Assembly: GCA_001784175.1 (NCBI GenBank)
Contig: MFPR01000028.1
Location: 101,955 to 165,954 of the forward strand
DNA from: Candidatus Lindowbacteria bacterium RIFCSPLOWO2_12_FULL_62_27
GTDB taxonomy: Bacteria; Lindowbacteria; 2-12-FULL-62-27
DNA: 64,000 nucleotides
Direction: 5' to 3'
The notes beneath the pieces were generated by a model. That model was not told the DNA's origin and made no database searches. It was given only the letters and a program-made list of their open reading frames with translations. The translations under genes were made by a program, and so were the position numbers. Shown here piece by piece: positions 1-64,000 of the stretch. How positions within the stretch are numbered: position 1 is the stretch's first letter; each line of letters starts with the position of its first letter.

Positions 1-98
1 CGCTGATGGAGGAGTGGTTGAAATCTTCCGGGCTGGCTCGAACCCAACTGAGCCACACGAACGACATGAGCTGGACGCTGCATGGGATCAAGGAGTGA
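1..98 (+). CDS. 3' end of a CDS entering the window (possibly a SAM-dependent methyltransferase)
   Basis: Open frame ...LMEEWLKSSGLARTQLSHTNDMSWTLHGIKE ends with TGA at 96-98; the product is a guess from the C-terminal pattern only. Confidence 0.4.
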   Translation, partial: LMEEWLKSSGLARTQLSHTNDMSWTLHGIKE

Positions 99-124
99 CG
101 AATAGCGTGCCGCGATCTCTGTGC

Positions 125-205
125 GTCCCTGTTGCTTTAGATCGGAGGGTTCGCCATCCTTGGCGAACCTTGAGCTGAGGCAACAGGGACTGTACATCCC
201 TGTAC
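125..205 (-). repeat. tRNA 3'-trailer structured element, copy 1
   Basis: Minus strand: GTACA-GGGA-TGTAC hairpin, then 11-bp stem GTCCCTGTTGC/GCAACAGGGAC enclosing GGTTCGCCA-AGGA-TGGCGAACC; homologous to 62419-62499. Confidence 0.85.
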
Positions 206-278
206 GCGCCCAAGAGGAGTCGAACCTCTGACCTTTGCCTCCGCAGGGCAACGCTCTATCCAGCTGAGCTATGGGCGC
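205..278 (-). tRNA. tRNA-Arg(GCG), CCA not encoded
   Basis: Cloverleaf GCGCCCA...TGGGCGC-G; anticodon arm TTGCC-CT GCG GA-GGCAA; T-loop GGTTCGACTCC. Confidence 0.95.
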
Positions 279-302
279 ACGCGGGTTGATTCACGCGCGA
301 TC

Positions 303-331
303 ATCCTACAACATTTTCCCGAATGCATCAA
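303..331 (-). promoter_or_regulatory. Putative sigma70 promoter of tRNA-Arg
   Basis: TTGATG-N17-TAGGAT on the minus strand just upstream of the tRNA. Confidence 0.5.
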
Positions 332-382
332 TCCGGCCGTCTGGATTTTGCGGGGGGACTGGGTTATACTGCAACCGATAAC

Positions 383-1204
383 ATGAACAGCCAGGAGAAA
401 CTTCAGGTCGAATTGTCCGAGTGCCTTAAAAACGGAAAGGCGGTCGCGGTGGCCACGGTGATTGCCGCGGACCTGTCGACGCCGCAGGGGCCGGGCGCCA
501 AGATGCTGGTCTATCCCGACGCCGCGATCTCCGGCACGGTGGGCGGCGGGCCGGTGGAGGCTTTCGTGAAGAAGGAAGCGCTCGAGGCGCTGCGCGAGGA
601 AAAGCCCCGCCTGACCGAATACCGGCTGGTCATGTCCGAAACCGGGATGTACTGCGGCGGAAAAATGCAGTTCTTCATTGAGGTGTATCCCGCCAAACCG
701 GCGCTCTACATTTTCGGCGCCGGCCACGTGGGCCGGGCGACCGCGCGGCTGGCCGAATTTCTGGGCCAGCCCGCCGTGATCGTGGACGACCGGCCGGACT
801 ATGCGGACCCGAAACTCTATCCAACCGCGACGGTCGTGTGCGAGGCGTACGATTTCGTGTTTGACCGCCTGCCGGTCCGTGAGCGGGACTCTGTGGTGAT
901 CGTGACGCGCTGTCACGCGCACGACGAGGTGTGCCTCGAGAAGGCGATGAAGACGCCGGCCGGTTACATCGGTGTGATCGGCAGCCGCACCAAGATCAAG
1001 ACGCTGTTCGGCCATCTCAACAAGCGCGGGATCAAACCCCAGTCGGACCCGCGCGTGTTCGCGCCGATCGGGATGGATCTCGGAGACGAAACGGTCGAGC
1101 AGATTGCGCTGTCGATCCATGCCGAGATCGCGAAACTGAAAACCGGCCGCACCGGCAGGCACATGCGCGAGCGGCTGGCGGAGCGAGAGGAAAAGGCCGG
1201 TTAA
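383..1204 (+). CDS. xdhC: XdhC/CoxI family molybdoenzyme maturation factor
   Basis: STPQGPGAKMLV, GTVGGG, CGG, IFGAGHVG, YIGVIGSRTK, APIGMDLG motifs; next to an Xdh-family operon. Confidence 0.92.
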   Translation: MNSQEKLQVELSECLKNGKAVAVATVIAADLSTPQGPGAKMLVYPDAAISGTVGGGPVEAFVKKEALEALREEKPRLTEYRLVMSETGMYCGGKMQFFIEVYPAKPALYIFGAGHVGRATARLAEFLGQPAVIVDDRPDYADPKLYPTATVVCEAYDFVFDRLPVRERDSVVIVTRCHAHDEVCLEKAMKTPAGYIGVIGSRTKIKTLFGHLNKRGIKPQSDPRVFAPIGMDLGDETVEQIALSIHAEIAKLKTGRTGRHMRERLAEREEKAG

Positions 1205-1219
1205 CCACCGTTTCATTTC

Positions 1220-3469
1220 ATGCCCGACGTTCTGACCACGCCTGCCTACCGGTGGGTGGGGCACAATCCGCCAAGAAAAGAATCTCTTGAGAAAGTCACC
1301 GGATCGGCCAAGTACCTCGACGACCTGAAATTCGAAGGATGCCTCCACGGCAAGACCGTCCGGTCGACCGTGCCGCACGGCCGGATCAAGAAAATCTCTT
1401 TCGAGCCCGGCGTGCCCTGGGATGAATTCACCGTCGTGACCGCCCGGGACATTCCCGGAAAAAACGTCGTGAGCCTGATCGAACTCGACCAGCCTTTTCT
1501 CGCGGACGGCCTTGTCCGGCACATGGCCGAACCCGTCGTTCTTCTGGCGCATCCCGATAAGGGGATGGCCGAAAAAGCGGTGAAGCGCGTCCACATCGAG
1601 TACGAGGAGTTGCCGGCGATCCTGACGATCGAGGAAAGTCTCGCCGGCGGAAATATCCAGTACGGGAAAGACAACATTTTCAAAAAGTATCACATCCAAA
1701 AGGGCGATCCCGAGAGCGTCTGGCCAAAGGCCGACGTCGTGATCGAGGGCGAGTACTGGACCGGACCTCAGGAACAGCTCTACATCGAGCCCCAGGGGGT
1801 CGTCGCAGTGGCGTCGCCTACCGGTGGCGTGACCGTGTGGGGATCGATGCAGTGCCCGTTTTATGTGCATAAAGGTCTCAAACCTCTTTTCAATTTGCCG
1901 GACGATCGCGTCCGCGTGATCTACACCGTGACCGGCGGGGGCTTTGGCGGCAAGGAGGAATATCCGACGCTGCCGGCGGGCCATGCGGCGCTGCTCTCGT
2001 GGAAGGCGGGCGGCCGGCCCGTCAAAATCGTCTATGACCGGATGGAAGACATGTGGGCGACGACCAAGCGGCATCCGTGCAAAACGCGGGTGAAGGCGGC
2101 ATTCACGAAGGACGGGAAACTTCTGGCCCTGAAAGTCGACGCGACGATGGACGGCGGCGCCTACGTGACGCTCTCGACGGTGGTCCTGTCCCGCGGCACG
2201 CTCCACGCATTCGGGCCGTACGCCTGCGATCATGTCGTGATCGATACCCGGGCGGTCTTCACGAATTCTCCGCCCTACGGCGCCTTCCGCGGGTTCGGCG
2301 CGCCGCAGACGATTTTCCCGCTCGAACTCCATCTTCATCGCGCCGCCTGCGAACTCGGGATCGAACCGCACGAGCTCCGTCGCCGTAATCTTCTGCATCA
2401 AGGCGACCGCATGGCCACCGGCCAGGTCATGCAGGAGGAGACGGGTCTCGAGGGTCTCATGTGGAAGGCGATGGACGAGTCGAAGTATCTTGAAAAAACG
2501 AAGGCGTATCGTGAGCACAACCGGAGCTCGACCCGGATCAAAAAAGGCGTTGCGTTGGCGCTCTTCTTTCACGGCGCCGGATTCACCGGCAGCGGCGAGG
2601 TCTTTCTCGATTCAAAGGCCGGCCTGGAACTGACGCGGGACGGCGCCGTCCGGATTCTCTCGGCCAACACCGAGATCGGCCAGGGGTCCTTCACCACGCA
2701 CAGCCAGATCGTGGCGGAGGAGCTGCGAATCCCGTACGAGATGGTCGAGGTTGCCGTGCCCGACACCGCCGTCGTGCCGAACAGCGGCCCCACCGTCGCC
2801 TCGCGGACGTGCATGGTGGTCGGTGAGCTTCTCCGGCGCGCGGCGTCTGACCTGAAGGAGGTCCTGGTCAAATCCGGCGCGCTGGCCGGGAACGGCCACA
2901 CGCCGTCCGAGTTTCGAGCGGCCGCGGGAAAATATTTGCAGAGGTTCGGAGAACTGAAAGTCTATTCCAAATACAAGCCGCCTCCGGACGTGAGCTGGGA
3001 CGACAAAACCTACACGGGCTCCGCCTACGCCGCCTATGCATGGGCATGCTATGTAGCCGATCTCGAAATCGACATGGCGACCTATCAGGCGCAGATGAAG
3101 GATTTCGTCGCGGTCCAGGAGGTGGGTCGCGTGATCCATCCCGTGATCGCCGCAGGCCAGATCGAAGGCGGCGTGGCGCAGGCGATCGGCTGGGCGCTGT
3201 ACGAAGACGTGGCGCTGAAGCAGGGCGTCATGCAGAACTGCCAGTTGACCAACTACATTCTGCCGACCACGGCCGACACGCCGCCGATTCGCGTCTTCTT
3301 TTATGAGAACCCCTATCAGAACGGTCCGTTCGGCGCGAAAGGTCTCGGGGAACTGCCGATGGACGGCCCGGCGCCGGCCATTGCGGCCGCGGTCGCATTT
3401 GCGCTGGGGGACCGCATCATTCCCCGAATTCCGATTTTGCCTGAAACCATTCTCGACGCGATTTCATGA
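1220..3469 (+). CDS. Xanthine dehydrogenase family molybdopterin-binding subunit
   Basis: KVTGSAKY, GGGFGGK, AFRGFG, EIGQG, GQIEGG, GAKGLGE motifs. Confidence 0.93.
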   Translation: MPDVLTTPAYRWVGHNPPRKESLEKVTGSAKYLDDLKFEGCLHGKTVRSTVPHGRIKKISFEPGVPWDEFTVVTARDIPGKNVVSLIELDQPFLADGLVRHMAEPVVLLAHPDKGMAEKAVKRVHIEYEELPAILTIEESLAGGNIQYGKDNIFKKYHIQKGDPESVWPKADVVIEGEYWTGPQEQLYIEPQGVVAVASPTGGVTVWGSMQCPFYVHKGLKPLFNLPDDRVRVIYTVTGGGFGGKEEYPTLPAGHAALLSWKAGGRPVKIVYDRMEDMWATTKRHPCKTRVKAAFTKDGKLLALKVDATMDGGAYVTLSTVVLSRGTLHAFGPYACDHVVIDTRAVFTNSPPYGAFRGFGAPQTIFPLELHLHRAACELGIEPHELRRRNLLHQGDRMATGQVMQEETGLEGLMWKAMDESKYLEKTKAYREHNRSSTRIKKGVALALFFHGAGFTGSGEVFLDSKAGLELTRDGAVRILSANTEIGQGSFTTHSQIVAEELRIPYEMVEVAVPDTAVVPNSGPTVASRTCMVVGELLRRAASDLKEVLVKSGALAGNGHTPSEFRAAAGKYLQRFGELKVYSKYKPPPDVSWDDKTYTGSAYAAYAWACYVADLEIDMATYQAQMKDFVAVQEVGRVIHPVIAAGQIEGGVAQAIGWALYEDVALKQGVMQNCQLTNYILPTTADTPPIRVFFYENPYQNGPFGAKGLGELPMDGPAPAIAAAVAFALGDRIIPRIPILPETILDAIS

Positions 3470-3933
3470 GCGCCCCGGCCGAAGAAAAGTCGTCGTTTGT
3501 CATCAACGGAAAATCCTGGTCCGGCGCCGTGCATCCCCTCAAGCGTCTCCTCGACACGATCCGGGAAGACGTGGGGCTCACGGGAACGAAAGAGGGCTGC
3601 GGGGAAGGCGAATGCGGCGCCTGCACGGTCTTTCTCGATGGGCAGGTCGTCATGAGCTGCATGGTGCCGACGTGCCAGGCGGAGGGAAAACAGATCACGA
3701 CCATCGAGGGACTGGCTGAAAACGGGCGGCTCCATCCCATGCAGGAAAGTTTCGCGCAGGAGGGCGGCGCGCAATGCGGGATTTGCACGCCGGGCATGAT
3801 CATGGCGGCCGTCGCCTACGCGCGCGATCCCGGCTCCGCGGAGGACATGCGCGAAGCCCTGGCCGGCAATCTCTGCCGGTGCACCGGCTACATCCGGATT
3901 TTTGAAGCGGTCAAGAAGGCGATGGCAAAATGA
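3466..3933 (+). CDS. (2Fe-2S)-binding subunit, xanthine dehydrogenase family
   Basis: GTKEGCGEGECGACTV, QCGICTPG, NLCRCTGY. Confidence 0.95.
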   Translation: MSAPAEEKSSFVINGKSWSGAVHPLKRLLDTIREDVGLTGTKEGCGEGECGACTVFLDGQVVMSCMVPTCQAEGKQITTIEGLAENGRLHPMQESFAQEGGAQCGICTPGMIMAAVAYARDPGSAEDMREALAGNLCRCTGYIRIFEAVKKAMAK

Positions 3934-4847
3934 AATCGTCCATCGCCGATTTCGCCGTCATCAGCCCGCGGACGCTGGCTGAGGCATTGGCCTCCCTCCG
4001 GCAGACGCCGCCGCCGGTCCCGCTGGCCGGCGGGACCGATATCATGGTCCTGTTGAACGCGGGGCAGCTTGAGCCGGGTGTCTATTTGAATTTGTATTCG
4101 GTCCCGGAACTGCGGCGTCCCATTGAAGTGTCGGCCGGCGTCAGAGACGCCGGCACTTGGGGCGCCGGAGGCGCTGACCCGCCCGGCGAAGTCCGGTTGA
4201 GCGCGCTCACGACCTATGCGGACGTGCGGCGTCATGCGGAGGTCCGGCGCCTCCTGCCGATGCTGCCGCTGGCCGCGCGGGAGATCGGCGCGGTTCAGAT
4301 CCAGTCACGGGCGACCTGGGCCGGCAACATCGCCAACGCGTCGCCGGCCGCGGACGGCGTTCCGCCGCTCATGGCCTACGACGCAACGGTCGAGCTTTCG
4401 TCCGCCGCCGGCGTGCGTCAGGTCGCGCTGAGCGAATTTTATTCCGGATACAAGCAGACCGCGCGCCGGCCCGACGAGCTGATCACCGGCATCCGGATCC
4501 CGGTTCCGGCGCCGGGCAGCATCGATTATTTTCGCAAGGTTGGCACGAGAAAGTTTCAGGCGATCTCGAAGGTGCTTCTGGCCGGCCTCGTGGAGCTGGG
4601 CGGCTCGCGCGAGATCCGAAAAATCCGGCTCGTCTTTGCGAGCGTCATGCCGTTCACCTATCGGGCCCGCAAAACCGAATCTGTCCTGGAGGGGCGCAGG
4701 CTGGAGCCAGGCGCCGTGTCCCTGGCCGTGGAAACGCTGCGAACGGAACTCAAGCCCATCGACGACATCCGGTCGACGGCTCGATACCGCCTGAAGGTCG
4801 CATGCAATTTGTTGGAGGAATTTCTGGGAACCACGATGGGCTGTTAA
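3930..4847 (+). CDS. FAD-binding subunit, xanthine dehydrogenase family
   Basis: LAGGTD, IQSRATWAGNIANASPAAD, PIDDIRSTARYR. Confidence 0.93.
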   Translation: MKSSIADFAVISPRTLAEALASLRQTPPPVPLAGGTDIMVLLNAGQLEPGVYLNLYSVPELRRPIEVSAGVRDAGTWGAGGADPPGEVRLSALTTYADVRRHAEVRRLLPMLPLAAREIGAVQIQSRATWAGNIANASPAADGVPPLMAYDATVELSSAAGVRQVALSEFYSGYKQTARRPDELITGIRIPVPAPGSIDYFRKVGTRKFQAISKVLLAGLVELGGSREIRKIRLVFASVMPFTYRARKTESVLEGRRLEPGAVSLAVETLRTELKPIDDIRSTARYRLKVACNLLEEFLGTTMGC

Positions 4848-4909
4848 GAAGTGTTCTGGCATGAATGCCGACGGTTTGATACAATGGGGATGATGGGGGT
4901 GAAGGACGT

Positions 4910-5305
4910 ATGAGTAAACCTGTTCGCGAAGTCGAGGTGACAACCACGGAGGAATGCAAAGGCCGGGTGCGGGCGCTCGTCGATTCGGGGTCATATCATA
5001 CCTTTATCCGGGAGGACAAAGTCCCCGCCGGCGCCCTGGTTGTGAAAATGAAGTCTCCCAAATTGTTCGGGCAGGCCGAATTGGACACGAAACTCGTCGC
5101 CATCGGCACGATCTATCTTCAAATCCACATTGAAAACCATGACATCGATGCGCATGCGTTCGTTTCGCCGAAATTGACGGTCGACATGATTATCGGGGCC
5201 GGCGACATGCAACGTTGGGACATTTCCGTTGTCAACGATAACGGACATACCTCCCTCCGTATCGGCCACGACCTCAACGACCCCGACGTCCAAACGGTGC
5301 TGTGA
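4910..5305 (+). CDS. Retropepsin-like (clan AA) aspartic protease
   Basis: ALVDSGS catalytic motif and downstream IIGAG motif; 131 aa. Confidence 0.75.
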   Translation: MSKPVREVEVTTTEECKGRVRALVDSGSYHTFIREDKVPAGALVVKMKSPKLFGQAELDTKLVAIGTIYLQIHIENHDIDAHAFVSPKLTVDMIIGAGDMQRWDISVVNDNGHTSLRIGHDLNDPDVQTVL

Positions 5306-5389
5306 TGAGTATGATGTCCCTTAGATCATAAATGACTTGGGGCTGACTCCGTTCCCGTCTCTGCCCCACCCCCCGCCCGAATTTTTCGC

Positions 5390-6106
5390 CTACGATCCTT
5401 CCAAGTCGATCAGGATGTCAACCCGCCGGTTGACTTCCTTGCCTTCCTCGAAATGGTCTTTCAGCTCATACGTCATGGGATCGAATTCCGCCCGGCCGGA
5501 AATCGTGACCCGCGAAGGATCGACCCGGTGCCGGTCCATCAGGTAGTGTCCGACGGAGGTGGCCCGGGCCGTGCTGAGTTCCCAGTTGGAGGGATAGAGT
5601 GGCGAGGAGGACGGCGCGTCGTCCGTGTTTCCCTGGATGGTGAATCTGTTCGAAATGAGGTTGAGAAACGATCCGACGCGGTCCAGGACTTCCTGGGCGC
5701 TCGGCAGAAGCTCGGCGGAGTTTGGGCCGAAGAGCAGGAGACCCGACACGCGGATCACGAGCATCTTCCGTTTGGTTTCGACGTTGATCCCTTTTGTTCC
5801 GACCGCCTCCAAGTGCGACGTCAATTTCAGGCTGACGTCCTGGGACGGCCGGCTGTACGGCAATAGTCCCTTCCCGCTTCCCATCGCCACGGAAATGTGT
5901 GTCTTGCTGCCGGCCGGAAAAACTCCGAAGACCCTCGAGAGCGCGACGCCCAGCGATTCGATCTTTTTCTTTTCCGGATTCGAGATGGCCGCGATGACGA
6001 TGAAAAACACCAGGAGCAGCGTGATGAGATCCGCGTAGGTCAGAAGCCACCGCAGACCCCCGGCCGCGTCATGCCCGCCTCCGCCATGTCCCTTCTTTTT
6101 AGACAT
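5390..6106 (-). CDS. motB: Flagellar stator protein MotB (OmpA-like C-terminal domain)
   Basis: WLLTYADLITLL helix with conserved Asp; SNWELSTARA; NRRVDI. Confidence 0.93.
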   Translation of the reverse strand: MSKKKGHGGGGHDAAGGLRWLLTYADLITLLLVFFIVIAAISNPEKKKIESLGVALSRVFGVFPAGSKTHISVAMGSGKGLLPYSRPSQDVSLKLTSHLEAVGTKGINVETKRKMLVIRVSGLLLFGPNSAELLPSAQEVLDRVGSFLNLISNRFTIQGNTDDAPSSSPLYPSNWELSTARATSVGHYLMDRHRVDPSRVTISGRAEFDPMTYELKDHFEEGKEVNRRVDILIDLEGS

Positions 6107-6139
6107 ACGCTACAAGTATATGGCTGCGGAAACCGGATT

Positions 6140-6940
6140 TCAACCTTCCTTCTCGACCTTCTTCTCCAGTTTCTTCGCCTCGTCCGGCGGCAGATACGCG
6201 AGGAGGCGGATCTTGACGATCGCGGGGTTTTCGCCGTGCTCGATGGCGAGGATGCCGTCGATGGTCATCTTCCGGTACAGCATCTCCGCCTTGTGCTTGG
6301 ATTTCAGCTTTCCGCCGACCGGCAGGAAGAATACGTTGGCCGAGAAGATTCCGAAAAACGTGGCCAGAAACGCCAGCGCAATTCCGGCGGCCAGCTTGCC
6401 CACGTCGCCGCCGGATTCTTCAATGCCCCCCAACACGTGGACGGTTCCCATGACCGTGCCGATGATGCCCATGGTCGGCGCGTAGCCGCCGGCCGTGGTC
6501 CAGATCTCGCCCAGCCCGCTGTGCCGCTCGTCGATGATGTCAAGCTGGGTCTCCATGATGCTCTTGGTGACTTCCGGTGCGGTGCCGTCCACCACGAGCT
6601 GCAAGCCGTTTTTCAAAAACGCATCGGCCAACTGCTCGATGTCCTCCTCGAGCGATATCACGCCCTCGCGCCGCGCCTTCTCAGCCAGGCTCACGATGAC
6701 TTCGATCAGTTCCGTCGGCTCAAACTTGATCTCGGTAAATGCGATCTTGAGCATCGTCCACGCTTTTTTGACTTCCTCGGTCTTGTGATTCAGCAGTGTG
6801 GCGCCGATGGTTCCGCCGAAAATGATGGCCCAGGCCGAAGGGGCGTACAGCACGTGCATGATGTGCAGCCCCTCCATTTTCATCATGATGATCAGGCCGG
6901 CCATTGCAATGCCTAAGCCCAATACGCTTGACATGTCCAC
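6140..6940 (-). CDS. motA: Flagellar stator protein MotA
   Basis: ARREGVISLE, GLQLVVDG, APTMGIIGTVMG, GENP; GTG start with GGAGGG RBS. Confidence 0.93.
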   Translation of the reverse strand: MDMSSVLGLGIAMAGLIIMMKMEGLHIMHVLYAPSAWAIIFGGTIGATLLNHKTEEVKKAWTMLKIAFTEIKFEPTELIEVIVSLAEKARREGVISLEEDIEQLADAFLKNGLQLVVDGTAPEVTKSIMETQLDIIDERHSGLGEIWTTAGGYAPTMGIIGTVMGTVHVLGGIEESGGDVGKLAAGIALAFLATFFGIFSANVFFLPVGGKLKSKHKAEMLYRKMTIDGILAIEHGENPAIVKIRLLAYLPPDEAKKLEKKVEKEG

Positions 6941-7117
6941 AGACTCAGTCCCTCCAGAACCGTTTGTCTCTCTTTTCGGCAAATGGCACGAGCAACATAA
7001 ACTTAGCGCTTCGGCCGACCCACGGTCGGGCCCGGTTCCCATTGCCTTCCGAACGGTTTCGGTTACAATAATTCAAGTATTTCTCTGATTTCAAGGTTGC
7101 CGAATCGAGGATGCCTG

Positions 7118-8203
7118 ATGAAAGCGAAAGACATGCTGGAACGCCTGTTGTCTCTGCCAACCGCTCCTTTCCACGAGACTGAGATCATCCAAGAAGTCGA
7201 AAAAAGTCTCGGCCGAATGAGAGTGAATTTGAGAACGGACCGGTACGGCAACAGAATCGCGCGGTTGAAACAGGGAGGACCCTCCGGCCCGCCCCTTGCG
7301 CTCGTGGCCCACATGGATCATCCGGGCTTTGTCGTCCGGCAATCCCGGCCCGGGTCGGCGCTCGTTCAACTGCTGGGCGGCCTTGGTCACCGGCTCGCGG
7401 GCCGGCGTCTGAAATTTGTGTCGTCGCCCGAATGCGTCGGCGTGATCAGCCGGGTTGCCCGCAAGGATGCTTCCGGACGGCCGACGCACGTGTGGGTTCG
7501 GACCCCCCTTCAAAGGGGGTTCCGACTGCCGCACGGGACGTTTGGCGTGTGGGACGTGCCGGCCTTTCGCCGGCGCGGGTCGAAAATCCACGCGCGGTCG
7601 ATCGACGATGTCTGCGGCGTGGCCGTCATGCTGGAAGTCCTGCGCCGGCTCGGCCGGTCCCGGCGGCCGGTCGATCTTTACTGTTGTTTCACGCGCGCGG
7701 AGGAGGTCGGATTCGTGGGTGCGGCCGGCCTTGCGCGCACGAACATTCTTCCGCGGCGTGCCAAACTCATCTCGATCGAAATGAGCCGGGAATTGCCGGG
7801 AAAGGCTGACCAGGGAAAAGGATTTGTCATCCGTGCGGGCGATCGCGCGAGCCTCTTCGATCCGGGGCTGGTGGGGTTCATGATCTGGATCGCGCGGCGC
7901 ATGCAGGCGGCCCGAAAGACGTTTCAGTTCCAGACGGCCATCCTGGACGGCGGCACATGCGAGGCCACGCTGTTCAACGCCATGGGTGGCTGCGCCGCCG
8001 GCGTGGCCCTGCCCCTGCGCAACTATCACAATCAGGCGCCGGACGGACACATCGCGCCGGAATGTATTGATATGCATGATCTGAACTGCCTGGTGGATTT
8101 TCTTGAGGAACTTGCGGGGCAAATGAGAAATTGGGGACAGGATCGCCGGGCGCTTCGATCTCGACTGGACCGGAATTTCAGGACTTGGAGGAAATACCTG
8201 TAA
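7118..8203 (+). CDS. M42/M20-family metallopeptidase
   Basis: AHMDH, SIDDVCG, AEEVG, GGTCE, NYH metal-ligand motifs. Confidence 0.8.
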   Translation: MKAKDMLERLLSLPTAPFHETEIIQEVEKSLGRMRVNLRTDRYGNRIARLKQGGPSGPPLALVAHMDHPGFVVRQSRPGSALVQLLGGLGHRLAGRRLKFVSSPECVGVISRVARKDASGRPTHVWVRTPLQRGFRLPHGTFGVWDVPAFRRRGSKIHARSIDDVCGVAVMLEVLRRLGRSRRPVDLYCCFTRAEEVGFVGAAGLARTNILPRRAKLISIEMSRELPGKADQGKGFVIRAGDRASLFDPGLVGFMIWIARRMQAARKTFQFQTAILDGGTCEATLFNAMGGCAAGVALPLRNYHNQAPDGHIAPECIDMHDLNCLVDFLEELAGQMRNWGQDRRALRSRLDRNFRTWRKYL

Positions 8204-9197
8204 CCTCCAGCACCGCCGCGCCCTGTGTCTCCCGCCGGCGGATCCGGTCCAGCGCGGTGTTCGCCTCCGACAGATCGTACCGTTCCACGCTCACCCGGAT
8301 GGGGATGCGGGCGGCCAGATCCAGAAATTCGGTCGCATCCCGGCGCGTGCAGTTGGTGACGCTGCGGATGCCGCGTTCGCCGTAGAGGAGGGCGTACTCG
8401 AAGGCCGGGATGTCCCTCATGTGGATGGCATTGACGGCAACCGTCCCGCCTTTTCGAATCTGCCGCAGCGCTTGAACGACGACCGCGCCGGCCGGCGCAA
8501 AGACGGCGGCGCAGTCCAGCGGCGCCGGAGACGGATCGCCGGTGTCGCCGGCCCACGCCGCGCCGAGCGTCCGCGCCATCCGGCGATGCGCGTCGTTTCG
8601 GGTAAACGCGTATACTTCGCATCCCCACGATCGGGCCATTTGCAGCGCAAGGTGCGCAGACGCGCCGAACCCGAACAACCCGAGCCGGTCTCCTTTTCGG
8701 ACGCCGGCGATACGGAGCGTGCGATACCCGATGACGCCCGCGCAAAGAAGCGGCGCCGCTTCGAGATCGTCGAACGCGGCGGGAATCGGCGGCGCGAAGT
8801 CCGCGCGGGCGACGAGATATTCGGCGAAGCCGCCGTTCACGTGGTATCCCGTGAATCGCGCGCCCTCACAGAGATTCTCGTCGCCCTGCCGGCACCGGTC
8901 ACATTCGCCGCAGGCGCTGTGAAGCCATGGAACCCCCACGCGTGCGCCAACCAGATGCGCCTCAACTCCCTCGCCGGCGGATTCGACGACCCCGACCGCC
9001 TGATGCCCCAAAATCACGGGCTGCCGGCCGGCCGGAATCTCGCCGTCGACGATATGCAGGTCCGTGTGGCAGACAGCGCAGGCATGAACTCGAATCAAAA
9101 TCTCACCCGGTCCCGGCGTTGGGCGGGTCTGCTCATTCAACGTCAGCCGTCCGGCCTCATACACCATGGCCCGCATCCGCTTCGCGCTTTCGGTCAT
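8178..9197 (-). CDS. Zinc-dependent alcohol dehydrogenase (AdhP-like)
   Basis: CHTDLH, GHQ, CGECDRC...ENLC, APLLCAG, GFGASA. Confidence 0.93.
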   Translation of the reverse strand: MTESAKRMRAMVYEAGRLTLNEQTRPTPGPGEILIRVHACAVCHTDLHIVDGEIPAGRQPVILGHQAVGVVESAGEGVEAHLVGARVGVPWLHSACGECDRCRQGDENLCEGARFTGYHVNGGFAEYLVARADFAPPIPAAFDDLEAAPLLCAGVIGYRTLRIAGVRKGDRLGLFGFGASAHLALQMARSWGCEVYAFTRNDAHRRMARTLGAAWAGDTGDPSPAPLDCAAVFAPAGAVVVQALRQIRKGGTVAVNAIHMRDIPAFEYALLYGERGIRSVTNCTRRDATEFLDLAARIPIRVSVERYDLSEANTALDRIRRRETQGAAVLEVTGISSKS

Positions 9198-9907
9198 CTG
9201 AAATGCGCCGACCCGAATTTCTCCGGCGCGTGAAACCAGCGGTACGTCGGCGACCAGGCCTGATAGTGATGTTTCCCCTCGATGTGATCGACGCGGGTGA
9301 GGTTGAGCCGGAACGTCCCATGGATTTTCGCGGGAAGCTCAGTCAATGGAATCGCGATTTCGCACGTCCAGCTTTTCATGACTCCCGCGCGGCCCCGCCG
9401 CTGGACCTGCGCGGCGACCCGGACCGACGCCAGGTCAAACGCTTTCGCCCGGTCAAAATCGATGTTGGGCCCGTACTCGACCCAGCCGTCGTAGAGCGCG
9501 CCCCGCGGATTCACCTCGATCTCCAGATACTCCCGCCCCTCTCCGGTCGGGTCCAGGAAAATCTCCACCGCCTCCTCCCGCCACAACTCGTCGTCCCGTT
9601 TCGTCATCTCCGCCTTCGCCTCATCATCGGCGCAGAAAAATCCGACATACAGGACATCCTGCCGGCGAATCAACCGGACGATCGTGGGATGCGCGAGTTG
9701 TCCGCCCGTGTGGTTGTCCCGGAGAACCACGCGGGCGGCCTCCCGCCAGGACCCTTCGGTCAGGCGGCCATCCACGTGGATCGTCTCCAGCGTCGAAGGA
9801 ATCCACATGGCGGGCAACGGCTGCTCCCCGGCCTGCAGGCGGCCGGAGAGCAGAAGGAGCGTTAACAGAATGAAGGAGAACATTCCTTTCGGCAACTTTT
9901 GTTTCAT
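9194..9907 (-). CDS. Secreted carbohydrate-binding family 9-like protein
   Basis: Signal peptide; VDGRLTEGSW, VEIFLDP, YLEIEVNP, WTCEIAIP, WSPT..FHAPEKFG. Confidence 0.8.
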   Translation of the reverse strand: MKQKLPKGMFSFILLTLLLLSGRLQAGEQPLPAMWIPSTLETIHVDGRLTEGSWREAARVVLRDNHTGGQLAHPTIVRLIRRQDVLYVGFFCADDEAKAEMTKRDDELWREEAVEIFLDPTGEGREYLEIEVNPRGALYDGWVEYGPNIDFDRAKAFDLASVRVAAQVQRRGRAGVMKSWTCEIAIPLTELPAKIHGTFRLNLTRVDHIEGKHHYQAWSPTYRWFHAPEKFGSAHFR

Positions 9908-10006
9908 ACGGGTCTCTGATATAGACGTTACTATGCAGGCCAGAAATTTTCATGTCCGTCAGGCCGGTCGCCGGCCCGCCTGAAGGAAAGGCGAGGATCG
10001 GCGGCC

Positions 10007-11794
10007 GTGCGGGACCTCCGCAGGTTTAGAACCCATGTCGAAATCTTAAAACACAGCCACCCGGAACTGGTGGTCGAACTCGCCCCGGAGCCGCCCGTCC
10101 AGCCGGCGGAAATTTCCGGCACTGCCGACCAGCCCGTGTTGAAGTGGAACGGCAAGACCATGCACAGCGTCAAATCGCCGGAAGGCGAGGCCCAACAAGT
10201 GGCCGATCGGATGTCGCCGGAACCCGCCCGCGCCTATGTGGCGTTCGGGCTGGGGCTCGGCCATCTGGCGGAGGCGGCGCGGAAGCGGCTGCCCGAACGG
10301 TCGGCCCTGATCGTGATCGAGCCGGACCTCCGGATTCTGAGGGAAACGCTGACCTGCATCGACCTGCGGCCGCTCCTGTTTGACAATCGCATCCGGTGGG
10401 TGTCCGGAAAAAACTGGCCCGAGTATTTTCGGCGGGCTCTGAGACAGGCGGACGAGTCCGGGTGCCGGCCGGTCACGGCCATTCTCAATCTCCCCGCCTA
10501 CGGAATCTATTTCGGGCCGGCCCTGACGGAGACGCGCGGGATTCTCGCGCAATTTATCAACGAGCGGGACATCGACACGGGCACGCGCAAGGAACTCTGG
10601 CACCTCTGGAATGCCAATCTCGCCAATAATCTGCCGGCCCTCCTTTCATCCGCGCCGGTGAGAAACTTCGTTGCGGCGTTTGATCAAATCCCCGTCGTTC
10701 TGGTCGGCGCGGGTCCAAGCCTGGACGCGTGCCTGCCGGAGATGCGCCGGCTGAGGGAGCGCGCGCTCATCGTGGCGGTCGATACCGCGCTCGCGCCGCT
10801 CCTCGACGCGGACTGCAACCCCGACCTTGTGCTCGCGATGGACGCGCAGGAGGAAAACGCCCGCGATTTTTTGAACCTTCCGAATCACTCGGCACGCCTT
10901 CTGTTTGACGCCTTTTGCTATCCATCCATTCCATGCCTCTATCCGGCCGCGGCCCGGATCGCGTCCCAGACCGGCCATGTGCTCAGCGACATCCGGGGCG
11001 AGACGGTCGTCCGCAATGGTTTTTTGCCGGCGCTCGAATATCTGCTTGATTTCGAATTCGGTTTCCTGCAAAACGGCGGGTCCGTCATTACCGCCGGATA
11101 CGATCTTGCGCGCATCGCCGGATGCGCGGCTGTCGGACTGGTCGGAGTCGATCTGTCGTTTCCCGGCTACCGGATGTACAGCCGGGGGACGAACCGGTCG
11201 CGATACCACATGTCGATCGTGAACCGCCACGAGACCTGCGAGTCGAAGTTTTTCGACGAGCTTTCCGAAAAGGCCAAGCTGCGGGTGGAAGGGATCGGCG
11301 GCAAGCCCGTGTGGTCCGACCGGGTTTTGATTCTGTACAAGCACTGGATGGAAGACGCCGCCGCGAAAACCAGACTGCCCTCCTGCATCGTGGGGCCGGC
11401 CCACGGATTGGCGCTCAAAGGCTACGCGCAGGTGTCCGTCGACGAATTTCTGGGCCGGTTTTCATCCTCCCGGGATCAAATCGAGACACGCTTGAACCGT
11501 GCAACCGCCGCCCGACCCGAGTTCAACCAACCGGCGGCCCGGGCGCGTCTGGCGGAACTCCGGCGCGATCTTTCCGGCCTGGAAACCAACCCGGCGATCG
11601 ACAAAATCGGCCCGTTTGATCTCGTTCGCTGGGTCGATATGGCCTCCTACGAGGTGGGTGAGCGGCTCCGGACGGTTTGTTCTGTCGAACCGGAATCCGA
11701 ACATCTCAAACGGCGGCAACAGGCGTCGCGCGCCTGTCTGCAGTGGGCGCGGCTGTTTCTCGACGGATTGGAATCGGCGCTCGATCAGGTGTAA
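10007..11794 (+). CDS. Motility-associated factor (MAF / DUF115, MptE-like) family protein
   Basis: MHS..SPEGEA, FGLGLGH, VLVGAGPSLD, AVDTA, GGSV, LVGVDLSF. Confidence 0.82.
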   Translation: MRDLRRFRTHVEILKHSHPELVVELAPEPPVQPAEISGTADQPVLKWNGKTMHSVKSPEGEAQQVADRMSPEPARAYVAFGLGLGHLAEAARKRLPERSALIVIEPDLRILRETLTCIDLRPLLFDNRIRWVSGKNWPEYFRRALRQADESGCRPVTAILNLPAYGIYFGPALTETRGILAQFINERDIDTGTRKELWHLWNANLANNLPALLSSAPVRNFVAAFDQIPVVLVGAGPSLDACLPEMRRLRERALIVAVDTALAPLLDADCNPDLVLAMDAQEENARDFLNLPNHSARLLFDAFCYPSIPCLYPAAARIASQTGHVLSDIRGETVVRNGFLPALEYLLDFEFGFLQNGGSVITAGYDLARIAGCAAVGLVGVDLSFPGYRMYSRGTNRSRYHMSIVNRHETCESKFFDELSEKAKLRVEGIGGKPVWSDRVLILYKHWMEDAAAKTRLPSCIVGPAHGLALKGYAQVSVDEFLGRFSSSRDQIETRLNRATAARPEFNQPAARARLAELRRDLSGLETNPAIDKIGPFDLVRWVDMASYEVGERLRTVCSVEPESEHLKRRQQASRACLQWARLFLDGLESALDQV

Positions 11795-11849
11795 GGAATC
11801 AGGTAACGATACACTCTCGTGCGGCGGCTCGACGACTTCGGGTTTGTTT

Positions 11850-12032
11850 TTATCTTTGGCTGGATGGCTGCGGAGTGGAGACAGGACCGGGATTTTCGGC
11901 GATCCAGCGTTCGGATTTCTTGTTGATGTATTCAATCCGCTCCTTGGACGTCATGCCTTTCATTTCCTGGCTCATTCTGTCCCGGATTTCCCGCATCATT
12001 TTGACCGCATCAAAATCCTTCAACGTCTCCAT
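11850..12032 (-). CDS. Small probable antitoxin partner of the PIN protein
   Basis: KDFDAVKMMREIRD pattern; overlaps the end of the PIN gene. Confidence 0.65.
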   Translation of the reverse strand: METLKDFDAVKMMREIRDRMSQEMKGMTSKERIEYINKKSERWIAENPGPVSTPQPSSQR

Positions 12033-12492
12033 AGCCGAGAACCTCCTTCGGTGAACGAATATCCAGCATCGGATATCCTCGCTTCAGATTCGCCGCATTG
12101 AACATTTGAATCCGTCTCAAGTTTACAATGTGCCTGAAATTCCAACTGACCAGCACATTCGCCCGGAACACGGTGGCCGCCGCGATGTGCTGCGCGTCCG
12201 TCAAACTGTTTCGCGTAACCACGCCTTCCTGAATGTAAGCCTCGGCCAGCCCGTCGGCCTCATCGTCAAATTTGACCTTCTCGGCGGTTTTCAATTCCGG
12301 CCGCTCCAGAAGCGCGCGGACCTCGGCGCTCGGAGCCGCCAAAACCTCGTCAATGGTCAGGTTCGACAGCACCGGCCGCATTTTTCCGCTCGCAAACAAC
12401 TCCATCAACTTCAGGCTGTCTTCCTGCCACTTCTCCTCGAGACACCCGCTGACCACTGACGTATCAATATATACCCGAAGAATGGGTCCCAT
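12010..12492 (-). CDS. PIN domain protein (VapC-like)
   Basis: VYIDTSV, DAQHIAAA, LVSWNFRHIVN. Confidence 0.9.
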   Translation of the reverse strand: MGPILRVYIDTSVVSGCLEEKWQEDSLKLMELFASGKMRPVLSNLTIDEVLAAPSAEVRALLERPELKTAEKVKFDDEADGLAEAYIQEGVVTRNSLTDAQHIAAATVFRANVLVSWNFRHIVNLRRIQMFNAANLKRGYPMLDIRSPKEVLGYGDVEGF

Positions 12493-12704
12493 GCAAATTA
12501 CACCTTCTGCAGCGGCAGCCGACCCTTAAAGGTCGGCTTCGAACTTTTTGGGCCACAGCCGTTCTCCTCTTTCAAAGAGATTCCACTTAGGCCTTTCAGA
12601 TGCAGTCATTATCTCAATAGGCGTGTTCCAAAACAAGGGAAAGGTGAAAAACTCGCCGAACGGATTGAGGTGAGGGGGTGGATGGCGCCGACAAGGGACT
12701 GCCG

Positions 12705-12745
12705 CCTTCACCCCAACCCTCTCCCGCCCACGGTGGGAGAGGGGA
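12705..12745. repeat. REP-like palindrome (CCCTCACCC-N-ACCCTCTCCC...GGGAGAGGG family), copy 1
   Basis: CCTTCACCCCAACCCTCTCCCGCCCACGGTGGGAGAGGGGA; related copies at 16879 and 61742-61852. Confidence 0.8.
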
Positions 12746-12834
12746 ACACGACGCGCCGTTTGACGGAGGGTGTGGCGGTTTCATGATTCGGATTTGTCTT
12801 GTATTTCGCCCGGAGATTTGTGAAAATCTGATTG

Positions 12835-12993
12835 TCACAGCTCTAGTCGTGACGGTTTGTCGCCGAGCAAGCGATACCATATCGAACGCACAGACGGAAC
12901 TGCTCTGCCTACAGTGTGGGCGGGGCGTCCGAAGTGGAACCCGTCTGTGCCTTGCTCGGCGACGACGAAGTTCTGGGCGTCCTGCCCTTTTTT
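12835..12993 (+). ncRNA. Candidate structured non-coding RNA or 5' leader
   Basis: Nested perfect stems 12859-12871/12951-12963 and 12888-12897/12941-12950; inner stem with three G-U pairs; ends in GGGC..GCCC-T6. Confidence 0.55.
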
Positions 12994-13007
12994 ATGGAGG
13001 TAGAGAC

Positions 13008-13421
13008 ATGCCAAACATCGGCGCTCGACGGTATCATCGCGAAATTTCCGAGTTCCTAATTCGACAGAATCACCAAGAAATTGTGAATTATATAAAAGGC
13101 GCGACTTTTTCCAGAAATGCAACCGGGAAACAACGTAGGCTCTTTACCGGTGCAATTTCAATTTTAGGACTGAAAGACGTATTTTTAAGTGAAACAAGGC
13201 GTGGTTTACCCGATAACACAGAAAATATCGAATCCGAATTCACCCGCCTTTTAAACAGTTTCAACCATCCTTCAAGACTTGGCGACCCTAGACAATTCTC
13301 GGAGTGCAAACAGCATGTCGAGGATTACTGCAGGAAGACTAAATTTCAAAAGGATGATGGACCATCTGTGATAGGGCCTCTTAAAAGAGGAATTCCGTAC
13401 AAGGTTACGATCATTTTTTGA
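13008..13421 (+). CDS. Hypothetical protein (AT-richer than the flanks)
   Basis: GGAGG RBS then ATG at 13008; 137 aa; no motif recognised. Confidence 0.6.
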   Translation: MPNIGARRYHREISEFLIRQNHQEIVNYIKGATFSRNATGKQRRLFTGAISILGLKDVFLSETRRGLPDNTENIESEFTRLLNSFNHPSRLGDPRQFSECKQHVEDYCRKTKFQKDDGPSVIGPLKRGIPYKVTIIF

Positions 13422-13425
13422 CAAG

Positions 13426-15459
13426 ATGATGAATCGCAAACGAGCATTGAGCTTGGCGGCACTTATCATCATTATCTGCGTCGCTCTGGCCTATGCTTTC
13501 CTCACATCGACCAACAACCAGATCACCGAGCCGGTTCTCGATGGCGGCGGCGACACTCTCGCATCCGCCGGACACATCTTCCAGACCTCCGTCGGACAGG
13601 TCGGCGTGGATACGGCTTCGAGCGCCGGTTACGCGTTTCGACCCGGGCTGTTTTACATGCGGTTGGGAATTACGGCGTCGGCCACGCGAGGAGACTCCCT
13701 CATCGTCGTGAGCGGCAATCACCAGGTCATTGCCAACGGAGAAACAGCGACGTTCGTGATTGACGTCAAGGATTCCGGCACATGCGGGCCGATCTCAAAT
13801 GCCCGCGTTGATTTTATGGTCGAATACGAGGGAACCGCCGTCGGAACGACCGAGACTGCCGCGTCGGACGCCGCCGGGCGTGTCAGCAAATCGATTGTGC
13901 TTGCAAGCGGCGACGGGTTTTATCTCGTCACGGCCACGCCAGCCGCCGCGCCCAATCAAAAAACTCAACTGGCGGTCTACACCAACCAGCGCAAGATTCT
14001 GGTGAGCACGGATACGAATAAGAAATGGACGATGTTCGCGCCGTTTGCGAAACCGGTGGCGGGGGTGAACGGGATCGGCGTAAACGGCGTGGCAGGGGTT
14101 GGCAGTCTCATCATTTACCGGTGGGACCCGAAGGCGACGCCCGACGCGGCATTTCAACAATATCTGTCCGTTTCCGGCCAGGCATCGCCCAACAATTCGA
14201 CCGTCGGGACATTCAGCGATTTTATCGCTGGCCGGGCGTATTTCGCGCTGTCCAAAGGTGCGGACGCGACCGTCGGCCTCTCCGCCGGCTCTACCGCGTC
14301 GGATTCGCCGTATCAGATTCTCGTTCATCCCGGCTGGAACATGATCGGCAATCCGTTTCAACACTATATCGACTGGACGGTGGACGTGAGGCTCGACACC
14401 GATGCGTCGGACACGATGCTATCCAAATCCGTCCAGATGTCGAATCTCGACGCGAACTCCTATCACACGAAAATCTACTGGCGAAAAGAATCAGCGGGCG
14501 GCGGGTATGTGTTCGGTCCGGCGACGGGGTCGATCAGCACGGCGCTGACGACGTTCGACACGACGGTGCAGATGAAACCTTGGTCGGGATTCTGGATGAA
14601 GATCCCTGACGCCGCGCCGGGGTGCGCTACCGGATGCACACTGGCGTTTTATCCAAACAAGCGTCTGCCGCAGACGACGAACGTGAAAATGCAGGCGCCC
14701 ACGTATCGAGAGGGAACAGGAACAGTCGATCAATGGATCATTCCGTTAAAGGCGACCGGGCCGAACGGCGCCGTCGATGACTACAATTACGTGGGTGTGG
14801 CTCCGGGGGCAAGAGAGGGCCGCGACGGGTACGACGCGTACAAAGCGCCGGCGATCGGTGATTTTGTTCAGGTTGGCATCCGTGAATTGGCGGGAAATCC
14901 TCAATCCCCTTTACTGGCGGCGAGCTTGATTCCGCAAATTTCAACAACGGCGGCATGGGATGTGGTGGTGAGCGCCGGCGCCTCCTGGCCGGTGACGCTG
15001 GCGTGGGACGCGGGGGCAATACCGAATGATTACGGAGCGTATCTCATCGGGGGACCGGAGGGCGTGGTCGATCTTCGGAAGAAATCGTCGACGGTCGTGC
15101 AGTTGAACTCGGAGGCGACGTTGACCCTCGTTGTGAGAACTCCGGAATATTTATCGGCGTTTTTGTCGGCGCCCTTGTCGAAAGAAAATACGTTTGTCTA
15201 TCCGAATCCCGGCCCGGACGCCTCCGGGAATATGACGTTCAAATACAATTTGCAAAGCGCGTCCGGCGTCAAACTCAAAATCTTCGACGTGGGTGGAAAG
15301 CCGGTGAAGGAACTGGCGCAGAGCGGGTCGGCAGGTTCAAACGGCCTGACGTGGGACACTACGAACAAGAACGGGCAGAAACTCGGAACAGGCGTTTACA
15401 TTTACATTCTGGAATCCGGCGGGGTCAAACTCGTCGATAAATTGGCGATTACAAGATGA
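13426..15459 (+). CDS. Secreted Ig-like protein with C-terminal FlgD-Ig / T9SS-type-A-like domain
   Basis: N-terminal hydrophobic segment; [10 protein letters not shown]-terminal YPNP...LKIFDVGGK...[16 protein letters not shown]. Confidence 0.75.
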
Positions 15460-15521
15460 GTGTCTTCGTCGCTGCGTTGCGGCATTGCTGTATTGAACCG
15501 TTCCGGGGAGGTCGATGTAAG

Positions 15522-16760
15522 ATGAAAAAGTCGGCATTGAGGTTTCGATTCTTGTTGGTTTTATTGTTCAGCATCTGCGCGGCTGACGCTGAAGCGGACG
15601 TGCCCAAATTCATTTCATTTCAAGGCGAGTTGACCGACTCGCAGGGCACGCGGATCACGAGCGCCAGGACAGTGACGTTGAAAATATACAACACGGCAAC
15701 CGGCGGAAGTTTTCTGTGGTCGGAAGTACAGACGGTGACTCCCGCCAACGGCATCGTGAGCGCCATCCTCGGGAGCCAAACAAGCGGCGGCGTGAATCTG
15801 GCCTTCGACACCCAATACTGGCTCGGCGTGACCGTCTCCCCGGACGGCGAAATGTCACCGCGTATTCGTTTGACGACCTCCCCCTACGCATTCATCGCCA
15901 AGTTCCTCGACACAGGCGCGCAAGCCTACGGTTCGCTCTCGGTGGCCAACACAGTCACAGCAAGCAATTTTGTCGGCAACGGGTCGGGCCTGACCGGCAT
16001 CACACCGGGACCCAAGGGCGACACCGGACCGAAGGGTGATACGGGTGCGGCAGGTGCGACGGGTCCGCAAGGACCGCAGGGACTCACGGGCGACACCGGA
16101 TCGAAGGGTGACACAGGTGCGATGGGCGCGGCGGGTCCGCAGGGTACCAAAGGCGACACCGGATCGAAGGGCGATACGGGCGCGGTAGGTGCGACTGGAG
16201 CGCAAGGGCCGCAGGGACTCACAGGAGACACGGGACCGAAGGGTGATACCGGGTCCTCTCCATTCACGCTGAACGGGGCGAACGCTTATTACACGGCCGG
16301 CAATGTCGGCATTGGGGATACAAGTCCTGGCGGGAAGTTGGTTGTGAAGGGCAATCTCATGATCCGGGACACGATGACGGTGGGAGATACGTTTTGGGTT
16401 GTGAAGGAAAACGGTTATGTCGGCATCGGGACTACGTCTCCAAATGCAAGATTGGATGTTGCAGGCGGAATCAAACTTGGGAGCGAGACAATATGTGATA
16501 CTCCTCATGCAGGAATCCTCAGATACAATTCAAGCACAAAATCCGTTGAGTATTGCAACGCTAACGCGTGGGGTGCGCTTTATGGTAACGGTTCCGTCCC
16601 CTCCGGCACATGGTGCGGATTTTACAATCCGCGTAATAGCACTTTGTATGCTTATTGCCAAGGATTGGACCCGAACACCTCATGTCCCACCGGCTACACA
16701 AGGATAGGCAGTCCTGACAGCAATGGATATACGATTATCATAACTTGCGTCAAAGATTGA
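15522..16760 (+). CDS. Secreted collagen-like fibre/adhesin protein
   Basis: Signal peptide, [13 protein letters not shown] domain, about 28 G-X-Y triplets, GNVGIG/GYVGIG repeats, Cys-rich C-terminal tip. Confidence 0.8.
16006..16255 (+). repeat. Coding G-X-Y repeats (recurring KGDTG and GPQG units)
   Basis: Recurring AAGGG(C/T)GA(C/T)AC-type nucleotide units. Confidence 0.85.
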
Positions 16761-16878
16761 CATTTTGGGACACCCCAAAAATTTCGGTAAAGCCGTATAC
16801 CACGGGTATACCTATCAATCAGTGGATGCCTGCAACTGATTGACGATCTACGAAGGTGATGGTGGCCATGAAGCGCCA

Positions 16879-16919
16879 CCCTCACCCTGACCCTCTCCCG
16901 CCGAGGGCGGGAGAGGGGA
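16879..16919. repeat. REP-like palindrome, copy 2
   Basis: CCCTCACCCTGACCCTCTCCCGCCGAGGGCGGGAGAGGGGA. Confidence 0.85.
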
Positions 16920-16933
16920 TACCGGGTACGAAA

Positions 16934-18142
16934 TCATCTCTCGCACCGTTTCGCGGCGCCGGTGGCGATCACAAGGATCGCCATGCATAGAACGGCCGTG
17001 ACCAGCCAGAGCTTCCGCCGGTCAAACGCGGTGATCATTCGCTTTCCGCCCGCGCTTTCGTAATCGGGTGTGAGCGCCTGCCGGGACGCGAGAAGCCCCT
17101 CCCGTTCCCGCGCGCGTTCCCGCCAGCCGCAGCGCCGGCTGCCGGCCATCAAGGCGGGGAAGTAGCGTTCGAGAATGCGGTTTTCCATGACCGCGACGTG
17201 GAGGTGCCCGAGTCTCTCCTGTTCATCGGCCGTGCCGGTGTCCTGGGATTTCCGCAAATACCGGTCCCGGCGAAAAAGATGCACCCGCGCCTCGTGGATG
17301 TAGGGATCCTTCTTCGATGTGTAGGTCCGGAGGAACTTGCCGTAAGACGTGTCATCCGTCGTGTCGATCAGCGCCGCGCCTTCGGCGCCTCGCTCGGCGT
17401 CCACGCGGGCGAGGTCCGATTTCGTAAACGCGGACCGGAAGAGGCCGATGTCCGGGTCCTCGATCTTGTACCCGAGCTCGGAGATCGTGTGGATGAAGAG
17501 CGCGCAGGCGATGAGCGCGGCGATCCACAGCCCGCCGGCGACCTGGACGTGCCGCCGACGCAGGGCGACGCCCGTTTCGTCGGGAACCCACGCCCGGTGG
17601 ATCCCGAGGAGTGCAAGCCCGACCGCGAGCAGATTCCACAGCGTGTCGGCGATTTCACCCACGCGCGGGGGACTCAAAGACTGGATGTACTCGTCGGAAA
17701 GACCAATCAGGTAGCCGGCGGCCACAACGGCTGCATACGTCGGTCGATTCGGAAACCAGTGGCGGCCGGCCCGGAACATGAGGATCGCCAGGATGCCGTA
17801 TTCCGGGAAGTGAATCTTTTCCGCCGGTATCTCCATCCTCCACATGAAATACGCATAGACGCCCAGGATCGCCGCCAGCCACACCCCTCGCGCCGCGCCG
17901 AATCCCGGGCGCCGGACGGTCTTCCAGGAAAAAACGCCCAAGAGTCCGAACACAAGTACGGCAAACAGCGGGTTGAGAACCGGGTCGCCGCCGAGATTGC
18001 GGCCCAGAAACTGCATGAACGGCTGCATGTAGGGAATGGTCGCGTAGATGACCAAGCTCCACAGGATCACGTACAGGATGTCCCGTTTCGCGGATGGGTC
18101 GGTCTTGCCGGTCTTGGTTGCGGTCTCGTCCGTCGGCGTCAC
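16934..18142 (-). CDS. VanZ-family membrane protein with extracytoplasmic C-terminal domain
   Basis: Several TM segments; EKIHFPEYGIL, DEYIQSLSPPRVGEIAD. Confidence 0.75.
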   Translation of the reverse strand: MTPTDETATKTGKTDPSAKRDILYVILWSLVIYATIPYMQPFMQFLGRNLGGDPVLNPLFAVLVFGLLGVFSWKTVRRPGFGAARGVWLAAILGVYAYFMWRMEIPAEKIHFPEYGILAILMFRAGRHWFPNRPTYAAVVAAGYLIGLSDEYIQSLSPPRVGEIADTLWNLLAVGLALLGIHRAWVPDETGVALRRRHVQVAGGLWIAALIACALFIHTISELGYKIEDPDIGLFRSAFTKSDLARVDAERGAEGAALIDTTDDTSYGKFLRTYTSKKDPYIHEARVHLFRRDRYLRKSQDTGTADEQERLGHLHVAVMENRILERYFPALMAGSRRCGWRERAREREGLLASRQALTPDYESAGGKRMITAFDRRKLWLVTAVLCMAILVIATGAAKRCER

Positions 18143-18171
18143 ACCCCTCCCTTATCATATTCCCTTTTTCC

Positions 18172-18200
18172 TTGACAGCATCCGGCGCGTTCGACATAAT
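18172..18200 (+). promoter_or_regulatory. sigma70 promoter of ilvB (near-leaderless)
   Basis: TTGACA-N17-CATAAT, 8 nt before the ATG. Confidence 0.75.
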
Positions 18201-18208
18201 GGGTCGAT

Positions 18209-19966
18209 ATGGCTACACCTGCGAAAGCGTTTGAGACGGGAATGCAGCCGGCCCCCGCGCCGGAGGCCGCGACCAAAATGAAGGGCGCCGACATTCTGGA
18301 AGAGGCGCTGGTGCGCGAGGGCGTCGAGGTGATCTTCGGATATCCGGGCGGCGCGTCCATGGAAATCCATCAGTCCCTCACGCGAAAGGCCCGCATCCGC
18401 GTGGTCCTCCCGCGGCACGAGCAGGGCGGCGGGTTTGCGGCGCAAGGGTATGCGCGCGTGACCGGCAAGGTGGGCGTGGCGCTGGCGACGTCGGGTCCCG
18501 GCGCGACCAATCTGGCCACGCCGATCGCGGACGCCAAACTCGATTCGATCCCGCTCGTGGCGATCACCGGACAGGTGCCGACCCCCGTGATCGGCAGGGA
18601 CGCGTTTCAGGAAACCGACGTGGTGGGGTTTTCCAGGACGCTCACCAAGCACAACTACATGGTCACGGACGTGAACGACCTCGCCCGCATCGTCAAGGAA
18701 GCGTTTCATATCGCGTCGACCGGCCGGCCGGGGCCGGTGTTGATCGACATTCCAAAGAACGTCCAGCAGGCGCACACGATCCCCAACTTTGACGAGCCGA
18801 TGGACCTGCCCGGTTACCGGCCGCCCCGGGAGCCGAACCCGGCGCAGGTGCGGGCGGCGGCGCAGGCCATCGCCGAGTCCGAACGGCCGGTCCTTTACAT
18901 CGGCGGCGGGTGCATCCATTCGGAGGCGCACGACGCGCTGATCAGGCTGGCCGAGAGGTGCAACATTCCGGTGGTGTCGACGGTGATGGGTCTCGGGTGT
19001 TTTCCGTCGAACCATCCCCTCTTTTTCGACATGCTGGGCATGCACGGCTCCGTGTATGCCAACTGGGCCGTGAGCCGCGCGGACCTGTTGATCGCGGCCG
19101 GGGTGCGCTTCGACGACCGGGTAACGGGCAAGGTTTCGGAATTTGCGAAACACGGAAAAATCATTCACATCGACATCGACGCCTCCGAGATCAACAAGAA
19201 CAAGCCGGTCCAGATCCCGATCGTCGCCGATGCGCGCCTCGCGCTCGAAGCCATCCTGGCGCTGGCGAAACCCAAGGACCACCGGGACTGGATTTCGCAG
19301 ATCGAGGAGGAGAAGAAAAAATTTCCGTACAAATACGACACGCAGGAAAAGGATATTCTGCCGCAGTTCGTGCTCGCTGAACTCAACGGGCTGATCGAGG
19401 GCCGGAACGTCATCATCACCATGGGCGTCGGCCAGCACCAGATGTGGGCCGCGCAGTGGCTGAAGATGCGCACGCCCCGGACGTTTCTCTCATCGTCGGG
19501 GCTCGGCTCGATGGGATTCGGCTACCCGGCGGCGCTCGGCGCCAAGCTTGGCCGACCTAACTTCGAGGTCGTCGACGTGGACGGCGACGGATCCTTCCTC
19601 ATGAACATCCAGGAACTGGCCACCGCCTACGCCGAGAACATTCCGGTCAAGGCGCTCATCCTGAACAACCGGCACCTTGGCATGGTCGTGCAGTGGGAGG
19701 ACCGGTTTTACGAAGCGAAGCGGGCGCAGACCTTCATCGGCGATCCGAACAATCCCGAACAGGATTACCCCGATTTCACCGCCATCGCCGCCGCCTGCAA
19801 AATCCCCGGCCGGCACGTGACCCGCAAGGGCGACGTGCGGCCCGCGCTCGAGGAAATGCTCGCGGCGCGCACGCCCTACGTTCTGGATGTGTCGGTCAAA
19901 TACACCGAACACGTTCTGCCGATGATTCCGGCCGGCAAAACGTTTGCCGATACCATCTACGAATAG
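18209..19966 (+). CDS. ilvB: Acetolactate synthase large subunit
   Basis: FGYPGGA, RHEQG, ATSGPGATN, GMHG, RFDDRVTG, GDGSFLMNIQEL. Confidence 0.95.
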   Translation: MATPAKAFETGMQPAPAPEAATKMKGADILEEALVREGVEVIFGYPGGASMEIHQSLTRKARIRVVLPRHEQGGGFAAQGYARVTGKVGVALATSGPGATNLATPIADAKLDSIPLVAITGQVPTPVIGRDAFQETDVVGFSRTLTKHNYMVTDVNDLARIVKEAFHIASTGRPGPVLIDIPKNVQQAHTIPNFDEPMDLPGYRPPREPNPAQVRAAAQAIAESERPVLYIGGGCIHSEAHDALIRLAERCNIPVVSTVMGLGCFPSNHPLFFDMLGMHGSVYANWAVSRADLLIAAGVRFDDRVTGKVSEFAKHGKIIHIDIDASEINKNKPVQIPIVADARLALEAILALAKPKDHRDWISQIEEEKKKFPYKYDTQEKDILPQFVLAELNGLIEGRNVIITMGVGQHQMWAAQWLKMRTPRTFLSSSGLGSMGFGYPAALGAKLGRPNFEVVDVDGDGSFLMNIQELATAYAENIPVKALILNNRHLGMVVQWEDRFYEAKRAQTFIGDPNNPEQDYPDFTAIAAACKIPGRHVTRKGDVRPALEEMLAARTPYVLDVSVKYTEHVLPMIPAGKTFADTIYE

Positions 19967-20679
19967 TTTCTCCCGTCCCTAACACGACTGCGGCTTTCCG
20001 TGGCCCCGACCCGCGGGCCGTTCAGGATCTCTTTGCCCGGATCGCGCCCCGGTATGATCTCCTCAATTCGCTCCTCTCGCTGGGACAGGACAACCGCTGG
20101 CGGCGCAAGGCGGCGGAGATGGTCGTGCCGGCCGCCGGCGAGCGGTTCCTGGACCTTGCGGCGGGCACCGGCGCGTTTTCTCGGGCGCTCCATGCGGCGC
20201 AGCCGGCCGTCCGGATCGTCGCGGCCGATTTCTGCGTCCCGATTCTTCGCCGGATGCCGGCCGGGGTCGCGCATCGCATCGGATCGGACGCGCTGCGGCT
20301 TCCGTTCCGCGCCGGCGCGTTCGACGGTTTCGTCGTCGCGTTTGGCGTGCGGAATTTCGCGGATCCCGCCCGGGCTCTTGCGGAACTGCGCCGCGTCCTG
20401 CGCCCATCCGGCCGGGGCCTGATCCTGGAATTCATGCGGCCGGAGCGTTCCTGGTTCGGCGCGGCCTATCGGCTCTACCTCGGTCTTTGGGTTCCGTTCC
20501 TCGGCGGCCTCTGCTCGGGATCGTTCGGCGCCTACCGGCACCTGACGCGGACGGTCCGGTCATTTTTCACGCGGGACGAGTTCGTGTCGCTGCTGGCCGG
20601 CGCGGGGTTTTCGGTGGTGGCCCGGCGCGAGATGACGGCGGGCGCGGCGACGGCGTTTCTCGTTCAAAAAGATTCCTAA
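19963..20679 (+). CDS. ubiE: UbiE/MenG family methyltransferase (start codon uncertain)
   Basis: LFARIAPRYDLLN, LDLAAGTG, FGVRN, RVLRPSG, AYRHL. Confidence 0.85.
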   Translation: MVSPVPNTTAAFRGPDPRAVQDLFARIAPRYDLLNSLLSLGQDNRWRRKAAEMVVPAAGERFLDLAAGTGAFSRALHAAQPAVRIVAADFCVPILRRMPAGVAHRIGSDALRLPFRAGAFDGFVVAFGVRNFADPARALAELRRVLRPSGRGLILEFMRPERSWFGAAYRLYLGLWVPFLGGLCSGSFGAYRHLTRTVRSFFTRDEFVSLLAGAGFSVVARREMTAGAATAFLVQKDS

Positions 20680-20749
20680 AGTTTCAAGGCGATCCGGCCG
20701 AAGAGTGGACAAGCGGGGGTGTCACTCTGTCACCTGAGAGGTGAGACGT

Positions 20750-21535
20750 ATGGGCCATCGAACATGGATATACATTGGACTAATCCTTCTTATTGCGAAC
20801 CCCGCGTTTGCCAAGGTCAAGGACTTCCAATTCATCGAAGATCTTTCCTTCGCCATGCCCGGCGAAATTTCCGTCACGCAGGGCCTCAACAAGGCCGAGG
20901 TGCGGCGCCTCGCGTCCAAGACCCTGATCGACGAGGGCATCTGGGCGCAGACCACCAACACCCTAAAAGCCAAATCGATCGTGCCGACCCACCTCACGTA
21001 CGGCGTGAGCGAGCGGTTTGAGTTGTCTCTTGAAGTTCCCTATGTTTTCTTGGATAATGCCGTGACCGATTTCGACGGGATCGGCGATGTGGTGCTCCAG
21101 CAGAAGCTCCGCGTGAGCGATCAGGCCGGAGGCCGGCGCTGGCTGTCAAGCGCTTTCGGGATGCGGGTCGAACCGCCGACCGGCGACGCGTCCAAGGGAA
21201 TCGGGAACGGCAAAACCGACGTCGAATTTTTCGGCGTCGGGATGAAGGAAATCGGGTTTACGAAGTGGCTGGTCAACGTCGGCTACAATTTTGTGGGCGG
21301 CGAAAGGTACGGCAACGAGTTGAAATACAATGGTGGCGTCAACGCCTCGATCCGGCCCGGCGTATCATTTCTCATGGAGTTCAATGGAATCGCCGGCACC
21401 AAGAACGAGGTGTATCTCGCGCCGGGGTTCCTCATCGAAACGCGCGGCATCTCGTTTCGCGTCGGCACCCAGTTCGGCATGAGCGACGACAGCTACAAGT
21501 ACCGTTGGAATTTCAATTTGAGCAACAGCTTCTGA
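20750..21535 (+). CDS. Outer-membrane beta-barrel protein (MetA-pathway/transporter-like)
   Basis: Signal peptide, YGVSERFEL, GIGD, PTG motifs, amphipathic strands, terminal Phe. Confidence 0.65.
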   Translation: MGHRTWIYIGLILLIANPAFAKVKDFQFIEDLSFAMPGEISVTQGLNKAEVRRLASKTLIDEGIWAQTTNTLKAKSIVPTHLTYGVSERFELSLEVPYVFLDNAVTDFDGIGDVVLQQKLRVSDQAGGRRWLSSAFGMRVEPPTGDASKGIGNGKTDVEFFGVGMKEIGFTKWLVNVGYNFVGGERYGNELKYNGGVNASIRPGVSFLMEFNGIAGTKNEVYLAPGFLIETRGISFRVGTQFGMSDDSYKYRWNFNLSNSF

Positions 21536-21561
21536 CGCGCTGACCGCCGCGTCGAGACAGG

Positions 21562-22194
21562 GTGGATGGGATGGAAGTGCTGGACAAAGTTCGAGCCTAT
21601 ATAAAAACGAACCCGGAGGCGGCCAAACGGATCCTGATCCTGCTCGTGATTCTGGTCGTCGGTCTGCCCGCAGGGTTGTGGTATATCCGGTCGGCGGAGG
21701 AACGGGCGTACGCATTCTTTACCCAGGGCTATTATGCCTATCGCAACCGGAACTACGGGCAGGCGGCCGGGCAGTTCAACCAACTGGTCAGCCTGCATCC
21801 CAACTCCAAATTCGCGGCGCTCGGGAGGTACTATCTCGGCATGACCCACTTGGCCAACAACAACGTGGACGAGGCGGCGGGGCAGTTCAAGTATTTCATC
21901 GACGAGAGCGGCCGGCACTATCTTCGTGAACGGGTCTTCACCATCTGGATGGCGCTGGAACTCAACGCCGGCCGGACCGAAAACTGCGTCTCGCTTGCCG
22001 ACCGGTTCCTCACCGAGTTCGGCCGCACCTCCTCTTCGTCGCCGGAGGTGCTCTATCGCAAGGGCGTCGCGCTTCTGAGGCTGGGCCGCGCGGACGAGGC
22101 TGGGGCCAGTTTCAAGGAAGCGGCGGAATCGAAGGAGAACAATATTTTCGGGAGCCTCGCGTTTTACGCGCAAACCGCCCGCCCACAGTTGTAA
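21562..22194 (+). CDS. Membrane-anchored tetratricopeptide repeat protein
   Basis: One TM helix, then TPR patterns (YYLG, LYRKG..L..LG...EA). Confidence 0.75.
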   Translation: MDGMEVLDKVRAYIKTNPEAAKRILILLVILVVGLPAGLWYIRSAEERAYAFFTQGYYAYRNRNYGQAAGQFNQLVSLHPNSKFAALGRYYLGMTHLANNNVDEAAGQFKYFIDESGRHYLRERVFTIWMALELNAGRTENCVSLADRFLTEFGRTSSSSPEVLYRKGVALLRLGRADEAGASFKEAAESKENNIFGSLAFYAQTARPQL

Positions 22195-22217
22195 CCCCGC
22201 AACCGGAGCGTTGAACG

Positions 22218-23189
22218 ATGCCTTGGAAACGGTGGATCAAGTCGCTATGTAAATTTTTGGCTGTGACCTTTCTCGCCCTCAGCGTCACCTGGATCATGCT
22301 GACCCGGACGGTCGGACACCGCGTGGTGCCGGCGGTCAAGGGCCTGCAGGAGGCGGACGCGGTCCGGATTCTTGACCGGGCGGACCTCGAGCCGGTGGTT
22401 GAGCGCAATTACAGAAAAACCGATCCGGCCGGCGTCGTCTACGACCAGCGGCCGGCGGCCAACGCCAAGGTGCATGAGGGCCGCCGCGTCAAAGTCTTCG
22501 TGTCGCTCGGACCGGCCCGCGCCGTCATGCCGGATTTGCGGGGGCTGAGTTTGACGGAGGCGAAAAACAGAATCCGCGCGGTGGGCGAGGAGCGTCAGGT
22601 CCGGGGCGGACTCACGCTCGACATGCTCTCGAGAACCTCCCACCCCACCGTCCCGCCTGAACATGTCATTTCGCATTTTCCGCCGCCGGGCCAGGAGGTC
22701 GTCATCGGGGACAAGGTACAGCTTCTGGTTTCGACCGGACCCAGCCGCACGACGGTTGTCGTGCCCAATTGCGTCGGCATGACGCAGTCGGCGGCGGAGG
22801 AGGAGATGACCAACGCGGGGTTGGCTGTCCAGCGGGTGACGCGGGAGTATTCCAGCCAGGAGCCGGGATTGGTCCTGCGGACGGTTCCCGAATCCGGCAC
22901 GCCGCTGGCCACGGGCGACTGGGTCAACCTCGTCATCAGCGCGCCCCGTGGGCCCCGGATTTCAACCAAACCCCGTTTCATCCTGATCCGGTATGTCGTG
23001 CCGCTGCTCATGGAGCCGATGCCGTTCAATCTCGTCATCGCCGATCGCGAAGGGCCCCGGACCATTTACACAGGCACGCCGACGCCCGGCAAGATCCTCG
23101 ATTTCGCCGAACGCGTCGTCGGCGACGCCGAACTCAAGGTCTACGTCGACGGCATTCTCTCCAAGACCATCCCGTACAAGACTCCCTGA
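22218..23189 (+). CDS. PASTA domain-containing protein
   Basis: N-terminal TM; three repeats starting VPAVKG, MPDLRG, VPNCVG. Confidence 0.88.
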   Translation: MPWKRWIKSLCKFLAVTFLALSVTWIMLTRTVGHRVVPAVKGLQEADAVRILDRADLEPVVERNYRKTDPAGVVYDQRPAANAKVHEGRRVKVFVSLGPARAVMPDLRGLSLTEAKNRIRAVGEERQVRGGLTLDMLSRTSHPTVPPEHVISHFPPPGQEVVIGDKVQLLVSTGPSRTTVVVPNCVGMTQSAAEEEMTNAGLAVQRVTREYSSQEPGLVLRTVPESGTPLATGDWVNLVISAPRGPRISTKPRFILIRYVVPLLMEPMPFNLVIADREGPRTIYTGTPTPGKILDFAERVVGDAELKVYVDGILSKTIPYKTP

Positions 23190-23231
23190 CACGTCTTACG
23201 ACCGGCCCCCGATTCTGCCGATAAGGGGGAT

Positions 23232-24122
23232 ATGGAGAAGTATGCAGAGGTCGAAGACTTCTTGAAGTACCTGTCGGTTGAACGCGGGATGGCGCTCAAC
23301 AGCGTTTGGGCCTACGGGCGGGATTTGCGGACTTTCATGAGCCACGCAAAAAAGGACGGCCGGGCCCTCGCCTCGGTCGACGGCCAGTGGATCCAGGATT
23401 ACCTCGCCGCAGTCCAGCAAGAGGGCCTTTCGGCGCGGAGCGCCACTCGGGCCCTGTCAGCCATCAAATCATTTTTCCGGTACCTGGTGTCGACCGGACA
23501 GATCGCGGCGGACCGCGTGGCCGAGGTGCAAAGCCCGCGGCTGAGGAAATCGGTCCCGGGATTTCTGGAATTGCCGGAGATCACCCGGCTGATCCAATCC
23601 GTCCCGGAGGATTCGCCGGTCGGCATCCGGGACCGCGCGATGCTGGAACTCCTCTACGGCGCGGGCCTCCGGGTGACCGAGGTGTGCGACTTGAGTATCT
23701 CCCAACTCGATCTGGAAAATGGATTTGTCACCGTCATCGGCAAGGGAAACAAGGAGCGAACGGTTCCGATCGGCCGGCAGGCCCTGAAGGCATTGGCACG
23801 ATACTTGAAAGAGGGCCGCGCGAATTTTCTGAATGGAAAACATACCGATCGCGTCTTTCTCTCCGGCCGGGGGCTTGGCTGGACGCGGCAGGGGATCTGG
23901 AAATGGCTACGCGCGATCGCGAGGTCGGCGGGAATGCCGAAAACAATTTACCCGCATCTCATTCGCCACACGTTCGCGACGCATGTCCTCTCGGGCGGCG
24001 CGGACCTCCGCAGCGTCCAGGAACTGCTGGGCCACGCCGATATCTCGACCACCGAAATCTACACGCACATCAACACGCCGCGGCTCCGCCAACTCCACCG
24101 GCAGTACCATCCGCGCGCCTGA
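23232..24122 (+). CDS. xerD: Site-specific tyrosine recombinase XerD
   Basis: RDRAMLELLYGAGLRVTE, GKGNKER, PHLIRHTFATH, LLGHADISTTEIYTH, HPRA. Confidence 0.92.
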   Translation: MEKYAEVEDFLKYLSVERGMALNSVWAYGRDLRTFMSHAKKDGRALASVDGQWIQDYLAAVQQEGLSARSATRALSAIKSFFRYLVSTGQIAADRVAEVQSPRLRKSVPGFLELPEITRLIQSVPEDSPVGIRDRAMLELLYGAGLRVTEVCDLSISQLDLENGFVTVIGKGNKERTVPIGRQALKALARYLKEGRANFLNGKHTDRVFLSGRGLGWTRQGIWKWLRAIARSAGMPKTIYPHLIRHTFATHVLSGGADLRSVQELLGHADISTTEIYTHINTPRLRQLHRQYHPRA

Positions 24123-24125
24123 GTC

Positions 24126-25373
24126 GTGATCGGCCGGCTGAACAAAATCCTTACGGCGGAGATGCGCGAGATCATCGCCCGCCTCGGCCGGCTCACGGAT
24201 GCGCCGCTCTATCTCGTCGGCGGGCCTGTGCGGGATCTTGTGATGAACCGGAAAATCCTCGATCTGGATATGGCCGTCGAAGCCGATCCGGCGGATCTCG
24301 GCGCCAGACTCGCGGCCGACCTGCACGGGACGGTGCTGGTCCATCCCCGGTTTCATACCTGCAAAATCACAACGCCGGCCGGCACGGTCGTCGACCTCGC
24401 CCAGACGCGGCGCGAATCCTATCCCGAACCGGCCCGGCTCCCGGTGGTCGAACCGGGCGCCTCCATCGCCGACGATCTCGCCCGGCGGGATTTCTCGATT
24501 CAGGCGATGGCCATGCGGCTGAACGGATCGGACGCCGGACAGATCGTCGATCCGTTTCAGGGCCGCCGCGACATCGATCGCCGGCTCATCCGTATCCTCC
24601 ATCCGAACAGCTTCCGCGACGATCCCGTTCGAGCATTCCGCGCGGCGCGGTACTCGGCCCGATTCGGATTTCGATTGGAACGTCAAACCGCCGCCGCCTT
24701 GCGCGATCTGACCCGCCGTCCGGAATGGCTGCGCATCGCGTCGGATCGCGTCATGGACGAATGGCATCGGGCGTTCGAGGAGGAGAAGTGGATCGCGGCG
24801 CTCCGGGCGCTCGGCCGGATGGGGCTTCTGGCATGGTTGGGCATCCGCTGGCCGGTGGACTTGAAAGCTCTGCGGCGAATGGACGGCAGTTTTAAAACAG
24901 TGCGAACCTGGTATGATCCACCGACGCCTTTCCCTCTTTGGGCCTCCCGATTCGTGGCTTTCCTGTCATTGGTCCCCGCACCGGTTCGGCTTCGGATCGG
25001 CCGGAGTCTCCCCTTTTCAAAAATAATCAAAAAACCGTTTCAGGCCGCCGTGGACGCCGCACGGCTGGCGACAACCTTGAACGCGGATCTGCGGCCCAGC
25101 CGCATCGTCGATCTCCTGGAGCGGGTCCCGCCCGAATGGATGCCGGTTCTCCACGCGCGCGCGGCTGGCCGGGCCCGCCGGCATATCCAGCGGTATATAT
25201 ATATATGGAGAGGCGCCCGGCCCCCGGTGACAGGCGACGACCTCCGGAACTGGGGGGTCCCCCCGGGTCCGGCCTATCCGCGCCTCCTGCATCGCATTCG
25301 AGCGGCGGCGCTGGACGGCCGGATTCGCGTCCCGGAAGACATCCGCCGTATTGTGGAGCGGGCCAAAATCTGA
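24126..25373 (+). CDS. tRNA nucleotidyltransferase (CCA- or A-adding type)
   Basis: LVGGPVRD, DLD, DLARRDFS, SFRDDPVR. Confidence 0.88.
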   Translation: MIGRLNKILTAEMREIIARLGRLTDAPLYLVGGPVRDLVMNRKILDLDMAVEADPADLGARLAADLHGTVLVHPRFHTCKITTPAGTVVDLAQTRRESYPEPARLPVVEPGASIADDLARRDFSIQAMAMRLNGSDAGQIVDPFQGRRDIDRRLIRILHPNSFRDDPVRAFRAARYSARFGFRLERQTAAALRDLTRRPEWLRIASDRVMDEWHRAFEEEKWIAALRALGRMGLLAWLGIRWPVDLKALRRMDGSFKTVRTWYDPPTPFPLWASRFVAFLSLVPAPVRLRIGRSLPFSKIIKKPFQAAVDAARLATTLNADLRPSRIVDLLERVPPEWMPVLHARAAGRARRHIQRYIYIWRGARPPVTGDDLRNWGVPPGPAYPRLLHRIRAAALDGRIRVPEDIRRIVERAKI

Positions 25374-25385
25374 CATACTTCCGGC

Positions 25386-25631
25386 ATGACCCTGACGCCC
25401 GGGACATCTTTAAACGGGTATGTGATCTACAAGAACCAGCAGGATAATCCTGGAAAGTTTGTCGTCCGTGTCCGGCGCAATGTCGGCGCCGACTCGATCG
25501 TCGACCCCGTCCCGCTCGCGGTGGTGGACAGCCTCGACTCGGCCCGCCATGCGATCCGGGATACGGACTGCCTTCTGTGCCTGCCGCGCGGACCGCAGGA
25601 CGACCCGAACGTCGTCGAGACGTGGGTCTAG
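25386..25631 (+). CDS. Small hypothetical protein
   Basis: 81-aa ORF filling the gap, host-like codon usage, extended -10 TGaCATACT upstream. Confidence 0.6.
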   Translation: MTLTPGTSLNGYVIYKNQQDNPGKFVVRVRRNVGADSIVDPVPLAVVDSLDSARHAIRDTDCLLCLPRGPQDDPNVVETWV

Positions 25632-25633
25632 CC

Positions 25634-26689
25634 ATGTCGAACCGGCGTCTCTGGTCTGCGCGCATCTTTCTGCTCGCCGCCGTTCTTCTTGCGTCGCCTG
25701 TCGCCCCTCTTGAGGCGCGGGAGTTTGAACTGGACAGCAAGGAGGACAAAGTCACGTTTCAGTTTCAGCCGAAAGGTCCCGGCAAGGTCGTATTGACCGG
25801 CAAATGGGAGGGAACCGCCAAAGTCCTCGATGTGGGGCTTTACATGCCGACCGCTTGGCTGGCGCACCGGCGCACCACGGTGAAACAGAATCCATTCGAA
25901 ATGACGTGGGACCTGAACGAAAAAGAGTTGGAAGAGGGAACCAATCGGCCGTGGAAGATCGTCCTTCGGACGACCGGCGGCTCCGCCAAGGGCGAGGCGG
26001 ACGTCACCGGCGACGCGCTCCAGACGGAGGAGGAACGCGCGTCGAAAACGAAAAAAGACGCGCCTCGCTCCGAAGCCGATCCCGGACTGAGCGCGCCGGT
26101 CCGAGAGGAAGGCCCCCCCATCGCGCTCGACGATTTTGGGCTTCGGGTCCGCCGGGGATTTCTCGAAACGCCCTATTATAAACCATGGGTGGATAAAATC
26201 ACCTCAGGCAAAAAAAACGCCAAAATCGATATTCGTCCCCTTGGACTCACCGTCACGCCCTCGATTAGAAAAATACAGACTCGCTACGGCAGCCTCTCCC
26301 TCACTGTCCGTAACATCACATTGACGCCCGCGCAGAATGTCTCGCTCGTCGAATCGATCAGCGGCGGCGTTGAAACCCGCATTGAACTGCTCATCCGCGT
26401 CGAACTGCCGGGCTGGCATCTTCTCGCGGTCCAGCTCTCGCCCTTTACGGCGTACACCGGCGAGCCGCCGCGCCTGACGTCGATGCAGATCGAAACCCGG
26501 TCCCTGTCGCGGGGGGAGGTCATTCCGTCGACGTCCTACCCGCTCGCGAGCGGCGAAAGCATTTTGCTGGTGCCGATCATCCTGTCCCAGCCCGGGGAAT
26601 ATCTCGTTTCGGCGCAGCCCATCGCGCGGGAACCGAGCGAAGTTCTGTTTATTCTTGGTGGAATTGAGCTGTATCGCCTGTCCAATTAA
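25634..26689 (+). CDS. Secreted hypothetical protein
   Basis: Signal peptide, long ORF in operon context. Confidence 0.7.
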   Translation: MSNRRLWSARIFLLAAVLLASPVAPLEAREFELDSKEDKVTFQFQPKGPGKVVLTGKWEGTAKVLDVGLYMPTAWLAHRRTTVKQNPFEMTWDLNEKELEEGTNRPWKIVLRTTGGSAKGEADVTGDALQTEEERASKTKKDAPRSEADPGLSAPVREEGPPIALDDFGLRVRRGFLETPYYKPWVDKITSGKKNAKIDIRPLGLTVTPSIRKIQTRYGSLSLTVRNITLTPAQNVSLVESISGGVETRIELLIRVELPGWHLLAVQLSPFTAYTGEPPRLTSMQIETRSLSRGEVIPSTSYPLASGESILLVPIILSQPGEYLVSAQPIAREPSEVLFILGGIELYRLSN

Positions 26690-26693
26690 TGAC

Positions 26694-28178
26694 GTGAGCA
26701 CCCTGCCCCGGCATCCGCGCCTTTACGAAATCAACACCCGCGTCTGGCTGCGCGAGAATCGCTGGAAAACCCTGGCGGACGTGCCCGACCCGGTGGTCGA
26801 CGCGTGGGCCGGCCGGTTCGACATCGTCTGGCTCATGGGCGTGTGGTGGCCGAGCGTCAAGGGGCGGCAACTGGCGCAGACGCATCAGGGCCTGGCCGCG
26901 GAATTTCGGGCGGCGCTCCCGGACGTGACGCCGGAAGACGTGGTGTCGTCCCCGTACGCAGTGAAGGACTACCTCGTCAGCCCGGCGCTCGGCGGCGACG
27001 ACGCGCTGGCGGATCTTCGGCGGCGGATGAAGCAGCGGGGACTCAGGCTTATGGTGGACCTCGTGCCGAATCACGTGGCGCGCGACCATCCCTGGGTTTC
27101 GTCCCACCCCGACCGATTCGTGTCGGGAACGGCCTCCGATCTTGCGCGGGAGCCTCAGAATTTTTTCAAAGTCAAAACGTCGGCCGGCATGAAAATCCTC
27201 GCGCACGGCCGCGATCCCTATTTCGACGGCTGGCAGGACACGGTTCAAATCAACATCTTCTCGGCGCCCATGCGCAAGGCCATGACGCAGCTCCTGCTCA
27301 AGCTCGCCGCCTGCTCCGACGGCGTCCGGTGCGACATGGCCATGCTGCTTCTCAATCAGGTGTTCAAGAATACATGGAAAAACAAGGTGTCGGACATTCC
27401 GCCGACGGAATTCTGGAGCGACGCGGTTTCGGCGGTCAAGGCAAAATTCCCCGACTTCATCTTCCTCGCCGAAGCCTACTGGGACATGGAGGCGGAATTG
27501 CAGGGCCTCGGGTTCGATTTCACCTACGACAAAAAATTGTATGACCTCCTTCGCAAGGGTGAGGCGTCGCACATCCGGCAGCATCTCAAGGCCGCCGCGG
27601 CCTATCAGAGCCGGTCGGCGCGGATGATTGAAAATCACGACGAACTGCGCGCCGCCGCCGTGTTCGAGGGAGATCGCGCCCGCGCTGCCGCCCTGCTGAC
27701 CTTCGGCGCGCCGGGCATGCGGTTTTTTCACGAGGGACAGTTCGACGGCCGGCGGATCAAGGTCCCGGTCCAGCTTCGCCGGCGCCGGGAGGAATCGGCG
27801 GACCGGCCGACGCAGGAGTTTTACGGGCGCCTGGTCGCTGAACTCTCCGCCGATTCGCTCAAGAACGGCGAGGGGCGGATGCTCGAGAGCCTTCAGACGT
27901 GGAACGAGAATTCCAGTCACCAGCGAATCTTTGCGTTCTGGTGGCAGGACGGCGATCGTGGCCGGCTGGCGGTCGTCAATTACGCGCCAGATCCGTCCCA
28001 GGCGTATGTGAAAATACCGCTTCCCGCTTCGTCAGGCCGGTCGGCCCGGTTCAAAGATATGTTGAGCGACCGGTCCTACGATCGAAACGTGGAGGAGGTC
28101 CGGACCCGCGGGATGTATTTCGCCATGACGGGATACGATGTGCATCTGTTCGAGGTCGGGCGGAATGCGGCGCCTTGA
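26694..28178 (+). CDS. Alpha-amylase family (GH13) glycoside hydrolase
   Basis: SPYAVKDY, DLVPNH, DGVRCDMA, LAEAYW, ENHDE. Confidence 0.9.
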   Translation: MSTLPRHPRLYEINTRVWLRENRWKTLADVPDPVVDAWAGRFDIVWLMGVWWPSVKGRQLAQTHQGLAAEFRAALPDVTPEDVVSSPYAVKDYLVSPALGGDDALADLRRRMKQRGLRLMVDLVPNHVARDHPWVSSHPDRFVSGTASDLAREPQNFFKVKTSAGMKILAHGRDPYFDGWQDTVQINIFSAPMRKAMTQLLLKLAACSDGVRCDMAMLLLNQVFKNTWKNKVSDIPPTEFWSDAVSAVKAKFPDFIFLAEAYWDMEAELQGLGFDFTYDKKLYDLLRKGEASHIRQHLKAAAAYQSRSARMIENHDELRAAAVFEGDRARAAALLTFGAPGMRFFHEGQFDGRRIKVPVQLRRRREESADRPTQEFYGRLVAELSADSLKNGEGRMLESLQTWNENSSHQRIFAFWWQDGDRGRLAVVNYAPDPSQAYVKIPLPASSGRSARFKDMLSDRSYDRNVEEVRTRGMYFAMTGYDVHLFEVGRNAAP

Positions 28179-28215
28179 CGCCCGCCGCATGCTGGGATAA
28201 ACTTCGGTCACTCTG

Positions 28216-28575
28216 ATGGAGACGACACTCACGCAACCGGTCGAAAAAATGGCGCCCATGTCGCCCGGAGACGGAAAAAGCGTCCGGAAGAAAAAGCCCA
28301 AGCAGATCGCTTACATCATGGAGAACTGCACCGGCTGTTCCGGCGCGCCCGCCTGCATCCAGTACTGCCCCATCGATACCTGCATGTACTGGGTCCCGGA
28401 CCGGGACCATCCGCCGTTCGGCACCATCCGCGTCGATCCCAACCTCTGCATCGGATGCAAAAAATGCACGACCCAGGGGCCCAACGACACCTTCCTCGAA
28501 GGCTGCCCGTGGGACGCCATCGTTATGCTCCCCTCCGAAGAATATGAGGCCCGGTTCGGGACGGTGAAACCGTGA
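28216..28575 (+). CDS. 4Fe-4S dicluster ferredoxin-like protein
   Basis: CTGC..ACIQYCP and CIGCKKC...GCPWDAI. Confidence 0.85.
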   Translation: METTLTQPVEKMAPMSPGDGKSVRKKKPKQIAYIMENCTGCSGAPACIQYCPIDTCMYWVPDRDHPPFGTIRVDPNLCIGCKKCTTQGPNDTFLEGCPWDAIVMLPSEEYEARFGTVKP

Positions 28576-29198
28576 GAGCGTCCACTTTTCTGTGTGCGAG
28601 TTTGTTTCTGTTCGGAACCGTAATATCGCTTCGAGCAGAAGAGGCGTCCGGCCCGGCATCCGTCGAGGAGGTTTGGCAGGGCATGGATCAGGGCATGAAC
28701 ACGCTGAAGGTCGACGTCAAGAAGCGCGATTTTTCGCGCATCAAGGAGGTCGTTTCCAAAATCAATCAGCTCGCAAGATGGCTGGTCGATCATCCCAAAT
28801 CGCCCGACCCGGCCTATGTCAAATACCTGCAGGGCGTCGAAGCGCATGTAAAAATGTACGCGGAAACCCTGGACCGCGAGGCGGGGAGGAACAACGGGCC
28901 CAACGCCGACTATGCCCTGAGGCTGCTCGGCCAGCAGGTGGACAACATTCGAAACAGTTACAACAGGGTTCCGGAGCCGAAACCGGAAACAGTTCCGGCG
29001 CCGGTCGCGGCGGCGACGGAACCTGCGCGGGCCGATACGGAATCCAAATCTTCGGATACGGCGCCGGCTTCGGACACGAAACCCGTGGCCGCCCCTGACA
29101 CAAAGACGGCAGCGCCGCCCGCTCCGGTCGAAAAACCAAAAGCAACCGCGCCTCGCGACACCGCACCCAAACCGGCACCCGCTAAAAAGAAAAAATAA
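28572..29198 (+). CDS. Secreted helical protein with Pro/Ala/Lys-rich tail
   Basis: Signal peptide, helical core, low-complexity C-terminus. Confidence 0.65.
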   Translation: MRASTFLCASLFLFGTVISLRAEEASGPASVEEVWQGMDQGMNTLKVDVKKRDFSRIKEVVSKINQLARWLVDHPKSPDPAYVKYLQGVEAHVKMYAETLDREAGRNNGPNADYALRLLGQQVDNIRNSYNRVPEPKPETVPAPVAAATEPARADTESKSSDTAPASDTKPVAAPDTKTAAPPAPVEKPKATAPRDTAPKPAPAKKKK

Positions 29199-29203
29199 CG
29201 GCG

Positions 29204-30445
29204 TTGGGAAATCCATTTCTGATCTCCGCCGTTTTTCTTGTTGTCCTCCTGGCGATGTCAGGATTAGCCTGGCTGGTGGTCCGCAGGCGCTCGGCTCAGG
29301 ACCGCGAGGCTCTCACGGCCGCCATCGCCGATTTTGAACGCCGGGTGACGGACTCCGTCTCGCGGGCCGCCACGGACATGGCGGCGCGGCTGGAGCAGGT
29401 GAAGGGCGACTTGCGCGCCGACCTGATTCGCGGCCTTCAGGAGGACGCCCGGCAGGCGCGGGCGGAACTCTCAGCGGCCATGTCGCAGCTCAATTCCGGA
29501 TTGCAGACGAAGTTCGAATCGCTCGAGGGCCGCACCTCGCAGAATCTCGAGTCGATCCGCTCGAAGGTGGACGAGAAGCTGCAAAACATCAGCGACCAGG
29601 TCCAGCAGAAACTCGAAAAAAATATTCAGGAGGGTTTCGCGCACTTTCAAAAAGTCCAGGAACACCTCAAGGCCGCCGAGGAACAGCTTCGCAACGTCGG
29701 CACGGTCGGGCAGTCCATCAACGAGCTCAACAGCCTCCTCAAAATGCCGCACCTGCGCGGCAGGTTCGGCGAGGCGGAACTCGGGCGCATCCTTTCCGAT
29801 TTCCTCCCGGCCGACGCCTACGAGGAGCAGGTGGCGATCGTGCCCGGCTCGGCGGAGGCGGTGGACGCGGTCGTCAAGTTTCCGAACGCGAAACTGCCGA
29901 TCGACAGCAAATTCAACCGCGAGCAGATCCTGCCGTTGTTTGAGACGTCCGATCCCTCGATGTTGAACGAAGCGCGCAAGCAGCTTGCGGCGATCATCAA
30001 ACAGCAGGCCCGGAGCATCAGCGAAAAATACATCCATCCCGAATACGGCACGTCCGACCTCGCGCTCATGTTTCTTCCGAGCGAGACGATTTATTTTGAA
30101 GTCATCCGGAATCTGGAACTCTGCGAGGCGATGCACAAGCTCAAAGTGTTTCCCGTCTCGCCCAATACGCTGGCGGTCACGCTCAAGTCGATCGCGCTCA
30201 GCTACGACTTCTACCAGTTTTCCATCGGCGTGGAAAAAACGATGGAACAGATCCGGATGGCGCAAAAGAGCTTCGCCTTCTTCCAGAAAAAATTTGACGC
30301 CATCGGCGCCGGCCTCCAGAAAGCCCAGGAGGCCTACGGCACCGCCGCCAACCACCTCAACCGCTACGCCGGCCGCGTAGTCCAGCTCACAGGCGAGCCG
30401 GCGCCGGAAATGCCGGAGGAGGAACCGAAAGTCCTCTCACCCTGA
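29204..30445 (+). CDS. rmuC: DNA recombination protein RmuC
   Basis: TM plus coiled coil; RGRFGEAEL, LPIDSKF, KYIHP..GTSDLALMFLPSE, VSPNTL. Confidence 0.9.
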   Translation: MGNPFLISAVFLVVLLAMSGLAWLVVRRRSAQDREALTAAIADFERRVTDSVSRAATDMAARLEQVKGDLRADLIRGLQEDARQARAELSAAMSQLNSGLQTKFESLEGRTSQNLESIRSKVDEKLQNISDQVQQKLEKNIQEGFAHFQKVQEHLKAAEEQLRNVGTVGQSINELNSLLKMPHLRGRFGEAELGRILSDFLPADAYEEQVAIVPGSAEAVDAVVKFPNAKLPIDSKFNREQILPLFETSDPSMLNEARKQLAAIIKQQARSISEKYIHPEYGTSDLALMFLPSETIYFEVIRNLELCEAMHKLKVFPVSPNTLAVTLKSIALSYDFYQFSIGVEKTMEQIRMAQKSFAFFQKKFDAIGAGLQKAQEAYGTAANHLNRYAGRVVQLTGEPAPEMPEEEPKVLSP

Positions 30446-30687
30446 GATGTTTTTTCGTTCAGAGGATCGTTTGCCGGCGCTGTCGCCGGCGTCTTGCTCG
30501 ACCGGAAAAAGTAGTACCAGTACAATCCCGTCCCCGGGATTCCCAGCGCGATGTATTTGCATCCGGTGGCGGATATGCCGGTCCGGATGCCCGGAACGCC
30601 GACACTGCCGCCGATGCCGGTTTTGCTCAAATTCAGGCGGAATGGTCCCCCCGCCAGAACTTTTCTCCATCTCCAGTGCCAACCCAT
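30364..30687 (-). CDS. DUF4236-like protein
   Basis: WRWRK...GPFRLNLSKTGIGGSVGVPG...GIPGTGLY; 3' end overlaps rmuC. Confidence 0.7.
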   Translation of the reverse strand: MGWHWRWRKVLAGGPFRLNLSKTGIGGSVGVPGIRTGISATGCKYIALGIPGTGLYWYYFFRSSKTPATAPANDPLNEKTSQGERTFGSSSGISGAGSPVSWTTRPA

Positions 30688-30688
30688 G

Positions 30689-32037
30689 TCAGATCACCTC
30701 CGCTTTCCGATTGGCTCGCGTCCAGCAGATGACGCGGCCGTCTTCGCCGCAGGACGCCAGTTTCTCGCCGTCCTTCGAAACCGATATGCCGCGCACGGCG
30801 CCGTCATGGCCGTCGAGCGTTCCGATTGTGCGGCCGGTCCGGACATCCCAACAGCGGATCATCCGGTCGGCGCCGCCCGAGATAAGGAAGGCGCCGCTGG
30901 GATCAAACGCCAGCGCATGCACAGGCGCGCCAGCTGTGATTTTTACGGCGGGCTTGAAGGACGCCGCATCCCACACAAAGATCACGCCATCGTCGCCGGC
31001 CGAGGCTATCCATTTTCCGTCCGGCGAAACGTGGACCGCGTTAACGTCGTTGGTGTGGCCGTGCAGAACCGCATCGCAGGTTCGGTTGGCGATGTTCCAT
31101 ATACGAACGCTCATGTCCGCCGACCCTGAAACGAGCGTTCGACCGTCGGTGGAAAAAGCGACGGACAGGACCTTGCGCCGGTGGCCTTCGAGGCAGGCTG
31201 CCGAGGACTGCGCCGCTACGTCCCAGACAATGATGTCTCGTTTGCCCAGGCCGAGGGCGATATATTTCCCACCCGGATCGGCCGCAATCGAATAGAAGCG
31301 GGTTTTTGAGTTCAGTACAAACGACTTTTCAACCTCGCCCGACCTGGAGATGGTGTACAGCAATTTCGAAAACTCGTCCGGCAATGTCGCATCCGTATCG
31401 GCGAACTCGACAGGTGTGGCGCCCTTGGACGAAACGTGAATGTTGAACAGCAGCACGCCGCCGTCCTTGCTCGCGAGGTTCTTGAGCGCGTTGGCGGGGC
31501 TCGTCGGATCGCCGTCCGTCGCCTCTCCGTCCGTGATGTTGATCACGATGGTGGAAAGCCGTTCGGATGCTGGGCGATCCACTCGGTCAGCACTCGCTCG
31601 GCCTGCGTCAGCGCCTGGCACATGGGCGTGCCGCCGTTGGCGACCGCGTCAAACCAGATCGGAAATTTCACCGTCTGATCGACCAGCCCGCCGGCGCCGT
31701 CGTCCACTTTTTTCGTCCGCTCCTCCATGCGCGCCGGATGGTCGGCGATTTCGCTGATCGGCGCCAGCGTTTTTCCGGAGAGTGAATTGTTGAACGCGGG
31801 TCCGACCGCCGCGCCGTAGCCGATGACGCCAACGTGATAGTAGTCCCGGATTCCCTCCGACTTGGCGCACTTGATCGCCAGATTCTGAAGCAGCCGGTTG
31901 ACGGCGTCCGCCACGCCTTCGGACTTCGGCCTGGCCGTTCCGTTCGTGCCGAACGTGTCGGACATTGATCCCGACTGATCGATCAAAAACAGGAAACAGC
32001 TCGGATTTGTTCGACTGATCTCCGCTGTGTACGGCAT
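30689..32037 (-). pseudogene. Frameshifted vWA (TerY-like) gene fused to a WD40-repeat fragment
   Basis: FLIDQSGSM MIDAS and GGTPM in one frame; IVINITDGEATDGDP continues in another after an apparent 1-nt loss near 31551; then GH..WD repeats. Confidence 0.75.
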
Positions 32038-32095
32038 TCGATCCTCACCTCCCTTTTTTGTGCCCGCCGAGGGCGGGATTTGCGATCCACTTTGA

Positions 32096-32124
32096 ATAAA
32101 TGCCGCCTTTGGTCGTTTTTCCGG
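32096..32124 (-). promoter_or_regulatory. CCGGAA-N16-CATTTAT motif upstream of the vWA gene
   Basis: CCGGAA aaacgaccaaaggcgg CATTTAT. Confidence 0.7.
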
Positions 32125-32140
32125 CTTTCGGCGGCTATTC

Positions 32141-33157
32141 TCAGCTGACGTGAAATATCCGGTCCGTCCACCCCCGGCCGTTTTGTTCCGCGCAGTGCCA
32201 GGCCGACTCGTTGTTCATCCAGCACCACTTTTGCTCGTCCTTCCTGTAATACCAGTCGCGATCCTGCAGGTAGTAAATCTGCCGGCCCCGGCGCTCGAGA
32301 ATGTGACAAATCAGGTTGTCGTGATGGTGTTCCTCGTCGATATCGCTCCGCAGAAACTGCCCCATGGTCGAGTACAGTTCGTTCAATTTTCGCAGGCCCG
32401 ACTCGATTTCAGGGTCTATGGCTTTGACGTTCAACCCCAGCCGCGCCGCTTCGCGCGCCGTGATCGGATACGAATGGGAAGGATAGGCCGAATTGAGTTC
32501 CCGGCTGATTCGCTCCGCTTTCTCACCGTCGGACATGTGATAGCTCAACAGTTCCTTGCAGATGCGGATCGACAGCGAGCTGGCCCGATCCACGGCGCCG
32601 ATCACCAGCGGATGGATGTACTTGTACACCTCCGGAAACGGATTGCCGTTCGGGTGCTCGTTCCACAGCCTGATGATCCGCGACATTTCGTCGTGGCTGA
32701 CGGATACGGGATCCTTGTCCGAGTCCGTCGGCGAGAGCGGGTGGCGGAGCGACACGTCGACGGCCGTGAGAAACGAGCCGGGTCCCATGTGAATCTCGTC
32801 GCACCCGAGCGCCAGCATCGTCGCCGCCGAGGCGCATTCGAACGGCGCGAACAGAATCACGCGTTTGTAGTAATTCCGGAGAAAGTGAATGAATCGGAGC
32901 GCCTCGTGCCCGCTGCCGCCGTCCGACTTGACGGACAGCCCAATGGTGTCGGCGTGGGCCGCTCGATCCACCACGTGCGCCAGCGCGTCAACATCGCTGT
33001 GCCCGATTTCACAGTTGGACGAATGCCAGAACGCAATCACGGGATAGCCCTGGATTTCCTCGAGCGCCTCCAGAATGGGTTGCGTCTGCTCCGTCAACAC
33101 CGGGGACTTCTTCGGCGCCGCATGGGACGCCCCGCGTTCGGCGGTTTTCTTGTTCAT
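32141..33157 (-). CDS. SDH-family ClpP-fold serine proteinase
   Basis: SDGG, CASAATMLALGCDEIHMGP, YPSHSYPI; AGGAGG RBS. Confidence 0.85.
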   Translation of the reverse strand: MNKKTAERGASHAAPKKSPVLTEQTQPILEALEEIQGYPVIAFWHSSNCEIGHSDVDALAHVVDRAAHADTIGLSVKSDGGSGHEALRFIHFLRNYYKRVILFAPFECASAATMLALGCDEIHMGPGSFLTAVDVSLRHPLSPTDSDKDPVSVSHDEMSRIIRLWNEHPNGNPFPEVYKYIHPLVIGAVDRASSLSIRICKELLSYHMSDGEKAERISRELNSAYPSHSYPITAREAARLGLNVKAIDPEIESGLRKLNELYSTMGQFLRSDIDEEHHHDNLICHILERRGRQIYYLQDRDWYYRKDEQKWCWMNNESAWHCAEQNGRGWTDRIFHVS

Positions 33158-33274
33158 TTTTTCTCCTCCTTGTGGATTTTGGGCGGCTCGACGCCGCGAA
33201 GGTCCGTCTGCATAAACGGCCCGATTCCCTTTCCATATTGTGTTTTCAAAGATCCCATCGCTGCTCCAACCTGA

Positions 33275-33303
33275 ATAAATGACGCCATCCGCAAATATTC
33301 CGG
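33275..33303 (-). promoter_or_regulatory. CCGGAA-N16-CATTTAT motif upstream of the Clp-fold protease
   Basis: CCGGAA tatttgcggatggcgt CATTTAT. Confidence 0.7.
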
Positions 33304-33402
33304 AGGGACGCACAACATTTTCAACCGAAGGCCGCCCTTCCGCCGCCGCATATACTGAAATGGCCCTCCCTCTCACACTGGATCGCCCGGTGGATGTGAG
33401 GA

Positions 33403-33918
33403 TCATGTCGAGAACATCCGGGCGGCGTTGAAGGCGGCGACGGTGTTGAGGCCGCGGTAGGCTTCGACGATCATGGATCGGCCGCCGCAGTCCAGATGCT
33501 CTCCGGCGATCTCGCCGAAGCGCCGGTTGGAGACCTGAATCTGGCGCGCCGTCGCCCGCACCCCGTAGAGCCGCGCTTCGGCGGGATCCGAGATGAACAT
33601 GCCCGTGTGGAATGGCGATTGGAGTTTGTGGGCGCGGACAAATTGATCGGCATGGCACCAGATGCAGACGCAAATTTTCTCCCGCAAGTCCGGAACCAGC
33701 CGCTTGTCGACGGCGAAATCACCCATCCGGTAGTCGAACAGCCCATCGGGCGAGCCGTGTCCCAGCAGGATGACGCGCGCGTGACGGGCCATGGCGGCCC
33801 GCAGAGCCGTTTCTGTCAGCGCATCGGCTTGTCGGGCGACCATCCAGTTTCGCCCCGCGTAGATGCCCGCGAGAAATTCAGTGGAGGGATCGCCCGGATG
33901 GACCACCAGTGTCTTCAT
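33403..33918 (-). CDS. Hypothetical protein (MKTLVVHPGDPSTEFL...)
   Basis: LLGHGSPDGLF, CIWCHAD, TGMFIS segments look conserved; function not known to me. Confidence 0.7.
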   Translation of the reverse strand: MKTLVVHPGDPSTEFLAGIYAGRNWMVARQADALTETALRAAMARHARVILLGHGSPDGLFDYRMGDFAVDKRLVPDLREKICVCIWCHADQFVRAHKLQSPFHTGMFISDPAEARLYGVRATARQIQVSNRRFGEIAGEHLDCGGRSMIVEAYRGLNTVAAFNAARMFST

Positions 33919-33925
33919 ACCCCAT

Positions 33926-33954
33926 ATAAATGCCGCCCCCGGCCAAATTTCCGG
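33926..33954 (-). promoter_or_regulatory. CCGGAA-N16-CATTTAT motif, 7 nt before the ATG
   Basis: CCGGAA atttggccgggggcgg CATTTAT atggggt ATG. Confidence 0.7.
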
Positions 33955-34061
33955 GACGGCCAAAAGATCCGAAGTGGCAATCTTGCAATATCCGTTGCCG
34001 GCATTCTGAATTTGACTTGCATCTTCTGCCGACCCTGTGCTTGAATCTCATGGGGGGGGAG

Positions 34062-34391
34062 ATGGATATTGAGAAGCTTTCTTTGGATGAGTTGCACGAC
34101 CTCAACCGGCGAGTCGTCCGGCGGATCCGGTATCTGAACAGCCTCAAAACCGGGCGTGAGCTTGAGAAATTCGAGATCGGCGACCGCGTCTGTTTTCACC
34201 CGGACGGCAAACACATGGAGGGAGTCGTGGTTCGCGTCAACCGCAAGACCCTCGGCGTGCGGACGGACAGCGGCCACGAGTGGAGAGTCCACCCGGGCGC
34301 GGCCACAAAGGTCTCTTCCTCCACCACGCCGCCTTTCCCCACACGGATCGGGGAAATCGAGATGCCCCCTGCTGGATTTTCCGAGAACTGA
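34062..34391 (+). CDS. Hypothetical protein, helix plus SH3-like barrel
   Basis: FEIGDRVCF...GVVVRVNRKTLGV...WRVHP; RBS present. Confidence 0.65.
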   Translation: MDIEKLSLDELHDLNRRVVRRIRYLNSLKTGRELEKFEIGDRVCFHPDGKHMEGVVVRVNRKTLGVRTDSGHEWRVHPGAATKVSSSTTPPFPTRIGEIEMPPAGFSEN

Positions 34392-34441
34392 CACCAGCCA
34401 TGACGGTTTATACATTGCGTGGAAGGAGAGAGGAAAGGCTT

Positions 34442-36259
34442 ATGGAGAAACTATCGGCGGGTTTGTCGGAGAAAGAGATCCGGCGTGTGCTGACGGGGTC
34501 GCTGACCGTATTGGGCAGATCGAAACTCGATCTGCTCTTCGCAAAACTCGGTCCCGAAACCGGTCGATCCCTTCGGCGAATCCTCCATTCGTCCAGGCAA
34601 AATCGCGAGTTGCGCCGCAGTCCCGACAAGATCCGGCAGGAATGGACGCGGGCGTGGGAGGAATGGGACGATCGATTCTCTGCCGCCGGCGATGAGCAAG
34701 GGCCATACGTGTCCCAGGACGCCGACTGGGAGCAACCCTACTTCGACCACGAATCTCTGATAAGTGACTTGGAACCGATTGCGGCAAAGATGGGGAAACT
34801 TCTGCCTCGGGTGTTCGATGAGGGTCTTGATCCGGAATTCAGTTTCGCCGAGGCGGTCAAAAAGAGCGTTGAGGATTTCTCGTCCAGCCTTCCGGAGTGG
34901 CTGAATCCTTTCGAAACGGACGGATTCGGGTTGGGTCCTCAAGCGACGGCCTGCCTTCTGGATTGGGAGCGGCGAGCCGACCGCCCGGCCTTTCAGCTCA
35001 TCGACGATCTTCGGCGGCTGGAGGCCGACATCGGGAATTTTTATCTGGACGAAGGCGCGGTCGTCCGGTTTGTCCGCTCCCTGTCCACGGAGGACAAGAA
35101 AGAAATCCAGCGCGGAATGCGGTCGAACCGTCAGGAGGCTCACTGGCGCAAGGCTCTGGACAATGCGCGCTCCACCTGGTTTCGCATCTACAAGGAACTG
35201 TCCCGCGGCCACGACCGCGCGGGCTATCTGGAAAACTGCGAGGCTAAAATTGATCAGGATTGGACGTTGGCCCTGCCTGTGATTCGCAATCTGCAAAGCA
35301 GGAAGGATCATTCGAAAGTCGTGGAGGTATGCGGGAGGGCGTTGCGCTCAGTATTGGGATCTTGGGATGCAAAGACATGGGATCCGAAAGAAAAACTGAT
35401 CGGCCTTTGGGTCGGCCGCGCCGCCGACGGCAAGCCGGATGCCGGAGTCATTCAGATTCTGCGCGCGTGGGAAGAATCCGCGGAAGCCATGGGTCAAGCC
35501 GATCTGGCCGCGGCGATCCATCTTCAGGCGGATTTGCTTCCGGACTGGCGTAACTGGGATAAGGCTCTGTCGGCATTCCGCCGTCAGCCCATGGAGTCGT
35601 TCCCCAAGATGCGGGAATGCCTTTATGAAAAATGGCGCGTCCGGGTTACCGAAGAAAGCATGCAAAGGTGTGTCATCGACTCCATTGAACGCGCGGAAAT
35701 TTCCCAATGGATCCCTGCGCTTGCGGATGCGGCGCGGAAAAGCGAGAGTGGGTCAACGGTGTTTTCCGATCAGATCCGTCCGTGGCTGCGACAAATGGAT
35801 GAAGGCCGGGCGGCCGTGCGCATATCCATCAATGACATCGCCCGGCTCACCTTGGATCTGGATGGCGCCTCGTGGCTTCGGCGCGAGTCTCCGACGCTGG
35901 TCCGCCTGCTGGCTTACGGCTGGAACGACGATCCGGCCCTGCGCGCCTCCCGGCGCAAGTGGCTGGAACATTCAGGCGGCCCTGCGTTGATCCCCGACCT
36001 TCTCGGATTCTGGCGCCGGAATACCGAACGGCTCGTTCCTGACCCGAAAGACGCCGAATCGTCCAACTACGACCGTTGCGCGGACTGGGTTCGCGCCCTG
36101 CACGAGATTCAGCCGGCCTCCGGCCGGAAACTTCTCGCCGGCTGGTCAACCCTCCACCGCCGCCGGAAGAATCTGTGGTGTGCGCTGCGCAAGCGCGGCC
36201 TGCCCGTTCCCGGCGCGCCCACAGGAAAGATACTCCCCCGGCAAACGGCCACGGCCTGA
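34442..36259 (+). CDS. Large helical hypothetical protein
   Basis: About 605-aa ORF; no motif recognised. Confidence 0.7.
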   Translation: MEKLSAGLSEKEIRRVLTGSLTVLGRSKLDLLFAKLGPETGRSLRRILHSSRQNRELRRSPDKIRQEWTRAWEEWDDRFSAAGDEQGPYVSQDADWEQPYFDHESLISDLEPIAAKMGKLLPRVFDEGLDPEFSFAEAVKKSVEDFSSSLPEWLNPFETDGFGLGPQATACLLDWERRADRPAFQLIDDLRRLEADIGNFYLDEGAVVRFVRSLSTEDKKEIQRGMRSNRQEAHWRKALDNARSTWFRIYKELSRGHDRAGYLENCEAKIDQDWTLALPVIRNLQSRKDHSKVVEVCGRALRSVLGSWDAKTWDPKEKLIGLWVGRAADGKPDAGVIQILRAWEESAEAMGQADLAAAIHLQADLLPDWRNWDKALSAFRRQPMESFPKMRECLYEKWRVRVTEESMQRCVIDSIERAEISQWIPALADAARKSESGSTVFSDQIRPWLRQMDEGRAAVRISINDIARLTLDLDGASWLRRESPTLVRLLAYGWNDDPALRASRRKWLEHSGGPALIPDLLGFWRRNTERLVPDPKDAESSNYDRCADWVRALHEIQPASGRKLLAGWSTLHRRRKNLWCALRKRGLPVPGAPTGKILPRQTATA

Positions 36260-36265
36260 CCGACC

Positions 36266-36934
36266 ATGGCGCGCACGACAGGCCCTGTTTACATCACAAA
36301 CCTGTTGCATCTGTTTCCGGCCGATCCCGAATCCGTCATTCCGGATAAGGCGCTCAAACTTCGAGAATTTTTGGGACTCATCGTCAGAACGGCCACTGCC
36401 GTAATGGCCGAAACCGATATCGCCGCCGGCATCCGATGCAGGAGCAGGATGCATCGGAAAAAGTGTACCGGATTTCTGCTTATCCAGCGCCAGGATGTTC
36501 CCGGACCCTTCATCCACTGGGCTTGTGATCGGTGCGGCTCCGGCGGCAGAATTGAGGGATTTGCAGGATCCCCTTATGACCTCTCCCGTTTTCGTAACGG
36601 TCTGGGGAGCGGTGATGGAGGCGAACGCATACAAGTCGAGATCACACCTGACGAATACAACTCCCTCATCGCCGGAAAATTCATCCCCTACGACCCCGAT
36701 TCGGAACGAATCATTTTTTCAGCCCGCTACTACGAAGAAACGGTCCAGCTCGAAGCCGCCGCCGATGACCTCGATACCCTCGGAGACTGCGTTGCCGCCG
36801 ACGCAAATCATGAGAAAAACCGCAAACGGGCAAAACATGTACAATCCATCTTCCAAAAAATTACAGTCGCGCTCGATATGGATTCCCGCCGATCAAACGG
36901 GGACTGCCGAATCCGGTCAGGCTGGACGCACTGA
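36266..36934 (+). CDS. Hypothetical protein with putative Zn-ribbon
   Basis: C..R....C and WACDRCG motifs. Confidence 0.65.
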   Translation: MARTTGPVYITNLLHLFPADPESVIPDKALKLREFLGLIVRTATAVMAETDIAAGIRCRSRMHRKKCTGFLLIQRQDVPGPFIHWACDRCGSGGRIEGFAGSPYDLSRFRNGLGSGDGGERIQVEITPDEYNSLIAGKFIPYDPDSERIIFSARYYEETVQLEAAADDLDTLGDCVAADANHEKNRKRAKHVQSIFQKITVALDMDSRRSNGDCRIRSGWTH

Positions 36935-37265
36935 CTGTGGGAGAGGGTAACCGATGTCGTATGTGAGGGGCATGTGGCGGCCGTACGTGCCGGACCGGAA
37001 TGATCCGCTGTACGCGTGCAGCGAGCCGCATACGAAGGTGTCCTCCATGAGGGCGTAGTAGGATTTGACGGTGTTGCGGCTGACGCCCAGCGCGCTTGAC
37101 AGCGTGCTGTAATTGACGATTTGCCCGTCGTACGCGCCGGCCACCATGAGAAATTTTCCGAATGTTCCGATGATTGAAACCAGATTCTCCCGCCGGATTT
37201 CATTTTCCACGTACGTGGCCGAGTAATTTTCCAGCAGTTCAAACGCGTCCGCATCTTTGGGCGTC
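36917..37265 (-). pseudogene. Internal fragment of an AAA ATPase/DUF4143-type gene
   Basis: TYVENEIR...GQIVNYSTLSSALGVSRNTVKSYYALMEDTF; no Walker A region. Confidence 0.7.
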
Positions 37266-37320
37266 AGGCACTGTTCTGAATGTCAGGCATAGGTTTATTT
37301 GCCGGCGAGTGTGCGGAGGC

Positions 37321-37434
37321 TCACGTCAGAATGAAGCGCTCCGATTTCGACGTTGCCGCCATCCGGTCAACCAGGGACTGGGGCGTGTCGGCACGAACGA
37401 GGGCGCTGACCGCATCGGTATCGAACAGATACAT
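37321..37434 (-). pseudogene. vapC: Truncated vapC (37 codons), duplicate of 42256-42660
   Basis: MYLFDTDAVSALVR... near-identical to the intact copy until ERFI, then a stop after two unrelated codons. Confidence 0.85.
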
Positions 37435-37440
37435 AAGGGC

Positions 37441-37689
37441 CTAAAAGCGCACGGCCCGCGGCTTGTCTTTGCGGCGGCCCGACACGATCGAATTCATCGT
37501 CCGGAAAAATGGATGTCCCGGGGCCAGCCAGCCTTTCCAGTCCCGCGGCCAGCGCTCATCCTCCACCCGGATCAACTTCGCGACCGGCCGGCCGCGGCGC
37601 GTGATTAGAAATTCCTCGCGACCATACGCCACCCTTCCGAGTAGAGCCGACAACCGCTTCTTGGCCTCCGCAACGCTGATCGACACCAT
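37441..37689 (-). CDS. Phd/YefM family antitoxin, copy 1
   Basis: ISVAEAKKRLSALL...ITRRGRPVAKL. Confidence 0.9.
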   Translation of the reverse strand: MVSISVAEAKKRLSALLGRVAYGREEFLITRRGRPVAKLIRVEDERWPRDWKGWLAPGHPFFRTMNSIVSGRRKDKPRAVRF

Positions 37690-37709
37690 GGGTCACATCC
37701 TCCTTTATA

Positions 37710-37728
37710 GGTCATTATGACCATTATA
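37710..37728 (-). promoter_or_regulatory. TA promoter -10 box plus palindromic operator (repeated at 42936-42954)
   Basis: TATAAT immediately followed by GGTCAT-A-ATGACC, then AAAGGAGG RBS. Confidence 0.7.
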
Positions 37729-37753
37729 GGCCATATCCCCTGCGGCCTCAAAT

Positions 37754-37927
37754 TCATCGATCCGGCGCATTGTCCGTCCACTTCGCCTTTTTGGCGTCCA
37801 CGAGCCGCATCGGTTCGATTCCCGCCTTGAGCGCCCCCATCACGATGCGCGCGCAGGCTGTGGCGTCCGACAGCGCGTTGTGATGGTTCAGCCGGATCCG
37901 GAATCTGCGGCATACATCGGGCAACTT
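37754..37927 (-). pseudogene. 3' fragment of a DEDDh 3'-5' exonuclease
   Basis: KLPDVCRRFRIRLNHHNALSDATACARIV. Confidence 0.8.
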
Positions 37928-37933
37928 GGAGAT

Positions 37934-38296
37934 TTAAGGCCATTCGATCATTTTGCCGGAGTCCGGGTGAATGGGATTGACGCTCCAATATTTTTCAAAA
38001 TGGCGCATATATTCTTTGGCCCGGGACTGTGGGATAGTCACGAGGACCACGGCGAGGTTCGAGGCCCGAAGCCGACCGGCGGCGGAGACGGCAAATCCTC
38101 TGTCCCGCGTCAAGAGAACCTGATATTTTTCACAGGCTTTTTCGACCAATTCGCCGTTGGTGATCTCATCCCACTTCTCCTGTCTGACGGTGGAGCAGGA
38201 GATGCCTTTGGCGCTGAGCCACTCCGCCAACCGGGCCGGCATATTGTGGTCAAGCAGCCAGTTTCGGATCGGGTTGGCTGAGTCGGTCGGCTGCAT
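37934..38296 (-). CDS. DUF5615 PIN-like toxin
   Basis: WLLDHNMP, VLLTRDRGF; downstream of DUF433. Confidence 0.8.
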   Translation of the reverse strand: MQPTDSANPIRNWLLDHNMPARLAEWLSAKGISCSTVRQEKWDEITNGELVEKACEKYQVLLTRDRGFAVSAAGRLRASNLAVVLVTIPQSRAKEYMRHFEKYWSVNPIHPDSGKMIEWP

Positions 38297-38468
38297 ACTG
38301 TAGAATTTCGGGCAATGCTTCGGGCGGGAATCCTGGATAATCTTGAGCGATTTCCGAAGCCGTCATGCCCTCGGAAATGCACTGTATGACAAAACTCACG
38401 CTAAGCCGAGTCCCATTGACCCGCGGCTGACCCCCCAAAATATCCGGATTCTGAACGATCCATTTCAT
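38250..38468 (-). CDS. DUF433 antitoxin
   Basis: NPDILGGQPRVNGTRLSV...EIAQDYP. Confidence 0.88.
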   Translation of the reverse strand: MKWIVQNPDILGGQPRVNGTRLSVSFVIQCISEGMTASEIAQDYPGFPPEALPEILQYAADRLSQPDPKLAA

Positions 38469-38532
38469 GCCCACAGTATACTGCGGCCCGGCGACGGAAG
38501 CAACCAGCAGGCGCGCGACCGTGTTCATCTCG

Positions 38533-38691
38533 AAGCCGATGTTCCTTCCGAGCGATCTTCCCATTCTCCACGACCACCACCGCGCACGCGCTGTCACGGC
38601 CATGATCGGCCGTCTCAAAATCGATGGCGGCGAAGCGCGGGCGGCCGAGCTGATCCTCAGCCAGCGCGTTCATGGGATAGACAATTTTCAT
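38533..38691 (-). pseudogene. 5' fragment of a DEDDh exonuclease preceded by a helicase-motif-Ia-like peptide
   Basis: IVYPMNALAEDQLGR followed by FAAIDFETAD..DSAC. Confidence 0.7.
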
Positions 38692-38773
38692 GGGGACGGA
38701 GATTGAAATTTGACATTCCGGGCCGTGCCCCATCTTTTGTGGCCGTTCTCCGAAAGATTACACCGTGAGAATC

Positions 38774-39202
38774 TCAAATCTCACCTCCGTCCCGGAATGA
38801 ATTCGATAGACTAAGGTTTTCATCGTATTCGTTGCCGTCGACCGTTCGTCCAGCCTTAATGAACGGAAACAGATTTGTGGCGAAGACATCATCGAGATTC
38901 AGATGGTATGTCAACCCCAATAAAGCTTTTAGATAATAGTTGGTTTGCCTGGTCGGTGTATATCCTAAGATTTTACTCGGCTCGTTTCTGTATGCCTGTT
39001 TTCGTCGCATGTCGTCGGTTGACGTCCAATCTTGCAAGACAATCACAATCGGAGAATATTCATTGTGAGCAGATTTTGTGTATGGCGATACGAACTTTGA
39101 ATCCCAAAATCCATTTCGGAAATAATGAAAATTAAAATACCGCCTGTCATCGGCATTTGGGGCATTTCTTCGTTTTCTCCCAATCGCCAAAATTTTCTTC
39201 AT
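38774..39202 (-). pseudogene. Probably truncated uracil-DNA-glycosylase-like protein (AT-rich)
   Basis: IVIVLQDW, TN..L..LL, FATNLFPFIK, then abrupt loss of the pattern. Confidence 0.5.
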
Positions 39203-39301
39203 TACGGGTACGGTGACGGGTACGGTGGGGTACGGTGTCAGGCATACGTTTATTTGTTTTCCAGGCTGGACTTTCACCGGATGGTCATCATCATCAACAC
39301 G

Positions 39302-39547
39302 TCAGAGGCGACGGCGGGCGGTTTCCAGCGCCTGCAGGTGGTCGTCGTAGCTGATGGGCGCGGGGATGCCGAAGAGGGCCAGAAAATCGATGGTTTCGCT
39401 GAGGGACATGCCAAGGGTTTGGCTGAGGGTCGCGATCGAGGCGTTTCCTTCCCGGTGGGCGAGAAGCATCTTGAACTTCTGGCCATCGGTCATAAGTTCC
39501 GGCGCCATTCCGGATGTTTCCACGTCATCCTCTTCGCTATTCATCAA
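39302..39547 (-). CDS. UPF0175-like small protein (antitoxin-like)
   Basis: EGNASIATLSQTLGMSLSETIDFLALFGIP HTH-like pattern. Confidence 0.55.
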   Translation of the reverse strand: MMNSEEDDVETSGMAPELMTDGQKFKMLLAHREGNASIATLSQTLGMSLSETIDFLALFGIPAPISYDDHLQALETARRRL

Positions 39548-39553
39548 GGCGGG

Positions 39554-39751
39554 CTAGGCGACCTTGCGGGCGAGAAGTTCGCGGACGTCCGGGACCAAAT
39601 GCTTGGGGATCTCCATCACCGCCGCATCCGCTCGTGAAAACGCGATATCGTCCTCCGCGGCGGCGGCTTCGTCACTTTGCGTTTCGTAGTGGCGCAGTAC
39701 TTTCTTGACCCGTTGCTCATTCCATCCGGCCGGAAACTTATTTTTTCCCAT
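39554..39751 (-). CDS. Small probable antitoxin
   Basis: FPAGWNEQRVKKVLRHYETQSDEAAAAEDD...VPDVRELLA; coupled to the upstream toxin remnant. Confidence 0.7.
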   Translation of the reverse strand: MGKNKFPAGWNEQRVKKVLRHYETQSDEAAAAEDDIAFSRADAAVMEIPKHLVPDVRELLARKVA

Positions 39752-39929
39752 ATCTTTTTTTCATCCTCCGCCTGAACGCTTTTAACGGCGCGTCCGTCAG
39801 TTGAAACGCCGTGATCACAAAAATGTGCTCGTCGGGTTCCGGGACGTAAATCACCTTCAACAAGCGACCCGCCCCTGTCCTTGCAATAGCCACACGCGAG
39901 TCGTCCCGGGCGGTTCGGTCCTCGAATTT
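39738..39929 (-). pseudogene. 5'-truncated BrnT/DUF4258-like toxin
   Basis: EDRTARDDSRVAIARTGAGRLLKVIYVPEPDEHIFVITAF; in-frame stop at 39930-39932 directly upstream. Confidence 0.65.
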
Positions 39930-39981
39930 TCACTTGAATAATATCACATAAATCAATTCGCGGCAAAAGCGAAAAGTTTGC

Positions 39982-40331
39982 TCACGTCACTTCCGGCCGT
40001 TTGACATCCACGAGGCGCGTCAGATCAAACCCCGCCTTGAGCGCCCTCATCACAATCCGCGCGCAGTCCGTCGCGTCCGACAGCGCGTTGTGATGGTTCA
40101 GCCGGATCCGAATCTGCGGCACACATCGGGCAGCTTCGTCGGCCGGATGTCCCACGTGCGCCGGGCCAGTTTCACCGTGCAGAGAAACGGCTTGGCAGGC
40201 GTGCGGCGCCCGGCCATCTCACAGCACGCGCGCAGGACCGCCCGGTCGAACGACGCGTTGTGCGCCGCGATGAAATCTATGTCCTTGATCAGCCCCTGTA
40301 AGTCCGTCCAGACATTCCCAAATGCCGGCTT
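39982..40331 (-). pseudogene. Central/3' fragment of a DEDDh exonuclease, frameshifted
   Basis: FIAAHNASFDRAVL, FLCTVKLAR, HHNALSDA; 1-nt deletion relative to the other two copies near 40110. Confidence 0.85.
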
Positions 40332-40473
40332 GTGATGTCAGTATTCACGATCTGTGAAGGATGTGACCCCTCGCGCGAACCGGAACAAGAAACTGTAATA
40401 CTGCGGTCTGCTACTGAAGACACTTTCGATCTCTGATCTTTCAAAGTTTCAACCTACGGCCCCCATATCCTTA

Positions 40474-40803
40474 CTACGCCGCCGCGGTTGCCAAGCGTTG
40501 GTTCACAAGCCGCCAGAAAGTGGTTACGGATTTTGGCCGATCATCAAAGAAATCTTCAAAAAAACCCGGATTGTTGAATGGGGGCGGATACGCGTAGCGC
40601 TCGCCATCGTCGCCTAATTCGGTGATCCAATTCGCCGGTTCACGTGTGTCAATGATTTCAAAAAGGCGGGCTGGGTAAAGATATGGCCGGCCGTGATCGT
40701 TCAGGATCCGGTAATCGTCAGCCTCGATCCCGATGACCACATAGCGTTGCCCTGCCGTCAGGTCCGGGTATCGCCTGCTTTTGCGCCGTAGCCGAATAAT
40801 CAT
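40474..40803 (-). CDS. Hypothetical protein
   Basis: LTAGQRYVVIGIEADDYRILNDHGRPYLYP...GFFEDFFD. Confidence 0.7.
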   Translation of the reverse strand: MIIRLRRKSRRYPDLTAGQRYVVIGIEADDYRILNDHGRPYLYPARLFEIIDTREPANWITELGDDGERYAYPPPFNNPGFFEDFFDDRPKSVTTFWRLVNQRLATAAA

Positions 40804-41036
40804 CGTCTGTTCACTCTCTTGCGCTTCCGTTCAACCCGGCTCATGCCGGGATAGGGTTCGGGATGAGTTGGATCTGCGGACAGGGCCTGATGGAAAGATT
40901 TGACGGCCTGATCGATGCGGCCGGCCCGTAGGTGGATGCCGCCCTGCATGAGCGGGACGTAGCAGGCGAGGGTTGCGCGATAGTCAGCGGGGCGGCCACG
41001 TTTTTTCACGATGTCGTCAATTGTGTCTCCGGGCAT
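40800..41036 (-). pseudogene. Short ORF with a single TPR-like remnant
   Basis: GGAGG RBS; GRIDQAVKSFHQALSADPTHPEPY. Confidence 0.4.
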
Positions 41037-41329
41037 TTTGTTCCTCCATTTGAGTCTGTCACCATCCTTTCGCTTGAGATTTATCTGAACGCATTCGTCA
41101 GCGTCAAGCGTTCCGGTTCGGGAACCGGATTCGAAACCGACCATTGAGGCTCGAAAAATCGAATTGCAAAGCCGTGAACGGAAACGTGCCCCTGCCCGAA
41201 ATGCTCTTTCCGGGCACGTTCAGGTTCACGGGAGGTGGATTGATGACAGACCCTCTCGCATGAGATAGTTCGCGGTATGCTCGAAATTGAATATGAAAAG
41301 GAATGTGCGCCGCAACGGAGGTGAATCGG

Positions 41330-41650
41330 ATGGCCGGAAAGAAACAGAAGTCGCAGGCGTGGATCGACGCTCGCAGGCGATTCCGCCTGACTCACGCCCA
41401 GGTGCAGATGGCTCGCGAGCTGGGGATGAATCCGGGCAAGCTCGGCAAATTGGACAACCACGACCAGGAACCGTGGAAGATGCCACTACCGCTGTACATT
41501 GAGCGCCTCTACTTGAAGCGGTTCGGCAGGGAACAACCGAATGTGGTTCTGTCGATCGAGGAGAAAGTCCGCCGCGCCGAGGAGAAGCAGGCCCTAAAGC
41601 GCGAGGCGAAGGCGCTGCGCCGGCAGACCGAGATGGAGGAGTGTAAGTGA
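41330..41650 (+). CDS. Hypothetical protein
   Basis: AWIDARRRFRLTHAQVQMARELGMNP...EPWKMPLP; GGAGGTG RBS. Confidence 0.75.
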   Translation: MAGKKQKSQAWIDARRRFRLTHAQVQMARELGMNPGKLGKLDNHDQEPWKMPLPLYIERLYLKRFGREQPNVVLSIEEKVRRAEEKQALKREAKALRRQTEMEECK

Positions 41651-42204
41651 ATCCAGTAAGACGGAAAATCCTTCTCGTCGGCGTGAGTTGCGTGGGCAAG
41701 ACCACGATCGGCCGGCTGCTTGCCGGACGGCTTGGCCTGCCGTTTTTTGACTTGGGGGAAGAAATCGAGCGGTATTTCGAAACATCCATTGAGCGGCTGC
41801 AATCCCGATTGCTGACCGGCTACTCGTACCGGAAGGAGACTGCCGTCGTCCTGAAACACATCCTTGCGGAGAACGACAACTGTGTGATCGCGCTTGCGCC
41901 AAGTGGCCTTCGGGACGCGTACCTGCGCGTGATCAAAACAGTGGACTGCGTCACCGTCGCCATTGATGACAAGCCCGAAAACATCCTGCAGAGGATCACC
42001 TTCTATGACATCGACTCCCGGCTGATCGAAAAGCGCCTGACCCCCAAGGAAAAGAATTTCTATCTAGAGGATATCAGAAAAGACATCAATTTCTTTAAAC
42101 GATCCTACCGGCGGGCCGACCTGCACGCAGACATCAACGGTCTTGACGCGCAGGCCGGCGCAGAGAAGATTGCAGGGCTGTTGGCCCCTTTTGTCGAAAG
42201 ATGA
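41647..42204 (+). CDS. Shikimate-kinase-like P-loop kinase
   Basis: LVGVSCVGKTTIGRLLAGRLGLPFFDL. Confidence 0.75.
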   Translation: MNPVRRKILLVGVSCVGKTTIGRLLAGRLGLPFFDLGEEIERYFETSIERLQSRLLTGYSYRKETAVVLKHILAENDNCVIALAPSGLRDAYLRVIKTVDCVTVAIDDKPENILQRITFYDIDSRLIEKRLTPKEKNFYLEDIRKDINFFKRSYRRADLHADINGLDAQAGAEKIAGLLAPFVER

Positions 42205-42255
42205 CCCCGGCACTTCCGGAGTGTCAAAGGTATTTTTGCCTGGAAAGGGGAAGGC

Positions 42256-42660
42256 TCAGGTCAACCAATTTTCCGTTTTGAGTCCTGAAATGCGGGAGAA
42301 ATGCCGGATGTTGCCGGTCACGAGAGTCAGGCGATGGAGGACGGCGGTGGCGCCGATCAGGCTGTCGGCAAGTCCGATGGGGATGCCGCGGTTGTCGAGC
42401 GAAGCCATGAGATCCGCGGCCGCCACGGCGACGGTCGAATCCACCGGAAGGCTCTGCATCTGAGAGATGATTTTCCTCTCGATTTTTTCGAATATCCCAG
42501 GAGGCGCCGCTTTGCGCTGCGAGCCGCGGCGAAGTTCCAGCAACGTCACCACCGAAATGAAGCGCTCCGATTTCGACGTTGCCGCCATCCGGTCAACCAG
42601 GGACTGAGGCGTGTCGACACGAACGAGGGCGCTGACCGCATCGGTATCAAACAGATACAT
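42256..42660 (-). CDS. vapC: VapC family PIN toxin
   Basis: YLFDTD, ISVVTLLEL, DSLIGATA, LVTGNIRHFSRI. Confidence 0.92.
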   Translation of the reverse strand: MYLFDTDAVSALVRVDTPQSLVDRMAATSKSERFISVVTLLELRRGSQRKAAPPGIFEKIERKIISQMQSLPVDSTVAVAAADLMASLDNRGIPIGLADSLIGATAVLHRLTLVTGNIRHFSRISGLKTENWLT

Positions 42661-43153
42661 GAGGGCCTAAAAGCGCACGGCCCGCGTCTTGTCTTTGCGG
42701 CGGCCCGACACAATCGAATTCATCGTCCGAAAAAATGGATGCCCCGATGCCAGCCAGCCTTTCCAGTCCCTCGGCCATCGCTCATCTTCCGCCCGGATCA
42801 ACTTAGCGACCGGCCGGCCGCGGCGCGTGATTAGAAATTCCTCGCGACCATACGCCACCCTTCCGAGTAGAGCCGACAACCGCTTCTTGGCCTCCGCTAC
42901 GCTGATCGACACCATGGGTCACATCCTCCTTTATAGGTCATTATGACCATTATAGGCCATATCTCCTGCGGCGTCAAATTCATCGATCCGGCGCATTGTC
43001 CGTCCACTTCGCCTTTTTGGCGTCCACGAGGCGCATCGGATCGATTCCCGCCTTGACCGCCCTCATCACAATCCGCGCGCAGGCGGTGGCGTCCGACAGC
43101 GCGTTGTGATGCTGCAGCCGGATCAGGAATCTGCGGCACACATCGGGCAACTT
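42556..43153. repeat. ~598-bp duplication, copy 2
   Basis: See 37330-37927. Confidence 0.92.
42667..42915 (-). CDS. Phd/YefM family antitoxin, copy 2
   Basis: Differs from copy 1 at three residues. Confidence 0.9.
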   Translation of the reverse strand: MVSISVAEAKKRLSALLGRVAYGREEFLITRRGRPVAKLIRAEDERWPRDWKGWLASGHPFFRTMNSIVSGRRKDKTRAVRF

Positions 43154-43250
43154 CGTCGGCCGGATGTCCCACGCGCGCCGGGCCAGTTTCACCGTGCAGA
43201 GAAACGGCTTGGCCGATGCGCGGCGGCCGGATCAGCCGATGCTCTGTTTT
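42980..43250 (-). pseudogene. Internally deleted DEDDh exonuclease
   Basis: EHRLIRPPR joined out of frame to KPFLCTVKLARR...HHNALSDA. Confidence 0.8.
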
Positions 43251-43264
43251 TGTTCTGAGCGTCA

Positions 43265-43293
43265 TTGACACCGTGGTCACAGTTGTGGATAAT
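43265..43293 (+). promoter_or_regulatory. sigma70 promoter of the relE-phd pair
   Basis: TTGACA-N17-GATAAT, 6 nt before GTG. Confidence 0.7.
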
Positions 43294-43299
43294 ATTTTT

Positions 43300-43620
43300 G
43301 TGGGACGGTCAGTGACACGCGACTATCAGATGTCGGAAGATGCGAGAGCGCATTGGAAATTCTTCGATGTATTTGCCCGGCAGATAATTCTGGATGGCGT
43401 CGATGAACAGTTGGTCGATGATGACCCTCTTCGCGAGACGTATCACAAGGGACCGCTGAAACGGCCGGTCGGAGAGGCGAATCACAAGTTGGATATCCAA
43501 AAATGGCGCATTCTTTACAGCGTTGCAGTTGAAGAAACTCGGGTTATGTCGACGATCTATGTGGTCGGTGAAAAAATTCGAGAGAAACTCCACGTCATGG
43601 GAAAGGAATATCAGACATGA
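43300..43620 (+). CDS. RelE/ParE-like toxin
   Basis: ILDGVDEQL..DP, WRILYSV, IYVVGEK; ATGA-coupled to an antitoxin. Confidence 0.75.
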   Translation: MGRSVTRDYQMSEDARAHWKFFDVFARQIILDGVDEQLVDDDPLRETYHKGPLKRPVGEANHKLDIQKWRILYSVAVEETRVMSTIYVVGEKIREKLHVMGKEYQT

Positions 43621-43913
43621 GGACAGCGACGATTCGGGACGTCAAACAAAATTTAAGCCGCTATATCCGCAACATGGACAATCGCGCCATCGTCATAACG
43701 AAAAACGGAAAGCCGTGCGCCGGGTTGGTCAGACTGGAAAACAACGACTCGGATATTGACGACTTTCTCATGGCCAATGACAGAAAACTGGTCGAACTGG
43801 TACACAAAAGCGCGCGAAGCGGATTTGTATCGAGCGCGTCGCTCAAGCGGGAACTGGCCGCCGATCTGCGCCGCGCGCAACGCAATGACCGCAAACGCCG
43901 AATGTCGCAGTAA
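43617..43913 (+). CDS. Phd/YefM family antitoxin
   Basis: TIRDVKQNLSRYI...IVITKNGKPCAGL. Confidence 0.85.
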   Translation: MRTATIRDVKQNLSRYIRNMDNRAIVITKNGKPCAGLVRLENNDSDIDDFLMANDRKLVELVHKSARSGFVSSASLKRELAADLRRAQRNDRKRRMSQ

Positions 43914-44017
43914 ACTTTTCCTGATTCACGATTTCCCCACGCGGCCCGGAACAGGAAACCGGAATTCGGCGTACTGCTGCTGATGATGGCGGTTTCGATC
44001 ATCGATCTTTCAAATTT

Positions 44018-44665
44018 TCACACACGATCATCAGGTTTCCAGTTTTGCCTCATCGGTCCGACCATCCACACAACCAATTCTACGGGTATTTCGTATAACT
44101 TGCCCGCATCTATACGCACGCGACGAAATTGCAATTTAAACTTCCGCAGATACTCCTCCCATTTTCCTCCGGCTACCTCTATCATCTTATTCGGCACTTC
44201 ATATTTCTGAAAGCATTTACGAATCTTCGCCGCATGAGAAAATCTAATATAGCCGTCATATTTTCGTGGTATGGACTTTAAAGGAAGATTTGCAATCATG
44301 ATAAAGTAGAGTTCAGGTCTCGTATTCGAAAAATTCTTCATAATGTGGAAATCATCGATTAGTTTGTCTGGGTACCTGCCTACTTGTGTTATAATGCTGC
44401 ACGCCCCCATTTGGATCAGCGACACAGCTGGTTTTGCGGGTGTCTTTTTCAGTATCCCAATATCTATCTCTTCACCATGGCCCTCGTGTTTATAATCGCG
44501 TGCCACAAAATATTTGCCTCGAAGTTTCTGGTGAATTCCCCATGCCAATCGATCTCTCAAAGGTTCTTCAACTTTTCGAGTCAAGGCTAAATATGCAAGC
44601 TCGTCTTTGCCAAACAGCCGCCTTAGCCTGACAATCTCATTCCATATAACGTCGCTAATATTCAT
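44018..44665 (-). CDS. AT-rich hypothetical protein, PD-(D/E)xK-like fold possible
   Basis: KVEEPLRDRLAW, VARDY...IDIGIL...LIQMGA; GGGAGGA RBS. Confidence 0.6.
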   Translation of the reverse strand: MNISDVIWNEIVRLRRLFGKDELAYLALTRKVEEPLRDRLAWGIHQKLRGKYFVARDYKHEGHGEEIDIGILKKTPAKPAVSLIQMGACSIITQVGRYPDKLIDDFHIMKNFSNTRPELYFIMIANLPLKSIPRKYDGYIRFSHAAKIRKCFQKYEVPNKMIEVAGGKWEEYLRKFKLQFRRVRIDAGKLYEIPVELVVWMVGPMRQNWKPDDRV

Positions 44666-44911
44666 TAAAATATCCTCCCTAATTTTTTTCGGAACGTCCC
44701 GTTCCCCTTTCAAATCTTTCAATCCGACCTTTTAAGCGTATCACAAAAATTGTTCCACCACTTTCTGTCTTCCGGACACAGAACCGGGCCTCGTCCGGGT
44801 TGCCGAGAGCGAAAAACTGAAAAAGTTCCGCGCAGGCAGTAACCCTATCCGAGTCGCTGCCCGGCACTTCAACAGTAGCATATCAAAAAAACTCATCCGC
44901 AACTTCACGTA

Positions 44912-47326
44912 CTACACAAACGCCGGGCGCGGGTCGTCTAGGAAGGCGAGGCGGCCGCCGTAGGTGGGGGGGCGCGGCGGAGATTTGGAGATCGGGCGGA
45001 TGAAGAAGACTTCCGGTGAGAGACCGAAGCCTTCGGGAAGATCAGCCTCGGGCTGGCGCTCTGGGTCGGATGACGGGGCGGCGGGACGGCGGCGTTTTTC
45101 GGACTTGCCCATCGCGCGGCGGTAGTGGTCGAGACTTGCGGCGGCGCGGCGCTTGTCGCCTTGCATCTCGTAGGCGAGGGCCAAACCGCGGTGGGGTTCA
45201 GGCTGGAGATCGTCTTCGGCGAGGGCGTTGTAGAAATGGCGGATGGCGGACTGCGGCCGGGCGGCGCGAAGATCGATTCCGCCCAGAAGAAGCTCGGTGT
45301 AGCACGATAATTTACCTCTGAAATCTCCGGCGCGGCGTTGTTTGCGCTGCAGGTCGGCGCCGGCAAGAAGCACCCAGCCGAAATCGATTTTGCGGTCGAT
45401 GCGGTCGATGCGCCGCGCCATGCTGACGGCGCGGTCGATCTCGCGTTTGGCCACAGCTTCGTTGCCGCGAAAGATCTCGATATTGGCTTTCAACAGGCGA
45501 GCCGGGATGTAGTCGGGGTTGATTTTCAGACAGCGGTCCAAATACATCTCGGACTTGGCCGAGTCGCCCATCACCAGGTTTAGAATCGCGACGCGCCGCA
45601 GGTTCGTCGGGTTGGTCGGGTTCGCCATGCAGGCTTTCGTCATCCACTCAAGCGCGGTGTCCGGGCGGTTCATCGACAGATACACATCGGCGATCCGGCG
45701 GAGGAGGTAGACGTCGTGTTGATCATTCGCGTAGTTTTCCATGAGCCATCGGAGCGCGGTCTTGTACTGTTTGCGAAGAACAAAAATGTCCGATATCCAC
45801 TGGAGCGTGTATTCGTTTTTAGGGTTGATCCTGTACGCTCTCATCAAATATTTCAATGCGTCTTTGAGATTCCCCTTCCATCGGTAGATGTACGCCAGCC
45901 GCTGGAGGGTGAAGATATTGTCAGGAGCAATATCCAGCGCACGGTGCATCCATGCCAACGCATTCTTGTCGTCGTCCATCGCCTTGTACACATATGCGAT
46001 CTGGCGCATGGTCCAGACATCGCGCGGGCGCAGAGCCTGCGCGGCCTGCAGAAATTTCAGCGCCCCATCATATTTTTTCATCACGCGGCAGGCGTTGCCC
46101 AGCCACTGGATCGGCGTTGGGTTCCAGGGATCAAGGCTCCGCGCGCGCTTAAGGACGGCCATCGCATCAACCGGCCGGCCGGCGGAAAGCAGAGCCTCTC
46201 CGAGAATGGTCAGCGCATCGGCGTCAATCGGCCGGAGGCCGGCCTGTTTTTCGGCCAGATGCAGGGTCGCCTCGTGATCGATCCGTTTCATTTCCATGAT
46301 CGCCGACCGGTAGAGGTACGGGTCGGACGATTTTTCATTTCTGGCTTTCGCCACAAACGGCCCGGTCATATCCAATTCACCGCGGCGGCGGTGGAATTTC
46401 GCGATGAAAAGATTGGCGTAGAAGGCCGTTTCTTTTGAACCGGCGAGGTCGCGCAACATCGGCAGGGGATCGGCCTCTTTGGTAACCGCTCCGGTGAGAA
46501 GGCTCATCGCGTAGCCGAGTTTCCAGCCCCGTGTAAGCACATGCCTATTGGATTTTTCGAGGAAATATTCCCGCGCTTCCTTCATCCGGGTGGACATATT
46601 CATGGCTTTAAGGAAAAGCATCATCGCGGGCGCGTAGGGTCCATGCCGGTCGAGAAATTTCCGGAGTCTCGCCGATGCGCCCGCGAGATCCATGGCGTTA
46701 AACATTTTCACAGCCAGCCTGAAATCGATATGCTCGCACAAAATCTTTGCGGCGGGGCGTGCCGCGCTCCATTTCTGGTAAAGATCGAGAAGCATGTTTC
46801 GGCGGCCGAGGGGCCGTTGAGCCAAGGCTTGAAATGCGTCCCGCGCCAGAGGGTCGGCCGACTGCGCGTCCCGTTCCTGCCGCACGATCCGGCGGTCCGT
46901 CGGAATCAGGATGGGCGGGCCGAGCCGGGCGCGTTGAACCTCGCCGAGATCAACGGCCTCGCCGCCGCGGGCGATGAGCGCGGCAATCTGGTCCCGAACG
47001 GCGGAGCTGATGGCGCCTTCGTACCGGCAATTCACTTTTCGAAATGTTCGGCGCAGCATGGGCCAGCGGTTCCAGCATTGGACGGCGAACGGCCGGACGA
47101 GGCTGGATTCGGCGGAGGACACGAGGACATCGCGAGTGGCGGCGGAATCGAGGTCGAAACTGATTCCCGCGCACCAGAGGATGGGATCCCCGGGCAGAAT
47201 GTCGGATGATTCTCCCAGGACGGCAAAAAATGTCTCACTATTTTTCCCGCGCCGCGCCGACCAGATTTTCCCGGCGGCGAATCGGCCCGTTCCCAGCCCC
47301 AATAACATCAATAACAGCAGCATCAC
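44912..47326 (-). CDS. Large tetratricopeptide repeat protein with hydrophobic N-terminus
   Basis: Many 34-aa repeats (A..L.P......LG/IA); GTG start with GAAAGG RBS. Confidence 0.85.
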   Translation of the reverse strand: MMLLLLMLLGLGTGRFAAGKIWSARRGKNSETFFAVLGESSDILPGDPILWCAGISFDLDSAATRDVLVSSAESSLVRPFAVQCWNRWPMLRRTFRKVNCRYEGAISSAVRDQIAALIARGGEAVDLGEVQRARLGPPILIPTDRRIVRQERDAQSADPLARDAFQALAQRPLGRRNMLLDLYQKWSAARPAAKILCEHIDFRLAVKMFNAMDLAGASARLRKFLDRHGPYAPAMMLFLKAMNMSTRMKEAREYFLEKSNRHVLTRGWKLGYAMSLLTGAVTKEADPLPMLRDLAGSKETAFYANLFIAKFHRRRGELDMTGPFVAKARNEKSSDPYLYRSAIMEMKRIDHEATLHLAEKQAGLRPIDADALTILGEALLSAGRPVDAMAVLKRARSLDPWNPTPIQWLGNACRVMKKYDGALKFLQAAQALRPRDVWTMRQIAYVYKAMDDDKNALAWMHRALDIAPDNIFTLQRLAYIYRWKGNLKDALKYLMRAYRINPKNEYTLQWISDIFVLRKQYKTALRWLMENYANDQHDVYLLRRIADVYLSMNRPDTALEWMTKACMANPTNPTNLRRVAILNLVMGDSAKSEMYLDRCLKINPDYIPARLLKANIEIFRGNEAVAKREIDRAVSMARRIDRIDRKIDFGWVLLAGADLQRKQRRAGDFRGKLSCYTELLLGGIDLRAARPQSAIRHFYNALAEDDLQPEPHRGLALAYEMQGDKRRAAASLDHYRRAMGKSEKRRRPAAPSSDPERQPEADLPEGFGLSPEVFFIRPISKSPPRPPTYGGRLAFLDDPRPAFV

Positions 47327-47370
47327 ATCCTGCCTTTCACTCCGGCGCCCTACGCCTCATCGCATCTCAT

Positions 47371-47399
47371 ATAAATGCGGTCATGCCGGATTATTCCGG
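47371..47399 (-). promoter_or_regulatory. CCGGAA-N16-CATTTAT motif upstream of the TPR gene
   Basis: CCGGAA taatccggcatgaccg CATTTAT, overlapping the stop codon of the sigma-like gene. Confidence 0.7.
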
Positions 47400-48655
47400 C
47401 TGCGGACATGTTCGTGGCATTTGATCAGAACGATCCGCAAAATCTTTTCGAGGTAACGCATGCCGGTCAGAGAAATATCGAGGCTTTTTTGAATAGTCGC
47501 GACGATCTGTTTGAATTTGGCCGACGCATTTTCCAGATGTTTCGCCACCTGCGTGTCGCTCTTGCCGATCATCTGGGCGATATCGAGATTCGTCATTGCT
47601 CTTTCATCGCGCGGATCTGCGGCGCCGCCGGGCCGACGTTTCAATTCGCCGGTCGCGGGGTCGCTCATGGCGGTCAGCACGGTCAGCTGCATCGGCGTAA
47701 ATGCGGTCCCGACGTCGATCATCCGTTCGACGAACTCTTCAACCTCCCCCGTGTCCGCTTCTTCCGGCGCATCGGAATCGGACTCCGGTTCCGCGAGACG
47801 CAGTTTCCGTCCGCCCTTGCGTCTGAGACCCCGACGGCTCTCGACATCCACGTTACCCTCGACATCCGCGCCACGGTCGCCATCGTCGGTCTCATGGGAT
47901 CGGCCAAGATCGACCTGCTTGCGCGGAACGAAACCGAGGACAATCGAAAACGTGTTGGAGATATCAGAAACGGCCATGGCAAGGGGCGAGGGGTTCATTT
48001 GTGTCTTCTCGTATCCCTCGCTGAATTTAAAACTGACTTTCACGGCACGCACAGCTTTTTGGGGCGGAAACCGGTCGCCGCGCCATTTTTGCAGGTCGAC
48101 CCACTCTGATATATCGTGAAGCAGGAAACGCAGAATGACCCGATCGGGCGCGTTCCAGCCGGTACGTTTCCGGCGGCGCGGCAGGTAGTGGTCTTTCATT
48201 TGGGTATCCCTGAATTCGGCGCCGACCATGACGTATGTTCTGGTTTTCAGCGCAGTCCGGACATTGTCGAAGACGCGGTATTTCTCCTGCAGATGCTGTT
48301 CGATGTGCCGGGTGACGTCATTGTAAATGATTTTGTTGAGCTGGAACGCGAAACTCTCGGCAGGCGTTAGATGGCTAAATTCGGGTCTGTCGGGCCGCTT
48401 GTTTCTCTTTTTGTACAGCCGGTCGAGAATATCGTCCACGATTTTCTCGATATCGAAGACCGACGTGGCGACGACCTTGCCGGGCGTCTTCGACAATCGC
48501 CAGCCACCCGTCTTCGACAATCGCCGGCGGATTATTCCTTCGATCACCTGTCGAAGACTCTCCAAGTCTTGAGGAGATATTCGGTCGGCAAAATACGCCT
48601 CTAACCACTCGACCCTTTGATCCATCGCAGACGGCTTGGCCACCTTCGTTTTCAC
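47381..48655 (-). CDS. Atypical ECF-like sigma factor (sigma2 and sigma4 with a long insertion)
   Basis: sigma2-like DIEKIVDDILDRLYKK...FAFQLNKIIYNDVTRHI; sigma4-like FTPMQLTVL...MTNLDIAQMIGKSDTQVAKHLENASAKF. Confidence 0.6.
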   Translation of the reverse strand: MKTKVAKPSAMDQRVEWLEAYFADRISPQDLESLRQVIEGIIRRRLSKTGGWRLSKTPGKVVATSVFDIEKIVDDILDRLYKKRNKRPDRPEFSHLTPAESFAFQLNKIIYNDVTRHIEQHLQEKYRVFDNVRTALKTRTYVMVGAEFRDTQMKDHYLPRRRKRTGWNAPDRVILRFLLHDISEWVDLQKWRGDRFPPQKAVRAVKVSFKFSEGYEKTQMNPSPLAMAVSDISNTFSIVLGFVPRKQVDLGRSHETDDGDRGADVEGNVDVESRRGLRRKGGRKLRLAEPESDSDAPEEADTGEVEEFVERMIDVGTAFTPMQLTVLTAMSDPATGELKRRPGGAADPRDERAMTNLDIAQMIGKSDTQVAKHLENASAKFKQIVATIQKSLDISLTGMRYLEKILRIVLIKCHEHVRSRNNPA

Positions 48656-48729
48656 GCGGGCAGTTTCCTTTAGCGCTCCAGGAAAATCAACAGAGTTTCA
48701 AACCTGCCCGGAATTTATATGACCGCGAC

Positions 48730-48752
48730 CCCGGAAGAAATCGAAATTCGGC
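48730..48752 (+). repeat. 23-bp direct repeat (second copy 49344-49366) carrying the CCGGAA box
   Basis: CCCGGAAGAAATCGAAATTCGGC occurs twice, followed by TGTTTCAT and CATTTTAT respectively. Confidence 0.85.
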
Positions 48753-48796
48753 TGTTTCATCGAGCAGGGCCAAAAATTCCGGGCGGGTAAGACACT

Positions 48797-49180
48797 ATGA
48801 CAGGAGAAGGGAAGAATCGAATCGAGGATTTTACAGGCTATATCGTCACGATCATTTTGCGAAGCAAGAGCGATCCGTCTGATTTCAGGTTGGAAACGAT
48901 CCAAATTCCCGGCTTGGAAGTCAAAGACCGGGCGATTGAGAAATTAATGGAAGAATTCGGTGATCAGGATGTGGAACTATTTGATACCGAAGTGGTCAGA
49001 TTTCACACCAGGTGTTTGGTCACCCCGTTGCCCAATGAAAAGAGTCTGAGATCCTCCAAGGTAACCAGTCAGACTATTGTCAAAGAGATCCAGCCCTTTT
49101 CCAAGGACAGCGACATTACTTATGACGCAATCCTGGACCGAATCGTGGAGGATATGACGCGGTGGGAACTGGGGAGGTAG
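48797..49180 (+). CDS. Hypothetical acidic protein divergent from the sigma-like gene
   Basis: 127-aa ORF, AT-richer. Confidence 0.6.
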   Translation: MTGEGKNRIEDFTGYIVTIILRSKSDPSDFRLETIQIPGLEVKDRAIEKLMEEFGDQDVELFDTEVVRFHTRCLVTPLPNEKSLRSSKVTSQTIVKEIQPFSKDSDITYDAILDRIVEDMTRWELGR

Positions 49181-49233
49181 ATGCAAACGGGAGCAGAAAA
49201 TGCTGCGTAGGATTCAGGGGGTCGATGGGTATT

Positions 49234-49304
49234 CGTCATTCCCGCGGGAATCCAGGGCTTTCCCCAGAGAACCAGACTGGATGCCCGCTTTCGCGGGCAT
49301 GACG
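49234..49304. repeat. REP-like inverted pair (GTCATTCCCGCG..GGAATCCA type)
   Basis: CGTCATTCCCGCGGGAATCCAG ... CTGGATGCCCGCTTTCGCGGGCATGACG. Confidence 0.7.
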
Positions 49305-49344
49305 ACCCAAAAAAATACCGGTAAATCCGAATCGGCCTCCAGAC

Positions 49345-49374
49345 CCGGAAGAAATCGAAATTCGGCCATTTTAT
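49345..49374 (+). promoter_or_regulatory. CCGGAA-N16-CATTTTAT motif variant
   Basis: Same spacing; upstream of the 49413 ORF. Confidence 0.55.
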
Positions 49375-49412
49375 AGACCAGGTGGCAAAAGAGAACGATG
49401 GAGGTGGGGGCG

Positions 49413-49631
49413 ATGCGGAAGGATGCGAACGACGGGATGTTTTTTGTGATCGACCGGAATTCCATGTTGGGCGAATGCCGATTCCTAAGGGGTCTGGAAC
49501 CCGGACCCGGTCCGGTGTCCCGGTTCGACCTGCAGGATGCGTCCCGGATCTACCGGGAGATGACCGGGACGGATTTGGACATACAGGCGACCGGGGAAAT
49601 TCTGCTTCGACGCGGGTGGGATGACGAATGA
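49413..49631 (+). CDS. Small hypothetical protein
   Basis: GGAGGTG RBS; ATGA-coupled to the next ORF. Confidence 0.5.
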   Translation: MRKDANDGMFFVIDRNSMLGECRFLRGLEPGPGPVSRFDLQDASRIYREMTGTDLDIQATGEILLRRGWDDE

Positions 49632-49879
49632 TGGTCCTGGTGTGTCTCGTCATCGGATTTCTCATCGGCTGGTTTTCAGGATTTTCCGCCGGGCAGGAGG
49701 AGACGCGCAGGCGGTTCCAGGCGTGGTTGCAGAGCCAAACTCAGGGACCGCCGGCCGAGGAGGCTCGCCGGGTGCTTAAAGAAATGGAAAGGGCGTACCG
49801 GGTGTTTGCCAATTACGGGGAGCGCGAGCGGCAGAAACAGTTGCGGGAACTCTGGTACGAGGAGCACAAGGATGGGTAG
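49628..49879 (+). CDS. Small membrane-anchored hypothetical protein
   Basis: N-terminal hydrophobic helix then charged helix. Confidence 0.55.
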   Translation: MMVLVCLVIGFLIGWFSGFSAGQEETRRRFQAWLQSQTQGPPAEEARRVLKEMERAYRVFANYGERERQKQLRELWYEEHKDG

Positions 49880-49923
49880 CAACGTTCGCTCCTTCAGGCG
49901 GCGAGATATTTTTTCGGCCAGAG

Positions 49924-49952
49924 GCGGAATTTGGCCCGGAACCGGTATTAAT
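49924..49952 (+). promoter_or_regulatory. GCGGAA-N16-TATTAAT motif variant
   Basis: Same spacing; about 50 nt upstream of the envelope operon. Confidence 0.55.
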
Positions 49953-50003
49953 ACAGATTAGACAGGCGATCTTTCAAATTCTATTCACAAGGGGGGTGTC
50001 CGT

Positions 50004-50873
50004 ATGAAGGGCTATCTGGTGGCGTTGGTCTGTCTGGCTTTGGTAGTGCAATCGTCGGAGCAGGCTCATGCCGAACTCCGTAAGCGCGTCCTGATCGATG
50101 TCCGGATGCCCGATACGACGGCCCGGGGAGTGGTCGAAGGCGTGCTGGCGAAGGAGCTTGGCCGCTACAAGGATATCCTTGTGATTGACGAGCGATACGA
50201 GCAGAGTTTTCTGCCGTTTATGAAATACAAGGCCCACGTGATCGTTCAGGTCGAGGTCCTGCAGATGTACGCCGACGACATTAAAAAAGTCCCTGGATTT
50301 TTTCGGCGGTTTGGCGGCGGGGTCGGCGATGCGGCGCTTGTCGCGCTCTGGCTCGGCACCCTGGGGTTCGCCGAATCCGCCATGGACGATTGGGGCGAGA
50401 CGGGTGGCAATCACATGTCCCGCGATGTTGAAGGCCACTTCGTCGCCAACATCACCCTGTTTGACATGTGGACCGAACGATCGTTCGCCCGCACCCAGAC
50501 CAATTTCAAGATTCGGGTCAAAAACGCCCATCACGACGACGAAAAAATCATGCTGACGTGCATCGCCGAGCGCGGATTCAGGGATGTCGCCCGATGGATC
50601 CAAAAGGAGACCCGGACACGGGACGGGCAGACGTGGGTCTTCGCGGAAAACGCAGACCGCGTCTTCGTCAACGCCGGGTCCCTCGACGGCCTCAACAAGG
50701 GCAGCCGGCTGAAAGTCTATCGGCCCCAGCCCATTTACGCGCCGCGCAGCAAAACGGTCCTCGGCCATTCGGCCGTTTACGAGTGCGACATTCGCATCGT
50801 GCAGGTAGATGAACTCTTTTCGCTCGCCGAGCCGGTCAAACACGCGCTTTCGGGCGAATACATTTCAAAATAA
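50004..50873 (+). CDS. Secreted protein with FlgT-C-like domain (CsgG/FlgT-like)
   Basis: Signal peptide; VFVNAGSLDGLNKGSRLKVYR...VLG...IRIVQVDELFSLA. Confidence 0.65.
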   Translation: MKGYLVALVCLALVVQSSEQAHAELRKRVLIDVRMPDTTARGVVEGVLAKELGRYKDILVIDERYEQSFLPFMKYKAHVIVQVEVLQMYADDIKKVPGFFRRFGGGVGDAALVALWLGTLGFAESAMDDWGETGGNHMSRDVEGHFVANITLFDMWTERSFARTQTNFKIRVKNAHHDDEKIMLTCIAERGFRDVARWIQKETRTRDGQTWVFAENADRVFVNAGSLDGLNKGSRLKVYRPQPIYAPRSKTVLGHSAVYECDIRIVQVDELFSLAEPVKHALSGEYISK

Positions 50874-50886
50874 AGGGGTGGTGAAT

Positions 50887-51483
50887 ATGCGGTACAGAAC
50901 AATTCTTGCAGGAATCGCGGCGATGGCGATCGGAGCGACCGTTGCCGGATGCAAAATGCGCGTCAACACGGCCGTCCCGCCCAGCCCCGGCGAGAAGATT
51001 ATCTGGAAATCACACGACCGCCGGCCGGAGTGGGTTCAGGTCCAGCAGGGGGATCGCGGTGGATTCTACTACGCGACCGGACTTTCCGACCGGTTCACGA
51101 CGGAGCTGGATGCGCGGGAGCACGCAATGTTCAAGGCCCGGCAGGCCATCGCGGATTACGTCTTGGGATTCGTGCAAACCGAGTACAAGGAATCTCGGAC
51201 CCGAGCCCACACCGCCGGCGACGGGGCCGATGCGCAGGTCGAGGCCGGCCATACCGTCACATCGACGGCCCGGGTGGCCGTGTCGCAGGTCAGGCCAAAG
51301 GAGTGGTATCTGGAAAAAGTCCAGACGGAGAACGGGAAAGTCCTGTGGACGGCGATCGTGTTGGCGGAGGCGCCGCGCGATGTCATCCAGAGGGAGGTGG
51401 CGCGGATCGGCGTCGCCTTGAAAAAATTGGAGCAGGACACGCCGGCCACGGAGGGAGCCAAGACGACCCGGCAGGACTTTTGA
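50887..51483 (+). CDS. LPP20-like lipoprotein
   Basis: Lipobox VAGC; RPEWV...YYATGLS...AREHAMFKARQAIA. Confidence 0.7.
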   Translation: MRYRTILAGIAAMAIGATVAGCKMRVNTAVPPSPGEKIIWKSHDRRPEWVQVQQGDRGGFYYATGLSDRFTTELDAREHAMFKARQAIADYVLGFVQTEYKESRTRAHTAGDGADAQVEAGHTVTSTARVAVSQVRPKEWYLEKVQTENGKVLWTAIVLAEAPRDVIQREVARIGVALKKLEQDTPATEGAKTTRQDF

Positions 51484-51491
51484 GGCATGCC

Positions 51492-52388
51492 ATGGCCATA
51501 TGGAAACCCGTTCTCACAGCGCTCATCGCGTTAATATTTTCTGTTCAGGTGAATGCGACAGCGGATTTACGCGCACATCGGCCCGCTTGGGTCGTTTGTG
51601 AGCCGGCGCCCACGGACGCGGAATATTTTTTTGTCGGCATATCGGAGCCGCAGCCAACCGAGTTTTCGGCCCGGGAAGGCGCCCGGCGGCACGCACTGCG
51701 GCAGGCCGCCGACTTCACGGGAATTCAAGTGTTTCACTCCACATCTGAAGACCGGTCTCGAAAATCCGAGGCGGCTGCCGGGATCGTTCATATGGACAAT
51801 GTGGCCGTGGCCGAAACCGTTTCGGATTTTTTCGTTCGCCGGCTCAAGGCGAAAGAATGGTTTCTGGAGAGACAGTCCGGTCCGGATTCCCACCGGCGGC
51901 GATGGGTCGCGCACCTGCTGGTCGCGATCCCTCGCGTCGAAGTCGATAAGGCGATCGAAGCGGAGCAAACCCGGCGCGCCGACGCGGCGAACCAGGAGCG
52001 CCTGTATCCGGATGGCGCTGTCGTGTGCGTGGAGGATGCCCCATCGCCGTTTTCCGCGATTTTGAAAACAGGGATCGAACAGCATCTTTCGAAGTTCCAT
52101 ATTTCCGTTTTCGATCAGGCTTCGTCAGCGCTGCCCGATATTCCGATTCTGCGCTTGTCCATAGATGTCGACCGGGAACACACCATTTACGATCGTCAAT
52201 TTGTGCTGGCCAGGATCGTCTGCCGCATCCAGCGCCGGATGGCCGACGGGACGACGGTGACTGAACATTCGGTAGGAGGCTCCAATAGGGCCTATGCGCG
52301 CACAATCGAAATCGCGACGGAAACGGCGGTGGACGAGTTCCTGGGAGACGAGGGCCGCAAGCTGATCCGTGCAATCCGGGGATGGTGA
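51492..52388 (+). CDS. Secreted LPP20-like protein (paralog of the preceding gene)
   Basis: RPAWV...FFVGIS...AREGARRHALRQAA...KEWFLE. Confidence 0.65.
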   Translation: MAIWKPVLTALIALIFSVQVNATADLRAHRPAWVVCEPAPTDAEYFFVGISEPQPTEFSAREGARRHALRQAADFTGIQVFHSTSEDRSRKSEAAAGIVHMDNVAVAETVSDFFVRRLKAKEWFLERQSGPDSHRRRWVAHLLVAIPRVEVDKAIEAEQTRRADAANQERLYPDGAVVCVEDAPSPFSAILKTGIEQHLSKFHISVFDQASSALPDIPILRLSIDVDREHTIYDRQFVLARIVCRIQRRMADGTTVTEHSVGGSNRAYARTIEIATETAVDEFLGDEGRKLIRAIRGW

Positions 52389-52435
52389 GAAGAATGGACA
52401 ATCACGGAGAAAATAGAAGCGAAAAGAAATAGCGT

Positions 52436-55400
52436 TTAGCGTTTAAGCAAACGTCCCTTCCAGATCGAATAAATCGCCGGATAGACCAACAGCTCCATCA
52501 GAAACGACGAGAAGATGCCGCCGACCATCGGCGCGGCGATTCGTTTCATGACGTCCGCGCCGGCTTCGCCCAAGCCCGCCCACATGATGGGCAAAAGGCC
52601 CATGAACGTCGTGCCGACGGTCATCAGTTTCGGCCGGATGCGCTTCACGGCGCCTTCGCGAATGGCGGCATCGAGGTCCTCTTGCGTTTTCATCCGCCCG
52701 GATTTGACGCGGTCGGCGTAGGCCATTTCCAGGTACAGGAGCATGATCACGCCCGTTTCGGCGTCCACGCCGGCCAGCGCGAGAAGGCCGACCCAGACGG
52801 CGACGGACATGTTGTAATCGAGGACCCAGAGAAGCCAGAACGCGCCGATCAGGGAGAAGGGAACCGCCAGCATCACGATGGCCGTTTTCACCGCTGATTT
52901 TGTGTTGAGGTACAGCAGGAGGAAAATCACAAACAGCGTGAGTGGGACCACCCATACCAGCTTCGCCTTGGCGCGCTCGAGGTACCGGAACTGCCCCGCC
53001 CATTCGAGCCGCACGCCCGGCGGGAGGTTAATTTTCTCCTGGATCACGCGCTGAGCCTCCTCGACGTATCCGCCCAGGTCCCGGTCCTTGACGTCGATGA
53101 AAATGAACGTCGCCAGCGATCCGTCCTCATTGCGGATGTCCGACGGGCCGGTCTTGAAGCGGATGTCGGCAAACTGGCCGATGGGCACCTGCGCGCCGGT
53201 CGGGGTCGCGACTTTGACGCGGCTCAGTTTGTCGAGATCGTCGCGAAAATCGCGCGGATAGCGGACGTTGATCGGATACCGCTCGCGGCCTTCGATCGTC
53301 GTCGCGACGTTGGCGCCTCCGATCGCCGTTTCGATGATCTCCTCGACTTCCGCCACCTGCAGGCCGTACCGCGCGGCCTCGCTCCGGTTGATTTCGAAAT
53401 CGATGAAATTCCCGCCGGTGACGCGTTCGGCGAAGACCGACCGCGTGCCGCGGATGTCCTTGAGTGCCGCCTCGATGCCGTTGGCGGTCTGCTGGATTAC
53501 TTCGAGGTCGGCGCCCATGACCTTGATGCCCACGGGCGACCGCACGCCGGTGGTCAGCATTTCGATCCGGGTCTGGATCGGCATCCACCAGACGTTGGGC
53601 ATTCCGGGAAATTGCAGATGCGCGTCCATCTCCTCCTTCAGCCGCTCGACCGTCACGCCGGGCCGCCACTGGTGCATCGGCTTCAGGGTGATGATCGATT
53701 CGACCATCATGATCGGCGCGGGGTCGGTGGCCGATTCGAACCGGCCGATCTTGCCGAAGACGTGCTCGACTTCGGGAAACTGCATGATGATCTTGTCCAT
53801 CGAGTGCAGGACCTGGCCGGCCTGCGTGATGGACATGCCGGGCAGTCCCGTGGGCATGTAGAGGAACGTTCCCTCCCAGAGCGGCGGCATGAATTCCGAT
53901 CCAAGCTGGAAATAGATTGGGATGGAGATCAGCATCAGCGCGACGGCCGCAAGGATCACCCCGCGCCGGTGCTTCAAGACGAACGTGACGCACGGATCGT
54001 ACAGGCGATGCAGAAACCGGCTGACGGGATGGGTCTCCTCCGAGTGGAATTTCCCGCCCCAGAGCAGGTTGGCCAGCGCGGTTTTCCATTTCGATGCGAA
54101 GGCGTATTCCTTCCCGGGCAAAAACAAGGTGAGGAGGGCGGGCGCCAGCGTGATGGCGACGAGCGCGGCGAAGGCCATCGAGAAATTCTTGGTGAAGGCC
54201 AGCGGCTTGAAGAGCCGGCCCTCCTGGGCTTCGAGCGTGAAGATCGGCATGAAGGAAACGGCGATGACGAGGAGCGAAAAGAAAATCGACGGGCCGACTT
54301 CCTGCGCCGACTCGATCAAAACGTCCACCGCCGGACGCTGCCGGCCTTCGTGGTTCCACGTCTCGAGGCGCTTGTGCGTGTTCTCGATGATGACGATGGA
54401 GGCGTCGACCATCGCGCCGACCGCAATGGCGATCCCGCCGAGCGACATGATGCTGGCGGTGATGCCCATGTAATACATGGGGATGAACCCCAAGATGACC
54501 GCGACCGGCAGCGTCACGATCGGAATGAGGGAGCTTCGGACGTGCCAGAGGAAAAACAGGATCACCAGCGCGACGACGATCATCTCTTCCGTCAACTTGT
54601 TCTTGAGCGTGTGAATGGCCGCGTTGATCAGGGTCGAGCGGTCATACGTGACGACCACGCGCACGCCCTCCGGCATCGACGCTTCCAGCGATTTCAGTTT
54701 GTCCTTCACGCGCGCGATCACGTTCAGCGCGTTTTCGCCGTAGCGCATGATGACCAGACCGCCGACGGCTTCGCCCTTGCCGTCCAGTTCCACCACGCCG
54801 CGCCGCATGTCGGGCCCGAGATGGATCCGCGCGACCTGTCCAAGCAGCACGGGCGTGCCGCCATGCACGGCCACCGGGATTTTTTCGAGGTCGGCCGTCG
54901 ACCGGACGTAGCCCCGGCCGCGGATCATGTACTCGCGTTCGGCGATTTCGAGGACGCGCCCGCCGACGTCGTTGTTCGACCTCCGGATGGCGTCGATCAC
55001 GGTTTTAAGCGGAATGTCGTAGGCCAGGAGCGCGTTCGGGTCGACCTCCACCTGGTACTGTTTGACAAACCCGCCGATCGACGCGACCTCCGCGACGCCT
55101 TCCACGCTCGCCAGAGCGTAGCGCAGGTTCCAGTCTTGGAAACTCCGCAGTTCCGAGAGGTCGTGCTTGCCGCTCTCGTCCACCAGCGCGTATTCGAATA
55201 CCCATCCGACGCCGGTGGCGTCCGGCCCGATGGACGGCCGCACGCCGGCCGGGAGCTTCGACAGCGACTGGTTCAGATATTCGAGGACGCGGGACCGCGC
55301 CCAGTACATGTCGGTACCTTCTTCAAACACGACATACACAAACGAAACGTCAAAAAATGACTGCCCGCGGACGAACTGGACCTTCGGCGCCGACAGGAGC

Positions 55401-55615
55401 GACGTGACGATCGGGTAGGTGATCTGATCCTCGACGAGATCGGGTGACCGGCCGTCCCACTCGGTCAGGATGATGACCTGCACGTCGGAGAGGTCCGGGA
55501 TGGCGTCCAGCGGAAGCCTCTGCAGGGACCAGAGTCCCGCCAGGACGAAAAAGATCGTCAGCGTAAAAACGATGAAGCGGTTTCGTGCGCACCACGCGAT
55601 CAGCCGTTCGATCAA
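52436..55615 (-). CDS. cusA: CusA-type heavy-metal RND efflux permease
   Basis: DAIPDLSDVQVI, GPDATGVGW, AVGAMVDA, EFMPPL, RIRPKLMT, RIAAPMVGG. Confidence 0.95.
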   Translation of the reverse strand: MIERLIAWCARNRFIVFTLTIFFVLAGLWSLQRLPLDAIPDLSDVQVIILTEWDGRSPDLVEDQITYPIVTSLLSAPKVQFVRGQSFFDVSFVYVVFEEGTDMYWARSRVLEYLNQSLSKLPAGVRPSIGPDATGVGWVFEYALVDESGKHDLSELRSFQDWNLRYALASVEGVAEVASIGGFVKQYQVEVDPNALLAYDIPLKTVIDAIRRSNNDVGGRVLEIAEREYMIRGRGYVRSTADLEKIPVAVHGGTPVLLGQVARIHLGPDMRRGVVELDGKGEAVGGLVIMRYGENALNVIARVKDKLKSLEASMPEGVRVVVTYDRSTLINAAIHTLKNKLTEEMIVVALVILFFLWHVRSSLIPIVTLPVAVILGFIPMYYMGITASIMSLGGIAIAVGAMVDASIVIIENTHKRLETWNHEGRQRPAVDVLIESAQEVGPSIFFSLLVIAVSFMPIFTLEAQEGRLFKPLAFTKNFSMAFAALVAITLAPALLTLFLPGKEYAFASKWKTALANLLWGGKFHSEETHPVSRFLHRLYDPCVTFVLKHRRGVILAAVALMLISIPIYFQLGSEFMPPLWEGTFLYMPTGLPGMSITQAGQVLHSMDKIIMQFPEVEHVFGKIGRFESATDPAPIMMVESIITLKPMHQWRPGVTVERLKEEMDAHLQFPGMPNVWWMPIQTRIEMLTTGVRSPVGIKVMGADLEVIQQTANGIEAALKDIRGTRSVFAERVTGGNFIDFEINRSEAARYGLQVAEVEEIIETAIGGANVATTIEGRERYPINVRYPRDFRDDLDKLSRVKVATPTGAQVPIGQFADIRFKTGPSDIRNEDGSLATFIFIDVKDRDLGGYVEEAQRVIQEKINLPPGVRLEWAGQFRYLERAKAKLVWVVPLTLFVIFLLLYLNTKSAVKTAIVMLAVPFSLIGAFWLLWVLDYNMSVAVWVGLLALAGVDAETGVIMLLYLEMAYADRVKSGRMKTQEDLDAAIREGAVKRIRPKLMTVGTTFMGLLPIMWAGLGEAGADVMKRIAAPMVGGIFSSFLMELLVYPAIYSIWKGRLLKR

Positions 55616-56742
55616 TGCCGATGCACCCCCTTGCCCTCCGCCGCTTCCTTCCCGCCGTAGAACGACATGCCCGAAATTCCGGCGCGCAAGCGGCTTTCCG
55701 AATCGATCAGAAAATTCCCGCTGACCACGACCTCCTCGTTTTCGCTCAGGCCTTCCAGAATCTCGATCTTGCCTTCCGCCTTTCGCCCAATGCGCACCCG
55801 CCGCGGCTCAAACCGGCCGCCGCCCCGGTGCACGAAGACGTGCTGTTCGCTTCCGGAATTCAGGACCGCGTTTTCCGGCGCGGTCAGGGCGTCGCCGAGG
55901 CTGGAACGGATCAGCACGTTGGCGTAAAGATCGGGCTTGAGTTCGCTCGCGGGATCGTCGATCTCCGAACGGATTTTCACAGTGCGGGTTTTCGGGTTGA
56001 GGACGGGGTCGATTGCCAGGATTTTCCCCGAAAACATTTTCCCCGGATAGGCGGTCGCCTCGATCGTCACGGTCTGGCCCACGCGAACCAAAGACAGATC
56101 GGATTCGTAGACGTCCGCGTAGACCCAGACCTTCCCCGACTCCTGCGCGCCCAGGAGAAGCTGCGGGTCGACTTGCCGGCGGGCCCGCAGGCGCTGAATT
56201 TGCGCGTCGTTCAATCCGAGCAGTTTCAGCCGGGTCTCGGCGGCCTTCAGCAATTTCCAACTGCGCTCCCGCGACGCCGGCGGGGCCTCGCTCGACAACT
56301 CGACCAGGTCGACCGCCGACAGGTATTCCTCCTGCACCTGATAGAGATCCGGATCGTACGCGACCCGGCCGTAGGCGCGGATGATTTTCTCAAGCGATCC
56401 GCGTTCGACTCTCCCGAACCGCACGCCGATCAATTGCAGTTTCTCCGTGGGGATCGTCACCATGCCCCGGCCTTGGACCGTCGACCGCGCGCGCTCTGAC
56501 TCACCCTCCGGCTGCGTGCCTCCGCCGATTTTGGTCAGCGTCATGTTGCAGATGGGGCAGCGCCCCGGCTCATGCATGTGGACGTCCGGATGCATGGAGC
56601 AGGTGTAGTAATCGTGGGGCTTGGATTCGTCGATCGGCGTTTCGCTGAACCTGCCGGCGGACCGGCTCAAGTACATCCATGCGCCTCCGCCGGCGAGCGT
56701 CGCGACAAGCGCGATGGATGCGATCTTAGTGAGTCTGGTCAT
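55612..56742 (-). CDS. cusB: CusB-type periplasmic adaptor with heavy-metal-binding domain
   Basis: YTCSMHP...PGRCPICNMTL; SGNFLIDSESRL. Confidence 0.92.
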   Translation of the reverse strand: MTRLTKIASIALVATLAGGGAWMYLSRSAGRFSETPIDESKPHDYYTCSMHPDVHMHEPGRCPICNMTLTKIGGGTQPEGESERARSTVQGRGMVTIPTEKLQLIGVRFGRVERGSLEKIIRAYGRVAYDPDLYQVQEEYLSAVDLVELSSEAPPASRERSWKLLKAAETRLKLLGLNDAQIQRLRARRQVDPQLLLGAQESGKVWVYADVYESDLSLVRVGQTVTIEATAYPGKMFSGKILAIDPVLNPKTRTVKIRSEIDDPASELKPDLYANVLIRSSLGDALTAPENAVLNSGSEQHVFVHRGGGRFEPRRVRIGRKAEGKIEILEGLSENEEVVVSGNFLIDSESRLRAGISGMSFYGGKEAAEGKGVHRH

Positions 56743-58030
56743 GGCTTGTCCCTCCTGTGTCTCGTTGATCGTTCGTCATTCCCGCAACGGAAAGTCCCGT
56801 CACCCGGTCGAGAATCGCGCGCGCTTTGCCATACTCGGTCAACAGGTTCACGTAGGCCAACTCCTCAAACAGCAGTTGCTGCTGCGCGTCCAGAAGATCG
56901 AGAAACCCGGCCCGGTTGGCCAGATAGCCGCTCTCGACGACTTCAAGCGTTTTGCGGCTGCGCGGCAGAACCGACGTGCGGTAAATGTTCGCCATCCGCG
57001 CGGCGTTCCGGATGTCGGCGAGCGCCACCCGGAAATCGACCGTCACCTCGTTTCGCATCCGCGCCCATTCGGATTCGGCGTGCCCCAGGTCCGCCTCGGC
57101 GGCGCGCACCTGGGCGCGCTGTTTCCAGAAATAGAGCGGCACGTTCAGGAATAATGAGGCGTTGTAAACCTTGGGCATGCCGTCCTCCGTCATGCGCGCC
57201 CAGCCGGCGGTGAAATCGGGCAGAAAACTGAGTTTGGCCTCCTTCAACAAGAAGCGGCTGTGCTCGATATGATGGTGGGCGGCCTTCAAATCCACGTTCG
57301 ACGCAATCGTCGCGGCCTCCAGCCCAGCGCCGTCAGGAGCGGCGAAGTTCACGCGCGGTTCCTCCGGAATACCCGGCGCGGAATCGGCGGGTCGGTTGAG
57401 AAGCGCATTGAGCCGGGTCTTCACGGCCGGCAGGCGTTCTTCCAGGTTTGACAGCTCGACCGAGATCTTGTCCGCCTCCGCCTGCGCCCTCAGAACATCC
57501 CTCTGCATGACGCGGCCGGATGCGTACTGCCGTTCGGTCACGTTCGAAAACCGCTCGAGAATCCGGGAGTGCGCGCGCCTGATCCGGAGACTCTCCAAAA
57601 GCTGCCAGTACTCATAGTACGCGGCCGTCACGTCGGCTTGGATTTCGAGGAGCGTCCGAAGGTACTCGTACTGGGAGATCCTGGCCGCGTGGATCTGGGC
57701 CTTCTTGCGGGCCGAAAGTTTTCCAGGAAACGGGATATCCTGCTCGACCATGTACATGTCGGTGCCCGCGTTTTTGGATTTCGGGGATTTCCCTCTCCTG
57801 ATTTTCTCGAGGTTCAGACCGACTTTTGGATCGGCCGGAAGCCTGAACGCGTCGATCTTGGATTTCTCCGCTTCCCACCTTTGCCGCATGGCCAGAACGC
57901 CGGGGTTTCGGCGGCTCGACTCGGCCAGTAAATCGGACAACCGGAGCGGCGCGTTCGAATCCGCGCGGACCTCCGCAACGTTGAACAGAGAGAGGAACAT
58001 GAACAAGTACGAATGAGAACGTATCTTCAT
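56726..58030 (-). CDS. TolC/CusC family outer-membrane efflux protein
   Basis: Signal peptide; QDIPFPGKL, NVPLY, FLDLLDAQ. Confidence 0.9.
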   Translation of the reverse strand: MKIRSHSYLFMFLSLFNVAEVRADSNAPLRLSDLLAESSRRNPGVLAMRQRWEAEKSKIDAFRLPADPKVGLNLEKIRRGKSPKSKNAGTDMYMVEQDIPFPGKLSARKKAQIHAARISQYEYLRTLLEIQADVTAAYYEYWQLLESLRIRRAHSRILERFSNVTERQYASGRVMQRDVLRAQAEADKISVELSNLEERLPAVKTRLNALLNRPADSAPGIPEEPRVNFAAPDGAGLEAATIASNVDLKAAHHHIEHSRFLLKEAKLSFLPDFTAGWARMTEDGMPKVYNASLFLNVPLYFWKQRAQVRAAEADLGHAESEWARMRNEVTVDFRVALADIRNAARMANIYRTSVLPRSRKTLEVVESGYLANRAGFLDLLDAQQQLLFEELAYVNLLTEYGKARAILDRVTGLSVAGMTNDQRDTGGTSHDQTH

Positions 58031-58148
58031 GGTCAACCGACCTCCTTTAAGCAGTGATGCCCGGTTCGGAGACACCGCGCTGCGGCTTTGGCCGAACGGA
58101 GCGAAACGTTGCGCTGGAAAAAAAGACGCCGGGGCGTCGGGTCGGTTG

Positions 58149-58457
58149 TTAAATCAGAAGGGTCTGGAGTTGGAGAAAAATCTTGAGAGGAGAGAAAAAG
58201 AAGCTGAGGGATCGCGCCGGCCCAAACCAGATCTCTGGACGGTCTGCGACTATTTCCCCGCCGGCTTGGGCAAGAGGCGCAACGGCGTCAGGAACCGAAA
58301 CGGTGTTTGGCACGGCCGGCGGAACGGGCATCGACGTACACTCCATGCCGGGATCGCAATCCGGGCAGCACGGCATGTCACAAGCCACCGCGCCGGGCAG
58401 CGTGCCCGCCAAGAGGAGTAGCGCAATCATCAGACTCACCCACACGGTTCGTTTCAC
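58149..58457 (-). CDS. Small exported Cys/Met-rich leader protein of the cus operon
   Basis: Signal peptide, ACDMPCCPDCDPGMEC, C-terminal PLKIFLQLQTLLI. Confidence 0.65.
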   Translation of the reverse strand: MKRTVWVSLMIALLLLAGTLPGAVACDMPCCPDCDPGMECTSMPVPPAVPNTVSVPDAVAPLAQAGGEIVADRPEIWFGPARSLSFFFSPLKIFLQLQTLLI

Positions 58458-58466
58458 AGTGACTCC

Positions 58467-58495
58467 ATTGTATGGCAAACCAAAGCTCGTGTCAA
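58467..58495 (-). promoter_or_regulatory. sigma70 promoter of the cus operon
   Basis: TTGACA-N17-TACAAT on the minus strand. Confidence 0.75.
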
Positions 58496-59142
58496 ATTTT
58501 CATTTTAAGACGCTCGAACGCCGCGGTTTCTTCCGGCGTCGCCGGGCGCTTGTTCAGGAGCCGCAGGCGCAGCAATGTGCCGCCGGCGTCTTCGGACGAA
58601 AATTCGTACATCACGCCTCGCGCGACGTATCGCATCTTCGATTCTCCGGTTTTCAGATTTCTGACCGTCGCGGCGTCAAACATGCGTTTGATATGAAGAA
58701 GCAGATGAAACGGGGTGTCGGTCACCGGTAGAACGTGCGCGCCGTTCTTGAACCGGATCTCCATCCGCCACTGCCGGAATTCAAATTCCAGTGTGTCCGC
58801 CTGCCCGCGGTCCAGATAGGATAGAAACGTGTTGACAAACTGCTCATACGGCGCCTCGGCGCCCACCGCCGGGACGGAATCACCTTTCAACCGCGCCGCT
58901 TCCAGGAACGATCCCGCGCGCTGCCAGGCGATAAAGGCGTTCGCGGCCGCCAGCGCCAGGAGAAGCCCCACCAGCGTCTGAGGCTGCCAGACGGCGGATA
59001 CCGCGAGCGCCGCCATGCTGACGGCCAGCAATCCTCCCGCCAGACGGCGATCGCCAGGCCGGCCGGGCCGCGCGCGAATGCGGCGGTCGAGGAGCAGGAC
59101 CGAAACGAGGATGACGAAACCGACGCCCGTCAGAACCCACAT
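58492..59142 (-). CDS. Membrane hypothetical protein
   Basis: Three TM segments, soluble C-terminal domain. Confidence 0.65.
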   Translation of the reverse strand: MWVLTGVGFVILVSVLLLDRRIRARPGRPGDRRLAGGLLAVSMAALAVSAVWQPQTLVGLLLALAAANAFIAWQRAGSFLEAARLKGDSVPAVGAEAPYEQFVNTFLSYLDRGQADTLEFEFRQWRMEIRFKNGAHVLPVTDTPFHLLLHIKRMFDAATVRNLKTGESKMRYVARGVMYEFSSEDAGGTLLRLRLLNKRPATPEETAAFERLKMKI

Positions 59143-59218
59143 GACGGTATGGTATCCAAATCGTGGTCCGAAATACAGAGCGTCTTGCGGAGCGCTCGCG
59201 GGGGAGATATTCTGAAAA

Positions 59219-60706
59219 ATGGACATTCGATGTCGAATACGGGGCCGCCGTGTTTTCCGGGTGCTCATCGCCTCTCTGTTCGCATGGATTTTCTGGACTC
59301 CGGACGCGTTGGGCGCCAAGCCGCTCGTCGGCGACTCGCCTCAGCTCGAGGTGATCATGATGGACGTGGGGCAGGGCGACGGCATTTTCTTAAGGACGCC
59401 GGGCGGAAAACACATCCTGATCGATGCGGGCCCCGACGCCCGCCGAGGCGTCCTGCCCTTCCTGAGATCCCGGCAGATCAAACGCATCGACTTCATGGTC
59501 CTCAGCCACCCCCACGCCGATCACATCGGAGGCGCCATCTCGCCCCGCAACGACTACCCGCGTACCGTGAATTCGGTGCTCGAGTACTGCGAGGTCGGGG
59601 AAATTCTGGACAGCGGCAGGAATCATCCGACGCCGGAATACAGGAGCCTCCTCGAGGAAATCAAATCCCGCGGGATTTCCTACCGCCAGCCCCGCACGGG
59701 CGAAAAACTCAACTGGGATCCGGCCCTCAAAGTGACCGTGCTCCATCCCGACGCGCCCAAATACGAGAACGTCAACGATAATTCCATCATGCTCCGCATC
59801 GTCTATCGGCAGGTTTCGTTCGTCTTCACCGGGGACGGAGAGGAAGAGGCGGAGCACGCGGCCGTGTCCGAGTTCGGGTCGAGATTGGGATCGGACGTGC
59901 TCAAGGTGGGCCACCATGGAAGCCGGACTTCGACGACGCAGGAATTCCTGGACGCCGTCAGCCCTCGATACGCGCTCATCTCCTGCGGATACCGGAACAG
60001 TTTCCGCCACCCGAGAACGGAGACGCTGGACAAGCTCGACGACATCGGCGCGCGCGTGCTCAGGACTGATCAGGACGGATACCTCAGTTTTAAAACCGAC
60101 GGAGAGAATATCCGATGGACGCGATCGCCTGTCCCCTTCCCCAAGGCGGAACTTGCGCGCATGGAACCGATCGATGTTTCATCCGACGAATGGCGCGGCA
60201 AGGGCCGGCAGGACGGCGGGGACCTCGAACTGTCGGCCGAGCCGGGCCAGAACATCTGGATTGGCGAATCTTCGGCGCCGACCCGATCCCGCCCCATTCC
60301 CGCCGACCTGCCGTGGACCTTTGTCGTGTCGGTCCGGCCGCCGGAAGGGGAGAAAATGGAGGCGGGGGTGATGCTGTTCTCGGACCGCAAGAATTTCCTC
60401 TTGTTCGGAATTCAGGATGAACGGATGCTCAGCCTGACGGTGGTCCGCGACGGCAACCTGATCCTGGGTCCCGAATTGATCGTCTCCCAGCCCTCACGGA
60501 TCGGCCTCCGGCAGACTGCGCAGGCGATCGAAGCGCTGGCGTACGACGACGACAAAGAAACCTGGCGCGTGCTCTGGTCGCTTTCGAAACGCGAACAGCC
60601 GGGCCTCGATGACCGTTCGCGGCTGGGCGTCTATGTGAAAAGCTGGGGGCGCGAGTCCGGAGCGGCCACGTTCAGAAAATTCATGTTCGGAGGTGGAAAC
60701 GGATGA
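59219..60706 (+). CDS. ComEC/Rec2-like MBL-fold hydrolase with C-terminal beta-sandwich domain
   Basis: DVGQGD, LIDAG, SHPHADHIGG, NDNS, FTGD, LKVGHHGS, HP, RTD. Confidence 0.88.
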   Translation: MDIRCRIRGRRVFRVLIASLFAWIFWTPDALGAKPLVGDSPQLEVIMMDVGQGDGIFLRTPGGKHILIDAGPDARRGVLPFLRSRQIKRIDFMVLSHPHADHIGGAISPRNDYPRTVNSVLEYCEVGEILDSGRNHPTPEYRSLLEEIKSRGISYRQPRTGEKLNWDPALKVTVLHPDAPKYENVNDNSIMLRIVYRQVSFVFTGDGEEEAEHAAVSEFGSRLGSDVLKVGHHGSRTSTTQEFLDAVSPRYALISCGYRNSFRHPRTETLDKLDDIGARVLRTDQDGYLSFKTDGENIRWTRSPVPFPKAELARMEPIDVSSDEWRGKGRQDGGDLELSAEPGQNIWIGESSAPTRSRPIPADLPWTFVVSVRPPEGEKMEAGVMLFSDRKNFLLFGIQDERMLSLTVVRDGNLILGPELIVSQPSRIGLRQTAQAIEALAYDDDKETWRVLWSLSKREQPGLDDRSRLGVYVKSWGRESGAATFRKFMFGGGNG

Positions 60707-61725
60707 TGCGGTTCGTGTGGGTGATGTGTCTCGGTTGCCTTCTGGTTCCGAACGCTGGGTTCTCCGCCGAGCGCGAGGACGAATGGCTTCGGACGGAGGA
60801 CGCGCTTCAAAAGGCCGGCGAGGGAACGCCGATCCGGCCGGAACAAGTGGGCGTGAACCTCGGGATGTCCTTGGCTGAACTCGCGTCGGACCGCCGCTTG
60901 CTGGACGAATCCCTGGATCAGATCGCGGACGTCGGCGCCCGGTGGGTCCGCGCGACGCTCGCATTGGATGAATCCTTGGACTCGTCGAAACATCGGTTGG
61001 ACGTCACCGCAGTGGTCGATCGGTTCCGCGACAGCGGCATTTCGATCCTCCTCGCGCTGGATGCGCCGGACACACGGACGAGGTTCGTCTCGACGGCGGT
61101 GGGCCTGCTCAAAGGGAGGGTGACGCATTATGAAATCCTGAATGATCCGGCAAGCCTCGACAGCCCATCACCCGCTTACGCCCGTTTCCTTCTCGCAGCG
61201 TCCCGCGCAGCCAGATCCGCGGACTCGACATGCGTCCTTCTGGCGGCGCCTGTCGATCGCGTCACTGCTCAGGACTTGAAAAAATTTGAGGCGTTCCTCA
61301 AGGAGCTGGGGAAGGCCCGCCCGTTCGACATTTTGGCGCTCCATGTCGACCGTGCCGCGACCGGCCCCGGCGATCCGAACCGTGAAGGCCTGACGCTTGC
61401 GGAGGAGATCGACCGCGTCAGGACTCTATTGACCCGCAAGGGCTTTTCGGACGTTCCGATCTGGCTGACCCGCGTGGGATGGCCGGCTCGGGCCGCCGAG
61501 GATTCGGACACGCCGGCGGCCTCAACATGCTCTGAGGAGGATCAGGCAAGATTCCTGACCGAGACGTTCGCGCTTCCCCGAACGATTCCTGAATTGCAGA
61601 AAGTCTTCTGGTCGGATCTTCGGGATCCGACGCCGGCCGGCGGCGTCCGGTCTGGCTACGGCTTGTTTACCTCCGCCGGATTGCCCAGGGCGTCGTACCA
61701 TGCCTGCAAGAAGTTAACGTGGTGA
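60703..61725 (+). CDS. Secreted clan GH-A (GH39/GH5-like) protein with degenerate catalytic residues
   Basis: GARWVR, YEILNDP, FDILALH, PIWLTRVGW, VFWSDLRD, YGLF. Confidence 0.7.
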   Translation: MMRFVWVMCLGCLLVPNAGFSAEREDEWLRTEDALQKAGEGTPIRPEQVGVNLGMSLAELASDRRLLDESLDQIADVGARWVRATLALDESLDSSKHRLDVTAVVDRFRDSGISILLALDAPDTRTRFVSTAVGLLKGRVTHYEILNDPASLDSPSPAYARFLLAASRAARSADSTCVLLAAPVDRVTAQDLKKFEAFLKELGKARPFDILALHVDRAATGPGDPNREGLTLAEEIDRVRTLLTRKGFSDVPIWLTRVGWPARAAEDSDTPAASTCSEEDQARFLTETFALPRTIPELQKVFWSDLRDPTPAGGVRSGYGLFTSAGLPRASYHACKKLTW

Positions 61726-61741
61726 TGATGGATCGTGGATT

Positions 61742-61852
61742 TCCCCCTCTCCCGCCCTTGGCGGGAGAGGGTCGGGGTGAGGGTGGCCGTTCGGTCGCCA
61801 TGCCGATGGACCCCCTCACCCTGACCCTCTCCCCCTTTCGGGGGAGAGGGGA
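61742..61852. repeat. Inverted pair of REP-like palindromes (REPIN-like)
   Basis: Two opposite-orientation copies at 61742-61783 and 61811-61852. Confidence 0.85.
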
Positions 61853-61906
61853 AAATCGTTCCGGACTTGATGATCGTTCCACTGTTGACAAACCAATTAC
61901 GAACAT

Positions 61907-62266
61907 GTGATGCGCATTCGTTCGGATGAATTCGAGGAGGAAATCGGCCGGGCGATGGATCGGATGCCCAAGTTTTTGAAAGAGGCGTCGCAGTCGGCCG
62001 GTGTCGCGGTGCTGGCGGAAGACGCGCCCGCCCAGGCGCCGGAGGATCGGTCCGGCGAGCCGCTCTTCGCGGAGTTTGTCGGCCCCACGTCGGTCGAATT
62101 CGACACCGGCGAATCGCCTTTCCCGCCTACCGTCGTCCTCTACCGGTCCACCTTTGAGTCGGCCTGCCGGTCGAAATCAGAGCTTCGCGAAGAACTCTAC
62201 CGCACCCTCGTTCACGAACTGGGACACTTCCTCGGATTCGACGAAGACGCCCTCGAGGACGTCTGA
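61907..62266 (+). CDS. Minimal zincin-like metallopeptidase
   Basis: VVLYR, TLVHELGHFLGFDED. Confidence 0.85.
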   Translation: MMRIRSDEFEEEIGRAMDRMPKFLKEASQSAGVAVLAEDAPAQAPEDRSGEPLFAEFVGPTSVEFDTGESPFPPTVVLYRSTFESACRSKSELREELYRTLVHELGHFLGFDEDALEDV

Positions 62267-62289
62267 CCGCCGTCCACCTCAAAACTCTT

Positions 62290-62318
62290 TTGCAAATGCC
62301 GCCCGCATTATATACCAT
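62290..62318 (+). promoter_or_regulatory. sigma70 promoter of tRNA-Leu
   Basis: TTGCAA-N17-TACCAT. Confidence 0.65.
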
Positions 62319-62336
62319 CACCCGTAGTGATTGATC

Positions 62337-62419
62337 GCCGGTGTGGCGGAACGGCAGACGCACCAGGTTCAGGGCCTGGCGGCCGCAAGGTCGTGGGGGT
62401 TCAAATCCCTCCACCGGCA
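62337..62419 (+). tRNA. tRNA-Leu(CAG), CCA not encoded
   Basis: GCCGGTG/CACCGGC-A acceptor; CCAGG-TT CAG GG-CCTGG; long variable arm; GGTTCAAATCC. Confidence 0.95.
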
Positions 62420-62499
62420 TACATGGATGTATCGTCCCTGTTGCCCCAGACTCAGGATTTTCCAGGGATGGAAAATCCCTCAACCCAAGCAACAGGGAC
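62419..62499 (+). repeat. tRNA 3'-trailer structured element, copy 2
   Basis: ATACA-TGGA-TGTAT, then GTCCCTGTTGC/GCAACAGGGAC enclosing GGATTTTCCA-GGGA-TGGAAAATCC. Confidence 0.85.
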
Positions 62500-62531
62500 A
62501 TGCTGGATGATATATCGAAATCGATAATGCC

Positions 62532-63932
62532 ATGAAAAATCCATTTCTCAGAATGCTCTGCTCGCTGCTGTTGGTCGCTGGCCTGTCGCTTCGTGACGCC
62601 GAAGCAACGGACACGCGCGTGATCCTGTTCATCGTCGACAGCGTCAGCGCGGACCTTCTCTACGAGATGCTCGCCGCGGGCGATCTGCCGAACATGGCGG
62701 CGGCGTTGAAAGAGCGTGGCGTTCGCGTGGACGAGGCGATCGCGCCCTTTCCCACCATCTCGTTTTCGGCGCACGCGTGCATCCTGACCGGCTGTTTCTC
62801 CGACCGCCACAACGTGCCGGCCATTCGATGGTACGACCACCGCACCGGGCACAGCCGGTCATACGCGGGATTCGGGTCCGAGCTGATCGACCGCGACATG
62901 GATTCGGCTGTGCCGACGATTTTTGAATCCCTCGCGGACTTGCACACCGCCGCGATCGGCTCGGTCGTCCATCGCGGCGCGGACGAATATGTCCGGCCGT
63001 GGCTGCCGCCGGACGGGCTTCGCATGCGGAGTTTGCTCAAACGATTTCGCCGCGCCGACCCCCCGCGCCTCTCGGTCGTCGTCCTGACGGGCATCGACTG
63101 GCCCGCGCACCGGTATGGGCCAAAATCGGAATGGGTCCGGATCGATTTGCGCAAGCTCGACCGCCGCATGGGGGAGATGTTCGAACTCCTGCGGCGGCGG
63201 GGACTCGACCGAAGCACTTACGTTTTTTTTACGGCCGACCACGGCCACGCGCCGCGCGCCGGATATGTCGATCTCTACGCCCTCCTCACGCGGCTCGGGT
63301 TTGACCCTCTCGACAAATTCCTCTATACCGGCCGGACCGACGGATTCACGTCGTACGACGCCATTCTCTGGATGGCGGGTGTCGGCTACTCGTTTCTCTA
63401 TCTTCCCCATCGCACGGACACGGCGATCGACTGGCGGACCCGGCCCGGCGTTGAGATGCTTCGTTCGTATCCGGTGGGCGGCCGGCGGGTCGATCTGATC
63501 GGCGCTCTGACCGCCCGGACCGAAATTGCCTTTGTTGTTGTGCGCGATCCTCGCACAGGCAGGGTGCAGGCGTTTGACGCAAATGGCGCGATCGATCCCG
63601 CCAACGACCTCGCCGACTATCCGGACGCCGCTGTCCAGTTGCCGCGGCTGATGGCGGGCGCGCGCGCTCCGGACATTCTCGTCGTGACCCGCGATGGATA
63701 CGAAACCGCATGGAGCTGGCATCGCGGCCGGCATGGCGGCTACAGCCGCGAAGAAATCGTGGTCCCGCTCATCGTCTGGGGTCCCGGTGTAACCCCCGGC
63801 CGCATTGCCCGCGCGCGCACGATCGACATCGCGCCGACGATCCTCCGTTTGTTCGGACGATCCATCCCGCCGGGCATGGATGGCGTCCCGCTCGATCTTC
63901 AGATCGCCCCCCACCATGGTCGAGCGCCCTGA
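62532..63932 (+). CDS. Alkaline phosphatase superfamily protein (nucleotide pyrophosphatase/phosphodiesterase-like)
   Basis: FIVDS, FPTIS, D..AH.YGP, TADHGH, GRHGG, DIAPT. Confidence 0.88.
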   Translation: MKNPFLRMLCSLLLVAGLSLRDAEATDTRVILFIVDSVSADLLYEMLAAGDLPNMAAALKERGVRVDEAIAPFPTISFSAHACILTGCFSDRHNVPAIRWYDHRTGHSRSYAGFGSELIDRDMDSAVPTIFESLADLHTAAIGSVVHRGADEYVRPWLPPDGLRMRSLLKRFRRADPPRLSVVVLTGIDWPAHRYGPKSEWVRIDLRKLDRRMGEMFELLRRRGLDRSTYVFFTADHGHAPRAGYVDLYALLTRLGFDPLDKFLYTGRTDGFTSYDAILWMAGVGYSFLYLPHRTDTAIDWRTRPGVEMLRSYPVGGRRVDLIGALTARTEIAFVVVRDPRTGRVQAFDANGAIDPANDLADYPDAAVQLPRLMAGARAPDILVVTRDGYETAWSWHRGRHGGYSREEIVVPLIVWGPGVTPGRIARARTIDIAPTILRLFGRSIPPGMDGVPLDLQIAPHHGRAP

Positions 63933-64000
63933 TCTCGACGCCGAAACGCGCACGGCCCTCATCCGCAAGGGCAACGAGTACATGAACCGCGGGGAACTCG
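63916..64000 (+). CDS. Start of a CDS leaving the window
   Basis: MVERPDLDAETRTALIRKGNEYMNRGEL open to the window end. Confidence 0.55.
   Translation, partial: MVERPDLDAETRTALIRKGNEYMNRGEL

Follow-up and report, generated by a model that had tools for sequence, protein, structure and literature searches.

The 3' flank of a tRNA-Arg gene near the start of the window, by which we mean the whole 64,000-nucleotide stretch of DNA analysed here, carries one copy of an element that is best read as a structure-targeting repeat of the MITE/REP type with CsrA-consensus hairpins. The host is an uncultured groundwater bacterium from a phylum with only four species genomes. A family of such elements exists, with a covarying structure; its members abut stem-loops and occur in both orientations relative to tRNA transcription. 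Their presence varies at orthologous sites, and the same tRNA is associated with different subfamilies in different genera.

The first-pass annotation had described an architecture of about 81 nt, counted from the discriminator base, that is common to tRNA-Arg and a tRNA-Leu gene. Sequence and folding bear this out far beyond chance, with folding z-scores of -6.7 for the Arg copy and -4.5 for the Leu copy (200 shuffles each). As had also been said, neither tRNA gene encodes a CCA. The features of the window are as follows.

205..278, - strand: tRNA-Arg(gcg), no encoded CCA (Rfam RF00005, 68.6 bits; ARAGORN 279-204; sequence)
192..205, - strand: hairpin 1 of the Arg copy, G-TACA-[GGGA]-TGTA-C (sequence, folding, helix-1 pair counts)
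125..190, - strand: 66-nt stem-loop of the Arg copy (sequence, alignment, folding; covariance-model match of 96.1 bits at G000:C28:102079-102159)
62337..62419, + strand: tRNA-Leu(cag), no encoded CCA (ARAGORN, Rfam, sequence)
62419..62432, + strand: hairpin 1 of the Leu copy, A-TACA-[TGGA]-TGTA-T (sequence, folding)
62434..62499, + strand: 66-nt stem-loop of the Leu copy (sequence, folding; covariance-model match of 90 bits)

Discriminator G205 of tRNA-Arg(gcg) is also the first base of hairpin 1, and discriminator A62419 of tRNA-Leu(cag) starts hairpin 1 of the Leu copy, which as a whole spans 62419-62499 on the + strand. The reported covariation of the discriminator with its partner (G-C in Arg, A-U in Leu) is evident in the sequence. 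In the Arg copy a single base, A191, separates hairpin 1 from an 11-bp outer stem in which GTCCCTGTTGC (190-180) pairs with GCAACAGGGAC (135-125). This stem encloses a 9-bp inner hairpin, GGTTCGCCA-AGGA-TGGCGAACC (169-148), flanked by internal loops of 10 nt on the 5' side and 12 nt on the 3' side. The Leu copy has a single C in place of A191, the same 11-bp outer stem, and a 10-bp inner hairpin, GGATTTTCCA-[GGGA]-TGGAAAATCC (62455-62478), whose stem differs from that of the Arg copy and still pairs. In both copies, then, the outer stem is identical and the inner stem diverged but paired, as originally described, and the third ACAGGGA noted in the outer stem is present in its 3' arm. Describing the element as shared by tRNA-Arg and tRNA-Leu was correct but incomplete, because many more copies exist in the genome.

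The exact outer stem occurs at five places (five stem-loops) in the 4.39-Mb genome of the host (its own genome, G000). Using nhmmer and a covariance model built from 12 copies, we recovered 12 units of at least 75 bits there, plus weaker variants; the covariance model gives 33 matches at E<=1, a number that includes reverse-strand echoes and the weaker variants. In an alignment of the 12 copies, 97.3% of 299 cells in the three helices are paired, and both partners have changed in 9 of the 25 pairs. None of 500 shuffles reached the observed covariation score, and controls with slid partners gave at most 43.8% pairing. The first pair of helix 1 is AU in seven of the 12 copies and GC in four. Both loops keep GGA in every one of the 12, preceded by a base that takes all four values. 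The strong copies are only about 81% alike, and thus most of them are not recent.

The plan of the unit, a short NGGA-loop hairpin followed by an outer stem around a second NGGA-loop hairpin, is also found in diverged subfamilies that keep the architecture and have no stem sequences in common. A 78-nt subfamily (subfamily C) opens with GGACA-GGGA-TGTCC and continues with GTCCCCAACGC. A compact subfamily of about 85 nt has GCGACA-CGGA-GGTCAGC, an outer stem CGTCCCCGCC and an inner hairpin CGTCCGACA-GGGA-TGTCGGACG; it has 13 strong nhmmer matches and two diverged ones in the own genome. Further subfamilies have a long first hairpin.

G000 C4:293360-323763 (5 copies), C4:362667, C21:14808, C21:15335, C11:37601, C24:34621, C30:41073, C37:32061 and C5:22946: loci of the compact subfamily

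The flanks of compact-subfamily copies resemble coding sequence. The sequence ATCAGGGA, a possible footprint, recurs after units.

NGGA tetraloop hairpins taken as a whole show no genome-wide excess in the own genome; only the specific CA-NGGA-YG type with longer stems stands out. A permissive structural descriptor returned 450 candidates that were mostly spurious, and it was dropped. Scanning the trailer against Rfam, as the first-pass annotation had suggested, brought up no family other than tRNA: Rfam 15 at gathering score found nothing else in the window, and at E<=10 positions 90-290 matched no Csr/Rsm family and no intron. Plasmid and phage collections gave no match at E<=0.01. In a limited set of literature on CsrA sponges, tRNA-adjacent hairpin repeats and MITEs we found no account of such an element.

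The positions of the copies follow a consistent rule. In all 12 strong units of the own genome, hairpin 1 lies directly 3' of a stem-loop on the same strand. For six this stem-loop is a tRNA 3' end (Arg gcg, Leu cag, Lys ttt, Leu tag, Lys ctt and Trp), and for one it is the 5' end of tRNA-Gly(ccc), taken in the reading of the opposite strand. Three units stand behind three different terminator hairpins with a T-run, beyond the T-run, and two follow a previous unit in tandem. The relatives contain 29 model matches in 16 loci, of which 19 were inspected, the other 10 being reverse-strand echoes of the same places. Among their nine matches of at least 68.9 bits, four come after a T-run, two lie antisense at tRNA 5' ends, one follows another unit, one follows a tRNA-like 3' end absent from the ARAGORN calls, and one is ambiguous.

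Looking across the tRNA genes of the own genome, a CA-NGGA-YG hairpin lies within a few bases of a tRNA end at 13 of 79 ARAGORN calls, versus about 0.06 expected if the 163 hairpins of this type were spread evenly over the genome. Seven of these hairpins are at the 3' end in sense orientation, five at the 5' end in antisense, one at the 3' end in antisense and none at the 5' end in sense. The 3'-sense and 5'-antisense classes are equal at the DNA level because an acceptor-type stem lies at the 3' end of the complementary strand of a tRNA gene too; in both, the GGA-strand hairpin is 3' of such a stem. The remaining 66 calls have no such hairpin, and these include all 29 calls of a single array. 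The count of 13 leaves aside a few looser hairpins noticed by eye behind tRNA-Pro and tRNA-Tyr. The array itself (G000:C27:1563-6958) packs its 29 calls into 7 kb, leaving only a few bases between neighbours; some of the spacers contain a different type of GGA-loop hairpin. This array may be of phage type or accessory.

Copies also occur away from intact tRNA genes. A 78-nt unit sits in frame inside an Aconitase_C-type (LeuD-like) ORF, where it adds 26 residues through the insert GQGCPVPNASDSENSRREFSPVRVGG (L110:396-473, that is G000:C1:109195-109272), and a second unit of the 78-nt type, at G000:C23:10627-10704, gives a similar peptide. A model-based scan for tRNA linkage and strand specificity therefore supports the first-pass expectation only in part: many copies are at tRNAs, and others are at terminators, in an ORF, or in the opposite orientation at tRNA 5' ends. 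To this extent the copies show the scatter in both orientations that the same annotation had associated with an ordinary REP or MITE.

Two further observations concern tRNA-like sequence. Repeat units abut tRNA fragments, namely the 3' part of a tRNA-Leu (L109, G000:C14:58582-58700, - strand) and the 5' part of a tRNA-Arg(tct) (G000:C17:105284-105325), which may be remnants of integration at tRNA genes. Several tRNA genes are followed directly by 4-9 T (for example at G000 C28:236515, C37:99894, C27:11475 and C33:33313). A tRNA with a T-run may itself serve as a terminator hairpin, so that tRNA ends and terminators would look alike to a hairpin-seeking agent.

The family was seen only in the four genomes of this small phylum. 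The covariance model matched all three other genomes of the host family at E<=0.001 and none of 57 genomes of other families; within the phylum, three of the four genomes match at E<=1e-4. A pattern joining a tRNA T-loop to hairpin 1 found only four stretches in 185,579 species genomes, three in one groundwater MAG and one in another. The first pattern run against the collection had given 97 stretches, and the covariance model confirmed the element in two of the 80 loci scanned.

Comparison of orthologous sites reveals turnover. The tRNA-Arg(gcg) orthologues of the three relatives (G001, G002 and G003) are 95-96% identical to that of the host, and each is followed by unrelated sequence with no element. 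On a syntenic metagenome contig (L171), which has an xdhC-like gene (77% identity over the part present), tRNA-Arg and the converging gene, only 10 nt separate the tRNA from the converging stop codon, versus the 80-nt element plus 26 nt in the window. No target-site duplication is evident when the two sites are compared. The first-pass annotation had proposed a coupling of tRNA synthesis to CsrA activity; absence of the element from all three orthologous tRNA-Arg genes and from L171 speaks against such a coupling as a conserved feature and argues for insertion. At tRNA-Leu(cag), the site is empty in G001 and G002 and holds a unit of another subfamily at the same position in G003. The spacer between Lys(ctt) and Leu(tag) has a sense unit at the Lys 3' end in G000 versus an antisense unit at the Leu 5' end in G002, with hairpin 1 against a tRNA end in both. 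G003 has 38 matches, 16 of which score 39.5-39.9 bits, and this clustering suggests a recent burst. The relatives are incomplete MAGs (G001 88% and G003 81% complete). Contigs from four DNA runs covering C3:1-20000, a region with two tRNA-linked units, break at the repeats, where foreign tRNA contigs pile up. The sequencing runs that contain window positions 1-10000 comprise 10 DNA runs from five studies and no RNA run.

Our search for mobilising machinery found no transposase, reverse transcriptase or autonomous parent with these ends. All exact occurrences of the outer arms (five stem-loops, own genome) lie in short units, none in a longer parent with the same ends. Y1_Tnp genes (RAYT-like, about 300 aa) number eight in the own genome and six to ten in each of the four genomes.

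G000 C41:78398-79324, C1:98328-99293, C24:13768-14643, C22:14409-15506, C43:154921-155889, C24:56316-57329, C36:19716-20714 and C44:3832-4833: Y1_Tnp (RAYT-like) ORFs, 292-366 codons, diverged
L164:1241-3152 (G000:C10): group II intron with a reverse transcriptase ORF (Rfam group-II-D1D4-6, 132.8 bits, and Intron_gpII)

By BLAST, most of the eight Y1_Tnp ORFs have 25-55-nt repeats near their ends, made of tandem heptamers and a GC-rich part. Many of these recur elsewhere in the genome; the Y1_Tnp genes have flanking inverted repeats of their own, unrelated to the element. The 14 flank segments inspected carry other motifs and no NGGA hairpin, and a RAYT/REP link was rejected. Reverse transcriptases are present in the genome, one of them in the group II intron listed above. 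The ends of this intron have no visible likeness to the element, and this link was likewise rejected. A RAYT-type repeat lies just downstream of the intron.

We consider the element probably to be a non-autonomous, structure-targeting mobile repeat, MITE/REP-like and forming a lineage-specific superfamily, because orthologous sites are empty, the subfamily at a given tRNA differs between genera, a copy lies within an ORF and units abut stem-loops. A new copy would land directly behind a stable stem-loop that is already there, on its 3' side as the GGA strand is read. Three kinds of site would qualify: tRNA acceptor ends, whichever DNA strand they are on; intrinsic terminators, at the T-run; and the outer stems of earlier units. 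Such positions would be ones where insertion is harmless. Insertion would act on a folded single strand, either DNA or RNA, and both NGGA hairpins may be recognised by the mobilising machinery. As a side effect, a sense unit behind a CCA-less tRNA would give the pre-tRNA an 80-nt trailer, and a cut after the discriminator would release this trailer with two CsrA-consensus hairpins. Counter to mobility are the missing enzyme or parent, the other repeats that flank the Y1_Tnp genes, the unrelated group II intron, the lack of a visible target-site duplication and the divergence of the copies, most of which are not recent. Moreover, an invariant GGA preceded by a free base, in stems without common sequence, would also be expected from binding of a host protein such as CsrA, and differences in presence between genera might reflect deletions.

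The case for CsrA begins with its SELEX consensus, RUACARGGAUGU, in which a short hairpin carries GGA in its loop (excerpts of PMC7652899). Hairpin 1 of the Arg copy matches this consensus exactly, as the first-pass annotation stated. That annotation also placed csrA outside the window and proposed looking for csrA and fliW. Both are encoded by the genome, adjacent to each other on contig C20. The predicted CsrA has 85 aa (L166:2612-2869, - strand; Pfam CsrA, 88 bits), and its gene lies next to fliW, between flagellin genes. The flagellin leader by csrA contains GUGGCUCA-AGGA-UGAACCAC, a CA-AGGA-UG hairpin 20-25 nt upstream of the Shine-Dalgarno sequence CAAGGAGG; in G002 the corresponding hairpin, GCAGUUCA-AGGA-UGAACUGC, has a changed stem that still pairs. 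Conservation of this hairpin with altered stems in two genera indicates that the native CsrA site of the lineage looks like the hairpins of the element. The GGA strand is the tRNA's own 3' trailer at seven tRNA loci, and where flanking genes are co-directional it is the transcribed strand at eight loci versus one. Given the consensus match, the CsrA in the genome and the similar flagellin-leader hairpins, CsrA can probably bind GGA-strand transcripts of the element. In a separate observation, a 57-codon ORF with no Pfam match lies upstream of another flagellin, of 507 aa (L167:1273-1349, or G000:C37:77272-77348, - strand). One hairpin, GUAUCCA-CGGA-UGGAUAC, stands in front of this ORF and a second, GGACA-UGGA-UGUCC, contains its AUG; by its sequence this leader looks like the CsrA type.

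Alternative explanations differ in what they take the functional molecule to be. The trailers of CCA-less tRNAs could be selected multi-site CsrA decoys, or CsrA could gate tRNA 3' maturation; tRNA transcription would then be coupled to CsrA activity, and mobility would be only the means by which the module spread. Arguing for this are the exact consensus match in a format like the short, GGA-looped stems selected by SELEX (PMC7652899, in part), two exposed GGA loops per unit that are invariant in 12 of 12 copies, the csrA-fliW pair with its similar leader hairpin, and the bias in transcribed strand. We nevertheless regard it as unlikely. Five of the 13 tRNA-abutting hairpins are antisense at 5' ends, so that the co-transcript has UCC loops, and orientation overall is untied to tRNA transcription (7 versus 6). 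The element is conserved at no given tRNA, terminator-linked copies lie beyond the T-run, some copies are in ORFs, and it is the complementary strand that folds better. RNA antagonists of CsrA are described, in the excerpts of PMC7652899, only for Gammaproteobacteria, which lack fliW, and the FliW protein is named there as the antagonist elsewhere. Finally, csrA and fliW were found in two of the four genomes (G000 and G002) and not in G001 (88% complete) or in G003 (81% complete), which has the most copies; these two genomes also lack the neighbouring flgL-like gene, and the locus may therefore simply be unassembled. The proposal that trailers act as CsrA sponges thus keeps its support from the consensus, the encoded CsrA and FliW, the seven sense trailers and the flagellin leader, and loses ground on orientation and orthologues. 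A sponge role of the element would be a testable minority reading, which these results do not refute. Somewhat less improbable, although still doubtful, is a mobile element whose payload would be a pair of high-affinity CsrA sites, with decoys scattered to highly transcribed, harmless positions near tRNAs and terminators. Such a payload might, at similarly low odds, amount to a distributed equivalent of CsrB in a FliW-type bacterium outside the Gammaproteobacteria, its dose following tRNA transcription and terminator read-through. The element might in that case depend on CsrA for its own stability or spread.

Alternatively, the functional molecule could be the complementary strand, as a long and nearly continuous RNA hairpin that would serve as a 3'-end stabiliser or terminator of converging genes, as a tRNA 5' leader, or as a C-rich-loop RNA pairing with Shine-Dalgarno sequences. 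The UCC-loop strand has the lower RNA folding energy in 17 of 21 canonical units. This gap vanishes when G.U pairs are forbidden; there are 59 such pairs on the UCC strand versus 15 on the GGA strand, counts that are not independent because the copies share ancestry. At four convergent loci (Arg, C43 and two on C1) the converging stop codon is 3-27 nt from the element, and thus the UCC strand is the 3' UTR of that gene. At tRNA-Gly(ccc), two units in UCC orientation separate the tRNA from a gene of the same strand. However, the 78-nt subfamily has no folding bias, and no U-run follows the hairpin on the UCC strand, which at the eight co-directional loci is antisense to every gene nearby. On the GGA strand the internal loops consist mostly of C.A oppositions, and the bias could equally mean that these loops are kept open; either the UCC strand is the one that folds or the GGA-strand loops are held apart. 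We consider a function of the UCC strand quite improbable. Least credible of all, to the point of being nearly dismissed, is a vertically inherited, immobile processing or termination signal of particular tRNA genes. In its favour, the element starts exactly at the discriminator, and its first base pair follows the discriminator (G-C at Arg, A-U at the others). It is already contradicted by the empty orthologous sites (tRNA-Arg in three of three relatives, and L171), by the other subfamilies or orientations that occupy the same sites in other genera, by copies behind protein-gene terminators and in ORFs, and by the 66 of 79 tRNA calls that have no hairpin.

Several known systems resemble the mobile repeat that we favour. 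REP and REPIN sequences are short, structured and mostly extragenic repeats, present in tens of copies with covarying hairpins and moved by RAYT (Y1 HUH) transposases. The element is like them in size, structure, location and copy number, and its host has eight Y1_Tnp genes; unlike them, it flanks none of these genes, has two NGGA hairpins and abuts stem-loops. Rickettsia palindromic elements are MITEs also found inside genes, and the element is similarly a small non-autonomous repeat with a unit of 78 nt, a multiple of three, that is read through in an ORF. It is like a MITE in being short, in its many copies and in its presence or absence at orthologous sites. It differs from the usual MITE in that we found no parent IS, and perhaps also in its ends: no target duplication is visible, and the 11-bp outer stem, which forms an inverted repeat, may not count as terminal in the usual sense, with hairpin 1 placed outside it. 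The E. coli 3'ETS-leuZ, a tRNA-spacer sponge, base-pairs with sRNAs and is conserved within a single operon. The element likewise lies in the 3' external spacer of the tRNA transcript at seven loci, but it is repetitive, its binding motifs are of the protein type, and orthologous tRNAs lack it. CsrB, CsrC and RsmX-Z, the decoys of Gammaproteobacteria, also have repeated GGA-loop hairpins that match the CsrA consensus (PMC7652899, in part), whereas the element has only two exposed sites per unit, is a dispersed repeat without an Rfam match and resides in a host with FliW. Its units have no stand-alone sRNA gene layout: a unit begins on the final base of a tRNA, or else at a T-run or an earlier unit, and is not followed by a U-run. 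Closest in behaviour among known systems are group IIC introns such as B.h.I1 of Bacillus halodurans, which are located behind terminator motifs or other inverted repeats (PMC1702495, in part). Insertion just downstream of terminator-type stem-loops is the shared trait, and three units of the own genome and four of the relatives lie directly after a hairpin and T-run. In contrast to these introns, the element is 81 nt long and has no ribozyme domains, no reverse transcriptase and no Rfam intron match.

If the element is mobile, it would be a compact bacterial repeat that chooses its landing site by the shape of the nucleic acid, on the 3' side of a stem-loop and on either strand of a tRNA gene, a mode of targeting otherwise documented for group IIC introns. 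One would then ask what enzyme could move a sequence of 81 nt like this. Should CsrA bind the transcripts, RNA antagonism of CsrA would extend beyond the Gammaproteobacteria to an organism that also has FliW, and the binding sites of a regulator would have been spread by a mobile element. For annotation, hairpins in tRNA flanks and near terminators in this phylum should be checked for the repeat before they are called regulatory RNAs.

Follow-up and report, generated by a model that had tools for sequence, protein, structure and literature searches.

What reads the sequence CCGGAA-N16-CATTTAT, and to what effect? The window considered here, 64,000 nucleotides from Candidatus Lindowbacteria bacterium RIFCSPLOWO2_12_FULL_62_27, contains four exact copies, all on the minus strand and all located as in an earlier note on this DNA; the number expected is 0.00 (100 shuffles). 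Each lies on the sense strand 5' of a gene, 7 to 117 nt from the next start, as the note had also maintained: 32096..32124 (58 nt before a TerY-like vWA gene), 33275..33303 (117 nt before the gene for a protease of the SDH/ClpP fold), 33926..33954 (7 nt from the ATG that starts a 171-aa gene), and 47371..47399 (47 nt from the ATG that starts the gene for an 804-aa protein, called here the partner). The entire genome (4.39 Mb) holds only these four copies, all inside 15.3 kb. The note had proposed a genome-wide search for the motif, and no exact copy was found beyond the island, nor in any of three genomes of the same family. For the exact motif the spacing is fixed: boxes separated by 14, 15, 17, or 18 nt are absent genome-wide. 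The spacers, however, had been described as unrelated, and they are not fully so: their mean identity is 0.45, above chance, and three of the four end in GGCG[G/T]. Likeness among the copies is nonetheless concentrated in the two boxes.

Since 48 of 172 tiles (22.5 kb) contain some dyad of 6+7 nucleotides at least four times, copy number alone is insufficient as evidence, and confinement was tested instead. In the genome, 1,240,439 dyads have at least four copies. Only 16 of these, at seven loci, have all their copies within 20 kb and spacers that differ from one another, and at all six loci other than the island they lie within open frames of 1139-22287 codons. The island motif is the only survivor of this control that is not a coding repeat, and it is real as a sequence signal. 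(A statistic based on 5+5 dyads could not tell the island from random tiles, the medians being -7.9 and -8.0, and was dropped in favor of the confinement test.)

Of the genes behind the minus-strand copies, the first (30689..32037, minus strand) joins a TerY-like vWA domain to a WD40 propeller but is frameshifted into two frames, split near 31545; the two pieces match PADLOC TerY with E of 2e-65 and 6e-21, and there is a WD40 match too. A DUF4236 protein is encoded directly 3' of it (30364..30687, minus strand). The protease (32141..33157, minus strand, 338 aa) is a ClpP-fold serine protease of the SDH family (PF01972, E 2.7e-8; NF047768, E 1e-11), and the 171-aa protein (33403..33918, minus strand) belonged to no known family in family searches. 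Initiation at the copy 7 nt from the start codon would give this last gene a nearly leaderless transcript. Between these genes and the partner lies a region of toxin-antitoxin genes and unknown cargo (34400..44900) with a lower GC content (55.6%) and no exact motif. The suggestion that this cargo uses sigma70-type promoters holds up, three such sites being predicted, at 42977 (minus), 43265 (plus), and 37751 (minus).

On the plus strand, divergent from a gene for a 424-aa protein (47381..48655, minus strand), are three small genes (127, 77, and 83 aa; 48797..49879) of no known family, followed by a three-gene operon for exported proteins (50004..52388): one of 289 aa with a weak FlgT_C match, a probable lipoprotein of 198 aa from 50887, and one of 298 aa from 51492. 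The operon is 43-53% identical to one on an island elsewhere in the genome (C30), and the scanned contigs of other genomes yielded no relatives of it. Five variants of the motif had been proposed. In a genome-wide ranking by a matrix built from the four exact copies, the site GCGGAA-N16-TATTAAT (49924..49952, plus strand), 51 nt before the operon, comes just 123rd. We accept it despite this rank because its position, in an ungapped alignment, equals that of the motif which precedes the homologous operon on the sister island: each island has its own version of the motif at the same aligned place. CCGGAA-N16-CATTTTA (49345..49373, plus strand), 24 nt before the 77-aa gene, is a plausible candidate. 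Its rank, 165, lacks significance by itself, and it sits in a 39-nt direct repeat (48730/49344, 87%). The other three find no support: the sites at 48731 and 33998 score only 6.4 and 8.7, and on the strand of the near-match with an N17 spacer (5328-5357) no convincing gene follows.

The note had assigned the reading of the motif to the 424-aa protein. Group 4 (ECF) sigma factors are about 200 aa, with a short linker between sigma2 and sigma4, and a promoter before the factor's own gene is common among them but not universal. The 424-aa protein (with counterparts of 347-442 aa) does not fit that size and linker, while the bipartite target of fixed spacing (N16 only for the exact motif; 18 aligned sites) does fit. 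No site scores upstream of 48655; a site is found instead at the gene's 3' end. The protein has no significant match in Pfam, NCBIfam, PHROGs, PADLOC, or PDB. Its best sigma signals are weak or generic, PF08281 (E 0.14) and HTH_24 (E 0.01) on a fragment comprising residues 349-400, in keeping with a weak helix-turn-helix of the sigma4 type from residue 354, and PF04542 (sigma2) does not match its N-terminal part at E<=5. Homolog searches gave only itself and a paralog within the genome, with none in 60 others. The closest paralog, on contig C35, is 21% identical (Z about 14) and reaches just E 0.83 with PF04542. Profiles of the other sigma-like proteins do not detect the 424-aa protein (E 0.38 or no match), and pairwise Z is 3.5 to the C41 counterpart and 3.3 to FliA. 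Sigma70_r2 is carried by 15% of the members of its Atlas neighbor cluster, and a single-sequence fold is unusable (pLDDT 34). An identity with HetZ/PatU was considered and found no backing in NCBIfam. The assignment thus stands in part: confinement, position, an anti-sigma-like neighbor, and a promoter template shared with paralogous and orthologous loci all speak for it, but sigma identity comes without a significant profile match. We infer that the protein is a divergent member of the sigma-70 family with a long insert between its DNA-reading ends.

The note listed the 804-aa protein (44912..47326, minus strand) simply as a TPR protein of the controlled module. Before its TPR array, however, stands an N-terminal domain resembling MazF and CalpT, and a profile of this domain (A3) matches three PemK/MazF toxins of PF02452 (E 2e-5 to 4e-4). 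The domain has no direct match in PDB, and its fold model is poor (pLDDT 43) and finds nothing there at E<=0.001. An alanine site (nt 46706-46723) aligns in all nine partners considered; eight of them have xAA, and the 804-aa protein has LAV (L203-A204-V205) rather than LAA. By its MazF-like domain it is probably an anti-sigma factor and no ordinary cargo, which makes CalpT/CalpS the closest model rather than an envelope-stress ECF.

Three further pairs of sigma-like and partner genes are found in the same genome and more in its relatives, most adjoining Lon-type proteases (a protease with the Ser/Lys pattern lies beside 7 of 9 related partner genes). At C41 and G097, the upstream genes match TIGR02937 (E 4.8e-6), at C41 over residues 37-300, and the G097 protein also matches PF04545 (E 5.4e-6). 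In another clade, made up of relatives of G054, a similar gene of ECF size precedes 20 of the 24 partner genes, and all ten of those tested match TIGR02937 (sigma-70), seven above the cut-off. A promoter template, [G/A]AA-N16-C[A/G]TTT[A/G], was derived from the present island and C30 and then sought at seven other loci. It stands at the junction of sigma-like and partner genes in two of the seven, C41 and G001 (background 0.005 per 280 nt; P 0.0005-0.017). The junction site is missing at five of eight loci and at all 17 in the clade of G054. Also, a template site carrying CATTT precedes a ClpX-FlhA operon behind the C35 pair. C35 and C41 have no repeated motif of their own, just one well-placed template site each. 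In G001, the 9.5-kb contig with the sigma gene has 3 of 10 sites of the form GAA-N15-CCGTTTA, a pattern picked after those three had been seen, and three more are on a contig with related cargo. These sites also contain GGAA, so the -35 boxes are not fully private. Over four modules the loose template fits N15 as often as N16 (13 each), leaving the spacing inseparable, probably because runs of A allow two registers. Two C30 sites are near-duplicates, and the AT-rich G097 locus is uninformative for the motif.

We think it probable, with reasonable confidence, that the motif is the promoter of a long-linker sigma factor freed by proteolysis, as in CalpL-CalpT-CalpS but without adjacent CRISPR genes. 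The two boxes would then be the -35 and -10 elements for RNA polymerase carrying the 424-aa protein. At rest, the MazF-like domain of the partner would bind the sigma factor. A signal, for which the TPR part is the probable sensor, would lead to cleavage or degradation of the partner near the alanine site, as with CalpT, and the freed sigma factor would transcribe the genes for the TerY-WD40 protein, the SDH protease, and the 171-aa protein, as well as the exported-protein operon. The fourth copy covers the final 19 bases of the gene for the 424-aa protein, including its stop, and is directed at the partner gene, an arrangement that recurs at C41 and in G001. It is predicted to be an internal promoter, probably for the anti-sigma factor, whose increase would shut off the response. 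Binding of the pair, cleavage, the protease, and the nature of the signal are likewise inferred.

Might something else read the motif? Perhaps a paralog does so in trans, most likely that on C35, the 424-aa gene being degenerate or sharing the job. The C35 protein is the closest paralog and its template site has CATTT, while the local protein gives the weakest sigma signal and has no Lon neighbor, yet all four exact copies are on this island and none on C35, and the 424-aa frame is intact, with a copy overlapping its stop as at C41 and G001. We consider this unlikely. Slightly less likely still is that the protein is no sigma factor but an activator or repressor acting on two boxes. With twice the size of an ECF, no sigma2 match, and only a generic helix-turn-helix, it might look like one. 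But the two boxes form an asymmetric site whose gap is always 16 nt, and the 3' box, rich in A and T, ends in one case 7 nt ahead of a start codon; elsewhere, the same partner domain follows recognizable sigma factors.

Two other readings are more improbable, and to the same degree. An alternative sigma factor of the host could serve, as six genes of this organism carry PF04542 (those for FliA-like, SigH-like, and two ECF-like proteins among them), and GGAA is a common core of ECF -35 boxes. Such a factor should have targets in the core genome, whereas no exact copy occurs off the island and the motif differs from island to island. Or the copies could do nothing as promoters and be remnants of duplication or of recombination sites, in line with spacer likeness above chance, the near-duplicates at 48730/49344 and on C30, and the larger duplications in the cargo. 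Against this, identity is concentrated in the boxes, every copy points toward a gene downstream, a second genus has the template at the equivalent functional place, and the 31 island ORFs scanned include no recombinase.

CalpS, the model for the preferred reading of a sigma factor released from its inhibitor, binds polymerase once CalpT is cut, at 202-LAAA and VLRHVA/ST, and no target promoter for it is given in the available text of the two reports (bioRxiv 10.1101/2024.05.08.593097; 10.1101/2021.12.06.471393). As in that system, the partner encoded beside the sigma-like gene begins with a MazF-like domain and has a candidate alanine site close to residue 200 (LAV here), where cleavage would be expected by likeness, and Lon-type proteases lie beside most related partners, although no Lon-type ORF is on this island. 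Unlike CalpL, none of five Lon-like proteins of related loci has a SAVED domain. The 31 island ORFs include no cas gene, and hence no linked type III CRISPR locus (both cas1 genes of the genome lie on other contigs), the sigma-like proteins are of 347-442 aa, and the island partner ends in TPRs. CASP-sigma/Csx30/Csx29 of type III-E (PMC10028731), in what is accessible of that account, also has a protease-released sigma factor, whose motif is matched three times within the locus that encodes it. Here, however, the 424-aa protein lacks NF041236 (no NCBIfam match), the TPR protein lacks CHAT, and there is no Cas7-11. An island-confined regulon under an island-encoded sigma factor has a precedent in SCO3450, an ECF of Streptomyces coelicolor genomic island 6, whose regulon includes anti-sigma genes (bioRxiv 10.1101/247056). 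That case, so far as the accessible part of the report goes, differs in its metabolic cargo, in having expression data where the present regulon is predicted from sequence, and in concerning one island with no mention of re-coded sister promoters. A search of the literature found neither the motif nor modules of MazF-like anti-sigma, Lon, and sigma outside CRISPR; the supplementary homolog tables for CalpL could bear on this.

More tentatively, at somewhat below even chance, the lineage may carry mobile, CRISPR-free switches of protease, anti-sigma, and sigma (four in this genome), each with a long-linker sigma factor, a MazF-fold inhibitor, and a promoter dialect private to its island's regulon. 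Cargo operons would move between islands, their promoters re-coded in place to suit the new sigma factor, and the promoter buried at the 3' end would provide negative feedback. If so, CCGGAA-N16-CATTTAT would provide the first consensus promoter for a sigma factor under a CalpT-type inhibitor, and the general signaling module from which CalpLTS was recruited might be at hand. A related type of inhibitor is accompanied here by a promoter and targets, both predicted, and by a putative site for feedback. Four paralogous modules with different boxes would make a natural experiment on the divergence of sigma specificity, and might supply orthogonal sigma/promoter pairs. Several genes of unknown function, namely those for fusions with the FlhA cytoplasmic domain, for TerY-WD40, and for exported proteins, would also be marked by the motif as outputs of a single response, for which the note's label of a stress/envelope module is a guess.

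The earlier note had claimed four exact minus-strand copies of CCGGAA-N16-CATTTAT, and all four are present (32096-32124, 33275-33303, 33926-33954, 47371-47399), where none is expected in shuffled sequence. They are the only exact copies in the whole 4.39-Mb source genome, all in the window's island, and spacers of 14, 15, 17 or 18 nt yield zero copies genome-wide. Each copy precedes the nearest downstream start in its own orientation, by 58, 117, 7, and 47 nt, respectively. Since the motif had been chosen post hoc, a genome-wide dyad control was added. It is common for a 22.5-kb tile to contain one 6+7 dyad or another four times (48 of 172 tiles), and dyads with every genome copy inside 20 kb and with dissimilar spacers number 16 among 1,240,439, at 7 loci. 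The other six loci fall within open frames that span 1139 to 22287 codons, and their confined dyads are protein repeats. Two repetitive open frames, on contigs C2 (around 49700-87700; 22287 codons) and C40 (around 113600-122900; 6121 codons), are probably giant surface proteins.

Further claims about the motif fared less well. The spacers of the exact copies, thought unrelated, are partly alike (identity 0.45). Same-spacing variants do exist at 49924 and 49345 but rank 123 and 165 genome-wide, while the weaker ones proposed at 48731 and 33998 score close to background; the sites at 48730 and 49344 belong to a single 39-nt repeat. The off-island near-match at 5328 has no convincing downstream gene.

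The 424-aa sigma-like protein (47381..48655, minus strand) has no relatives that could be found in large protein collections and no significant match to protein family profiles. It shows a weak sigma4-type helix-turn-helix (E 0.14), and its atlas neighbours include a cluster with Sigma70_r2 in 15% of members. A paralog (Z about 14) is encoded on contig C35 of the source genome, where a TPR gene again comes next. Searches from the N-terminal domain of the window's TPR protein (804 aa; 44912..47326, minus strand) led to two more pairs in the source genome, one on C41 and one on C30, and to further pairs in each of the three genomes of the same family (G001, G002, G003) as well as in G097 and G401, the G401 fragment showing partner and protease only. 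The genes upstream of the partner at C41 and G097 match TIGR02937 (E 4.8e-6, under the cut-off). Eight upstream sigma-like proteins split into groups without significant similarity between them, and the window's protein is missed by profiles built from the rest. Because its own sigma signal is weak and those profiles miss it, position and context are what support calling it a sigma.

The partner, a probable anti-sigma, begins with a MazF-like domain: the shared partner-domain profile finds three true PemK/MazF toxins (E 2e-5 to 4e-4). Beyond the domain, all 9 partners have an alanine site at the same aligned position, reading xAA in eight and LAV in the window's. Lon-type domains with the Ser/Lys pattern come after the partner or are fused to it at C41, C30 (two), G001, G002, G003, G097, and G401, with TPR, membrane segments or a STAND NTPase as fusion partners. 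SAVED was found in none of the five Lon-like proteins scanned at related loci; a Lon-type gene is absent from the window's island, and none was found on C35. C41 carries a compact triad (G000:C41:18099-21852, L005) of sigma-like gene, MazF-like partner, and Lon-TPR-membrane protein adjoining a Tad pilus cluster, and a similar triad adjoins a Tad cluster in G003. In G097 (L029:8354-15140), a sigma lies together with a partner that has a CxxC motif before the MazF-like domain and with a 1535-aa fusion of Lon domain and STAND NTPase.

The partner domain also occurs in 24 of 401 genomes around G054, in another clade that looks cyanobacterial, partly from gene content. At these loci (L064-L087) the MazF-like partner comes after an ECF sigma, a similar ECF-type gene preceding it in 20 of 24, and its C-terminal part is often longer. 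All 10 of the ECF-type genes tested match TIGR02937, seven above the cut-off. Two of the loci run on into a gene that may be CHAT-like.

A host sigma factor is unlikely to read the motif: the host genome has six PF04542 genes, but the lack of motif copies in its core argues against them. Most likely, the island's own sigma is restrained by the MazF-like domain, freed by signal-led proteolysis, and then transcribes the island units. At rest, the partner's MazF-like domain would hold the sigma, until a signal, perhaps sensed by the TPR array, led to proteolysis. The released sigma would then act on the TerY-WD40 gene (30689..32037; it has a TerY match and is frameshifted), the SDH protease (32141..33157), the 171-aa gene (33403..33918), and the exported-protein operon (50004..52388). 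It would also produce extra anti-sigma, through a promoter within the 3' end of the sigma gene itself. No motif copy lies upstream of the sigma gene, so the feedback loop would be negative only. Proteolysis might be the work of a Lon-like protein encoded on C41 or C30 and acting in trans, of the SDH protease from the island itself, or of some protease of the host; Lon may not cut at LAV. The module may serve in defence or in envelope stress.

The C30 sister island (G000:C30:158000-173419, L033) holds a sigma-like gene, a partner, two Lon-like genes, four sites of its own motif, a sigma4-only 84-aa gene, an FlhA/FlhB cytoplasmic-domain protein, and an AAA ATPase; phage-like genes adjoin it. An unbiased dyad search there returned TAAAA-N15-CGTTTA, with three of four genome copies on the island (two near-duplicates), the island's fourth site being looser. 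The C30 operon is 43-53% identical to the window's operon 50004-52388, and their upstream regions align without gaps through the promoter, GCGGAA-N16-TATTAAT standing opposite TTTAAA-N16-CGTTTAG. A template derived from the two islands, [G/A]AA-N16-C[A/G]TTT[A/G], turns up again where the sigma and partner genes meet on C41 and in G001, two of seven other loci (P 0.0005 to 0.017 by background), in a reading frame different from that of the window copy. It is absent from the junctions of C35, C30, G002, G003, and G097 and from 17 of 17 other-clade loci; one site lies ahead of the ClpX-FlhA operon behind the C35 pair. Behind that pair, the closest paralogs (G000:C35:28000-40412, L003), come ClpX-FlhA_C, FlhB-FlhA_C-DUF6745, and a proteasome-subunit-like gene, and FlhA_C cargo is found again on C30 and in G001. 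GAA-N15-CCGTTTA, a pattern picked after local sites were known, has 10 sites in G001 against 4 for the control, three of them on the contig with the sigma gene and another three on one that carries, among its cargo, a gene related to the FlhA-domain gene of C30. At position two of the 3' box, the seven window and C35 sites (a related pair) all have A and the 11 from C41, C30, and G001 all have G, these 18 aligned sites being few and non-independent.

In the available parts of two reports (10.1101/2024.05.08.593097, 10.1101/2021.12.06.471393), CalpT is described as a MazF-like domain that is cleaved at either 202-LAAA or VLRHVA/ST. The window module would work like CalpT/CalpS but is not a member, as its island has no SAVED-Lon and no cas gene was seen there. 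It resembles CASP-sigma in having motif copies within its own locus (three matches in the CASP-sigma case, in the part available of PMC10028731) but does not belong to that group either: it lacks CHAT, again no cas gene was seen nearby on the island, and the genome's cas1 is found on other contigs. Island-confined sigma regulons are already known, from what is available of 10.1101/247056. CalpT is mentioned solely as CRISPR-associated in the accessible portions of PMC11229360, 10.1101/2025.11.14.688446, and 10.1101/2023.06.23.546230, and a literature search found no description of MazF-like partner/Lon/sigma modules outside CRISPR. The locus adds a predicted promoter, the apparent re-coding of that promoter from one island to another, and a candidate feedback site inside the sigma gene.

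The toxin-antitoxin cargo (34400..44900) is lower in GC and, as had been proposed, has sigma70-type promoters (matching 11/12, 11/12, and 10/12). Within it are duplicated Phd/PIN blocks (37330-37900, 39985-40213, 42556-43230; 83-95% identical) and a fragment at 40800-41144 that matches the 804-aa protein in its C-terminal TPR (40% across some 63 aa). Between the divergent sigma-like and 127-aa genes, a 26-nt inverted repeat (48691-48799), with CCGGAATTT in both arms, is possibly an operator or a pair of half-sites.
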